Source of the DNA: Candidatus Cloacimonadota bacterium
GTDB taxonomy: Bacteria > Cloacimonadota > Cloacimonadia > JGIOTU-2
NCBI GenBank assembly: GCA_014382495.1
Contig: JACNJR010000041.1
Coordinates: forward strand, 1-39,003
Direction of reading: 5' to 3'
DNA length: 39,003 bases
Position numbers and translations under genes: made by a program. The notes below the pieces were generated by a model. The model did not search any database, was not told the origin of the DNA, and saw nothing but the letters and a program-made list of their open reading frames with translations. This document shows, one piece after another, positions 1 through 39,003 of the stretch; the stretch's first letter is position 1, and each line of letters begins with the position of its first letter.

Positions 1-416
1 CAAAACTTCCGAAAGGAACGAAAATTCCTTGGAATACTTATCGTGGGAATTATCAAAGAACTGGATTTTATGGCGATAATATCATAACAAATATTGACCC
101 AAATTTCGTTCAAAATCAGAATTTTTATCTTTATCAAAATTACCCAAATCCCTGTAATTCATTTACAAATATTTCATTTTATACTTCAAAAAGTTTAGAT
201 AATCCAATTATAAAAATATTTAATATAAAGGGACAACTTGTAAAACAATTAAAAATTCAATCCCCAATTAAATTGGGGACAAAATTAAAAATTAACAAAG
301 TAATTTGGGATGGGACTGATAAAAATAATGAATCCGTTGCTTCTGGAATTTATTTCTATAAATTATTTTCTAATAACTATTGCAGTTCTGTAAAAAAATT
401 GCTTTTGTTAAAATAA
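1..416 (+). CDS. 5'-truncated secreted protein ending in a T9SS type-A-like / FlgD-Ig C-terminal sorting domain
   Basis: Not in the ORF track. Frame 3 is open from base 3 to TAA at 414-416: ...KIPWNTYRGNYQRTGFYG...FYLYQNYPNPCNSFTNISF...IKIFNIKGQLVKQL...VIWDGTDKNNESVASGIYFYKL...VKKLLLLK*. The motifs LxQNYPNP, IFNIKGQLV, WDGxD, SGIYFY and terminal KLLLLK are typical of this CTD; WxxxRGNxQRTG resembles the end of FG-GAP/VCBS propeller proteins. Confidence 0.88.
   Translation, partial: KLPKGTKIPWNTYRGNYQRTGFYGDNIITNIDPNFVQNQNFYLYQNYPNPCNSFTNISFYTSKSLDNPIIKIFNIKGQLVKQLKIQSPIKLGTKLKINKVIWDGTDKNNESVASGIYFYKLFSNNYCSSVKKLLLLK
261..279. repeat. Perfect 9-bp inverted repeat inside a coding region (tccccaatt-a-aattgggga)
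   Basis: Read directly from the sequence; encodes SPIKLG in frame within the CTD. Confidence 0.8.
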
Positions 417-423
417 CTTTTGA

Positions 424-1764
424 TTATTTTTTTAGAAGAATCAGATGTTTTTTCAAAGCAAAATGTGCGATAATTCCCGCGAGACAATATGCTAATGCAA
501 TCCCAGAAAATATTCCTTTGATTCCGAAAAAATGAGAGCCGAGATAAGCAAACGGAATGCAGAAAACAAACATTTGCATAATTACCAAACCGGCCGCCTG
601 AAACGGCTTATGGAAAACATTCAAAGATGTATTGCTAATCAATAAAATTCCCTGAAATCCATAACTAATTGGCACGATTGATAAATAGAAAACAATTGTC
701 TCAATCACAATCGAATCTTTGTTGAAAATGCCTGCAATTGAACGAGAAAAAAGTAAGAGAATTATGAAAATTAACGCTCCGGTAATAATTGAAAAATTTT
801 CACTTAGAACAATTCCACGCTCGATTCTGTGAATTTTCTTTGCTCCAAGATTTTGCCCAATGAATGGTCCGAAGACGGCTGCCAAAGACCTAACAACTGC
901 CAAAGCAAAGAATTGTATTCTCGAAGCAACTCCAAAACCTGCGACATATTTCAGTCCGTATTTTGCGATTATGCTTGTAATTATTCCAATTGTAATGGGC
1001 GTAATGACTCGTGCGCCTGCAATCGGAAGCCCGATAAACAAAATTGATTTCCACGATTGGAATATTTCTTTGAGTTTAGTGAATTTGAAATTTATCATTT
1101 TTTCGCGGTGGTAAATAATCCATAATGCCACCAAGAATGTGATGAAACGAGCAATTACAGTTGCAATTGCAGCGCCTTTTATTCCCAAATTTGGAAATGG
1201 TCCTAAACCAAAAATCAGAAGTGGATCCATTATCGAATTCACTGTTACTGCTACTAACATAATTATGGTTGGCGTTATTGTATCTCCCGTTGCCCTGATT
1301 GCGTTGTTTGCGATCATCGGCACGACAACAAATGGCATTCCAGCATACCAAATTGTCATATATTCTTTTATCAATGGAACAATTTCCGGCGTTGCACCGA
1401 GTGCTTTGAATAAAATTTCAATCGTAAAGAAACCGATAATGACAAACGACACAACAATCAGAAAAGCGAGAATCAGCCCGTCAGTTGTAATGCGTTGAAC
1501 TTTGTGATGATCGCCTTCTCCGATAGCGATGGAGACGAGCGCTGAGACACCAATTCCAATTCCCAAAGCGATACTGATAATTACGAGAATAACTGGAAAT
1601 GTGAAACTCAGCGCAGCAAGTTCGTTTGTGCCAAGTTTTCCGACAAAATAAGTATCCACGAGATTAAACGCAACCATACTCACAAAACCTAAAATCATTG
1701 GAGCGGTTAATTTAATTAGAGTTTTGGCAATAGAACCGTCTGTCAATTTGGCACTTTTTTTCAT
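424..1764 (-). CDS. MATE family efflux transporter
   Basis: 446 aa, about 12 TM segments; N-terminal LTDGSIAKTLIKLTAPM, NLVDTYFVGKLG, RATGDT..P, DPLLIFGLGPFPNLGIKGAAIATVIAR, GQNLGAKK. Confidence 0.93.
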   Translation of the reverse strand: MKKSAKLTDGSIAKTLIKLTAPMILGFVSMVAFNLVDTYFVGKLGTNELAALSFTFPVILVIISIALGIGIGVSALVSIAIGEGDHHKVQRITTDGLILAFLIVVSFVIIGFFTIEILFKALGATPEIVPLIKEYMTIWYAGMPFVVVPMIANNAIRATGDTITPTIIMLVAVTVNSIMDPLLIFGLGPFPNLGIKGAAIATVIARFITFLVALWIIYHREKMINFKFTKLKEIFQSWKSILFIGLPIAGARVITPITIGIITSIIAKYGLKYVAGFGVASRIQFFALAVVRSLAAVFGPFIGQNLGAKKIHRIERGIVLSENFSIITGALIFIILLLFSRSIAGIFNKDSIVIETIVFYLSIVPISYGFQGILLISNTSLNVFHKPFQAAGLVIMQMFVFCIPFAYLGSHFFGIKGIFSGIALAYCLAGIIAHFALKKHLILLKK

Positions 1765-1803
1765 ATATTTTTCTTATTAAAATTCTGTAATTTTGATTAA
1801 TTC

Positions 1804-1843
1804 AAAAAATAATGCGATGCACAAATAAATGTACACCGCATTT
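1804..1843 (-). terminator. Intrinsic terminator of the cold-shock gene
   Basis: Minus strand TGCGGTGTACA-tttatt-TGTGCATCGCA forms an 11-bp stem with two G-U pairs, followed by TTATTTTT; lies about 20 nt after the csp stop. Confidence 0.75.
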
Positions 1844-1863
1844 TTTTAATCGTACCTTCAAGC

Positions 1864-2076
1864 TTATAATTTAACTACATCTTGTGCTTGTGGACCTTTA
1901 TCGCCCTGAGTAACTGTGAAACTAACTTTTTGTCCTTCGTCCAAAGTTTTATATTCGTTCTCACCTTGAATCGATGAAAAATGGACAAAAACATCGTCAC
2001 CATCTTCTCTTTCAATAAATCCAAACCCTTTAGTAGAGTTGAACCACTTGACAGTACCTGTTTCAGTTTTAGCCAT
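1864..2076 (-). CDS. cspA: Cold-shock protein (CspA family; paralog identity not resolvable)
   Basis: GTVKWFN, RNP1 KGFGFI, RNP2 DVFVHFS, KGPQA; strong SD (AAGGAGG) upstream. Confidence 0.96.
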
Positions 2077-2202
2077 CTACTGAAACCTCCTTTATATTAA
2101 TACTGTTGGTTCAGACAATTCTAAACAACTTCAAGAAAAATTTTTCAGTTAATTCAGAACGATCTCCAACATAAGTGCAGATTTTTGTCGATGGTTTTTT
2201 CT

Positions 2203-2208
2203 TGTCAA
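2203..2208 (-). promoter_or_regulatory. Putative sigma70 -35 element for csp, implying a 5' UTR of roughly 95 nt
   Basis: Perfect TTGACA on the minus strand in the intergenic region; the -10 is not canonical (AAAAAT/AAAATC). Confidence 0.5.
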
Positions 2209-2290
2209 TAAAAAAATGAAATTTATACAAAATTTATTTGAAAATATTATTGTAACTGCGAATTGTTTTTATGTATATGTGAAATTTTTA

Positions 2291-2296
2291 TTGACA
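2291..2296 (+). promoter_or_regulatory. Putative sigma70 -35 element for tRNA-Lys
   Basis: Perfect TTGACA about 45 nt upstream of the tRNA. Confidence 0.5.
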
Positions 2297-2341
2297 TTGA
2301 TACGCAGAATATTTTTTGATAGCTTTTTATAGTTGAGACAT

Positions 2342-2417
<76 letters not shown>

Positions 2418-2421
2418 TTTT

Positions 2422-4149
2422 TTAATTTACTGCCACAACTCGATAGAATTTCTTTTCATAACTTGCAGAATCAGTCCAAGAAGTTCCCACTGTTACTTCA
2501 GCTTCCAAATTTGTGAAATCACCATTTGGATTTGTATCGGAATATACTTTATACGAAGTTGCATTCTCTACAGAATTCCAAGAAATTGTCACAGAAGTTC
2601 CAGTCACATTTATTTGGATGTTTTGTGGAATTTGAGGATTTATTACGCTTTCAGAAATATCATCCGCATCCTTCGGTTCAACTTTGAAGTTATCATACGA
2701 ATAATCAACAATGCCGGTAACATCATAATTTGTTCCCAAGGTAGGTGAAAACGCAAACATCAAATCATCAATGCGGCAACTTCCGCTGTCATCATCAATT
2801 TCCCACTCGCCCCAACCCAAATTTGTATCTGTGCATTCTGCATTTTCTACTTTAACTAAAACACCTTCATACATCTCTTGGTTTACTTGATAAGTTGTGA
2901 TTGTCACGGCATTTGGCAATTCATTTCCAATAGAATTTACCACATATTGGGTAATCGTTATTAATTCCGTTTTGTCGTAATATTCTGCAACTTCACCTAA
3001 AACTGTAATTTCATCACCAATATTTGGATTATTTGGATTATTTGAATTATCATAAATATAAATTCCATTCCAAGCACCAACTCCATCTTGAATGAAATAA
3101 CCGGTTGAAAAAGTTCCCGTTACAATGCCGGTCAGTTCCACATTTTGCCCTTCATATTCCGAAGAATTTTGCTGAATATCAGAAATAGTTAAAGTAGGAC
3201 TACCTCCCGAAATACTGATAAAATCTGCATAAACCGGCAGATGGTCAGAGGCGTTATAAAGTGCATCGGCAATTTCAGCAGAGACAGCGGAATTGTAACC
3301 ATCGTTAATGCTGTCATTGAAGTGATTTCCGTCATTTCCAAATGGTGTTAAACTATTTGCGACATATTCGATTCCTTCACTATTATCTAAATTATACGAA
3401 GTGAAAATCATATCAAATCTATCATCTAAACCGCCGCCAGCGCCGCCGCCAAATGCACCTGTTCTTGTAGATTGTGTGTGAACGGAAACATATGTTGCAG
3501 AATTGTGCCAATTTCCAATTTGGTCACATAAATCTTCTGCTCTGCCGTCATTATCTGTTTCATCTGCGATAAATTTCTGATAGGCAGATTCTGAACTTGT
3601 ATAGATATTCATATCGCCGACAATAATAAATTCCGTTCCAGCGGTAAGTGCGTTCAGATGGGCGCGTAAAATCGTAACCTCTTCCAATCTTTTGTCTTCG
3701 TTTTCCTCGCCTTCCGATGCTTTCAAGTGGCAACTGTAAAATCTGATTTCATTGCCGTCAATTTGCATAATATATTCTGAAATTTCGCGACGCGGCGTCT
3801 CAATTTCATTTTGACTTATCAAAGTCGCAATCGAATTTTTATAGTAAAGAATGTTATCCATATCAAAACCATTCACAAAATTAGCGCGGGAATATACAGA
3901 GCCATTACTATTCAATTCATTCAATATCATATCTACGCCGGATTCACTTTCCATCTCTTGCATCAATAAAATATCGGGTTGGGTTTCTGTAAAAATAGTG
4001 CCAAAATCATTCAATCTGCCGACACCATTCTGACTCGGAAAATAGAGAGCATTGTATGTCATTACTCTGAAATTTGTGTCTGCAAAAAGCGATGAAAGCA
4101 AGATATAGAATAAGAAAAAAGTAAAAGTAATTCTCATCATTTTTTTCAT
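2422..4149 (-). CDS. Secreted endonuclease/exonuclease/phosphatase (EEP) family protein with two OB-fold-like domains and a C-terminal FN3/Ig-like domain
   Basis: Signal peptide; EEP motifs TYN, MQE, HLKA, GDMN, DRFD, SDHLPV; then a YhcR-type OB region (ISDIQ..YEGQNV..TGIVTG..YFIQD..GDEITVLGEVAEYY), a second OB region (YEGVLVKV..TGIVDYSY..KVEP) and a terminal domain of about 70 aa. Confidence 0.85.
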   Translation of the reverse strand: MKKMMRITFTFFLFYILLSSLFADTNFRVMTYNALYFPSQNGVGRLNDFGTIFTETQPDILLMQEMESESGVDMILNELNSNGSVYSRANFVNGFDMDNILYYKNSIATLISQNEIETPRREISEYIMQIDGNEIRFYSCHLKASEGEENEDKRLEEVTILRAHLNALTAGTEFIIVGDMNIYTSSESAYQKFIADETDNDGRAEDLCDQIGNWHNSATYVSVHTQSTRTGAFGGGAGGGLDDRFDMIFTSYNLDNSEGIEYVANSLTPFGNDGNHFNDSINDGYNSAVSAEIADALYNASDHLPVYADFISISGGSPTLTISDIQQNSSEYEGQNVELTGIVTGTFSTGYFIQDGVGAWNGIYIYDNSNNPNNPNIGDEITVLGEVAEYYDKTELITITQYVVNSIGNELPNAVTITTYQVNQEMYEGVLVKVENAECTDTNLGWGEWEIDDDSGSCRIDDLMFAFSPTLGTNYDVTGIVDYSYDNFKVEPKDADDISESVINPQIPQNIQINVTGTSVTISWNSVENATSYKVYSDTNPNGDFTNLEAEVTVGTSWTDSASYEKKFYRVVAVN

Positions 4150-4227
4150 AATAATTTTAGATTTCCTTTCTATTTATGAAATTGAATGTAGAAATATTTC
4201 GTAATTTTGTCAAGATATTTGTGTTAG

Positions 4228-4956
4228 TTAATCAAAAATTTTAGGGATAATTTTTTCTAAATCCTCAGCAAATTCGGTTTTGTAAAGTTTGTCTATATTC
4301 CCAATTGCGTTTTCCAAATTTTTATCGAAATAGATTTCACCTAAAAATGGCAATTGATATTTTTCTACTTGAATTTTTATTGATGAGTTTTCAGAAAATT
4401 TCATATTTTCGATAATTCCAATGATTGGCATCTTCAATTCTAGAAGGAGATTGATTGATTTTTTCACGATTTCAAAAGCGAGTTTTGACGGAGTTGAAAT
4501 CATAATAAATTTCACTCTTTTCATAGTTCTGATGATATCTAAAGTTGTGTCGCCGATTCCTGGCGGCATATCGATAATCAGGAAATCAAGAGAACCCCAT
4601 TGAGTTATCGCAAGCAGTTCTATGATTGCATTTGAAATATCAATTCCTCGTAATGGTGCAGGATTTTCACCAGCAAAACTGATGATAGACATAAATTTTA
4701 TTCCGAAATATTTTGATGGAATAATGCCTTTGTCTTCTTTCGGAAAATCATAATTTCTTATTCCTAAAATTATATGAGTTGAAGGACCGGAAAAATCCAA
4801 ATCAAGCAGTCCAACTTTATGACCTTTTTTTGCCAAACTTGCTGCAAGAGTGGCAGATACAGAGCTTTTCCCAATTCCGCCTTTTCCGCCAGAAATTGCA
4901 ATTATTTTTCTGATATTTTTTAATCTTTTATCAATAACTTCAATTCGCGTGTCCAT
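4228..4956 (-). CDS. hypB: Mrp/NBP35 (MinD-like) P-loop ATPase, probably ATPase-type HypB nickel-insertion factor
   Basis: Deviant Walker A GGKGGIGKS, LDLD..GPS, IDMPPG.GD, ENM; lacks the CPxC Fe-S motif after ENM; lies 3 bp downstream of hypA; closely resembles Thermococcales Mrp/MinD-type HypB as I recall it. Confidence 0.8.
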   Translation of the reverse strand: MDTRIEVIDKRLKNIRKIIAISGGKGGIGKSSVSATLAASLAKKGHKVGLLDLDFSGPSTHIILGIRNYDFPKEDKGIIPSKYFGIKFMSIISFAGENPAPLRGIDISNAIIELLAITQWGSLDFLIIDMPPGIGDTTLDIIRTMKRVKFIMISTPSKLAFEIVKKSINLLLELKMPIIGIIENMKFSENSSIKIQVEKYQLPFLGEIYFDKNLENAIGNIDKLYKTEFAEDLEKIIPKIFD

Positions 4957-4959
4957 AAT

Positions 4960-5373
4960 TTATCGCTCTCCTTCAACCGCATCCAGCCAGATTCCTCTCC
5001 CAATTTTTATCTCAAAATCTGGGCTTTTGCATTTTGGGCATCTGAGATAAATATGGGCAGTTTCGGGAATGAAATGTATCGATTCTGTCTCATCTTCATC
5101 AAGATTTTTTCTTGCATTTTCGAAGAGCCATTCATTTTTGCAAACGCGACATTTCAGAATTGCTTTCTCGGTTTCTATTTCTATATCGGCATTTCCAAGA
5201 ATTTCTTGTTGCGGCTGAATAACTTCTTTAAGAGCGAAATTGAAAATTTCTTCATCAATTGTCTGAAGTTCTCCAATTTTTATTACGATTTTAGTAATTT
5301 TTTTTAGATTTTCTTTTTCAGCAACTTTTAATGCTGAAGTTACAACTGCATCTGCCAGTGCCCATTCGTGCAT
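4960..5373 (-). CDS. hypA: Hydrogenase nickel incorporation protein HypA (long-spacer Thermococcales-like type)
   Basis: N-terminal Ni-binding MHE, GELQ, two zinc motifs CRVC and CPKC separated by about 33 aa containing IHFIPE, C-terminal GRG; SD AAGGAG. Confidence 0.95.
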   Translation of the reverse strand: MHEWALADAVVTSALKVAEKENLKKITKIVIKIGELQTIDEEIFNFALKEVIQPQQEILGNADIEIETEKAILKCRVCKNEWLFENARKNLDEDETESIHFIPETAHIYLRCPKCKSPDFEIKIGRGIWLDAVEGER

Positions 5374-5426
5374 AGTTTACTCCTTATTTTATTATAATTT
5401 TGTTAAAATTAATAAATTAATTTTTC

Positions 5427-5483
5427 TGTCAATATTTTTAGAATTTGCTTGAAATTTCAAAAATCCATTTGAAAAATTTGACA
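5427..5483. promoter_or_regulatory. Back-to-back divergent promoters (hypA side and lipoprotein side)
   Basis: TTGACA on the minus strand at 5427-5432 and on the plus strand at 5478-5483, the latter followed by a TAAAAT-like hexamer. Confidence 0.5.
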
Positions 5484-5540
5484 AATAATATTTCTCTTTA
5501 AAATTTTAAGAAAAAATTCAATATTTGAAAGGAGAAAGTT

Positions 5541-6374
5541 ATGAAAGTTTTATTTTTCTCATCTATTGCTTGTTTAGCTCTTATCTTTTCTTGTGCAAAA
5601 CAGAACGGAAATGAGCAAAATATTTATTCAGCATCAGATTTCTGGAATGATGAATATTTTCACCAAACAAATGTCGTCACACCCGAAGCAGAAGATAGCA
5701 CGATAAAAGCAAAAATTGATGGCAAATGGCAAGAATTTACACTTTTAGAATTCCCAGAAAAATTTATGAAATGGAATGTCGAAAGACGCCTCGAATCTGT
5801 GGCAGGTTTTAGAGAGATGAAACCGCCAAGGTGGGCAGGACCGCATAATGGCATTGTCGCTTCGTATGGATTCAAACGAGGGGATTCAAACTTCAAATTG
5901 AATAATGCTGTAAAGGGAATGGGATTTCTTCCCAAAAAAGAAAAAATCAAGGAAATTATCAAACTTCTCGAAGATACTATGGATATTCCGTTTTCGAAAA
6001 AATTAGACCAGTTGGATGATTTCTATCATAATGTGGATTCATTGTTTGATTTGAATAAGCAAATTTCGTTGGAACTTTATTCGGTTCCTAAATTTGAAAC
6101 CCAGACATTTCTCAATCAGATGACAAATCCGATTTCCACAATTGTCTTTCTGGATATTCCTTCATTCAAACTGAAAACAATTGTGCAATTATTGCATCCA
6201 GACGACCCCAAATTGACGGAATATGAGAAAGATATAGTGAAATATATCAATCTTATTCACAGTTATTTTCACGGAAAATTTCCGAAAGATTATATTGCAG
6301 TAATTTATTATGTTGTAGAAATTTATGACAATTCACCTGGCAGAATGGATGCAATGGGAAGAAGAATTCCGTAA
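5541..6374 (+). CDS. Lipoprotein with a probable pyridoxamine-5'-phosphate-oxidase-like (split-barrel) domain
   Basis: Lipobox-like LIFS-C; SD AAGGAG; C-terminal pattern TFLNQMTNPISTIVF..PSFKLK and IYYVVEIYDNSPG...GRRI resembles PNPOx-like FMN-binding split barrels. The ORF is confident, the function tentative. Confidence 0.6.
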   Translation: MKVLFFSSIACLALIFSCAKQNGNEQNIYSASDFWNDEYFHQTNVVTPEAEDSTIKAKIDGKWQEFTLLEFPEKFMKWNVERRLESVAGFREMKPPRWAGPHNGIVASYGFKRGDSNFKLNNAVKGMGFLPKKEKIKEIIKLLEDTMDIPFSKKLDQLDDFYHNVDSLFDLNKQISLELYSVPKFETQTFLNQMTNPISTIVFLDIPSFKLKTIVQLLHPDDPKLTEYEKDIVKYINLIHSYFHGKFPKDYIAVIYYVVEIYDNSPGRMDAMGRRIP

Positions 6375-6445
6375 AAAATTTAGCAAAAATTTAAATAAAA
6401 TTTGACAAGGATAATTTCAGACACCTTAATGTTGTCCATAAAAAT

Positions 6446-6853
6446 ATGAAAGCAGAAGTCAAATATATCGACAATTTACAATTCAGTGCCGTTGCAGATT
6501 CCAACCATAGTATCATACTTGATGCGGATAAAAATTTAAGTTTAGATCAAGGTTCTAGGCCAAAAGAACTGCTTTTAATGGGGCTCGCCGGTTGCACCGC
6601 AATGGATGTTGTCTCAATTCTCAAAAAGATGAGAGTTGAATTTCGAGATTTTTCAGTTACCGCAGAAGCAGAAAATTCGGATGAACATCCAAAAGTTTTT
6701 ACTTCAATCTCAATCAAATATTTCATATCTGGAAATGTCGGAGAAGAAAAATTGGAAAAAGCAATTGAACTTTCTCAAACTCGCTATTGCGGAGTTTCTG
6801 TAATGCTAAAAAAAGCAGCTCCGATAACTTATTCATATGAAATAAAAAAGTAA
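6446..6853 (+). CDS. OsmC/YhfA family protein
   Basis: GSRPKELLLMGLAGCTAMDVVSILKKMR, HPKVFT, AIELSQTRYCGVS with both conserved cysteines; TTGACA at 6402-6407. Confidence 0.92.
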   Translation: MKAEVKYIDNLQFSAVADSNHSIILDADKNLSLDQGSRPKELLLMGLAGCTAMDVVSILKKMRVEFRDFSVTAEAENSDEHPKVFTSISIKYFISGNVGEEKLEKAIELSQTRYCGVSVMLKKAAPITYSYEIKK

Positions 6854-6857
6854 AATT

Positions 6858-6886
6858 TTGACATTAATGATTGATTCCAATAAATT
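6858..6886 (+). promoter_or_regulatory. Putative sigma70 promoter for the response regulator and downstream ORF
   Basis: TTGACA (6858-6863), 17 nt spacer, TAAATT (6881-6886). Confidence 0.55.
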
Positions 6887-6928
6887 ATTTCCGTCCTTAA
6901 AAAGTAAGGTGAGAAATTTTTCTTTCAT

Positions 6929-7288
6929 ATGAAAACATTGTTAATCGTTGATGACGAAGTTGATACTCTGAAATATCTGAGTATTCTTCTGAAAAAACAT
7001 TCACTCGAAGTCATCACGGCGGATAATGGTTTCGATGCGTTGCAAAAAGTTCGTGAGGAGACAATCGATATCATTTTATCAGACATTGCGATGCCAGATA
7101 TGGATGGATACGAACTTTACAAACAAATTAGAGATTTTGACGAGAATATTCCAGTTATAATGATGACCGGCTTCGGATATGACCCAAATCATACTTTGGT
7201 AAAAGCAAAGCAGGACGGCCTGCACGACATTATTTTCAAGCCATTTGAGGTTGATGATTTATTGAATCTTATTAATAAAGTAATTTAA
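6929..7288 (+). CDS. Single-domain response regulator (CheY-like receiver)
   Basis: LLIVDDE, phospho-acceptor ILSDIAMPDMDG, MMTG, KPF; no output domain. Confidence 0.93.
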   Translation: MKTLLIVDDEVDTLKYLSILLKKHSLEVITADNGFDALQKVREETIDIILSDIAMPDMDGYELYKQIRDFDENIPVIMMTGFGYDPNHTLVKAKQDGLHDIIFKPFEVDDLLNLINKVI

Positions 7289-7311
7289 AAAATAAAAAAA
7301 TAGGAGGAACG

Positions 7312-7641
7312 ATGAAAAATAACCTGACACGAAATAAGGTTTCACCAAAAAGTCACAAGAAGGTCATAACATTCGTTTATGCCGATAATCTCGTCGGAGA
7401 TGATGTCGTTCATTTAGAGAATTATCTCGAAAAACGAAAGGTCCTTCATCACATTTATATCGTTGTCTCAAATTCTCCAGACAAGCAAGTCAGAACGGTT
7501 TGCAATAGATATAATCATCTAAAATTAATTTATAGCCAAAACCCAAAAATAGAAATTAATGACATAAAAAATCAATATGACGGCGTTGATGTAAAATTTG
7601 AAGAACGCAAATTTGATGAATTAAAAGAGAGAAGTTTATAA
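7312..7641 (+). CDS. Hypothetical protein (109 aa, alpha/beta pattern)
   Basis: Strong SD AGGAGG at a normal distance, co-directional with the receiver gene, followed by a terminator; no family recognised. Confidence 0.7.
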   Translation: MKNNLTRNKVSPKSHKKVITFVYADNLVGDDVVHLENYLEKRKVLHHIYIVVSNSPDKQVRTVCNRYNHLKLIYSQNPKIEINDIKNQYDGVDVKFEERKFDELKERSL

Positions 7642-7659
7642 TTAAAAATTAAATTTTGC

Positions 7660-7698
7660 GGGCAATAAAGGATTTTCTTTTATTGCCCATTTTTATTT
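7660..7698 (+). terminator. Intrinsic terminator between convergent genes, overlapping the uvrC stop
   Basis: Perfect 10-bp inverted repeat GGGCAATAAA (7660-7669) / TTTATTGCCC (7679-7688) followed by ATTTTTATTT. Confidence 0.72.
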
Positions 7699-9494
7699 AG
7701 AAAATCCAAAATCTTTCGTGCTAATTTTTTATTAATTCCAGAAATTGAAATTAGTTCAGAAATTTTTGCATTTGCAATATTTTTTACAGATTTGAAATGT
7801 TTGAGAAGTTCGTTTTTTCGTGCTTCCCCTATTCCTGAAATTTTATCTAATTTAGAAAATTTTGTCTTTTTATCTCTCAAATTTTTATGATATTTGATTG
7901 CAAATCTATGCGCTTCATTCCTAATTTGCTGAAGTAATTTCAGAGCATAAGAGGTTTTCGGAATGATGATTGGCTCCTTTTGACTCACAGAAAAAATCTG
8001 CTCTAATTTTTTAGCAATTGAAAAGAGTTCAATTTTGTATGAATATTTTTCAAGTGCTTTCTCGGCGAAAGTGAGTTGTCCTTTTCCGCCATCAACAATA
8101 ATCAAATCGGGAATTTCCGTCTGCTCTTCATCAAGATGAGAAAGATAACGAGTCATTGCTTCTTCGAGCATTAGATAGTCATTTATTCCTTCAACGGTTT
8201 TAATTTTGAATCGGCGATATTGGCTCTTTTTCGGTTTGCCATTATCAAAAAAAACCATTGAAGCAACTGCTTCGTTTCCTTGCAAATTAGAGACATCGAA
8301 AGCTACGATTTTTCTGGGAAGTTTCGATAATCGCAATTTGTCTTTCAATTCTTTTACGGCAAAAACTGTTTTATGCGATGATTTCAGATAGGATAATTTT
8401 TTTTCTTCAACCAAAAGAGAAGCGTTCTGCTTCGCCATTTCGAGCAATTTCTTCTTGTCACCTTTTTGTGGAATGAAAATTTTCACATAAAGCCATTCTG
8501 AAATAATTTCATTGTTTCTCGGTAATTTTTGAAGTAAAATTTTTTGTGGAATATCTTCTTGATGAGAATAATATTGAGCCAAAAACTGAGACAAAATTTT
8601 AGGAATTTTTTCCTTGAAAGTATTATCCAAAAAATAATGTTCTCGCTTTATTAGTTTGCCTTCGCGAATCTTCATCACCACAGAACAGCAGAGATTTTCA
8701 TCTTGTGAAATTCCTATTATATCTAAATTTTCCTTGCTGATTTTGCTCACGATTTGCCTTGTAGAAATGCTTTTGATTTTTCTGATTTGGTCACGAAATT
8801 CAGCAGCTTTTTCAAACAGATTTTCCCCAGCAGCTTTTTCCATCTCTTCCTGAAGTATTTCTATAACTAAATTTGTTTGCCCTTTTAGAAATAGAATTAC
8901 CTGCTCTATTTTCTTTTTGTATTCATCAAAATCAATTTTTCCGATACACGGCGCATCACATTTATGAATCTGAAAATTCAAGCAGGGCTTTTCATATGAG
9001 GAATTTGTTTTTGGTATTTTTTTGTTGCAAGTCCGCAGCCGAAATATCTTTTGCAAAATGTGTAGCGTGTGGCGGATGGAACTCGATTTTGTATAAGGGC
9101 CGAAGTATTTTGCACCGTTTTGTGCGATATTGCGAGTAATAATAGCTCGCGGGAAATTGCTCTTTACATCAATTTCGATATACGGATATTTTTCGCTATC
9201 TTTCAGCGCAATGTTATATTTTGGACGATATTTTTTTATCAGATTTGCTTCCAAAATCAGTGCATCCAATTCGGTTCTTGTAACAATATATTCAAAATTT
9301 GTAATATTTGCGACAAGGATTTCTGTTTTTGGTTGGTCAAAATTTTTCTTTGTAAAATATGATGAGATTCTTCTTTTCAAATTCTTTGCTTTGCCGATGT
9401 ATATTATCTTTCCATTGGAATTTTTCATTAAATATACGCCGAAATTTGGCGGAGTAAGTTTTAATTTCTCTGCAATATTCTGATTTTTATTCAT
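7680..9494 (-). CDS. uvrC: Excinuclease ABC subunit C
   Basis: GIY-YIG domain (GVYLMK..IIYIGKAKNLKRRISSYF), Cys-rich CLNFQIHKCDAPC, UVR domain, RNase H-like domain (FDVSN, DLIIVDGGKGQL, IRNEAHRFA), HhH. The start was moved from 9560 to the ATG at 9494 to avoid overlap with murJ. Confidence 0.96.
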   Translation of the reverse strand: MNKNQNIAEKLKLTPPNFGVYLMKNSNGKIIYIGKAKNLKRRISSYFTKKNFDQPKTEILVANITNFEYIVTRTELDALILEANLIKKYRPKYNIALKDSEKYPYIEIDVKSNFPRAIITRNIAQNGAKYFGPYTKSSSIRHTLHILQKIFRLRTCNKKIPKTNSSYEKPCLNFQIHKCDAPCIGKIDFDEYKKKIEQVILFLKGQTNLVIEILQEEMEKAAGENLFEKAAEFRDQIRKIKSISTRQIVSKISKENLDIIGISQDENLCCSVVMKIREGKLIKREHYFLDNTFKEKIPKILSQFLAQYYSHQEDIPQKILLQKLPRNNEIISEWLYVKIFIPQKGDKKKLLEMAKQNASLLVEEKKLSYLKSSHKTVFAVKELKDKLRLSKLPRKIVAFDVSNLQGNEAVASMVFFDNGKPKKSQYRRFKIKTVEGINDYLMLEEAMTRYLSHLDEEQTEIPDLIIVDGGKGQLTFAEKALEKYSYKIELFSIAKKLEQIFSVSQKEPIIIPKTSYALKLLQQIRNEAHRFAIKYHKNLRDKKTKFSKLDKISGIGEARKNELLKHFKSVKNIANAKISELISISGINKKLARKILDFLNKNGQ

Positions 9495-9537
9495 ATTTTT
9501 CTTGAAAATTTTGATGTTTAAATCGTAAAAAATGGAA

Positions 9538-11106
9538 TTATTTTCTTCTGAAAATATCAAATAACATTTGAGAAGATTTTACTTTGAGAAATTTCAAACC
9601 GGAAAAGTAAATCAGAGACGAAATTATCATAATAACTAAGATTTTCAGAAACAGCAGAATTCGCCAATTTAGCATTGATGTAATTGTGATTTGATTAAGA
9701 TAAAAACAGACAAATCCGAGTAAAATAGAGATTATACATATCTTCAAAAAATTAGATAATATATTTGAGAAATTGATTTTTCCGATATTTTTTTGCAAAA
9801 CAAAGAATAGAATAAATGCTTGAATTGTTGCGGAGATCGAGGTTGCAAGTGCAAGTCCTTTCAACTTAATAAAATGCATCAGAATAATGTTGAGAATAAT
9901 ATTGCAGACAACAGTAATAGCAGCAATTTTCATTGGAGTTTTGGTATTTTTCAGAGCAAAAAACGCTGATGCAAAAATTCTTACAGAACTATGCGAAACA
10001 AGTCCAATAGAATAAAATAGTAATGCAGCAAATGTCATGGGGAGCGCATTTTTTTCGTCAAATGCTCCGTGAAGATAAATAAGCGAAATCATATCTCTGC
10101 CCATCACAAGAATGATAGCAATTATTGGAAGCATTATAATGAGAATCAGATTAAACGCATCTTTTAAAGATTTTTTCAGTTTGTCTGTCTGATTGTTTGC
10201 AATGTATCTGGAAAAGAGTGGCAGAAGAGCAGTCCCAATTGCAATTCCAAAAACGCCTAATGGGAGCTGCATCAAACGATTTCCATATTGTAAAGCGGCA
10301 ACGCTTCCAACTGCCAACACCGAAGCGAGAATTGTGTCTACGACCACATTTATTTCTCGAATTCCAATTCCAACTATTCCAGGAATCATCCTTTGCCAGA
10401 CCTGTTTTATCTCTTTTTGTTTTAGATTAATGCGAAATTTAAATTTGTATCCAATTTTTCTCAATAAAGGCAAATTGACAGATAATTGGCAAATCCCGCC
10501 AAATAAAACTCCAGCGGCAAGAATGAATGCTTTCTCTTCGATTGATGATTCTTTCAAAGTAGTATAAATAATTGCAGGAATGATAATTCCGAGATTGAAC
10601 ATCATCGGTGAAAGCGATGGCAAAAAGAAAATCGAATGAGCGTTCAGAATGGCGATGACGACAGATGTAAGTCCAATTAAAAATAGATATGGAAAAAGAG
10701 TTTGCGTAAGTTGACTTGTTAGAGATTGGAATTCTAGTGCAAAACCTGGTGCGATGAGTTTTACTATAATTGGTGCGAGAACAATTCCAATTCCGACAAG
10801 AATTATTAGCAAAATGATTAAAATCGAAAGAATATTTAGAGCAAATTGGATTGTTTCTGCTTTGGATTTTTTCTCTTTGAATTCGGTATAAAGTGGAATA
10901 AAAGCTGCGGAGAGAGCACCTTCGCCAAAAAGTCCTCTGAGCATATTTGGAATTACAAACGCCACTCCAAAACTATCAGCGACAGAAGTTGCTCCCAAAA
11001 AATGAGTTAAAACAATATCGCGAGCAAGTCCGGAAATTCGACTTAGAAATGTTCCGCTTGAAATTTTCCCAACATTTTTTGCTAAATTGTCACTTTTCTT
11101 TTTCAT
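9538..11106 (-). CDS. murJ: Lipid II flippase MurJ (MviN)
   Basis: SRISGLARD, ADSFGVAFVIPNMLRGLFGEGALSAAFIP, RLMQLPLGVFGIAIGTALLP, KNTKTPM, GLALATSIS. Confidence 0.96.
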   Translation of the reverse strand: MKKKSDNLAKNVGKISSGTFLSRISGLARDIVLTHFLGATSVADSFGVAFVIPNMLRGLFGEGALSAAFIPLYTEFKEKKSKAETIQFALNILSILIILLIILVGIGIVLAPIIVKLIAPGFALEFQSLTSQLTQTLFPYLFLIGLTSVVIAILNAHSIFFLPSLSPMMFNLGIIIPAIIYTTLKESSIEEKAFILAAGVLFGGICQLSVNLPLLRKIGYKFKFRINLKQKEIKQVWQRMIPGIVGIGIREINVVVDTILASVLAVGSVAALQYGNRLMQLPLGVFGIAIGTALLPLFSRYIANNQTDKLKKSLKDAFNLILIIMLPIIAIILVMGRDMISLIYLHGAFDEKNALPMTFAALLFYSIGLVSHSSVRIFASAFFALKNTKTPMKIAAITVVCNIILNIILMHFIKLKGLALATSISATIQAFILFFVLQKNIGKINFSNILSNFLKICIISILLGFVCFYLNQITITSMLNWRILLFLKILVIMIISSLIYFSGLKFLKVKSSQMLFDIFRRK

Positions 11107-11157
11107 TTTATGTCAGCGGCAAATTCTTTGGACAAAAAATTGTTTTTTGAAAAAAAA

Positions 11158-12135
11158 TTAATGTAAAATGTCAAAAGAGATTCTTAGTATATTATGAGTT
11201 TCTTGAATCTGATATGCGATATCAAAATTAAAAGTTGTATCTCGCCAGATTTTGAGCAGTTCAAAACCAATTCCAAAACTGAATCTTCTGTTTTCGCCAG
11301 TGAATAATTCCTGCGAATATCCTGCTCGTAATGCCAACAATTTGTTGAAAAATTTCGTTTCAATTCCTGTTTTTATTTCGTCTTCACAATCGCTTGATAA
11401 CGCTTTGTCATAATCCATAGAAAAGGTGAATTTGTCGTTTTCAAAAGCATAACCGAAAATAAGGTCAACTGCTCGCGACTCGGAATATTCTCCTTTTGCT
11501 GTTCCCACATCATTCTTAGAATTCCAAAGAATATTATTTATCGGATTACGCCACATTAATCCGAATTTATCATTTTCAGAAATCATAAATTGCAATCCAA
11601 AATCAATTCCAAAACCACTTGCTGAACCAGAAATCTGGTGTTCGCCATCGCCATCAATGTATGAACCATCGTTATTATTCCCAAAAGAGTGACTATAATA
11701 TTTTAGATTCATTCCAAAATTAAATCTATCTGCAAGTGAGGGCAAACGAACCAAATTATCACTTATAAATTTACCATTTATAGCAGAAGAGAGAAATAAA
11801 ACTGCTTCAGAGAAAACATCATCACCACAATATATCATTGCGATTCCAAATGATATATTCTCTTGATTTTTGTAAGAATATCCCAAAAAAGAATAATTGA
11901 CAAGGTCAAGAAGGTTTGAATTATCAAAAGTAAAAGAATGCAGATTTTGAATATTACAAAGTCCTGCTGGATTCCAAATTATACTGCTCGGTTTATCTGC
12001 CAATGCTACAAAAGCGCCGCCCATTCCCATTGGTCTCGCTCCAAATTCATAAAAATTGGGATCAATATCATCTAATTCTGCAATTAGAAAATTAACAGCA
12101 TATAAAAACAAAACGAGCAATAATATTTTTTTCAT
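11158..12135 (-). CDS. PorV/PorQ-like (UPF0164/FadL superfamily) outer-membrane beta-barrel
   Basis: Signal peptide; hallmark GARPMGMGGAFVALAD...IWNPAGL; GFGIDFG, LALRAGY, FSFGIGF, FDIAY beta-strands. Confidence 0.85.
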   Translation of the reverse strand: MKKILLLVLFLYAVNFLIAELDDIDPNFYEFGARPMGMGGAFVALADKPSSIIWNPAGLCNIQNLHSFTFDNSNLLDLVNYSFLGYSYKNQENISFGIAMIYCGDDVFSEAVLFLSSAINGKFISDNLVRLPSLADRFNFGMNLKYYSHSFGNNNDGSYIDGDGEHQISGSASGFGIDFGLQFMISENDKFGLMWRNPINNILWNSKNDVGTAKGEYSESRAVDLIFGYAFENDKFTFSMDYDKALSSDCEDEIKTGIETKFFNKLLALRAGYSQELFTGENRRFSFGIGFELLKIWRDTTFNFDIAYQIQETHNILRISFDILH

Positions 12136-12139
12136 AATT

Positions 12140-15100
12140 TTATTTTATTAAGATAATTGTTTTAACAATCTCTTCTTTATGATTTGCATCTTCGGCAATA
12201 ATCTGGATTACATATCGTCCATTTCTTGCCATTTTACCATTTTTTGTCATTCCATCCCAATTGAGTGTAAACTCTTCGCCAGCTTCATAATTTCCTTTTA
12301 GCATTGGACGATTTTCTGCAATTGTCCGAACCAAAGTTCCAGTTAATGTATAAATTTTTGCTGTGATTTTTGGATATCGGCTTATCTTCGAAGAGATTTT
12401 GAAAATTATTTGAAGTCCCATATTTTTGCCAATTTGGTCATACGGAGAAAATGGGTTGGGAAGTAATTTCAAGTCATAAATTCCGAGCTGTTTAGATTCT
12501 GCTACAACGCCATATTCACCCAAACAAGGAATTGAATCCAGCTGTAAATATTCATAATTTTTTCTATTGCCGTTTGATGATGCATCCACCCATTCTAATT
12601 TTTCAACATCCCAATAAGCGATAAAAATACCAGACAAATCAATTCCTTCGTCAAATTCAAAGATAATTCCTGGCATTTTGGCAAAATTGGCAGTAGATCT
12701 GATATCAAACACTGAAGCCATAAGCTCAGAAGTTACAGTTGTTTCTTGCATCGGAGAGACCTGAACTTTTTCCAAATAAAGTTTTGCTGATCCAGAACTA
12801 AGCATTGCTTCTGGTAAGGTCAAATTGCAACCTTCTCCGCTATACAAAGTATCAGGTGAATTGGGGAAATCTAATTTTATGTAAACTGTGATTTGTTTTT
12901 CTGCCGTTACTTCGGTTCCATCATTTGGATCAAACGCCCAAACTTCTAAATCAAATTGACCAACAAAGTTTGAGTCAGGATTATACAGAATACTTTCTTG
13001 AACTTTTTCAAGAGTTCCTATTATCGAATCAACTGGTTCAAATTCAAAAAAATCTACATACATCGACGAACCTTCTGCTGAAACTGTAAATGAACAGGAT
13101 TCGTTATTTTGGATTTCATTTGGTCCATCAATAAGCAAATTTGCCAAATGCATATCTTTTACCTGAATGTCTTCAGTTTCTAATCTAATTGTAATTTCTT
13201 TCAAAGTAACTTTTGCTTTTATTTTTCCTATTCCATTATTATCTGCTGCTTTAAATAAAATCAATCGTTTTTCATCCGGAATTTGCTCAATTTCACCAAT
13301 AGTTGAATCTGATAAACTCCAAAAAACAGAACCAGAAACGTCAACAGAATCATTCAGACAATTACCTGCATCATCCCAAAGATTCGCTTCAAATGTAGTT
13401 TCTTGATTGTAAGCAAAAAGTGCTTCATTTGGTGTTATGTTGGAATAATCGTGTGAAAGCATTCCTTCAGAAGTTAAGGTCCAAATATATGGAGAACTTT
13501 GGTTGCTGAATGTAATTCCAAGTGTATCCGATTGTGAATTAAACCAAAATGTTATATCACCAGATTTCAATTGTGGAGGAATTTTAAATATTAAAAGTGT
13601 GTCATTTTCATCTGTCATTTCAATTTCATATTCGTTATTATCAGCATCTTTGTAATGTAAAAATACTTGGTCATTATATGTGCCTTTGTGCAAAGATATT
13701 TTGATAGAATCCAAAGCTGATTGTGATACAATTTGTGATTTATCAAACTGAAGCGGCAATTGTTTCTCTTGAGAATAACATCGCAAAGTGTCCAAAGTTA
13801 AAGTATACGACAAAGGATTTATGTAATCTCCGAAAGAACCGGTAGATTTTGAAATTAAAATTGAATATTCTCTCGTATGAAGAGTGGAATCAGTAGAACA
13901 ATTTCCGGTAGAATCTGTATAAATCGTTGTGTTGAAATTTGCCGAAGTTATTTTTACTGAAACATTTTGAATTGGAGTTGAACCATCTTCGGTAATTGTA
14001 AATTCAATACTACACAAAACATAATCAAAAGTATAATCAATAGTTGTATCATCTGTTATTGAAATATTTAAAATGTCGTGTGAAAATAATTCATTATCGT
14101 ATTCGGCTTCAATTTGTAAATTGTAAATTCCATCTTCTAAATCCGTAAAAATGTATTCTCCATATTGGTTTGTCGATGTAGTATCAATTGGAAAATTTGT
14201 AGAATCTTTAAGAATAATGTTTGCAGAAGGTAATGCTTCATCTTCCATTTTAATAAATCCACTTACATTTGCCGCGTTCGGATTATAAATGAATTCATTA
14301 TATCTATAAACTGAATCTCCGATTGAAACAGAAATATCTAATTCCTGAAAATTGAAATTAATACTTTCATAAGTGGCATTTATTGATAAATCATAATTCC
14401 CATCTGATAATTCGTCAAATTCATATTGGCTTAGAGAGATTTCCTCTTCAAAATCATTTTCTGGACATTCAAGAATAATTGTGGCACTTGTTGGATGTAC
14501 GGTATTAGGATGATCTGTAGATTTATTTATTATCCATATTTCACCAGTTAGTTTTGATGGTTTGGGTTGTAAAATCAATTCAAGATAGCAATTATTTTGA
14601 TCTGAAGTTAGCTCGATTTCCGAAATTTCAGAAATATAATAATTTTCTTTTTCAGCATAGATTGAATAAATTCCAATAGAATCTACTTGAATCGAATATG
14701 ATCCTTCTGCATCCGTAGTATCCGAATATGTGTTGCCGTTTCTTTCGGCAAAAACTACAGCAGCTTGTAATGGCTCAGAATTTGTATTTTTCACTAATCC
14801 GAAAATTGTGAGTAATTTTTGAGTCAAATAAAAATCAACGGTTGATGGGTCAGAAATTCCACCAGATAATGAAACGATTGTATCAGGAATATCCTCATAT
14901 CCTAAATGTGAAACTGAGACGTGATATATTCCATCTTCCAAATTTGAAAATAAAATTGAACCATTTGATGTTGTCACCAAACTGTCGATAACCTCGTCAT
15001 TTTTAAATAATTTCACTTTTGCATTTGCTATACCGTCTTTTGACTCGTTTTCATAAACTCCGCCAGATATTGAATTCTCCAGAAAACTTAGATTAAATCT

Positions 15101-18100
15101 TGGAAGTTCGACCGTCTGTCCTTCATCAATTTCAACTTGTGGGAATGTTTCCTCAGCTGTAAATCCTTCTAAAATAATACTAATATCATAAGTTCCAGCT
15201 GTTATTCCCGGCACATCAAATTTACCATTTGAATCTGTTACATCGCTCATAACTTGACCACTCATAATATTGGATGCATAAACAATCACGCCCGCTTTGG
15301 GATTATCATTGTAATAAACTTCTCCAATAATATGTGATGCTTGCATAAGCTCAATATCGATACAAATTGGCTGACCATTTTCTATTCCTATTCCTTGAAA
15401 TTGACTCACCAAATCATCTCCAACCTCTGCCCAAATATCATAATATCCTGATAATCCAGTAATCGAAAAATCGCCGAATTCATTTGAATATGTTTCATTT
15501 GAAAAGCCATCAAGATTTTTTGCTGTGATAAGAGAAGAACCGACTTCAACTCCGTCATCATAAACTGTACCCAGAACTGAATTTGGAATCATATCAAGAG
15601 TAATTGAGACATCGGTTGAATCGGTCGTTAGCGAATCTGGATGTGAATAATCATTATATCCAAGTTTTGAGCAGGTTAAGGAATAATTGTGAAGTTCTTG
15701 TAAATTTGAGATAGAAAACACGCCTGCAGCGGAAGTAGTATCAATAAATTCTTCATCATTGTGACATAAAGTAACAATTACATTTTTCAAAAATGTTTCC
15801 TCAGAATTTTTTACAATTCCCGAGATGGAACCTAATTCCGGTTCAAGCTGGAAATTGTAATTTAGTATTTCAAAATCTTCCAAATCGAGCATTTCACTTT
15901 GTGCAACATATCCTGGACGAGTTGCTGATAATTCGTAATTTTCCTCATAAAGATAAGAAAACTCATAATTCCCATTTTCAGAAGTTATGAAATTTTGGAT
16001 TTCATCACCAAAAGCCAAAACAACTTCAGCATTTGAAATTGGATTTGAAGTAGTATCTTCAATAATTCCAGATATTTTTGCAGAATGAATGTCGATTACC
16101 AAATTAATATTTGTGATATTTTCGGTTTCAACAGAAATCAATGTGTCGGCATTGTCATAATCATCTGATGGAAGGTTTGAACCAATTGTCGTGGTTGTAT
16201 ATGGGTTGACATTTTCAAATATAAAAAGTCCACCGCTGTCTGTCGTATCACTCAATAATTGCTCCTGATTAAATAGGTTTATGGAAGTGGAATCAATTGG
16301 TCTGTTATCCGTGTCGATCAAATAACCGGAGATGTCTATAGAGTCTGTATATGTAAGATCAATGTTTTGAGTTGTTTCTGACCTGTGTGCCACATATACA
16401 CTATCAATAATTTTTGTCTCATACGATTGTTTGGATATGGTAAAATCGTAATTCCCTTCATATAAAAATTTGATCGAATATGTTCCGTCAGGTTGGGATG
16501 TTCCGGAATAGGTGTTACCATTTTCGGCTTGAATGGTTATCATTGCACCCTGAACCGGATCCCCGGTAACATCGTTTGTAACGGTTCCCACAAATTCCGA
16601 GGTGTGGAGAGACATTGTCAGGCTGTTTGGCATAGAATTAACGGGATCATCTTCAATTGTAAATACGGTATCAGTATTTTCCCAACCTTGTTGGTATTTA
16701 TCGGTTGCAACCGTATAAGTTTCATAAGGGGCTAATTCCTGAAGAGAAAACTGTCCGTCAGAATTTGTGATTCCCGCACTTGATGCAGTTGGTGAAGTTG
16801 CAGTTACATCTACATTTTCCAGAGTATTTCCCTCTTGATCAACCACAACACCGGTTATTGATTTGTTATTAGGAATCATTATTAATGTTGTATCATAACT
16901 TGCTTGATAAAGAGGTATTGTGTCCGGCTGAACATCTGTGTAATCTTCCAAAGAAAGAGTTATCACATAATCTCGATTTGGATTTAGATTCTGCAATGTG
17001 AAATTTCCTACCGGATCCGTTGTAGTATTTCCAGAAAATCCATCTAAACTAACTGCACAAACTTCCACATTTCCCAATCCAATACTTTCATCATCAATTA
17101 CCTTACCAGTAATAGACGCATTTGTAAGTTCCATTGTGAATTTTAATGTGAGTGTTTCATTTGGTTCAATTGTTATTAAAGTATCATCACAAACATAGTT
17201 CGTTTTGCTCGCAGAGATATTGTATTCAACATATCCTGCCAGTCCAGTTAATTGACAAAATCCATCAGAATTTGTCACATCGGAAGTAATCACGCCGGTT
17301 AAATCGTTTTCTGCAGAAATTGTTACATTGCTCAATGGATTTGAGTTTTGATTTACTACTTCGACTTTAAGGGTTGAAGTTAGAGAAGTTAATTCGGCAT
17401 TTTTGGTAATTGTTGCTCCAGCTGGAATTACAATATTAGTTAAAATTTCTATTTCGTAATTTTCTTTTGTAATAGTAATTGTGTAATAAAAACCTGGTAA
17501 AATATTTTCCAAAATATAAAATCCTGATGAATTGCTGTAGGTTGCTCCTCCGCCACCAGAAGATAGATTTGCTGAGATAAATGCATTTTCTATCGAATTT
17601 CCAATTGTAGCATCTGTTATGGTTCCTTGAATTGTGCTGAAATTTTCTTCCAAAAATAATGTTGTGTCAATCGTTGAACCAGGATTTATCTCCAAATTAA
17701 TTGTGTTTTGCAAATATCCATTCTTATATGCAGTAATCTCATACTCACCTTGGCTAATTCCAAGAGTAAATTCGCCATTGGAAGCAGAAGTGGTCTGAAA
17801 TGTATTAGTATCTTGCACAGCTTGAATTGTTACTTGTCCTAAAGGATATAGATTGCCTTCATAATCATAGGATTTCACATAACCATTTACAGATGAAGAA
17901 AGTGCAGAAAGGGTTAATTCGGTTGAGAAGGATTGTTCAAGTTCTAAGGGTACTTCGGTTGTTGCTTCGTCAGATGAATATCCTGTTTTACTTCCAATAA
18001 TGTTATATTCTACCAATGGTGTTACAATTAAAGAAAAATTTCCATAAACGCCACTAACTGTAGAATAAGAATTTTCAGGATTGTTAACTTCCTCAATATC

Positions 18101-20848
18101 TATAGAAACATTTCTTAGGACATTTCCTGATTGAGTTACAGTTGTGCCTGTGATATACGCTTCATAAGGAGTTAATTCAATATTTTGATTGGAAATTGTT
18201 TGACCTGGTCCAACTGTAATATCAAGTGTATCGCCTTCGTCGCAGATAAAACCATTTTTCTCAGCCCAAATTTTATATGTTGCAGAATAGAGATTTAATT
18301 CGTAATTTCCATCATTATCCGAATTTGTCCCTTGGATATAAGAGCCATTGCTGACTTTAAAACCGGTTATTTGAGCATTTGCAATGCTGTTTCCAGAAGA
18401 AAGAATTGTTCCAGAAATTACGCTTGCATTTGGATTCAAAACAAAATTTATACCTTGAATAGTTTGTCCTGCGCCAATAGAAATTGTCTGCGGTTCACTG
18501 CTTGTGTATCCACTTTTAGTTGCTGAGACAAGATATGTTTCGGGACTTACATCGATACTATAATTTCCTGAATTATCTGTAATATCCTGATTGTCGCCGG
18601 CAAAAACAGTTACATCGGAAAGTCCGCTCCCGCTTGATGTTACCGTTCCTTCTATATAGCTGTCGTCAGGAAGAAGTATGAAATTTATACCATTGACAGT
18701 TTCGCCGACAGAAAGATTTAATTGATGTGTATTTTGGGAAGTATAATTATCAAAAATTGCGGTTAATTCATAATTTCCACTTAAAAGATTTAATGTATAA
18801 TTTCCATATTCATTTGTATAAGTGCTAACCGGATTTCCTGCAGATGGAGTAGCTCTTATCTCAACATCTTCTAATACAATAACGCTATTATTTGCATTTC
18901 CATTGACGATATTCGCTTGAGGTGTAAGTATAATATCACTCAAAGTCATTGATGAAGGAGATGAGATTGTAATATCAACAATAGTAGGGTCTGGCGAATA
19001 ATATCCATTTTTCTGCGCATAGATAGACCATTCGCCAAGTTCCAATCCATTAAATTGATATAAACCACTTGAATTTGTAGATTTTGTTCGTGTGATATCA
19101 CCTTTTGTTGCAGTAACAGTTACACAAGAAAGAGGAACGCCAGAAGTATTCTTCACGGCACCTGTTACATCTTTATCGTTCAAAACTAACACCAAATCAT
19201 CAAGATTTGCATTCTCGCCTAAACCGATGTTATATTCTATTGAAGATTGAAGCGAATAACTTTCTTTATCCGCAGTGATTGTCCACATTCCGGGAATAAC
19301 AGCGATAGAATAATTTCCGTTTGAAGTCGTATTTGTTCTGATTTCCCCATCATCTTTTTCAGCCGTAATCTCACAATTTTCTATAAGATATCCATTTGTG
19401 TCTACAACTGAACCATAAAAGAAACAGGTAGAATATTCTAAAGTTATTGGCACATATACAGTATCACCTGGCACAATTAGGTTTGCAGTTTCAGAATTCG
19501 TTTCGTATCCTTCTTTGCTGGCGGTAAGAATGTATTCTCCAAGTGGAAGTGTTTTGTATTCATATCCTGACTGTCCAACCGATAATGGAATATTATCGCC
19601 AGAACCTTCAACAGGGTCAATGATAACATTTGCAAAACCAATTCCAATCAAATCTTCTTCAACTTCGTGATTGACAAATATCTTAAATGTTCCGACCGGA
19701 ATATGATATGTAAATTCAAATGTTTCGCTGCAAGCACTATTTCCATCTTCGTCGGAAGCAATTACTTTCCAAACATATCTCGCATCAACCAAAATTGAAC
19801 TCGCATTGAAATCGATTAAATTATTTGTTGTAACTTCATTCCAAACTGGATATTGAACTTCGCTTCCAGATTCAATTATTATTTCAGAAAGATAAATATG
19901 GTAAGTTGCTGCTTCTTCTACATCACTCCATTCGAATGTGATGTAATCGTCGCCATCGATAATTGTTGTGTCGCCTGGAGTTGTGTTTTCTGGACTAATG
20001 AGTTCTGGTGCTTCGATTGTAATTTCTGCTGCATAAGTAAATCCAAACGGGGTTGATGCAACATCTGAAGTCAAAAGCGGGTCATTGCCGTAATTATTCA
20101 TAACAATCCAATTATAGTCAATTTCATTAACAAGTGGCGGAGCATCGTATGAAAAATTTCCAGATGGATCGGGGGAGCCATAATCTGCGAAATTATTTGG
20201 AGTAATTACCGACCAAATTGGATTTAGTCCAGTTACAACTAAATTGCCTTCGTTATCGTGAGTAAGCGAAAAAGGGCTGTCTGACAAAATTAAAAAATAA
20301 TATGGCACACCTGGATTAGTATCCCAACTAAAAGTAGGCACTTGTTCTTCAATCACTGTTCCATTTGCTGGTGCATTCATACTTACTGCATCCGATGATT
20401 CAATAATTAGCTGAAATTCTGCTGAGGTCCACTCTTGCACCGCATTGTATATTACGCAATAATAAACTCCAACTCCAATTCCAATATCATCTGCACACGT
20501 TTCAATACTTGATCCATCGTTAATATTTACGCCAAAACCCGAAATTCCGCTTGGTATATAATTATCTATTTCAGTTCCACCTGGAGCAGTTGAATAATAC
20601 AAAATACCTAAACTATCTTCTGGAAGCCAGGAAATTCCAAATGTTTCATCTGCTTTGAAGAGATCCATCGGAATTTCTATCAACACAATTTCATTATCAC
20701 GATTTGAAGGGTTAAAAAGTAAATCCTGATTTATATTGCTTTCTGAAAATAGATTAAAATTTGCCGAAAGAAAATTGAAGTTTGCTATAAATATTCCAAA
20801 GCAAATCAAAATTACAAATTTTCTAATGTTCAATTTTTTCATTTTCAT
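12140..20848 (-). CDS. Giant secreted repeat protein (about 23 carboxypeptidase-regulatory-like/CnaB-type beta-sandwich repeats) with a T9SS type-B-like/FlgD-Ig C-terminal domain; putative surface adhesin or filament
   Basis: Signal peptide; two N-terminal FN3/Ig-like units (P.NG...PTFSW; PELISP...ITFEW); repeats of about 85 aa with pattern I.G.V.D..G..l..v.v.A......T...G.y.....G.Y.i.a.K.GY; C-terminus LPNPFSP...KIYTLTGTLVRTI...WDG..KNG....NGRY...KTIILIK. Confidence 0.85.
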   Translation of the reverse strand: MKMKKLNIRKFVILICFGIFIANFNFLSANFNLFSESNINQDLLFNPSNRDNEIVLIEIPMDLFKADETFGISWLPEDSLGILYYSTAPGGTEIDNYIPSGISGFGVNINDGSSIETCADDIGIGVGVYYCVIYNAVQEWTSAEFQLIIESSDAVSMNAPANGTVIEEQVPTFSWDTNPGVPYYFLILSDSPFSLTHDNEGNLVVTGLNPIWSVITPNNFADYGSPDPSGNFSYDAPPLVNEIDYNWIVMNNYGNDPLLTSDVASTPFGFTYAAEITIEAPELISPENTTPGDTTIIDGDDYITFEWSDVEEAATYHIYLSEIIIESGSEVQYPVWNEVTTNNLIDFNASSILVDARYVWKVIASDEDGNSACSETFEFTYHIPVGTFKIFVNHEVEEDLIGIGFANVIIDPVEGSGDNIPLSVGQSGYEYKTLPLGEYILTASKEGYETNSETANLIVPGDTVYVPITLEYSTCFFYGSVVDTNGYLIENCEITAEKDDGEIRTNTTSNGNYSIAVIPGMWTITADKESYSLQSSIEYNIGLGENANLDDLVLVLNDKDVTGAVKNTSGVPLSCVTVTATKGDITRTKSTNSSGLYQFNGLELGEWSIYAQKNGYYSPDPTIVDITISSPSSMTLSDIILTPQANIVNGNANNSVIVLEDVEIRATPSAGNPVSTYTNEYGNYTLNLLSGNYELTAIFDNYTSQNTHQLNLSVGETVNGINFILLPDDSYIEGTVTSSGSGLSDVTVFAGDNQDITDNSGNYSIDVSPETYLVSATKSGYTSSEPQTISIGAGQTIQGINFVLNPNASVISGTILSSGNSIANAQITGFKVSNGSYIQGTNSDNDGNYELNLYSATYKIWAEKNGFICDEGDTLDITVGPGQTISNQNIELTPYEAYITGTTVTQSGNVLRNVSIDIEEVNNPENSYSTVSGVYGNFSLIVTPLVEYNIIGSKTGYSSDEATTEVPLELEQSFSTELTLSALSSSVNGYVKSYDYEGNLYPLGQVTIQAVQDTNTFQTTSASNGEFTLGISQGEYEITAYKNGYLQNTINLEINPGSTIDTTLFLEENFSTIQGTITDATIGNSIENAFISANLSSGGGGATYSNSSGFYILENILPGFYYTITITKENYEIEILTNIVIPAGATITKNAELTSLTSTLKVEVVNQNSNPLSNVTISAENDLTGVITSDVTNSDGFCQLTGLAGYVEYNISASKTNYVCDDTLITIEPNETLTLKFTMELTNASITGKVIDDESIGLGNVEVCAVSLDGFSGNTTTDPVGNFTLQNLNPNRDYVITLSLEDYTDVQPDTIPLYQASYDTTLIMIPNNKSITGVVVDQEGNTLENVDVTATSPTASSAGITNSDGQFSLQELAPYETYTVATDKYQQGWENTDTVFTIEDDPVNSMPNSLTMSLHTSEFVGTVTNDVTGDPVQGAMITIQAENGNTYSGTSQPDGTYSIKFLYEGNYDFTISKQSYETKIIDSVYVAHRSETTQNIDLTYTDSIDISGYLIDTDNRPIDSTSINLFNQEQLLSDTTDSGGLFIFENVNPYTTTTIGSNLPSDDYDNADTLISVETENITNINLVIDIHSAKISGIIEDTTSNPISNAEVVLAFGDEIQNFITSENGNYEFSYLYEENYELSATRPGYVAQSEMLDLEDFEILNYNFQLEPELGSISGIVKNSEETFLKNVIVTLCHNDEEFIDTTSAAGVFSISNLQELHNYSLTCSKLGYNDYSHPDSLTTDSTDVSITLDMIPNSVLGTVYDDGVEVGSSLITAKNLDGFSNETYSNEFGDFSITGLSGYYDIWAEVGDDLVSQFQGIGIENGQPICIDIELMQASHIIGEVYYNDNPKAGVIVYASNIMSGQVMSDVTDSNGKFDVPGITAGTYDISIILEGFTAEETFPQVEIDEGQTVELPRFNLSFLENSISGGVYENESKDGIANAKVKLFKNDEVIDSLVTTSNGSILFSNLEDGIYHVSVSHLGYEDIPDTIVSLSGGISDPSTVDFYLTQKLLTIFGLVKNTNSEPLQAAVVFAERNGNTYSDTTDAEGSYSIQVDSIGIYSIYAEKENYYISEISEIELTSDQNNCYLELILQPKPSKLTGEIWIINKSTDHPNTVHPTSATIILECPENDFEEEISLSQYEFDELSDGNYDLSINATYESINFNFQELDISVSIGDSVYRYNEFIYNPNAANVSGFIKMEDEALPSANIILKDSTNFPIDTTSTNQYGEYIFTDLEDGIYNLQIEAEYDNELFSHDILNISITDDTTIDYTFDYVLCSIEFTITEDGSTPIQNVSVKITSANFNTTIYTDSTGNCSTDSTLHTREYSILISKSTGSFGDYINPLSYTLTLDTLRCYSQEKQLPLQFDKSQIVSQSALDSIKISLHKGTYNDQVFLHYKDADNNEYEIEMTDENDTLLIFKIPPQLKSGDITFWFNSQSDTLGITFSNQSSPYIWTLTSEGMLSHDYSNITPNEALFAYNQETTFEANLWDDAGNCLNDSVDVSGSVFWSLSDSTIGEIEQIPDEKRLILFKAADNNGIGKIKAKVTLKEITIRLETEDIQVKDMHLANLLIDGPNEIQNNESCSFTVSAEGSSMYVDFFEFEPVDSIIGTLEKVQESILYNPDSNFVGQFDLEVWAFDPNDGTEVTAEKQITVYIKLDFPNSPDTLYSGEGCNLTLPEAMLSSGSAKLYLEKVQVSPMQETTVTSELMASVFDIRSTANFAKMPGIIFEFDEGIDLSGIFIAYWDVEKLEWVDASSNGNRKNYEYLQLDSIPCLGEYGVVAESKQLGIYDLKLLPNPFSPYDQIGKNMGLQIIFKISSKISRYPKITAKIYTLTGTLVRTIAENRPMLKGNYEAGEEFTLNWDGMTKNGKMARNGRYVIQIIAEDANHKEEIVKTIILIK
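13754..19693 (-). repeat. Array of about 23 diverged protein-domain repeats within the giant gene
   Basis: Hand alignment of the translation; similarity is at protein level only, with no long identical DNA repeats seen. Confidence 0.75.
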
Positions 20849-22566
20849 TAAAACTCATAAGTCAATGTTGTTCTCAAAATTGGTGAAGGCAAAGCGATTA
20901 GATTTAAATCGATAAATGAATTTTTATAAACTCTGAAACCAAAACCAATTGCTAAAGAACCAAGCGGGATATTTTTCATTGGCTCAACTGTTTCGTCATT
21001 ATCATCTTTGAAACCTTCTAATATCTGGTCGGCAAGAATAAACTGTCCGCTTATTGCCAATCTTCCGTAGCCGACTGCAAACTTGAAATTGTGCTGCATC
21101 TTTAATCCAAGTGTGTAGCTCTTGTGGGTTGTATCTGCATAATCTATGAAATCGCCATTTTCACTCTTATTTCTGCCGTCTTCATATACATCACATTCAT
21201 AATGAAAAGAGAGTTCTCCTAAGGGTTTTTTATAAGATAAGATAAATTTCCAAGGACCATTTTTTGCTGCTGCGCTAAATTCAATTCCACCGGGATAAGA
21301 TAATTCCAGTATATTACTTTCGTAAACGGTTCTGTTTGTATATGTAAGTTCAGCAGGTTTTAGCAGTTCCATGTCAAAAAGTTCCTCGCCATCTAAATTT
21401 AATGCCCCAAGAGTATGTTGAACGATTCTTAAAGAGCCGTTAAGATTTGCTTTTTTCGGCAAATTATAAACAGCATCAAGATATAGCCAATTGTTGGGCT
21501 TATAACTACACGCAAGTTTTGCGCCAAACAGATTTTTATGAAAATCTATTTCAATCGAATCATTCAAAGTATTTCTATAACTAACATTGGGGTCATTAAA
21601 AGCAACATTAATATCGATATCGCCGCCAGTTTGACGAATCATACCGTTTATTTTTGCAGTTAGGTTTGAAACAATGTTACAATCCAAAAAATTCACTCCG
21701 ATTCCGACAGACAAATCGTCACTAATTTTTCTCCCGAATCCAATATCCACTTGGCTAAAATCAATATTAAGATTAGAAAAAAGTTCAATGCCAAGAGGAA
21801 CCAATGTTGTTTCAAGATTTCCATCACTATTTGTCGAAGTATCTTTTATAGTTACAGAAATTCCGTTTCCGATAAGTTCAAAATCAAGCATCAAAGGTTT
21901 ATGAAAAGCGATTCCCCAGCTTCCAAATTCTGTTTGTGAAAATGTATAAGCGAAACCATTCAATCCGCCTATCTGCCCGCCGAAAATATCTATTTCTGGA
22001 TATGTTGGCTCCAAATCTTCAGATTTCATATCTTCAATTCCGTTATCAACTTGCGTCTCTATCATATTGTTCAATTGCCAATAATAATCGCCAGCATTCA
22101 CGGAAAATGATGGGCTGTAATCCAGCGATAATTTTCTCACATTTATTGGAATTTCTATCCTACTAATTTCAAAATCTTTAAGAATTCCAATTAAATCTTT
22201 TCTGGAAGTTTTTTCCACAGGAAAAATCAACGGCACGCCGTCAATTTCCAATCTATCCACAGCTTTTTTTAGGTATTCTATCGATGCTTTTTCAATATCG
22301 ATTGTTGTATATTTCTCGATGAAAACAAGTCCCGCAGGATTGTTGCAAGCAAGGGATGGGTCGTTAATTATCGAAGAAATAGTATTGCCAAAGTTGCTGC
22401 TGTGCGCTCCAATTCCCATCAAGGCGCTGCTATAAAATTTAAAGTTAATTTTATGATTCCCACCTTCAAATGTCGTTATTTCATTATCTGCTAAAAGTGG
22501 AGAAATTAAAATAAATAAAATGACAAAATTACTTATTAAAAATTTCACAATTTTTTTCTTATTCAT
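20848..22566 (-). CDS. Outer-membrane beta-barrel protein, distant FadL/PorV superfamily
   Basis: Signal peptide; degenerate plug motif ALMGIG...DPSLACNNPAGL; amphipathic strands (DIGFGRKISDDLSVGIGVN); C-terminal beta-signal LRTTLTYEF; its stop overlaps the next start (TAATG). Confidence 0.7.
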   Translation of the reverse strand: MNKKKIVKFLISNFVILFILISPLLADNEITTFEGGNHKINFKFYSSALMGIGAHSSNFGNTISSIINDPSLACNNPAGLVFIEKYTTIDIEKASIEYLKKAVDRLEIDGVPLIFPVEKTSRKDLIGILKDFEISRIEIPINVRKLSLDYSPSFSVNAGDYYWQLNNMIETQVDNGIEDMKSEDLEPTYPEIDIFGGQIGGLNGFAYTFSQTEFGSWGIAFHKPLMLDFELIGNGISVTIKDTSTNSDGNLETTLVPLGIELFSNLNIDFSQVDIGFGRKISDDLSVGIGVNFLDCNIVSNLTAKINGMIRQTGGDIDINVAFNDPNVSYRNTLNDSIEIDFHKNLFGAKLACSYKPNNWLYLDAVYNLPKKANLNGSLRIVQHTLGALNLDGEELFDMELLKPAELTYTNRTVYESNILELSYPGGIEFSAAAKNGPWKFILSYKKPLGELSFHYECDVYEDGRNKSENGDFIDYADTTHKSYTLGLKMQHNFKFAVGYGRLAISGQFILADQILEGFKDDNDETVEPMKNIPLGSLAIGFGFRVYKNSFIDLNLIALPSPILRTTLTYEF

Positions 22567-22580
22567 CGATTGATTTCGTG

Positions 22581-25500
22581 TTAAAATTTTATCATACTTT
22601 CGAGTGAAAATGCGATTCCTTTTGTGTTTCCAGGATTTGGTGAACCATAATTTCTGATATCAAAATTAAGTTCCAAATGTTCAAAATCTAAACCACTTCC
22701 AAACGAATAATAAGTTGCTTCGCCAAATCCAAATTCTGCGCGAAATGGCATCCAACTTAGCAAACGATAATCTGTCAAAAGTGAAATTTTAGCTTTTTTA
22801 GAAGTAAAAATACTATTCTCAAATCCTTGCTGATAATCAAGATAAAATGTTAGATTTTTCCATCGATATGTCCCTTCCAAGTGAAGTTCTAATGGGATTT
22901 TCTGCTCAATATTTCCAATCGAAAATGAAGTATCAGAATCGACAATTAATGAGTCGTCAAAATCAGCAAAAAAGATTGAATCGGCAGAAATATTGAAATG
23001 ATGTTCTTCACATTTTTCAGTCCAATTTATATTTCCAAATAAATTTTTCAGAGAGAATCCGACCGCAAATTTTCTATTAATTTGAGAAAAAATTCCGACA
23101 TCAGTTCGAAATCCTGTTCCAGCCGGAACGGAAATTTCTTTATTATCCGAATCGTATCCAGCACTTTTCAAAATCAATTCATTTTCGAAAGAGAATCCAG
23201 CATCTGATGAGCAGAAATTTGATTCAGATTGTTCAAGTTTTGCGTAAGCCAATCCAGTTAAATATCCAAAACTTATTCCTGCATAAACTGGTGGAAAATT
23301 TTTAAGAAAAGGGAGAAATTTTGATGCTGAAAGTTTTTCTCCATATCCAAATTTTGTTTCAACAAACGAAACAAATTCCATATTATTATTCGGAAATTTA
23401 TAAACTGTTTCCCACTCATTTCCATTTAGAAGCAAATCAAAAAATTCTTTGGAAATATTTACAGAACTTGCGATTATTATGTCGTTTGTCAAAGCAAAAT
23501 TTGATAATGAAAATGAACAAATTGGTGCCACTAAATTGATTTCAGAATCGATTCCAAAACCTTCATCAGGAATGTAATCCAGAAAATCCTGTTTATCATT
23601 TTCAGACAAATTTTTGCCCATCAAATCATTGTAATAATCGATTGAAAATGAGTTATTTGAAATATCAAAATTGGATTGAAACAAGTTCATCGAAAAAGAA
23701 TTTTCTTTCAATCCGAGATAAGCGGGATTCCATTTCAGTGATTGAAATCCAGATTTTTTTGAAAGATAAATCATCTTTTCCGCTTCTATCTTTTGCTCAA
23801 ATATTTTTTGAATCGCTTCGAGCGAATTTTGAAGAATTATAATTTCTGGATTATCATCTTTCAATTTTTGCTTGCGAATTTTTAGAGCTTTTTGGTAAAA
23901 TATTTTTGCTTGTGTATATTTTTTTTGACTAAAATATAGTTCGGCGAGATTGGCTTGAATCACAGCAACTTGCAGATGTCCATCGCCAAAAACTTTTTTT
24001 CTGATTTTCAATACTTCATTGAACAGAGATTCTGCTTTGGGAAAATTTTTCTGAATCAGATACAAAACTGCGAGATTATTTTTTGAAGTTGCAATTGTAG
24101 GATGTCCTGATTCAACATTTTTCTTTTTGATTTCCAAAGAGCGTTTATACATCAGCTCGGCTTCTTGATAATTTTTCTGTTCCCTATAGACAGCAGCAAG
24201 ATTGTTCAGTGTCGTCGCAACTTGCATATGAGTGGTTCCGAGCGTCTTTTCAAAAATATCCAAAGCTTGAAGATAAAATGATTCTGCTTCACCATATTCT
24301 TCTTTCGCAAAGTAGAGCAATCCAAGGCTATTCAAGGTTTGAGCGACATCTTGATGTATTTCGCCAAACACTTTTTTGCGAATTTTTAATGCCCGTTTGA
24401 GCAGCAAATCGGTATTTGAATATCTACCTTTGATTCTATACAATTCTGCAATATTATTCAGAGAAGTTGCGATATCAGGATGATTTGGATCTAAAATTTC
24501 TTCACGAATAGATAATGCTTTTTCGAATTTTTCTTCAGCCGCATCATAAAGATTTTGTGCAAAATAAATCAGCGCAAGATTGTTTAACGATTTTGCGACA
24601 TCTGGATGTTTAGCATCAAAAATTTTCTTTCGAATATTTATAGATTTTTTAGCCAAAATTTCTGCTTGCTCATAATTTTTCAAACGCCGATAAATCAGAG
24701 CCAAATTGTCTTGAGATTCTGCAATTTTTGGATGTTCAATATCGAAAATTTCTTTGCGTATTTTCAATGCCTGTTTTGCAAATTTTTTAGCTTCGGAATA
24801 TGCACCTTGTTCGAAATAAAGTAAGGCCAAATTGTCCAAATCTGTAGCGATATTTGGATGATTTTCACCAAAAATGTCTCTATCGTTTTTTAACACTTCT
24901 TTGAAGATTGGTTCCGCCTTTGAGTAAAGTCCGATTTTTCTGTAAATTAAAGCTAGTTCGTGTTTTATAGAAGTTACGATTGGATGCTTGGTGCCAAGAA
25001 CTTGCTGAATTGTTTCAATTGCATCTTTCAAAAGAGGTGCCGCTTTATCGTATTTTCCTTTAGTAATATATGATTTCGCAAGATTTTTCCGATAAATTGC
25101 AATCGTTGGATGATTTGGATTTAATATTTTTTGAATCGTTTGGAGAGATTCTTCGAATAGAGATTCCGCCTTTTCATACTCGCCTTGAGTATAATGAAGC
25201 ATTCCCAAATTATTTTGGGATTGTGCTACATCGGGATGATTTTTACCAAAAAATTCTTTTCGAATTTCGAGTGAGCATTCGTATAAAGATTTTGCCTTAT
25301 CGTATTGACCTTGCGTATAATAGAGCATTGCGAGATTATTCTGCGATTGCGCCACATCCGGATGATTCGAACCGAAAGATTGCTTTCTGATTTCCAAAGA
25401 TTGTTTGAAAAGTTTTTCTGCTTTTGAATATTCGCTTTGATAACGATATAATTCTCCAAGATTATTTAATGTGCTCGCCATTTGCAATGGATTTGTTTCA

Positions 25501-26063
25501 GATGATTCTTGGTAAATTTTCAACGCTCGCTTATACAACGGTTCGGCTTTAGAATATTCTCCTTGAATATGATAAACTAGTGCCAAACTATTCAAAGATT
25601 CAGCAATATTGGGACTATTTTCAGCAGAAATATTTTCACGAATTTCTAATGATTGTTTGGAAAATGATTCTGCTTTTTTGTAATTTCCTTGTGCGTAATA
25701 GAGCAGTGCTAAACTGTTTAGCGTTTGTGCTACATCAGAATGATTTGTTCCAAAAATGTTTTTACGAATCTCCAAAGAGCGCTTGTAAAGAATTTCTGCT
25801 TCGTCGTATTGACTTTGAATATGGTAAAGCAGAGCAAGATTATCTGCTGATTCCGCAACTTCGGGATGCGTTTTTCCGAAAGTATTTTCTGCGACTTTTA
25901 GAGCTTTTTCTGCAACAAGCACAGCTTCAGAATAATTGCCATTTTGATATAACTGAATTGAATTTTCAGTTAATGAAATCCACAATGAATCTTGAGAATA
26001 TACCAATCCAAATATCAAAGAAAATAGCAAGGCAAGCAAAATTTTTAGATTTTTATTTTTCAT
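22581..26063 (-). CDS. Fusion of 17 kinesin-light-chain-type (42-aa) TPR repeats to a DUF5723-like outer-membrane beta-barrel
   Basis: Signal peptide (ATG 26063 preferred over TTG 26078); repeats HPDVAxSLNNLAxLYxxQGxYxxAExLYxxALxIR; then WNPAYLG, ISNNSFSIDYYN, DKQDFLDYIP, FFDLLLNGN, GTGFRTDVG, NLFGNINW, terminal Phe. Confidence 0.82.
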   Translation of the reverse strand: MKNKNLKILLALLFSLIFGLVYSQDSLWISLTENSIQLYQNGNYSEAVLVAEKALKVAENTFGKTHPEVAESADNLALLYHIQSQYDEAEILYKRSLEIRKNIFGTNHSDVAQTLNSLALLYYAQGNYKKAESFSKQSLEIRENISAENSPNIAESLNSLALVYHIQGEYSKAEPLYKRALKIYQESSETNPLQMASTLNNLGELYRYQSEYSKAEKLFKQSLEIRKQSFGSNHPDVAQSQNNLAMLYYTQGQYDKAKSLYECSLEIRKEFFGKNHPDVAQSQNNLGMLHYTQGEYEKAESLFEESLQTIQKILNPNHPTIAIYRKNLAKSYITKGKYDKAAPLLKDAIETIQQVLGTKHPIVTSIKHELALIYRKIGLYSKAEPIFKEVLKNDRDIFGENHPNIATDLDNLALLYFEQGAYSEAKKFAKQALKIRKEIFDIEHPKIAESQDNLALIYRRLKNYEQAEILAKKSINIRKKIFDAKHPDVAKSLNNLALIYFAQNLYDAAEEKFEKALSIREEILDPNHPDIATSLNNIAELYRIKGRYSNTDLLLKRALKIRKKVFGEIHQDVAQTLNSLGLLYFAKEEYGEAESFYLQALDIFEKTLGTTHMQVATTLNNLAAVYREQKNYQEAELMYKRSLEIKKKNVESGHPTIATSKNNLAVLYLIQKNFPKAESLFNEVLKIRKKVFGDGHLQVAVIQANLAELYFSQKKYTQAKIFYQKALKIRKQKLKDDNPEIIILQNSLEAIQKIFEQKIEAEKMIYLSKKSGFQSLKWNPAYLGLKENSFSMNLFQSNFDISNNSFSIDYYNDLMGKNLSENDKQDFLDYIPDEGFGIDSEINLVAPICSFSLSNFALTNDIIIASSVNISKEFFDLLLNGNEWETVYKFPNNNMEFVSFVETKFGYGEKLSASKFLPFLKNFPPVYAGISFGYLTGLAYAKLEQSESNFCSSDAGFSFENELILKSAGYDSDNKEISVPAGTGFRTDVGIFSQINRKFAVGFSLKNLFGNINWTEKCEEHHFNISADSIFFADFDDSLIVDSDTSFSIGNIEQKIPLELHLEGTYRWKNLTFYLDYQQGFENSIFTSKKAKISLLTDYRLLSWMPFRAEFGFGEATYYSFGSGLDFEHLELNFDIRNYGSPNPGNTKGIAFSLESMIKF
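23847..25988 (-). repeat. 17 tandem 126-bp (42-aa) TPR units
   Basis: Exact 42-aa register from residue 31 to 744 of the ORF-track translation; synonymous sites have diverged between units. Confidence 0.85.
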
Positions 26064-26123
26064 TTTCAATTCTTTCAAATTATGCTGAAGACAGCGACCT
26101 CGGAAAATTTACTCTTCCCATAA

Positions 26124-28589
26124 TTATTCAGAAATGTGCACATTTACTTCAAGATAGCCGAAGATTCTTATATTATCACTTCCATAAATGGTAACCTCAT
26201 TGCCATCGGTTCCAATAATTGAAAATTCCACACCAAGATAAACATCAGGATTTAAGAATACATCGAAGTTTTGAGTAGCATTAATTTCGTCTAATGATAT
26301 TTCTATTTCACTCGTTTCATCAGCAAGAATGGATAACGAATCAATTATCAAATATGGCGAATCTTCCGATTCTGTCCAAATTTCTGTAGAATCATTTGTA
26401 AAATATAATTTTGTAATTGTACCAAAAGGAAGAGAATTTTCGGTAGTAAAAAGCAGTTTTACACTATTAAAATTTTCTTCAATAATGTCTTGCGTATCTT
26501 CATCAATTTCTATATGCTCAAGCGAATCCATTTTCATTGTATGGTTATTTATGATAAATTTAAGAGGAGTTTGTAAAGTATAACTTCCAGAAATTATATT
26601 ATCTTTTGAAATTGTTCCATTTCCATTTATTTCTGCATATGAATCTTGAATTTTTATGTGTGTGGGAAAGATATTAAGAAGTTCCGGAATTCCATCTGTG
26701 ATTATGATAGGTTCGCCTGGAATGATTGATTCTTCAATATCAATTTGCACACTGTCACCGGAATTGTTTTCGCCTGTTAGATGCAGAATCAAATCACAAT
26801 TAAATCCAATTCCATTATCAATTTCTAACTGAAGTTCGGCATTTTGAAATAAAAAAATTCCCTGCAACGTATCTGCGAATTCGCCCAAATCTATCTCTTC
26901 ATCCATATCATCAAGGTCTATTCTTTTGTCGTTTATTATTCCTGTTATCTCCTGGAAAATCAAATCACTTATGGTAATATCTGCATTGACATTATCAGTT
27001 GAAGTAATTGTAATAATATCTGCTGGCGTGTTTACGTTTACATTGTAATGCACAATCTGGTCTGGCGAAACAATTATAGAATGATTTGCAAAATTGTAAT
27101 TTACAAAATCGGTATTCGTAATTTCGACAGGATTGCCGATTTCATCTTTAATTTTATCAAATATAATTTTTATTTCAGGTTCGAAACTCAAACCAGAGAG
27201 TTCAATGTTTGCAAATCCGTTTTTAATCGTTGCTTGTTGCAAAATAATCTTTCCGCTTTCATCCTCGATTGAAAAAGAATCTTGATGTTCAAAACTCTGA
27301 TCAACATATCCAGAAACCTCTTCAAACCACATTTCACTAAGCTCGATTTTGGTATATATACTTTGTGTTTCATCAATTGTAACAAATCCGTCTGTTGAGT
27401 CGGTCGTAACAAAATACGAAAAATGCAAAGCATCTAAAATTTGCTTTTCTGCCCTTATTTCATAACCAGAAAAATCTAAATGATAATCAAGTGAATCATT
27501 TGCAGCGATTTCTAAATCTATTTGTGCAAGATTATCAAATGTATCAAATAATTCATCAAACTGAATTGTCACATTTGCACTAATTGGCAAATTATTCTTA
27601 ATCTTAATATTCCACACGCAACTATCAATTTTTGCAGAAGTTAATTGTATTTCATCATCTTCTATCGGAATTTCATCAATGTGTTGAATATGTTCAGCGG
27701 GAAGTTTCGCGCTTGCTTCAGTTACAGTCATTTCGCTAATACTGAATTTTATAACAAGCAGATCACCTTCTGATATATTTGCTGGCTCTGTGCCTGTGCC
27801 ATCTGTGGTAAGATATACTCTTAACGAATTATTCATATAAACCTTCTTCCCTGAAAGGTTTAATTCAACGGATTCAGTCGAACCTGCTTGAATGATATGG
27901 TCTATCTCGTGGTCTAATATCAAATTTTCAGGTGAAATTGGGTTTCCATAAATTTCTATTTTCATATAATGTTCTGGATCACTAGAACTTAATGGAATTT
28001 CAGTATTGTTGATAAAGTCGATATGTGCAAAGCCAGAATCTATGACAACATACTCGATGTTTTCATTTGGAAATGGTAAAAACTCGGTATCTAATGAAGG
28101 AATATTATAATAAGGCGGAATTGGTGTTCCTTGAACTTCACCCAATGATTCTGACAAATCTATCTCGGCTTGTGCTTCACCAGTTGCTTCAACAACTATT
28201 CTGTCCAATCCTTTGTCAAATTGGCTAATCAGTGAGTCAATTTTCAACTCATCACCAATTTGCACATTGAACGATTCCATTCGTTCTTCGATTTGAAGTT
28301 CATCACCAATTTGCTTATTAAACGATTCTGTCTGCCCTCCAACTTTCAGTTCATCTCCAATTCTCATTGTATCAAGTTCTCCAGAAAATGAAAACTGCAT
28401 CGTATCATTCTCAACTGCGAAAATAAAATCATCTGTCGTGTCGGCAAGTTCAGACATATAATACTTTTCGCTGATAAGTGGAAGGTTCAATTTCGTATCC
28501 CATTCTGGCGCTTGTGGCTCCTTTAGCGAACAGTTGAATAAACCAATTAGAGAAAAAACCATTGTAAAAAATAGAAAATATCTTTTCAT
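26124..28589 (-). CDS. Large acidic all-beta multidomain lipoprotein of unknown function
   Basis: Lipoprotein signal LIGLFN-C followed by SLKEPQAPEWDTKLNLPL; several internally similar beta-sandwich units (IDSGFAHIDFINNTEIPL, IDSCVWNIKIKNNLPI, IKNGFANIELSG, LEIDNGIGF, FTTENSLPF); SD GGAG. Confidence 0.75.
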   Translation of the reverse strand: MKRYFLFFTMVFSLIGLFNCSLKEPQAPEWDTKLNLPLISEKYYMSELADTTDDFIFAVENDTMQFSFSGELDTMRIGDELKVGGQTESFNKQIGDELQIEERMESFNVQIGDELKIDSLISQFDKGLDRIVVEATGEAQAEIDLSESLGEVQGTPIPPYYNIPSLDTEFLPFPNENIEYVVIDSGFAHIDFINNTEIPLSSSDPEHYMKIEIYGNPISPENLILDHEIDHIIQAGSTESVELNLSGKKVYMNNSLRVYLTTDGTGTEPANISEGDLLVIKFSISEMTVTEASAKLPAEHIQHIDEIPIEDDEIQLTSAKIDSCVWNIKIKNNLPISANVTIQFDELFDTFDNLAQIDLEIAANDSLDYHLDFSGYEIRAEKQILDALHFSYFVTTDSTDGFVTIDETQSIYTKIELSEMWFEEVSGYVDQSFEHQDSFSIEDESGKIILQQATIKNGFANIELSGLSFEPEIKIIFDKIKDEIGNPVEITNTDFVNYNFANHSIIVSPDQIVHYNVNVNTPADIITITSTDNVNADITISDLIFQEITGIINDKRIDLDDMDEEIDLGEFADTLQGIFLFQNAELQLEIDNGIGFNCDLILHLTGENNSGDSVQIDIEESIIPGEPIIITDGIPELLNIFPTHIKIQDSYAEINGNGTISKDNIISGSYTLQTPLKFIINNHTMKMDSLEHIEIDEDTQDIIEENFNSVKLLFTTENSLPFGTITKLYFTNDSTEIWTESEDSPYLIIDSLSILADETSEIEISLDEINATQNFDVFLNPDVYLGVEFSIIGTDGNEVTIYGSDNIRIFGYLEVNVHISE
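28209..28361 (-). repeat. Three imperfect 51-bp (17-aa) tandem repeats in the lipoprotein
   Basis: IGDELKVGGQTESFNKQ / IGDELQIEERMESFNVQ / IGDELKIDSLISQFDKG; Ile codons start at 28361, 28310 and 28259 on the minus strand (51-bp period). Confidence 0.85.
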
Positions 28590-28650
28590 ATATCTCCCAA
28601 AAAATTTTAGAAATTAATCAAAAAAACATAATCAAATTTCTTGAAAATTC

Positions 28651-28656
28651 TGTCAA
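28651..28656 (-). promoter_or_regulatory. Putative -35 element heading the five-gene outer-membrane operon
   Basis: Perfect TTGACA overlapping the rnhB stop codon, about 60 nt upstream of the lipoprotein start. Confidence 0.45.
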
Positions 28657-29273
28657 TATTTTTTATATTCATTTTCTGAAATTGGTGAGAAGGATTTTCT
28701 GTGAATTAGTGCAATACCATATTTTTCTAATGCGGAAATATGTTTTTTTGTTGGATAACCTTTATTATTTTTAAAATCAAATTGTGGATATTTTTTATGA
28801 TATTTCATCATTAGATTATCTCTCGAAACTTTTGCGAGAATTGATGCAGCGGCAATGCAAATAAACTTCTCGTCTCCTTTTACTATCGCCTTTCCCTCGA
28901 TATTTAATTTACAATTTCCAAATTTTGTCGGAAGAAATGGACCATCTACTAAATAATAATCTGCTAAACTTTCCAATTTTCTGATAACATTTCTCATCGC
29001 TAAAAATGTTGCTTTGAGAATATTTATTTTATCAATTTTTTTCGCTGTCACTTTCGTAATTGCATAACATTTTGCAGATTGAATAATCTCTTCGTATAAT
29101 TTTTCTCGTTTGGATTTGGACAATTTTTTTGAATCATCAATTCCGACAATACGACAATCTTTTGATAAAATTACAGCGGCAGCAACGACAGGTCCGGCGA
29201 TTGGTCCGCGACCAGCTTCGTCAACGCCAATTATTCTTCCGTAATTTTTATATGTTTGATATTCTGAAATCAT
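28653..29273 (-). CDS. rnhB: Ribonuclease HII
   Basis: GVDEAGRGPIAGPVVAAAV, DDSKKLS, LVDG, VKGD, IAAASILAKVSRD, KGYPT, HRKSF; ATGA overlap with the pdxA stop. Confidence 0.97.
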   Translation of the reverse strand: MISEYQTYKNYGRIIGVDEAGRGPIAGPVVAAAVILSKDCRIVGIDDSKKLSKSKREKLYEEIIQSAKCYAITKVTAKKIDKINILKATFLAMRNVIRKLESLADYYLVDGPFLPTKFGNCKLNIEGKAIVKGDEKFICIAAASILAKVSRDNLMMKYHKKYPQFDFKNNKGYPTKKHISALEKYGIALIHRKSFSPISENEYKKY

Positions 29274-30223
29274 CGCATCATCTTGTCGGCAAGTTTGAAT
29301 GCGGCAAGCAAACTCTTCTCAGAAGCGATATTTTTTCCTGCAATATCGAACGCAGTTCCATGATCGACCGATGTGCGAATGTATGGAAGTCCAAAAGTCA
29401 CATTTACTCCTGACCCAAAAGAAAGCATCTTGAACGGAATCAATCCTTGGTCGTGATATGGTGAAATTATCATATCATATTTCTGATATTTTTTTGTGAA
29501 AAATGTATCTGCCGAGAACGGTCCTTCGATGAAAATTCCTTCTTTCGCCAAATTTTTAATAACAGGAATAAGTATTTTCTGCTCTTCATTTCCAAATGCT
29601 CCATTTTCGCCACAATGCGGATTTACAGCAAGCAATGCTAATTTGGGACAGGAAAATTTTAGATATTTTCTCAGCGCTTTGTGAATTAATTTTATCTGAT
29701 TTTCAATCTTATCGATAGACAAATTTTTCGAAACTTCATTAAGCGCAAGATGTGTTGTAAGAAGTGCTATATTTATCTTTTTACTGAAAAAAGACATCAC
29801 AAAATTTTTCGAATTCGCTTGTTTTGCAAAAAATTCAGTATGCCCAATAAAATCAGGATATGTCAACTGAATATGAGATTTGCTTATTGGACCAGTAACA
29901 ATTGCATTTAATTCACCATTTAATGCATCTTTACCTGCAATTTTGATTGTTTCAAAAGCAGCAATACCGCTCATTTTTGAAGGATTTCCAAACTCGAATT
30001 TTTCTTCAGGATGGATTTGAATCCAGAATTTATTTCTGTCGGGAAATTTGTTGATTTCTGAAATTTTAGATATTTCGATTAGTGAATTTGTTTTTGAAGT
30101 TGGTGGAAAATTTCCATAAATAACGATGATATTTTTTTCGGATAATTTCTCAATTGCTTTAAGAATTATTTCTGGTCCAATACCTGTCGGTTCGCCAATT
30201 GTCAATCCGATTTTTTTCTTCAC
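29270..30223 (-). CDS. pdxA: 4-hydroxythreonine-4-phosphate dehydrogenase (PdxA family)
   Basis: GEPTGIGPEI, GHTE, TTHL, NPHCGE, GPFSADT, YHDQGLIPFK, GLPYIRTSVDHGTAFDIAG; GTG start with SD AAGGA. Confidence 0.94.
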   Translation of the reverse strand: MKKKIGLTIGEPTGIGPEIILKAIEKLSEKNIIVIYGNFPPTSKTNSLIEISKISEINKFPDRNKFWIQIHPEEKFEFGNPSKMSGIAAFETIKIAGKDALNGELNAIVTGPISKSHIQLTYPDFIGHTEFFAKQANSKNFVMSFFSKKINIALLTTHLALNEVSKNLSIDKIENQIKLIHKALRKYLKFSCPKLALLAVNPHCGENGAFGNEEQKILIPVIKNLAKEGIFIEGPFSADTFFTKKYQKYDMIISPYHDQGLIPFKMLSFGSGVNVTFGLPYIRTSVDHGTAFDIAGKNIASEKSLLAAFKLADKMMR

Positions 30224-30284
30224 AATTTCCTTTGTAGATTTGAAATTACTTTTGTGAAATTCGTGGATTTGTAGTTGAAAATTA

Positions 30285-30360
30285 TGGTGCCGGGACGCGG
30301 AATCGAACCACGGACACAGGGCTTTTCAGGCCCCTGCTCTACCGTCTGAGCTATCCCGGC
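30285..30360 (-). tRNA. tRNA-Phe (anticodon GAA)
   Basis: Minus strand GCCGGGATAGCTCAGACGGTAGAGCAGGGGCCTGAAAAGCCCTGTGTCCGTGGTTCGATTCCGCGTCCCGGCACCA; complete cloverleaf with encoded CCA. Confidence 0.97.
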
Positions 30361-30398
30361 AATTAATAATTTCAAAATTTCTCCACTTTTTTTTAGAT

Positions 30399-32513
30399 TT
30401 AATTTTTGCTGTCAAGTTTTTGAAATTCTGGGTTCTCATTCTGAATAAAAAAAACTTTTACATTCTTCTCTTTTTTAAAATTTTCAAGCCATTCCGTGAA
30501 TTTCTTTTTGTAATAATCTCTACAAAATTTGTCCTTGTCAAATCGAAATTGCTCGTAATCAATCTCCTTTTTATCTTCAACAAAATAAAATCCAAAACCG
30601 TCTACACACAATCTAATTGGCTGACTGAAGCTAAATTTAGAATGTGAAAATGCGTCGTTCAAAACAATTTCATCATTCTCAAAATCTTCGACTTCATCGG
30701 AACATAAAAGCCAATCCGTCTCAGTGAATCCACCAAAAATTGGCAAAAGTGATTTATTCCCATTTTTCAAATTTTCAATGATAAATCTGGTAAATTTTTT
30801 ACACTGTTCGTATTTTATTATTTTCGCAAATTTTTCTCTTGCTAAGTTAAATGCTTGATATCCCGAGATTTTTTCGCTCGGAATTTTCTCTTTCAGAAAT
30901 AAAATCAGATAGCCATTTTTTCTATAACTAATTTTCGGAAATTTTTCTCCTATTTGAGAATTTTCAATTATCTCAAAATCGATTTTGTGAAGCCAAAATA
31001 GCGAATCAATTAGAACAGAATCGGAATCAAGCAAAATATAATCAGTTTCTCGGAGCGAATCTAAATATTCCACAAAAATAGAATCTTGCGTGGAATTTAC
31101 TGAATTGAAAAGTTTCGAAACATTTTGAGAATCAGCAATATTTGGAAAAAATAAATATTGTAATTTGAATTTTTCTTTTGTAAAATATGTGTCCTTTTGA
31201 CTTTGATAATACTCTTGAAAACGACTTTCCCAATTTTCATCCCACTTTTTTCTAACCTTTTTTTCAATCAAATTTTTTAGATTTTTTTTCTGCGAATTTG
31301 GAATTTTTTCTTTTTTATTTATTCTGCCAATAATAATATTTCCAGCTCTTTTTTTGATAAAAATCGAATCTTTCGAAGTTGTAAAAATTGTATCAGATAT
31401 CATCTTGAAAAAATTTTCATAATAAGGAATTTTTTCGATTAATTCAATATTTTCTGCAATTTTCGTATTGGGAATTGAGTCACCAAAATCGTTATTTTGA
31501 ACTTTTTGAATAATTTCCCCAATTAAAGAATCTGTAAGAATTTTTTGCTCATTTTCATAAAGAGTTTCATAAATTTCGCCTTGAACTTTTTCGATTAGCA
31601 AAGTATCTCGAACCGTCACAAATTCCTCAATATTTTTTTTATAATAGCTCTCAATTGAGTCCTGTTCAATGTTTATATCAAATGTAAAATTTTTTTTATT
31701 GAACGAAAAGTAGCTTAAATTCACTTTGCAAATTTCGTGATTTTCTATATTTTCTTTGTAATAATCATTCGCAAAATTTTGGAAAAACAAATCTTTGCCA
31801 TTTAGAATATATTCCTTCCAAATTTTCATAGAATCTTTTTGAGAATTCCTTGTGAGAAACCAAAAAATATTTTTGGAAGCTAGAATTTTTCTCTTATTTT
31901 CTTGATAAAATTTCTGAAAATATGATGGAGTAGAAGGAAATAAACTCGGCATAAGTGAATCTGGGAAAATGATATATTTCAGTTTTATCTCGGAATTTCG
32001 CTTGAAATATTCCTCAAAAAGTTCTCTCTCCGAAAGCTGAAATTTTTCTTCGATGATTTTCGTTATCTTATTTTTTAAAACATCATTTCTAATTTGCTCG
32101 ATAATTTGTCTGAATTTTTGAGGATATTTATTTTTGAAATTTTGAAATTTTTGAGTGTCAAATAAACCATTTGTCAAAAACATTTTATTATTTGAATAAA
32201 TTTCTTTGAAAGTTGTAATCAATTCCTGATTCGAAATATAAATACTATTTTCCTTCGCGTAAATTTTGAATAATTCTTCTTTGATTAATTGTTTGATAGC
32301 GAGTTTTTTCAAATCATTTGCATAGGTTTCTTCGGAAATTTCAGGATATTTAGAACTGTTTTTCTTCCAATTTTTCCACAAAATTTGATATCTATTTTGC
32401 ATTTCCAACCAAGTAATCGGTTTGCCATTGACTTCCGCTACAATGTCAGCAAAGGAAATTTTTATCGATAAAATTAAAATTATGAAAATTAAAAACGATG
32501 TAATTTTTTTCAT
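30399..32513 (-). CDS. SurA/PpiD-like periplasmic chaperone (SurA N-terminal domain; PPIase domains degenerate)
   Basis: Signal peptide; IVAEVNGKPIT..E, AIKQLIKEEL...YAKE..I.IS..EL, FLTNGLFD..KF, YY..N.EEF, FSQPI....GF, C-terminal F.EWLENFKKEKNVKV. Confidence 0.65.
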   Translation of the reverse strand: MKKITSFLIFIILILSIKISFADIVAEVNGKPITWLEMQNRYQILWKNWKKNSSKYPEISEETYANDLKKLAIKQLIKEELFKIYAKENSIYISNQELITTFKEIYSNNKMFLTNGLFDTQKFQNFKNKYPQKFRQIIEQIRNDVLKNKITKIIEEKFQLSERELFEEYFKRNSEIKLKYIIFPDSLMPSLFPSTPSYFQKFYQENKRKILASKNIFWFLTRNSQKDSMKIWKEYILNGKDLFFQNFANDYYKENIENHEICKVNLSYFSFNKKNFTFDINIEQDSIESYYKKNIEEFVTVRDTLLIEKVQGEIYETLYENEQKILTDSLIGEIIQKVQNNDFGDSIPNTKIAENIELIEKIPYYENFFKMISDTIFTTSKDSIFIKKRAGNIIIGRINKKEKIPNSQKKNLKNLIEKKVRKKWDENWESRFQEYYQSQKDTYFTKEKFKLQYLFFPNIADSQNVSKLFNSVNSTQDSIFVEYLDSLRETDYILLDSDSVLIDSLFWLHKIDFEIIENSQIGEKFPKISYRKNGYLILFLKEKIPSEKISGYQAFNLAREKFAKIIKYEQCKKFTRFIIENLKNGNKSLLPIFGGFTETDWLLCSDEVEDFENDEIVLNDAFSHSKFSFSQPIRLCVDGFGFYFVEDKKEIDYEQFRFDKDKFCRDYYKKKFTEWLENFKKEKNVKVFFIQNENPEFQKLDSKN

Positions 32514-33137
32514 CTATAAAACAAATGGATTGTTGCGTTTTTCGTGAGTAATTGTTGTAGTTTCGCCGTGTCCGGGATAAATTTTTGTCGAATCTGGAAG
32601 TATAAAAAGTCGGTTTTTTATGCTGCGAATTAATTTCTCTGGTTCTGCTCCTGCTAAATCGGTTCGTCCAACTCCTTCAAAAAAAAGTGTGTCTCCACTT
32701 ATTAAAAATCCATCGCCTAAAAGACATATACTCCCTTTGGAATGACCTGGCGTGTGTATCACTTTTAATTTTTCTGAACCGAATTTTATTTCATCACCAT
32801 CTTTCAATTCAATATCTGCTGATGGCGAGACAATATTATATCCACTTAATCTGCTAAAATTTAAACCTGAATTTGATAACATAGGATTGTCCAAAGAGTG
32901 AATGCAAATTTTCGCTTTTGTGAGATTTTTCAGTTCAGCATTTGCGCCGATATGGTCGCCGTGACCGTGAGTATTTACGATGAATTTAATTTCAAAATCA
33001 AACTGTTTGGATTTTTGAAAAATTGTTTTTGCTTTATCTGCTGGATCGACAACAATTCCCTTTTTTGTCTTTTCATCCCAAATAAGATATGTATTTGTGA
33101 AAAAAATGTCGAGCAGATTTAGCTTTTTTATTTTCAT
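32514..33137 (-). CDS. MBL-fold metallo-hydrolase (glyoxalase II/YcbL-like)
   Basis: THGHGDH, HTPGHSKGS, SGDTLF, GRTDL, YPGHG, E...NPF. Confidence 0.93.
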   Translation of the reverse strand: MKIKKLNLLDIFFTNTYLIWDEKTKKGIVVDPADKAKTIFQKSKQFDFEIKFIVNTHGHGDHIGANAELKNLTKAKICIHSLDNPMLSNSGLNFSRLSGYNIVSPSADIELKDGDEIKFGSEKLKVIHTPGHSKGSICLLGDGFLISGDTLFFEGVGRTDLAGAEPEKLIRSIKNRLFILPDSTKIYPGHGETTTITHEKRNNPFVL

Positions 33138-33149
33138 TTTTGAAATTTA

Positions 33150-34013
33150 TTAATTTGATAAAAACTTTTTCAAAGGTGATACTGATTTTTTCTCCATTCT
33201 CCATTTTGTTTTTAAATTTTCGAGATAATTTTCTTTCAGCAACATCATTCCCAATCTATTATCTACTCTTGTTTTTCCGTGAAAATCGGAACCGCCTGTG
33301 ATGACTAAATCATATCTTTTTGCGAGTTCAAGATATACATCTTTTTGATAAAATGTGTGAAGTGGATAGAAAATTTCCAGTCCATCTAATCCCAATTTTA
33401 CAAGTTCGGGAATGACAAAATCGTTTTTGATAATTCCAGGATGAGCAAGCACCGAAAGACCGCCAGCTTGCCTAATAATTCTGAAAACATCACTTGGCGA
33501 ATAGGTTGATTTTCTGATATGTGCTGGACAATTATTTCCGATATAATTATAAAATGCGTCGGTATATTTTTTAATCTGAGCATTTTTTAGCATTACGCTT
33601 GCGAAGTGCGCTCGGCTAATAACATTTTTGTTTTTTGATTCCTCGTATAACTGCTTCATACTAATATCGATGCCCAATTCATTCAATTTCTCAACCATTT
33701 TTATAGCGCGTTCAGTCCTTCCTTTTTGGAGAAATTTCAACATATTTTTTAGCTCTTTATTTTTGGGATTAATAAAATATGCTAAAATATGAATATCATA
33801 ATCTCGATAATAGCAACTAATTTCTGTGCCAGGGATTAATTCGATTTTATATTTTTTTGCCAATTTTTTTGCGGAAAGATATCCATCGACACAATCGTGG
33901 TCAGTAATTGAGATAGTAGAAAATTCAATTTCTTTGGCGGTTTGAAGAATTTGCTTTGGCGTATATGAGCCATCAGAAAATGTGGTGTGAATGTGCAAAT
34001 CAATTTTTTTCAT
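33150..34013 (-). CDS. PHP-domain phosphoesterase (YciV/TrpH-like)
   Basis: DLHIHTTFSDG, ITDHD, GTEIS, HILAY, RAHFA, LAHP, GGSDFHG. Confidence 0.92.
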   Translation of the reverse strand: MKKIDLHIHTTFSDGSYTPKQILQTAKEIEFSTISITDHDCVDGYLSAKKLAKKYKIELIPGTEISCYYRDYDIHILAYFINPKNKELKNMLKFLQKGRTERAIKMVEKLNELGIDISMKQLYEESKNKNVISRAHFASVMLKNAQIKKYTDAFYNYIGNNCPAHIRKSTYSPSDVFRIIRQAGGLSVLAHPGIIKNDFVIPELVKLGLDGLEIFYPLHTFYQKDVYLELAKRYDLVITGGSDFHGKTRVDNRLGMMLLKENYLENLKTKWRMEKKSVSPLKKFLSN

Positions 34014-34045
34014 AAGTTATAATCTCGTCAATTTTCCAAATATTC

Positions 34046-35758
34046 TTATGTTATTTGCCTAAGTGCTTGTGCAATATTTAGTGAATTATCACCGATGTGT
34101 TCGTAATATCTCAAAAAATCTATGTAAAGCAATTCAGTTTGAACATTTGCACCTTTTTGCAGACGCTTTCTGGCACCTTTTTTGTATTTTGCTCTGCATT
34201 TATCAATCTCTTTTTCTGATTCAATCGCATACTTGAAATCCTTCTTGTGCAGATGTTCGCCCAAATGTTCTTGGTAAAATTTTATACAGTCAACAATTAA
34301 TTTTGAGAAGTTTTGAATTTCAGATAATGCAGTTTTATGTAAAATTATTTTCTTATTATATTTTCTCTGAGCAAGTAATATAAGGCGATAAATGCTATCG
34401 CCTACACTTTCTAATTCGTGAACTATGCGCATCATTGCATTCAAATTATTTATCTCTGTGTCACTTAATTCTTCCTTTGAGCATTCTGCAAGATATTTGG
34501 AAATTTCTATCTGCATTTGGTCCGTTAATTCTTCCAAATCTTTCACCTCTCTTATTTTGTTATCCATTTTTTTATCTGGATTTGAAAATACTTTTAGGAA
34601 GATATTGAACATTTTTTCTGTAACTTCCGCCATCTTAGTAACTTCTCTTTTTGCTTCGAGAATATTTATTTGAGTCGTATCTTGTAATCCTGTCGAAATG
34701 TATTTTAGTTTATATTCTTTTTTTGAGATATCTCCCTTTTTGGGCTTAACTAATTTTTCTACAGCTTTCGCAAAATATTTTACGAAACCGATACAAACAG
34801 CTGTATTAATTAGATTGAAAACTGTATGAAAAAGTGAGAGATTCAGTGGGAAATTTATACTTTTTGTCGGATTCCAACCCAAGAGAGCTAATTTGTAAAT
34901 AATTCCATTTTCTGCAGTAAATAGTTTGAATAGAAATCCCATCCAGATAACGCCAAAAATATTGAATAAAAAATGTGCTCGTGCTGTTCGGCGTGCATTT
35001 ACATTTGCTCCCAAAGAAGCCAAATATGCCGTGACAGTTGTTCCAATATTTTCTCCAAGTACCATTGCAGCAGCGTTTTCAAAATTTATCCAACCAAAAA
35101 ATGCCATCGTTATTGTTATCGCCATAGAGGCACTTGATGATTGTATCACAATTGTCAGAATTGTTCCAACTGCAATAAATAGAAAAAAGGACAATGGATA
35201 TGTCAAATCATTGTAATTTTGGATAAATGATAGAACTGCTGGATTATTTGTGTCGATGTGTGGAACCGAACTTTTTAGAAACATCAGACCCAAAAAGAGA
35301 AGTCCAAAACCGATAAGAATTTCGCCGAAATCGCGTCGTTTCTTTACTTTTGAAAACAGAAAAGGTAGACCAAACCCAACGACGGGAAGTGCAATTGCAG
35401 TAATTTTGAATTTGAAACCAATTACAGAAATTATCCAAGCCGTTATTGTTGTGCCGATATTTGCACCCATTATCACACCAATTGCTTGAGTAAGATTCAG
35501 CAAAGATGCGTTGACAAAACTCACCAACATTACTGTTGTTGCAGACGAAGATTGGATAAAAGAAGTTACCAAAAAACCGGTAAAAACTGCGGCGAAGCGA
35601 TTGCTTGTCATATAGTTTAGAATGTTTTGCAATTTGTTGCCAGCTGCTTTTTGAAGTCCATCGCTCATTACTCGCATTCCATAAAGAAATAGACCGAGCG
35701 AACCTAATATCCTAAAAATTATCGGAAGTGCGTTCCAAAAATTAATGATAAAATTCAC
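34046..35758 (-). CDS. Na+/phosphate cotransporter (NptA/YjbB family) with PhoU-like C-terminal domains
   Basis: Two QSSS repeats with GANIGTT and GENIGTT; C-terminal helical repeats with ELESVGD and EHIGD. Confidence 0.94.
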   Translation of the reverse strand: MNFIINFWNALPIIFRILGSLGLFLYGMRVMSDGLQKAAGNKLQNILNYMTSNRFAAVFTGFLVTSFIQSSSATTVMLVSFVNASLLNLTQAIGVIMGANIGTTITAWIISVIGFKFKITAIALPVVGFGLPFLFSKVKKRRDFGEILIGFGLLFLGLMFLKSSVPHIDTNNPAVLSFIQNYNDLTYPLSFFLFIAVGTILTIVIQSSSASMAITITMAFFGWINFENAAAMVLGENIGTTVTAYLASLGANVNARRTARAHFLFNIFGVIWMGFLFKLFTAENGIIYKLALLGWNPTKSINFPLNLSLFHTVFNLINTAVCIGFVKYFAKAVEKLVKPKKGDISKKEYKLKYISTGLQDTTQINILEAKREVTKMAEVTEKMFNIFLKVFSNPDKKMDNKIREVKDLEELTDQMQIEISKYLAECSKEELSDTEINNLNAMMRIVHELESVGDSIYRLILLAQRKYNKKIILHKTALSEIQNFSKLIVDCIKFYQEHLGEHLHKKDFKYAIESEKEIDKCRAKYKKGARKRLQKGANVQTELLYIDFLRYYEHIGDNSLNIAQALRQIT

Positions 35759-35762
35759 AATT

Positions 35763-36500
35763 TTATTTGGTTATAATACTTTCAAGTTTGTCAACGATTT
35801 CAGAAAGTTTATCAATTGTTTGAATATATCTTTCAAAAAAATCCACAAACTGCTGTTTCTTCATCTTGATTTTCTTATTTTTGATATCAAGCGCTTGCAG
35901 AAATACAGAAAAATCGATTTGGAGAAGTTCTGCAATTTTCCGAATGATATCGATATTTTGCGATGGAACCGATTCATTTTTTATGACAAGAATTGCCTTC
36001 ATAACAGGAATAAAACTTAAAAGTGAAGTTGAAACCAAATTTTGCATAAATTTAATATTGCCAACATTTTCCAGAAAAGCTAATCTGAGAAGAAGAAGTT
36101 TCCCTTTCAATTCTCTTTCTGCTTGCAAACGCAGATGTTCTGAATTGATTTTCAGATTCTCAAAACAATCTTCACCATAAATTTTTTTATGATTTACCTT
36201 GATATTCAGAAATTCGATTGGAAATGTGTCGAGTGAATTTTCAATATACTCTTTTGTGAGAAAGAGTGGCACAGTAACACGCTTTTTTTGAAATTTTTTG
36301 ATGACATTTTTAGCAGAAATTAGTGTGTCAAGTTTTGAATCCTCCAAAATTATTGCGAGATTAATGTCTGAAGTTTTTGGATTGAAATCTTCTGTAACAA
36401 CACTTCCATACAGACAAATTGAAATAAGTTTTTCGCCAAATTTTTTTTCATATTCTCTAATAATTTCTGAGAAAAGTTTGTTTTTATCTTTAATTTTCAT
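35763..36500 (-). CDS. Nucleotidyltransferase-fold (Pol beta superfamily) protein with helical C-terminal domain
   Basis: ISICLYGS......PKTSDINLAIIL, DTFPIEFLNIK...KKIYGED, LRLQAERELKGKLL.LR. Confidence 0.75.
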   Translation of the reverse strand: MKIKDKNKLFSEIIREYEKKFGEKLISICLYGSVVTEDFNPKTSDINLAIILEDSKLDTLISAKNVIKKFQKKRVTVPLFLTKEYIENSLDTFPIEFLNIKVNHKKIYGEDCFENLKINSEHLRLQAERELKGKLLLLRLAFLENVGNIKFMQNLVSTSLLSFIPVMKAILVIKNESVPSQNIDIIRKIAELLQIDFSVFLQALDIKNKKIKMKKQQFVDFFERYIQTIDKLSEIVDKLESIITK

Positions 36501-36512
36501 AATTATTTTCCT

Positions 36513-37361
36513 TCAATTTCCAAGAAACGCTTTTGCGCATTTTTTCGCCAGATCTCTTATTCTTTTGATATAAATTGCTCTTTCGGTCACAGAAATTGCA
36601 CCACGCGCATCTAACAAATTAAAAATATGAGAACACTTCAGAAGATATTCATAACCTGGGTAAATCAGTTCGCTTTTTATCTGATTTTCTGACTCATTTT
36701 CGAATTTATCAAAATCATCAAAAAGCATTTTGCGATTTGCCGTGCTGAAATTAAATTCGGAAAATTCCTTCTCTTGTTGCGTATAAATTTTTCCGTATGA
36801 AATTTTTTCATTCCACGCAATCTTCTTAAAATCATCGACCTGCTGAATGTACATTGCGAGACGCTCAAGTCCATAAGTCAATTCCACCGGAATAGATTTC
36901 AGCTCGATTCCAGCCATCTGCTGAAAATATGTGAATTGTGAAATCTCCATTCCATCAAGCCAAACTTCCCAGCCAAGTCCAGACGCACCAAGTGTTGGCG
37001 ATTCCCAATCATCTTCCACAAAACGGATATCGTGATTTTTTATCGGAGTGCCAATCGCTTCCAAACTTTTCAGATATAATTCTTGAATATTGTCGGGAGA
37101 AGGTTTTATCACAACTTGGAATTGATAATATTTTTGCAGCCGATTTGGGTTTTCTCCATATCTTCCATCTTTGGGACGGCGCGATGGTTGCACATACGCA
37201 ATTTTCATCGGTTGGTCTGATATTGAGCCAAAAAAAGTTTCAGGATGAAAAGTTCCTGCACCCATTTCCATATCATACGGCTGGTGAATAATGCATCCAT
37301 TTTCAGCCCAGAATTTTTGGAGATTAAAAATGATTTGTTGGAAAGTTAATTTCTTATTCAT
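36513..37361 (-). CDS. glyQ: Glycine--tRNA ligase alpha subunit
   Basis: [100 protein letters not shown]. Start set at ATG 37361 (alternatives 37364, 37376). Confidence 0.97.
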
Positions 37362-38979
37362 CATAAAATTTGTCAAATTTTGTCTCTTCGATGAGAAGAT
37401 TGACGGTTGATATTTTCTCTTTCAATTTCTCTTTCATAAAAAAATCTGTCATCATCAAATTCGCTTTGGAATAATATTCCTTCGCAGCGACAAAATACGA
37501 TTGAGATTTCTTCTTATGAAATCCACGCAATTTGTTATTCTCACCATATTCGCTACTTAAATCAGGATTTTTTGCTTTCTCATCATAATCCACAAATTTC
37601 CGATAATGAATGTAACCACATTCGTTATCGATTTCGCCCAGAAGGAGATAGGCTTCTGGTTCGTCTGGTGCGATTTCGGCAGATTTCTTTGCATTTGAAA
37701 CTGCCTTTTCATAATTTTTCATCTGACGGTAAACATCAGATATTCTGTTGTATCCAATTGCGGAATTTGGAGCAAGATTGATGAATTTTCTCAATGCATT
37801 CAATGCTTTCTCGAAATTTTCTTGTGTTGTATATGCTGCTGCTAAATTGAGAAAAGATGAAGCTTTTGTGGAATCTTTTTTGATAATTTCCAAATTTTGT
37901 TGAATACATTCTTCGAGCCGACCAGTTTTCTGATAGGCAATAGCGAGTTTCTTTTCCACATCTTTTTCATTAATTTCTGAGTTCAAAAATGTTTTTAAAT
38001 AGTGAATCGCTTCATCAAAGCTATCATTTTCAAAATATAATAATCCGATATTTTTGCAAGCTTCCATACAGGTTGAATCTTGCTTAATTGCTGATTGATA
38101 CGCATCAATTGCACATTCAATGTTCTCTTGGATTTTATAAATCTCTCCAACTTCATTCCAATAATCAATCTTTTCCGGAACGATTTCAGTTAATAGAATA
38201 TAATTTTCCAGAGCCATTTCATAATCCTCATTTATTTTGTAAGACCACGCCAATCCTTCAAGCGCTTCCAAATATTCGGGGTCAATTTCCAGTGCGTCTT
38301 GATAGTATGAAATTGCAGTTTCATAATCTTCTTCAACTGCCGAAATATACGCAAGATATGTGTATGCCGTCTTCTCATTTGGATTAATTTTTAGCAGATT
38401 TAGAAATGCACTTTTCGCATCAGCATATTGTTCTGCTGTAAAAAAATTCAGCGCAATATCCTTTGCTTTTTCCTCAGCAAATTTTTTCAATTCAAGCGCT
38501 TTATTCAAAATCGATGTAACTGCTTCAGCTCTTTTTTCGGTCTTCTTCTCAACTTGCTTCCTTTCGAATTTGATATCTTCAGTTTGCGTATCCAAAATAA
38601 AGAAATTCACATTAAAAAGCGTTCTATCAATTTGAGAAACCTCTCCCCAAATGCTAATATCTGCATTCACTTTCTCGGCAAGATTTAATACAATTGCCGG
38701 ATCTAATTTTTCCAATTTTGTCCTTTTCAGTACATTTTTTATCTCTATTGAATTGATGATTTCAATCTGCGGAATACCTTCAGCAACTTTTTGAAAATCA
38801 TCTGGAAGGTATTTATTGCTCATACTACGACTTTTGAGGTCAAGATAATGAAACCCCCAAACTGCTATTTTAATTGTATTGGTTGTGCTTTTTTCGGCAA
38901 CTGCATTTTGGCTACAACATAAAAGTTGCAATATGACAAAAATCATAACGAACTTTGTAAAAATTCTTCTTTTTTTCAT
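37354..38979 (-). CDS. Exported tetratricopeptide-repeat protein with an N-terminal alpha/beta (TolB-N/CsgG-like) domain
   Basis: Signal peptide; KIAVWGF...[15 protein letters not shown] domain; about 8 canonical 34-aa TPRs (A..YY..ALEIDP); SD AAGGAG. Confidence 0.8.
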
Positions 38980-39003
38980 TACTTCTCCTTTTTGGTCAAA
39001 ATT

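Follow-up and report, generated by a model that had tools for sequence, protein, structure and literature searches.

The five genes for exported proteins between positions 11158 and 28589 of the window, the 39,003-nucleotide stretch of Cloacimonadota DNA analysed here, probably represent two outer-membrane modules, independent of each other, that came to lie side by side: a lipoprotein-barrel pair (module A, P0001 and P0002) and a T9SS cargo cassette (module B, P0003 to P0005) in which the C-terminal domain (CTD) of a giant repeat protein would be held by the P0005 barrel (Table 1). Module B would be a novel form of the known T9SS design that joins a cargo to a cognate PorV-like barrel, and it stands beside a lipoprotein-barrel pair that is uncharacterised. 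A first-pass annotation had taken the five genes for one self-contained unit, but co-conservation, its own yardstick, splits the cluster into these two modules. Its remark that the combination is not a described system has held up, as a literature search found no published description of the five-gene combination.

Table 1. Features of the five-gene locus and its flanks (positions in the window)
Feature	Positions	Strand	Remark
rnhB	28653-29273	flank	profile match 253 bits (cut-off 243)
Sigma-70-like match TTGACA-17-GATTAT	28628..28656	-	consensus match only
Lipoprotein P0001 (module A, gene 1)	26124-28589	-	821 aa
TPR-barrel fusion P0002 (module A, gene 2)	22581-26078	-	1165 aa from TTG
P0002 N-terminal part: signal peptide and TPRs	23781..26078	-	residues about 1-766
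P0002 C-terminal part: DUF5723 barrel	22581..23780	-	residues 767-1165
Barrel P0003 (module B, gene 1)	20848-22566	-	572 aa
Giant repeat protein P0004 (module B, gene 2)	12140-20848	-	2902 aa
P0004 CTD, C-terminal 110 aa	12143..12472	-	T9SS-type sorting domain
PorV/PorQ-like barrel P0005 (module B, gene 3)	11158-12135	-	325 aa
murJ	9538-11106	flank	profile match 426.7 bits (cut-off 235.55)

The layout of the locus is as the first-pass annotation had read it, with five minus-strand ORFs that all have signal-peptide-like N-termini, flanked by rnhB and murJ, both of which pass their profile cut-offs. From P0001 onwards the genes are separated by 45 bp (60 bp counted from the P0002 ATG), 14 bp, a 1-base overlap and 4 bp, the overlap between P0003 and P0004 being TAATG when read directly. 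In the case of P0002, the ATG at 26063 opens a typical signal peptide, and the TTG start gives the full length listed. The TTGACA said to head the genes is present at 28656-28651, overlapping the rnhB stop codon and 17 bp before a GATTAT, and the lipoprotein ATG follows this match 39 bp downstream, immediately preceded by a GGGAGA Shine-Dalgarno-like motif. The putative promoter is nevertheless a consensus match only, because promoter-like matches, of which this AT-rich region has 100, do not clearly exceed the 82.6 +/- 8.7 of shuffled sequences; terminator-like sites occur at chance (9, against 9.5 +/- 3.2 in shuffles). The five genes belong to a series of 16 ORFs, each at least 100 aa long, that share one direction from 7680 to 38979, and thus the limits of any operon are undefined by orientation. 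Misassembly does not account for the arrangement: three runs, from three studies, yield contigs that span 20261-26937 (X1, X4) or 17412-24430 (X3), with 22-32 bases different and the frame of 22581-26078 unbroken by indels, one of the three runs possibly being the window's own source sample. The host genome is that of a marine Cloacimonadota.

Co-conservation was surveyed in 151 Cloacimonadota genomes, with loci fetched for subsets. Module A is a near-universal pair in the phylum that occurs without the giant: the lipoprotein is found in 110 genomes and the DUF5723 barrel in 116, nearly always as a single match per genome, the two are adjacent and co-directional in all 20 fetched loci, and at least 105 genomes carry module A alone. 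Module B is a rarer, patchy three-gene cassette that occurs without the module A pair. The P0003 barrel is present in 11 of the 151 genomes, followed by a P0004 homologue in all ten loci that extend beyond it, with a P0005 homologue directly downstream of the giant in all nine loci long enough to include it; both Latescibacterota loci also have the barrel-giant pair. In none of the ten other genomes with module B does it adjoin module A, and the 11 fetched P0003 loci hold no match to P0001 or P0002 at E<=1e-5. In four of these ten (G034, G037, G067 and G097) the modules are on different contigs, and in the remaining six no module A barrel match was found. Three loci from the window's own family have the order pdxA-rnhB-CTD protein-lipoprotein-barrel (L034-L036), and in L035 and L036 murJ follows at a distance of one to three genes. 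Since these loci carry module A at the rnhB-murJ place without module B, it is module B that appears to sit at the insertion point and looks to have been inserted here, between module A and murJ, with module A at what would be its ancestral place.

These distributions bear directly on the view that the five genes form one platform, with the lipoprotein and the TPR-barrel integral to the assembly or anchoring of the giant. The tight spacing, with no terminator-like sites in the gaps, speaks for it, as does a juxtaposition that is stable in contigs from three studies, and neither the TPR extension nor the abutting of the two modules is seen outside the window's own lineage, so that a recent functional coupling is conceivable. 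Given the 14-bp spacing between the modules, their co-transcription, and hence a lineage-specific functional link, is likewise conceivable. However, the lack of an adjoining module A in all ten other genomes with module B, six of which gave no module A match, the many genomes with module A only, and the own-family loci that lack module B at the same place make a single platform quite improbable, and as a conserved system it is largely refuted.

Within module A, P0001 is an all-beta multidomain lipoprotein with a conserved core of residues 1-80 and 521-821 and a variable insert at 81-520 (conservation profile), the N-terminal 80 residues being among its best-conserved parts. Cys20 is kept in at least 90% of the 27 family members, in agreement with a lipoprotein identity, and no Pfam family was matched by any of the 27. 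Only one fold match of its AF2 model (pLDDT 78.4, pTM 0.41) is clear, that to 4h3w_B (BDI_1231, of unknown function), with Z 17.5 and rmsd 5.1 over 293 of 312 residues; the second-best stands at Z 8.3. P0002 had been described as a TPR-barrel fusion with 17 TPRs, and does consist of about 17 TPR repeats (Pfam TPR_12, 583.8 bits; TPR_10, 16 stretches), presumably periplasmic, and a barrel that matches PF18990 (DUF5723) with 64.3 bits (cut-off 26.8) over profile positions 1-371 of 376, and the P0005 family by hhalign (98.7%, E 2.1e-16, 287 columns). PgaA and BcsC, which are part of polysaccharide export systems, likewise join periplasmic TPRs at the N-terminus to an outer-membrane barrel at the C-terminus, but their barrels are larger, that of P0002 being a FadL/PorV-superfamily member of roughly 400 residues. 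The fusion is seen only in the window's own genome: barrel homologues in 115 other genomes, in open frames of 142-568 aa as against 1175 aa here, never carry TPRs, and a search of 5.8 billion proteins with the barrel part gave no match among proteins of 640-2039 aa. The TPR-barrel junction is itself bridged by the contigs from three studies. By analogy with other FCB FadL-like barrels, the DUF5723 barrel may hold the lipoprotein at the cell surface via the conserved lipoprotein N-terminus, with the 17-TPR extension perhaps acting as a periplasmic scaffold.

A pair of this kind recalls BamG and BamH of the Bacteroidota BAM complex, and if module A were their Cloacimonadota counterpart, two of the five genes would encode outer-membrane biogenesis factors. 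BamG is described as a 14-strand FadL-family barrel that anchors BamH by a conserved N-terminus, BamG2 and BamH2 as a putative operon, and both proteins are reported in six further FCB phyla (PMC12611786, PMC12578637). Module A shares the combination of a FadL-fold barrel and a lipoprotein with its well-conserved residues 1-80 as the expected contact, and is near-universal and adjoins housekeeping genes. The correspondence is rather unlikely all the same: the same sources describe BamG as FadL/Toluene_X, whereas the P0002 barrel is a DUF5723 member closest to the PorV/PorQ-like family, with no Toluene_X match at E<=0.01 and a profile that matched no BamG chain in the PDB at E<=1, and the one clear fold match of the lipoprotein is BDI_1231, not a BamH chain. 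Furthermore, two families of the phylum depart from the pattern, in that the pair was not found in any of six complete f5 genomes, nor the barrel in 27 of the 31 f8 genomes, which would be odd for an essential BAM part.

In module B, the giant P0004 is a repeat protein with a CTD, as previously annotated. It has 18 stretches of CarboxypepD_reg-type beta-sandwich repeats (580.2 bits, Pfam) and is conserved at both ends, in an Ig-like N-terminal stretch of about 400 aa (lead Ig_Rha78A_N, 17.9 bits; Atlas score 0.92) and over about 650 aa at the C-terminus, and its homologues downstream of P0003-type barrels are 1896-3153 aa long. The CTD is the best-conserved part, with 58-72% identity to nine orthologues and a mean column identity of 74%, as against 33-45% identity for the last 652 aa. 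It groups with the other CTDs of the genome (own-genome CTD profile, E 1e-18), and passes the curated cut-off of none of three Pfam sorting-domain families, scoring 25.6 bits against FlgD_ig (cut-off 27) and 17.2 bits against CHU_C, with no Por_Secre_tail match at E<=1. The downstream barrel, P0005, reaches 76.2 bits (E 3.2e-21) against PorV_fam, just under the cut-off of 90, which its orthologue in G037 exceeds with 96.0 bits; the family profile matches PorV 6h3i_F at E 3.9e-7, and the score against PorP_SprF is 20.1 bits (cut-off 22.3).

A barrel-CTD interface had been anticipated by the first-pass annotation, and one is predicted for P0005. In three runs, residues 20-325 of P0005 with the 110-aa CTD score 0.92, 0.91 and 0.91, against 0.01 for the best of three controls; 58 of 80 solved complexes and 2 of 110 mismatched pairs attain the mark set for this tool. 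The high score does not distinguish permanent anchorage on P0005 from transient shuttling of the PorV type. At least 99% of contacts agree between the runs (partner pLDDT 81), and the predicted interface holds 16 of the 43 invariant residues of P0005 (7.3 expected, p 4e-4) and 19 of the 38 of the CTD (13.8 expected, p 0.03). P0005 is thus the predicted holder of the giant's CTD. The model resembles PorV-CTD complexes that have already been solved (8gl6, 6h3i), and the high score may therefore merely mirror this likeness.

The upstream barrel, P0003, has a FadL fold and belongs to a small unnamed family, matched at E<=1e-3 by only 216 of 1.84 billion representative clusters. Its conservation profile shows the N-terminal extension at residues 28-45 to be conserved, and the stretch at 86-140, an insert of about 55 residues, occurs only in its own lineage. 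The best structural matches of the AF2 model (pLDDT 84.0, pTM 0.74) are FadL, TodX and CymD (Z 26-28); FadL 2r88_A gives Z 27.7 (rmsd 4.1, 299 aligned), PorV 6h3i_F Z 24.6 (rmsd 4.1, 268 aligned) and CymA, the next fold after the FadL/PorV group, Z 17.9 (all VIA-align), while BamG chains match at Z 25.1-26.4. Against PorV_fam P0003 scores 31.6 bits (E 1.2e-7). For P0002, P0003 and P0005 together, family profiles, hhalign and structural matches bear out the earlier view of three FadL/PorV-like barrels, each with its plug motif (WNPAYL, NNPAGL and WNPAGL, respectively), in which N-P-A is invariant or nearly so in the family alignments.

Of the T9SS genes sought in the window's own genome, SprA (SprA_N, 66.9 bits in a 2033-aa frame), PorU (586.1 bits, cut-off 420) and an expanded PorV family are present, whereas searches of this 94%-complete genome for GldK, GldL and GldM, run without a positive control, gave no match. 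PorV_fam has 13 matches, six above the cut-off, and the genome has about ten PorV-family barrels. A much better PorV candidate than P0005 lies elsewhere (C76, 235.7 bits), and PorU-like and PorV-like genes are adjacent on C50. Across the phylum, 36 of 41 genomes have 7-12 PorV_fam matches. Alongside the observed gene order, fold and family assignments, co-conservation and T9SS genes, we infer a course of export, binding and anchoring whereby P0004, a beta-sandwich fibre, would be exported by Sec and cross the SprA translocon by means of its CTD. The CTD, uncleaved, would stay bound to the extracellular loops and N-terminus of P0005 and hold the fibre on the surface, much as PorQ holds PorZ and SprF-type barrels hold type B cargo, with P0003 as a candidate second dedicated partner of the giant.

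As PorU is present, the CTD could alternatively be cleaved and the fibre attached to lipid or polysaccharide. P0005 would then be a transient PorV-type shuttle and the fibre, like ordinary type A cargo, released or covalently attached to a surface glycolipid, a course that agrees with the type A-like features of the CTD (PNPF near its start and a terminal K), with its grouping among CTDs of which one passes Por_Secre_tail, and with the likeness of the predicted interface to solved PorV-CTD complexes. This is possible but doubtful, as a generic shuttle need neither adjoin one cargo in nine of nine loci nor exist in 7-12 copies per genome, the candidate on C76 is a much better PorV, and a CTD far more conserved than the remainder of P0004 fits a retained, partner-bound domain. 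Still less credible is that the barrels merely serve, like other FadL-type channels, for the passage of hydrophobic substrates, their position by the giant being without functional meaning. The FadL, TodX and CymD matches of P0003 and the NPA hatch motif retained in all three barrels are what such channels would show, but the order with the giant is strict in the nine Cloacimonadota and two Latescibacterota loci, the protein-binding barrels PorV and BamG match P0003 nearly as well (Z 24.6-26.4), and P0005 is a PorV-family relative by sequence.

The preferred reading of module B, that of a CTD retained on P0005, has a close parallel in the attachment complex of the Porphyromonas gingivalis T9SS, for which PorZ is described as keeping a CTD that binds PorQ and PorU as keeping one that stays on PorV, so that a 14-strand PorV-family barrel holds the protein (PMC10202324). 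Module B departs from this pattern: its cargo is a repeat fibre rather than part of the machinery, P0005 is a further paralogue under the family cut-off, and a second, larger barrel is encoded upstream. In Bacteroidota, type B cargo genes are described as clustering with cognate PorP/SprF genes (PMC10202324), and the SprB-SprF pair, like module B, places a giant surface adhesin gene beside a dedicated PorV-like barrel, with a CTD that is probably uncleaved and serves anchorage (PMC10202324, PMC9143113). Module B differs from SprB-SprF in having two barrels, not one, in a P0005 closer to PorV/PorQ than to PorP_SprF, and in a CTD that scores higher against FlgD_ig than against the type B family CHU_C. 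The pairing of cargo and barrel is also repeated beyond this locus, with 7 of the 19 CTD ORFs of the window's own genome directly abutting a PorV-family barrel, or about seven cargo-barrel pairs in 1.37 Mb.

Five co-directional genes lie between rnhB and murJ in the window, as had been described in the first-pass annotation, and both the bracketing and the tight spacing are borne out by the ORF coordinates and flank matches. In order, the intergenic gaps are 45 bp (60 bp if counted from the more plausible ATG of the second gene), 14 bp, a 1-base overlap with the arrangement TAATG, and 4 bp, and all five products have signal-peptide-like N-termini. The set had also been read as an operon headed by a TTGACA. 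Such a sequence exists, overlapping the rnhB stop codon, but promoter-like matches in the region number 100 against 82.6 +/- 8.7 expected by chance, which is not clearly an excess, and the five genes are part of a run of 16 co-directional ORFs; calling them an operon is therefore a guess.

Coordinates of the five genes in the window and of CTD-protein genes upstream of the lipoprotein gene in related loci
Feature	Coordinates	Strand	Remark
Lipoprotein ORF (P0001)	26124-28589	-	
TPR-barrel ORF (P0002)	22581-26078	-	more plausible ATG start at 26063
572-aa barrel ORF (P0003)	20848-22566	-	
Giant ORF (P0004)	12140-20848	-	
PorV-like barrel ORF (P0005)	11158-12135	-	
CTD protein upstream of lipoprotein gene	L034:2542-5172		
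CTD protein upstream of lipoprotein gene	L035:2635-5244		
CTD protein upstream of lipoprotein gene	L036:2280-4916		
CTD protein upstream of lipoprotein gene	L038:8874-11462		
CTD protein upstream of lipoprotein gene			not in L039

Contigs from three sequencing runs, belonging to three studies, span the start of the giant gene, the P0003 gene, the P0002 gene from end to end with its internal junction, and a portion of the P0001 gene. These bridging contigs differ from the window by 22-32 bases, and the window itself may come from one of the three runs. The gene arrangement is real in a marine/estuarine population. A chimeric assembly was considered as the origin of the TPR-barrel fusion and rejected. 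The window is on contig C3 of a genome (G000) that measures 1.37 Mb at 94% completeness; the 12 other family members sampled span 1.9-3.0 Mb, and the lineage is possibly a streamlined marine one. Database relatives of the window's proteins carry the labels Candidatus Cloacimonetes or Cloacimonadota.

The first-pass annotation had proposed the five genes as a single surface-display/secretion system. Co-conservation in a sample of 151 genomes of the phylum, searched three times (with P0003, P0001 and the DUF5723 barrel of P0002), splits that unit into two modules: module A, comprising the lipoprotein and TPR-barrel genes, and module B, comprising the genes for P0003, the giant P0004 and P0005. 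P0003 was found in 11 genomes, among them 6 of the 31 from family f8 and 4 of the 6 from family f11, but in none of the 12 others from the family of the window. In all ten of the 11 fetched loci that extend beyond the P0003-type barrel, a P0004 homologue comes next, and a P0005 homologue then follows the giant in all nine that reach that far; the flanks of module B vary between loci, and none of the 11 has a match to P0001 or P0002. Module A is far more widespread, with P0001 in 110 and the DUF5723 barrel in 116 of the 151 genomes at near-identical family tallies, and the two genes adjoin each other in the same direction in 20 of 20 fetched loci. The modules are on different contigs in the four other genomes that have both, and no module A match was found in six genomes with module B. 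While the earlier interpretation stands for the barrels and for the predicted barrel-CTD link discussed below, it fails for the five-gene system: the locus reads as a variation on a known design, a putative T9SS cargo with its cognate PorV-like barrel, beside a widespread and uncharacterised lipoprotein-barrel pair. It serves as a caution that tight spacing by itself does not define a system.

In three loci from the window's own family (L034-L036), the gene order is pdxA, rnhB, an 870-aa heparinase-like CTD protein, lipoprotein and barrel, and murJ follows within a few genes in L035 and L036. The window thus keeps module A in its ancestral position, with module B occupying the space ahead of murJ. 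In 14 of 20 loci from other families, module A is flanked by a radical-SAM gene on one side and the gene for a membrane protein of ~660 aa on the other; the G000 homologue of this membrane protein is elsewhere, on contig C10. Of the five relatives with the lipoproteins most like that of the window, four encode a CTD protein of 860-880 aa directly upstream of the lipoprotein, and the product from L035 carries Hepar_II_III_C and Por_Secre_tail domains; this CTD protein is absent from the window. In genome G098 (L031:13476-19815), two exported proteins of 1029 and 723 aa and a 349-aa barrel weakly matching P0005 are encoded directly upstream of module B, an arrangement that suggests islands of cargo-barrel units.

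That all three barrels are FadL/PorV-like, as initially proposed, is upheld by profile-profile links, by the fold match of P0003 and by an N-P-A motif that shows little or no variation in any of the three family alignments. In the case of P0005, a match to the PorV/PorQ family NF033709 (76.2 bits, E 3.2e-21; 73.5 bits in the genome scan) aligns residues 31-317 with positions 11-314 of the 326-position profile and does not reach the cut-off of 90, whereas the orthologue in genome G037 does, at 96.0 bits; P0005 thus falls slightly short of the threshold, but its orthologous group does reach the family. The P0005-family profile also matches PorV itself (6h3i_F; E 3.9e-7, 32.7 bits), mainly over the N-terminal 104 positions, and P0005 scores 20.1 bits (E 5.2e-4) against PorP/SprF (PF11751), under the gathering score of 22.3. 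'PorV2', an NCBIfam name, was not found in print, the one relevant match being a typesetting artefact in which 'PorV' is followed by reference 23. By profile-profile comparison, the DUF5723 barrel is linked to the P0005 family (98.7%, E 2.1e-16, 287 columns) and to the P0003 family (93.7%, E 2e-7), and hhalign aligned the P0003 and P0005 families over the N-terminal 64 columns only (90.6%).

P0003 scores 31.6 bits against NF033709, and no family passes its threshold for this protein. Its structural model is confident (pLDDT 84.0, pTM 0.74) and is a FadL-type barrel, with the solved FadL family as its best matches (2r88_A, Z 27.7, rmsd 4.1 over 299 aligned residues; 6z34, 27.7; 3dwo, 27.4). Foldseek alone did not place PorV among the first 50 matches; VIA re-alignment gave Z 24.6-24.7 for PorV, 27.7 for CymD and 17.9 for the next fold class. 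Within the family, N76 and P77 never vary and A78 is kept in at least 90% of members. On the basis of fold match and motif together, P0003 is assigned to the FadL fold class, typified by a 14-strand barrel with an N-terminal hatch and an NPA motif.

The giant P0004 consists of a weakly Ig-like N-terminal region, 18 CarboxypepD_reg stretches, and a C-terminal domain of 110 aa. These last 110 residues are 58-72% identical to those of nine orthologues, as against 33-45% for the last 652 residues. In family profiles, the last 150 aa have no match at E<=1 to the type A family Por_Secre_tail (PF18962, gathering score 27), and the CTD scores 17.2 bits (E 0.0055) against the type B family CHU_C (PF13585), under the gathering score of 27, and 25.6 bits (E 1.2e-5) against FlgD_ig (PF13860), just under the gathering score of 27. 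With an own-genome profile, it groups with the other CTDs of the genome at E 1e-18. Homologues of P0004 range from 1896 to 3153 aa. Within the giant's repeats, at 16145-17441 in the window, the contigs of all four runs break, and joints in several runs skip 77, 141 or 254 bases inside the repeats, which points to repeat-length variants or assembly collapse.

Two further ORFs in the window are of note. An ORF at 3-416 (+) is truncated at the contig start, so that just the 3' part of its gene is present, and its CTD passes Por_Secre_tail at 34.6 bits. A 575-aa ORF at 2422-4149 (-) has a weak match to the ExeM/NucH extracellular nucleases (49.7 bits against a cut-off of 300).

The barrel-CTD interface sought in the earlier interpretation is predicted for P0005. 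Complex prediction for residues 20-325 of P0005 with the 110-aa CTD, using family alignments, gave scores of 0.92, 0.91 and 0.91, against 0.01 for the best of three controls; of the solved complexes, 58 of 80 reach the tool's mark, as do 2 of 110 mismatched pairs. Contacts agree to at least 99% between runs, with a partner pLDDT of 81. The predicted interface is formed by the mature N-terminus of P0005 and loops 151-172 and 204-222, and contains 16 of 43 invariant P0005 residues where 7.3 are expected (p 4e-4). Solved PorV-CTD complexes exist, and the high score may come from the model's memory of them, so that it shows likeness to PorV-type binding rather than proof of binding or retention.

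The genome check for sprA/sov and porU that the first-pass annotation had suggested found parts of a T9SS: G000 encodes the translocon protein SprA (SprA_N, 66.9 bits, cut-off 27; open frame of 2033 aa) and the sortase PorU (586.1 bits, cut-off 420). For the motor proteins PorK/L/M (GldK/L/M), TIGR03525, TIGR03517, TIGR03513 and PF12081 gave no match in this 94% complete genome, in a panel holding no motor-positive control genome, and a motor-less T9SS is only a possibility. Profiles built here, including from the CTDs of P0004 and of the ORF at 3-416, identify 19 CTD-ending ORFs in G000, seven of which directly abut a PorV-family barrel (on C1, C3, C21, C22, C26, C50 and C76), the barrel being downstream in five pairs and upstream in two. 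The genome has 13 PorV-family matches, six of them over the cut-off. This expansion is general in the phylum: 36 of 41 genomes have 7-12 matches each, and the remaining five, all from family f5, have none.

Passages of PMC10202324 describe precedents for a retained CTD with a cognate barrel, namely PorZ-PorQ, PorU-PorV, and type B cargo with PorP/SprF. By analogy, P0004 would cross SprA, stay docked on P0005 through its uncleaved CTD, and project a beta-sandwich stalk with an Ig-like tip. A generalization that we consider conceivable, if on balance unlikely, is that the T9SS of Cloacimonadota, together with that of Latescibacterota, KSB1 and Marinimicrobia, would pair one large cargo with each private FadL-fold barrel, type A-like CTDs being permanently docked on PorV/PorQ paralogues, the P0003 family constituting a new, second class of cargo-dedicated barrel, and the lipoprotein-DUF5723 pair following the same anchoring principle, perhaps with no detectable PorKLMN motor. 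To our knowledge, T9SS has been studied almost solely in Bacteroidota. There, dedicated barrels are tied to type B cargo (SprF/PorP) or are associated with machine parts (PorQ, PorV). The locus and its relatives in at least two phyla suggest that in uncultured FCB lineages, large type A-like cargo is anchored by private paralogues of the PorV/PorQ type, and for annotation purposes five 'hypothetical proteins' acquire testable roles.

The least understood part of module B is P0003, which may serve as another anchor or as a partner in assembly. The gene for the P0003-type barrel always directly precedes that for the giant, and does so too in two Latescibacterota loci whose giants are 35-38% identical to P0004 from the N-terminus on. 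The barrel has a conserved N-terminal extension and a conserved segment, 381-420, that includes residues modelled at low confidence (389-407). The family is small: among 1.84 billion representative clusters, it accounts for 216 at E<=1e-3 and 80 at E<=1e-30. The locus thereby points to an unnamed barrel family tied to one giant fibre. Five of ten sampled clusters have a member with a source name, three of these naming a lineage (Latescibacterota, KSB1 and an unclassified 'bacterium'), all protein names being 'hypothetical protein', and there is one match in Marinimicrobia. Residues 86-140 of P0003 are an insert found in only about 3% of family members; separately, at 21389-21392 in the window, runs X3 and X7 have an in-frame insertion of 12+3 bases within the P0003 gene.

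For module A, passages in recent BAM papers (PMC12611786, PMC12578637) offer a tempting analogy, in which the FadL-like barrel BamG anchors the surface lipoprotein BamH via the conserved BamH N-terminus; likeness to BamG chains was seen for the module B barrel P0003 (Z 25.1-26.4). However, three features argue against simple orthology. The barrel of module A is a DUF5723 protein, nearest to the PorV/PorQ-like family and not to Toluene_X. Residues 767-1165 of P0002, scanned alone, match DUF5723 (PF18990) at 64.3 bits (cut-off 26.8) over positions 1-371 of 376, the sole match over the cut-off in the genome. No match to FadL/Toluene_X (PF03349, the family of BamG; cut-off 29.7 bits) was found at 11158-26078 in a genome scan at E<=0.01, the weak matches being confined to C21, C22 and C1. 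Likewise, P0001 resembles 4h3w and not a listed BamH chain: none of the 50 matches listed for its model is a BAM-complex chain, though in a model of 821 residues with a pTM of 0.41 a domain match may be missed. The pair was also not found in f5 and most of f8. Given the DUF5723 identity, the 4h3w likeness and these absences, commitment is limited to a putative role for module A as a lipoprotein-on-barrel surface pair, which, found in roughly three of every four Cloacimonadota genomes sampled, is a candidate for comparison with BamG-BamH.

Cys20 of the lipoprotein is retained by at least 90% of 27 relatives. P0001 matches no Pfam or NCBIfam family, and its profile finds no PDB sequence at E<=10. 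AF2 models it as an all-beta chain of several domains (pLDDT 78.4, pTM 0.41). Only one structure resembles this model clearly, that of 4h3w_B, an uncharacterised protein from Parabacteroides (Z 17.5, rmsd 5.1, 293 of 312 residues; next best Z 8.3). The match follows the conserved core, made up of residues 1-80 and 521-821, whereas 81-520 form a variable insert. Nothing on function was found in the literature for 4h3w (BDI_1231) or for DUF4621, the family to which 4h3w may belong. In the Atlas, DUF4621 is given for only 14% of members of one cluster (score 0.92). As to an occurrence of the module A pair beyond Cloacimonadota, the Atlas offers no more than hints of look-alike clusters in Fidelibacterota and Bacteroidota.

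P0002 consists of a signal peptide, about 17 TPRs (16 TPR_10 stretches) and the C-terminal barrel. In all other genomes the DUF5723 barrel is without TPRs, with open frames of 142-568 aa versus 1175 aa here. These lengths are better evidence against fusions elsewhere than a search of a large protein database, which returned no long proteins matching the barrel part and whose sensitivity is uncertain, the window's own protein also not being returned. The TPR array, seen in this genome only, would be an added periplasmic scaffold. The f5 genomes (G002, G005, G008, G017, G023 and G065) are complete at 1.5-1.6 Mb, and none of the six has a match to the lipoprotein or the DUF5723 barrel, nor do the five sampled for the PorV family (all except G065) have a match to that family; this shared gap is a hint that module A and the T9SS barrels are part of one surface-protein economy. 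In print, DUF5723 turned up in two papers only, in one of which, PMC12937337, it is a row in a protein list; there Table 1, on Porphyromonas gingivalis vesicle proteins, gives DUF5723 protein Q7MT24 and T9SS CTD protein Q7MT25; the consecutive accession numbers hint that DUF5723 barrels may adjoin CTD cargo in Bacteroidota too.

Follow-up and report, generated by a model that had tools for sequence, protein, structure and literature searches.

A long TPR array joined in frame to a DUF5723 outer-membrane barrel in a marine Cloacimonadota genome

In the window studied here, a stretch of 39,003 nucleotides from a Candidatus Cloacimonadota bacterium (GCA_014382495.1, JACNJR010000041.1:1-39003), one gene runs from a long array of TPRs straight into an outer-membrane barrel. 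Is this join a fact of nature, where do its two parts come from, and what might such a protein do? The gene, its parts and its neighbours are as follows.

26124..28589, minus strand: lipoprotein of 821 aa (..LFNC lipobox), the barrel's conserved partner gene, from homology, synteny and an all-beta model
22581..26063, minus strand: the whole fusion gene, a single ORF with an ATG start, 1160 aa
25992..26063, minus strand: signal peptide, about residues 1-24, read by eye from the translation
23850..25991, minus strand: 17 repeats of 42 aa of the TPR_10/TPR_12 type, residues 25-738, from Pfam, lag identity and comparison of the repeats
23778..23849, minus strand: half-repeat capping helix, residues 739-762, from the register print (helix 18-41 of the model)
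23751..23777, minus strand: junction or linker, residues 763-771, coil in the model, inside a low-confidence stretch (752-768)
22584..23750, minus strand: DUF5723 barrel and what is left of its N-tail (WNPA at 778-781), ending in ...MIKF, from PF18990 and the model
20848..22566, minus strand: protein of 572 aa, weakly matching the PorV/PorQ family; its gene is the next one downstream and has the same orientation
12140..20848, minus strand: protein of 2902 aa with 18 CarboxypepD_reg stretches and a T9SS-CTD-like C-terminus, from Pfam
11158..12135, minus strand: barrel of 325 aa of the PorV/PorQ family (NF033709, E 3.2e-21, 76 bits for a cut-off of 90)

The translated ORF of 1160 aa has no internal stop. 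It encodes, from N- to C-terminus, a Sec-type signal peptide, 17 TPRs, a half-repeat cap, a short linker of low model confidence and a DUF5723 domain. The uninterrupted frame, the signal peptide, the 17 TPRs in exact 42-aa register and the capping helix, all described in the initial annotation, are found again in the translation, the register print and the Pfam matches. An alternative TTG start upstream, at 26078, would give 1165 aa, the numbering used in that annotation. The N-terminus, MKNKNLKILLALLFSLIFGLVYS/QD, reads by eye like a Sec signal peptide and has no lipobox Cys. The barrel had been said to start at about 23774, near WNPA; the motif is at about 23723-23732, whereas 23774 is the codon of Met764, at the junction. 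This is an internal Met, and a barrel part starting there has no hydrophobic leader, so that export would depend on the signal peptide of the TPR module.

Printed in blocks of 42 residues from residue 25, the protein falls into 17 repeats in exact register, followed by the half repeat. Self-comparison gives an identity of 0.379 at lag 42, against 0.04-0.11 at lags 30-49, and Pfam assigns the array to TPR_12 (E 7.8e-180) and to TPR_10 (E 1.5e-179, 16 stretches), the kinesin-light-chain-like type. The mean identity between repeats is 37% in amino acids and 52% in nucleotides, with a nucleotide maximum of 69%, and Tandem Repeats Finder found no DNA-level tandem array in the fusion gene. The repeats are old and diverged. 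Synonymous codons are used in the TPR part much as in the genome at large (z +0.36; GC3 z -0.66).

TPRs of this 42-aa type had been claimed to accompany mostly CHAT or NB-ARC domains, and this agrees with the Pfam content of the nearest TPR proteins: among the nearest 120 listed, many carry PF12770 (CHAT), some PF00931 (NB-ARC) and none PF18990 (0/120). By a crude test, 69 of these 120 have a signal-peptide-like N-terminus. In the exported SP-TPR-CHAT proteins the 42-aa TPRs follow the signal peptide at once, as they do in the fusion, and the arrays are collinear from the first repeat, with identities of up to 47%; residues 30-100 of the fusion align with residues 32-102 of one such protein, P0193, at 51% identity. 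These proteins end in CHAT or NB-ARC domains where the fusion has a membrane barrel. The nearest TPR proteins in the class, those of G030 and G037, were rejected as donor type, having a cyclase, AAA_16 and TPR architecture; that of G030 starts without a signal-peptide-like segment.

At the other end of the chain, the last 402 aa taken alone match PF18990 (DUF5723) with an E of 2.3e-17 and 64.2 bits (cut-off 26.8), over positions 1-371 of the 376 of the profile, and the same match was obtained in the genome search. These 402 aa have no NCBIfam match at E up to 10, including NF033709 (PorV/PorQ) and NF053685 (BamG), and a profile of the barrel family reaches a PorV sequence only distantly (E 7e-6). 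The barrel model has a pLDDT of 89.9, about 95 over the barrel part, and a pTM of 0.84. Its VIA matches include CymD (Z 24.5, rmsd 3.6, 287 residues aligned), FadL (Z 22-23), PorV (21.2-21.5) and BamG (19.6-21.1); CymD, TbuX, TodX and FadL, aligned with model residues 45-439, score Z 22-24.5, and the next fold class follows about 6 Z lower. From its modelled structure the C-terminal domain is confidently assigned to the FadL/TodX/PorV superfamily of outer-membrane barrels, and the barrel fold assumed in the initial annotation stands (pLDDT 90, Z 21-24.5). Barrels of the FadL/TodX superfamily have 14 strands and a lateral opening; in the part of a preprint available to us, a DUF5723 protein from Brachyspira is modelled with 16 strands. 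The papers found by full-text search, as far as their texts were accessible, assign no function to DUF5723.

The NPA motif is a hallmark of FadL. In an alignment of 95 sequences the P of WNPA (778-781 in the fusion) is invariant and the N and A nearly so, and the family consensus ahead of it reads ARSxxxxGxYxxxARGxEAxxWNPANL, the tail of close relatives being ..S[IV]ALGGAYxxKARGFESLxWNPANLG. The corresponding stretch of the fusion is QKIEAEKMIYLSKKSGFQSLKWNPAYLG. It had been compared with the N-tail of the 325-aa barrel, FGARPMGMGGAFVALADKPSSIIWNPAGL, but that protein belongs to the PorV/PorQ family and not to DUF5723. Alignment with orthologues shows that the TPR cap and the linker stand where the tail should have its distal 10-14 residues (AR..G..G), and that the tail is retained from about Tyr766 onward. 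Hence the plug segment earlier reported as missing is indeed replaced in its distal part, whereas the rest, NPA included, is present. Model confidence falls below a pLDDT of 50 at model residues 31-47, over the linker, and homology to stand-alone barrels sets in from about Tyr766. In the stand-alone orthologues a signal peptide of their own is directly followed by the N-tail motif; by this comparison the TPR block took the place of the barrel's signal peptide and of the first 10-14 residues of its tail. The suggestion that a TPR cassette replaced the N-terminus of the barrel is thus upheld, but not that it did so recently, given the genome-typical codon use and the old, diverged repeats.

The junction was checked on contigs independently assembled from runs of four other studies, rather than on raw reads. 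One 6677-nt contig from X5 (study P3) covers all of 22400-26300, differing by 17 substitutions but by no indel, and single contigs run across 22400-24430 in X3 (P2), 23254-24454 in X7 (P4) and 23629-23876 in X8 (P5). No insertion or deletion over the junction is listed in any of them, and the junction, inside the region 23700-23900 which the initial annotation had singled out, is crossed in all four studies without indel or stop. The substitutions within the coding sequence number 18, 8 synonymous and 10 non-synonymous, none creating a stop; in the TPR part 8 of 14 are non-synonymous. The ratio of 10:8 is only mildly below the neutral expectation, on no more than 18 sites. The composition and codon use of the gene match those of the genome, and its flanks are syntenic with relatives on both sides. 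The in-frame join exists in nature.

How widespread is it? A barrel homologue is present in 31 of 40 relatives, always in open frames of at most 471 aa, and in 154 of 231 other Cloacimonadota genomes; the open frames of 150 listed among 159 matches in the phylum measure 132-568 aa, against 1175 for the fusion. The orthologous barrel stands alone, with about 415-485 aa, in 31/40 relatives and at all 21 loci with an intact 5' end, and its identity to the barrel part of the fusion is 38-48% in the family and 25-32% in the class. An N-terminal extension longer than about 130 aa is absent from the best 150 of 608 library matches to the barrel, and none of 24 barrel loci has a TPR within 5 kb. A word-based search with the barrel part found no fused forms of 638-2030 aa; it overlooked some known barrels (644-726 aa, 30% identical) which an exhaustive search recovered, so that this negative excludes close fused relatives only. 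Within the searches made, the fusion appears to be unique to one species-level genome of marine Cloacimonadota, and a common, already catalogued architecture of this kind was not found among the searched genomes, the best library matches and the nearest TPR homologues. Being confined to a single species-level genome, the fusion offers no comparative evidence for selection on its TPR part.

The barrel has a more constant companion. The 821-aa lipoprotein encoded upstream of the fusion is 49% and 45% identical to two proteins of relatives, of 989 and 1140 aa, whose genes immediately precede that of the barrel. A homologue occupies this position at 20 of the 24 loci, in Cloacimonadota and Marinimicrobia alike, and in the two relatives examined its stop overlaps the barrel start by 4 and 32 nt. 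Judged from gene order and homology, barrel and upstream lipoprotein form a conserved two-gene pairing. Fold searches matched the lipoprotein model to nothing more specific than tandem beta-sandwich proteins (reelin, BDI_1231, SGBP-B) and yielded no functional name, and Atlas look-ups led only to unnamed clusters. Complex prediction was made with the orthologous pair at locus L061, about 25-28% identical to the lipoprotein and barrel of the window, whose own proteins were not in the prediction. It scored 0.51, against 0.24 for the best of 3 controls. Of 157 solved complexes 116 attain the mark for this score, as do 2 of 215 mismatches, and scores of 0.60 or less comprise only 18 of the 157 solved complexes and both passing mismatches. 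The runs agreed on at least 94% of contacts, with a partner pLDDT of at least 81. This orthologous pair lends weak support to a complex of lipoprotein and barrel.

On the downstream side, the 572-aa protein matches NF033709 below the cut-off (E 1.2e-7), has an N-terminus of the form ..MGIG..NNPAGL and finds homologues in only one (G012) of the 40 relatives. The last 126 aa of the 2902-aa protein match the C-terminal part of PorU (E 8.3e-7) and FlgD-Ig. Elsewhere the genome encodes a closer match to BamG and no fewer than 6 members of the PorV family that score above cut-off; the PorW/SprE model is unspecific, matching in 12 of 14 control genomes. A scan for promoters and terminators was at chance (promoter-like sites numbered 106, with 88.5 +/- 10.6 expected, and terminator-like sites 9, with 9.4 expected), which leaves gene spacing as the sole basis for the operon structure.

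What, then, would be the use of such a protein? It is a genuine species-specific fusion of an exported TPR module and a barrel, and we think that the TPRs probably serve as a periplasmic docking arm, as in BcsC, PgaA and PelB. The module would have arrived whole, with its own signal peptide and 17.5 42-aa repeats of the KLC/CHAT type, and been joined in frame to the N-tail of a FadL/PorV-superfamily DUF5723 barrel, the joining deleting the signal peptide of the barrel and the first 10-14 residues of its tail. The chain would be exported by Sec through the signal peptide of the TPR module and its C-terminal, Phe-ending barrel inserted by BAM, while the folded superhelix would stay in the periplasm, tethered to the barrel by a linker about 9-17 residues long. 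Scaled from PgaA (110 Å, 13 repeats), it would be roughly 150 Å long. The arm might serve for docking, as the TPRs of BcsC, PgaA and PelB do, and keep some partner or cargo from the periplasm close to the barrel. The likeliest candidates would be the lipoprotein, while it travels to the surface, or the T9SS-type cargo whose gene follows a short way downstream.

The overall size of the fusion is close to that of BcsC. Like BcsC, PgaA and PelB, it unites a signal peptide, a long N-terminal TPR region and a C-terminal outer-membrane barrel in one chain; unlike theirs, its barrel is FadL/PorV-like (DUF5723), has an N-tail and lacks a Pfam match to such porins, its repeats belong to TPR_10/12, with 42 aa each, its neighbourhood (24 window ORFs) contains no synthase genes, and orthologues of its barrel have no TPR. 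In these three proteins, according to the accessible text of PMC9384988, a TPR domain within the porin chain binds periplasmic partners, so that the union of TPRs and barrel in one polypeptide is not as such exotic, a point overlooked in the initial annotation. BamG, which works with BamH, and PorV, of the T9SS, are FadL-superfamily barrels serving as anchors for surface proteins; they resemble the barrel in fold (Z 19.6-21.5) and likewise have a partner lipoprotein or cargo, yet the fusion has no NCBIfam match to either, and the literature, in the parts available, describes no TPR domain in either family. BamH is a surface lipoprotein, which BamG binds by its lipidated N-terminus (PMC12611786, in part). 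Another parallel in composition is offered by three FadL-like proteins of T. pallidum, which the available part of PMC8407342 describes as having a small TPR-containing helical bundle: both combine a FadL-like barrel with a presumably periplasmic TPR-bearing helical module, but the bundle has three helices and is C-terminal, whereas the fusion has 17.5 repeats at the N-terminus, in place of part of the tail. Unlike FadL and TodX, the fusion lacks a complete N-tail reaching through the pore, its distal 10-14 residues being replaced. As FadL-type tails thread the pore toward the extracellular side (PMC12611786, accessible text), the loss of the distal part may alter the gating of the barrel, and an N-terminal domain held in the periplasm would require another path for the remaining tail.

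The fusion might also be real and yet without new function. A fragment of an exported TPR gene would have inserted between the genes of the lipoprotein and the barrel, with a signal peptide that merely substitutes for the one destroyed in the event, and the TPRs would be baggage, or the gene in decay in a reduced genome. The confinement to one species is in line with this, as are the share of non-synonymous changes among the population variants (10/18 overall, 8/14 within the TPR part) and the genome size, 1.37 Mb at 94% completeness, where family relatives at least 87% complete have about 1.9-3.5 Mb. Yet the 3.5-kb frame is intact in contigs of four other studies, without stop or indel, all 17 repeats keep the exact 42-aa register with the consensus, and codon use is fully native, which implies that the TPR module has long been resident without breaking. 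We consider this account unlikely, if not negligible.

A bolder version of the docking arm is, in our opinion, slightly harder still to credit: a one-polypeptide protein conduit in which the periplasm-spanning TPR arm, having replaced the gating end of the tail, captures the partner lipoprotein while still unfolded, or else the 2902-aa cargo by its CTD, and feeds it to the now unplugged barrel, a protein-export analogue of BcsC.

Surface display seems improbable. The tail would thread the pore and expose the N-terminal TPRs outside as an autotransporter-like passenger; FadL-type N-tails do reach the extracellular side by way of the pore (PMC12611786, in the text available), and autotransporter translocators are among the weaker structural matches (NalP Z 14.5, AIDA-I Z 13.2). 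However, the deleted part is exactly the outward-reaching distal tail, and FadL-like matches score about 10 Z above the autotransporters. To our knowledge, no helical solenoid of 740 aa crosses a plugged FadL-like barrel. TPRs are also periplasmic in the known TPR-barrel proteins, as far as the accessible text of PMC9384988 covers them.

Still less probable is an exopolysaccharide exporter of the BcsC/PgaA/PelB kind, in which the TPRs would guide a polymer to the barrel as export pore. The order and size of the parts recall BcsC, with 19 predicted TPRs and a porin in the available text of PMC9384988, and AlgE is among the weak Foldseek matches (TM 0.25-0.27); no BcsC or PgaA barrel is among the structural matches listed. 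The barrel is, however, FadL/PorV-like with an NPA-bearing N-tail rather than a BcsC/PgaA-type porin, a Pfam match to the BcsC-type barrel is absent, none of the 24 window ORFs scanned with Pfam is a polysaccharide synthase or glycosyltransferase, and the same barrel works without TPRs in all relatives. Finally, an artefact that merges two genes, through a contig of chimeric origin or through a frameshift or stop that escaped notice, would also yield a unique architecture, but it is hardly credible when contigs of four other studies cross the junction without indel, one of them covering the entire gene, when composition and codon use fit the genome, and when both flanks are syntenic with relatives.

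Returning to the docking arm, its general design, a TPR arm on a barrel, is already known, and the FadL-type fusion is known from one species. It adds a FadL-type barrel to a short list of barrels with long TPR arms that hitherto comprised exopolysaccharide porins, and shows that the N-tail of a FadL-type barrel can be truncated and extended in nature. The fusion also offers an experimental handle, since whatever its arm binds would be a candidate client or partner of the DUF5723-lipoprotein module. If the conduit were true, the widespread lipoprotein-DUF5723 pair of the FCB group would be a dedicated device for exporting or anchoring surface lipoproteins. This two-gene module occurs in Cloacimonadota, Marinimicrobia and Calditrichales, where the stand-alone barrels are orthologous to that of the fusion and have the same lipoprotein neighbour, but differ from it in having their own signal peptide, a complete N-tail and no TPR; DUF5723 itself is also found in Bacteroides. 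A precedent for periplasmic modules on such barrels is found in other DUF5723 barrels (P0033, P0049), which carry an OmpA domain at the C-terminus.

A single reading frame does hold both the TPR array and the DUF5723-like barrel that the initial annotation had assigned to it. This frame and the genes that accompany it are as follows:

22581..26063, minus strand: fusion ORF, 1160 aa from the ATG
26124..28589, minus strand: partner lipoprotein gene, 821 aa, lipobox ..LFNC
Next gene after the fusion, same orientation: 572-aa protein with a weak PorV/PorQ-family match
Same orientation: 2902-aa protein with 18 CarboxypepD_reg stretches and a T9SS-CTD-like end
Same orientation, on the other side of the 2902-aa protein from the 572-aa protein: 325-aa PorV-family barrel

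An in-frame TTG 5 codons 5' of the ATG gives 1165 aa, the length initially annotated; residues are numbered here on the 1160-aa form. Judged by eye, the N-terminus resembles a Sec-type signal peptide that lacks a lipobox cysteine. Residues 25-738 divide into 17 units, each exactly 42 residues long, and half a repeat (739-762) comes after them; self-identity reaches 0.379 at lag 42, compared with 0.04-0.11 for lags 30-49. Pfam finds TPR_12 (E 7.8e-180) and TPR_10 (E 1.5e-179, 16 stretches), and the last 402 residues alone match DUF5723 (PF18990) with 64.2 bits for a cut-off of 26.8, over profile positions 1-371 of 376. Tandem Repeats Finder detected no array at the DNA level, and the repeats are diverged (mean identity 37% in amino acids and 52% in nucleotides, maximum 69% in nucleotides), so the array did not arise by recent amplification. 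A second TPR protein (541 aa, 37354-38979) lies at the window end; its best matches are the 34-aa models TPR_2 and TPR_1, not the 42-aa type.

The source genome (1.37 Mb, 94% complete) is split into 97 contigs and the window is one of them in full, which made it necessary to rule out a mis-join. The segment 23000-24600 is present in runs of five studies, and we compared Logan contigs from four runs, one for each study not flagged as a possible source. Single contigs span 22400-26300 in one piece of 6677 nt with 17 substitutions (run X5), 22400-24430 (X3), 23254-24454 (X7) and 23629-23876 (X8). Hence, contigs of four other studies cross the junction, within the stretch 23700-23900 where read support had been in question; no insertion or deletion relative to the window is listed, and the 18 substitutions in the coding sequence (8 synonymous, 10 non-synonymous) include no stop. 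In its synonymous codons the TPR part looks like the rest of the genome (z +0.36; GC3 z -0.66), and in tetranucleotide distance it ranks at the 92nd percentile of equally long random windows. Gene order on either side is shared with relatives, with PdxA and RNase HII upstream and MurJ and UvrC downstream. On the basis of these assembled contigs, as distinct from raw reads, an artefact joining two separate genes is very unlikely. The source genome is small relative to family members at least 87% complete (~1.9-3.5 Mb).

The barrel is common, the fusion is not. We found the barrel in 31 of 40 relatives, always in an open frame of at most 471 aa versus 1175 here, and in 154 of 231 other genomes of the phylum (E <=1e-10), where the 150 matches listed among 159 sit in open frames of 132-568 aa. 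An exhaustive search with the barrel part in a library of 1.84 billion representatives gave 608 matches at E <=0.001. In the best 150 of these the barrel begins at most ~130 residues from the N-terminus, and the few long proteins among them are extended C-terminally. In P0033 and P0049 the extension consists of CarboxypepD_reg or TSP3 repeats and an OmpA domain; these two and P0149 exemplify DUF5723 barrels extended at the C-terminus by CarboxypepD_reg or thrombospondin-type repeats together with a peptidoglycan-binding OmpA domain. The family has thus gained periplasmic modules repeatedly. None of the 120 nearest TPR proteins listed carries PF18990, a word-based search, sensitive to close relatives only, returned no fused form of 638-2030 aa, and the fusion protein itself is absent from both protein libraries searched. 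Separate searches with the two parts thus revealed no homologue keeping the fusion. We also fetched 24 relative loci, from Cloacimonadota, Marinimicrobia, Calditrichales and one unclassified MAG. Wherever the 5' end is intact (21 of the 24), the barrel gene encodes a signal peptide of its own, directly followed by the N-tail motif, and in none of the 24 is there a TPR within 5 kb of the barrel gene.

The barrel fold proposed for the C-terminal part is borne out by a confident model of residues 722-1160, built with 95 homologues (mean pLDDT 89.9, pTM 0.84). Confidence is ~95 from residue 771 onward and below 50 at residues 752-768, the stretch where the cap helix gives way to the linker. Foldseek ranks TodX, TbuX and FadL first, at E values of 2.5e-9 and above. 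VIA-align places CymD first (Z 24.5, rmsd 3.6, 287 aligned), then TodX, TbuX and FadL (Z 22-24), PorV of the type IX secretion system (Z 21.2-21.5) and the BamG subunit of Bacteroidota BAM complexes (Z 19.6-21.1), with OmpG, CymA and autotransporter barrels at Z <=16.7. Among solved structures, the barrel-family profile reached only PorV (E 7e-6) and TbuX (E 5e-4). The NCBIfam models for PorV, PorQ and BamG do not match the domain. A gene on another contig is more BamG-like (E 9.7e-36), and six PorV-family genes of this genome pass the cut-off, with several more below it. Taken with the modelled fold, these results make the barrel a separate branch of the FadL/PorV superfamily that is still uncharacterised. 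Passages of the literature that mention DUF5723 assign it no function; a Brachyspira DUF5723 protein was modelled with 16 strands (bioRxiv 10.1101/2025.01.03.631275). The C-terminus here reads ...MIKF.

What did the TPR block replace? In relatives the barrel gene comes after a lipoprotein gene of 500-1280 aa, whose stop overlaps the barrel start by 4 and 32 nt in the two relatives inspected. In the window the two are separated by a 60-nt spacer and a 2.3-kb signal-peptide/TPR block. Alignment of the fusion to stand-alone barrels starts at ~Tyr766, and the relatives' signal peptide and first 10-14 mature residues of the N-tail are absent. The plug segment reported missing was thus partly so: the AR..G..G part, also found in the 325-aa barrel, is gone, and the remainder of the tail is retained, WNPA included. 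No hydrophobic leader lies downstream of the internal Met764, hence export of the barrel now relies on the signal peptide of the TPR part. Of the sigma-70-like matches in this region, the best one (TTGAAA-17-TATAAT, 11/12, 23836-23864, minus strand) lies in the last TPR repeat, ~60 nt upstream of the junction Met764 codon, in a promoter scan at chance level overall; a product begun there would have no signal peptide.

The closest TPR relatives among the matches listed are long TPR proteins of at most 47% identity, many of which also have a CHAT or NB-ARC domain. A crude test assigns a signal-peptide-like N-terminus, with the first repeat directly after it, to 69 of the 120 listed; one of them, P0193, is collinear from its residue 32 with the fusion from residue 30 (51% identity). 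From this layout, signal peptide and array most likely arrived together from an exported SP-TPR-CHAT-type gene. We found no paralogue of the block in the source genome. At class level the closest TPR proteins are cyclase-AAA-TPR proteins; that of the relative G030, considered as a source, does not start like a signal peptide. The idea that a TPR cassette replaced the barrel's N-terminus holds, but the native codon use and the divergence among repeats speak against its having happened very recently.

The window's 821-aa ORF is the orthologue of the relatives' lipoprotein gene (49% and 45% identity). In 20 of 24 loci (Cloacimonadota, Marinimicrobia) the gene immediately upstream of the barrel is a homologue of it; in the Calditrichales locus the homologue lies downstream. 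Lipoprotein and DUF5723 barrel (26124-28589 and 22581-23768) are a conserved, uncharacterised two-gene module. In its model (pLDDT 76) the lipoprotein is a chain of beta-sandwich domains, with generic structural matches only; the family in loci L048-L070 is all-beta, belongs to no Pfam family and has a conserved C..P.WD..L.IPLIN start. We predicted the complex with the orthologous pair of one relative locus, L061, instead of the window's own proteins. The pair scored 0.51 (best of 3 controls 0.24), in a range, <=0.60, where our mark was passed by only 18 of 157 solved complexes and by both passing mismatches; overall it was passed by 116 of 157 and 2 of 215, respectively. Between runs, at least 94% of contacts recur, and the partner's pLDDT is no lower than 81. 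This weakly suggests that the L061 lipoprotein binds its barrel, and would fit, for a relative's proteins, the theme of FadL-like barrels holding surface lipoproteins, as BamG holds BamH (PMC12611786).

The fusion is real, clean, unique and confined to one species: an exported chain of TPR solenoid, short flexible linker and FadL/PorV-like barrel, linked to a lipoprotein gene. We infer that the solenoid remains periplasmic, as a docking arm beneath the barrel. The design is already known from the exopolysaccharide porins BcsC, PelB and PgaA, whose TPR domains bind periplasmic partners (PMC9384988). This likeness, the OmpA domains on other DUF5723 barrels and the exported look of donor-type TPR proteins all point to such an arm. 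Scaled from PgaA, whose 13 repeats were modelled 110 A long and perpendicular to the membrane (PMC9384988), it would measure roughly 150 A. Its likeliest clients would be the partner lipoprotein or the 572-aa, 2902-aa and 325-aa products. That the TPR is tolerated baggage in this one species seems rather unlikely to us. The N-tail of FadL-type barrels threads the pore towards the outside (PMC12611786), so with a periplasmic N-terminal domain the shortened tail would have to take another path, and with its distal tail lost the pore may be less plugged; surface display of the TPR is improbable. A polysaccharide exporter, for all the shared TPR-barrel design, is quite improbable. In the sequence collections and literature searched, we found no long N-terminal TPR solenoid on another FadL/PorV-superfamily barrel; three T. 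pallidum FadL-like proteins are described with a small C-terminal TPR-containing helical bundle (PMC8407342), whereas the solenoid here is long and N-terminal.

The genes for the 572-aa, 2902-aa and 325-aa proteins occupy 11158-22566, and relatives carry other genes between barrel and MurJ; among 40 relatives, only G012 has homologues of the 572-aa protein. SprA is encoded in the source genome. Three genes upstream of the lipoprotein gene (30399-32513) lies a 704-aa protein whose N-terminal domain is SurA-like, of the periplasmic chaperone type, with partial homologues at the same place in 3 of 8 fetched relative loci.
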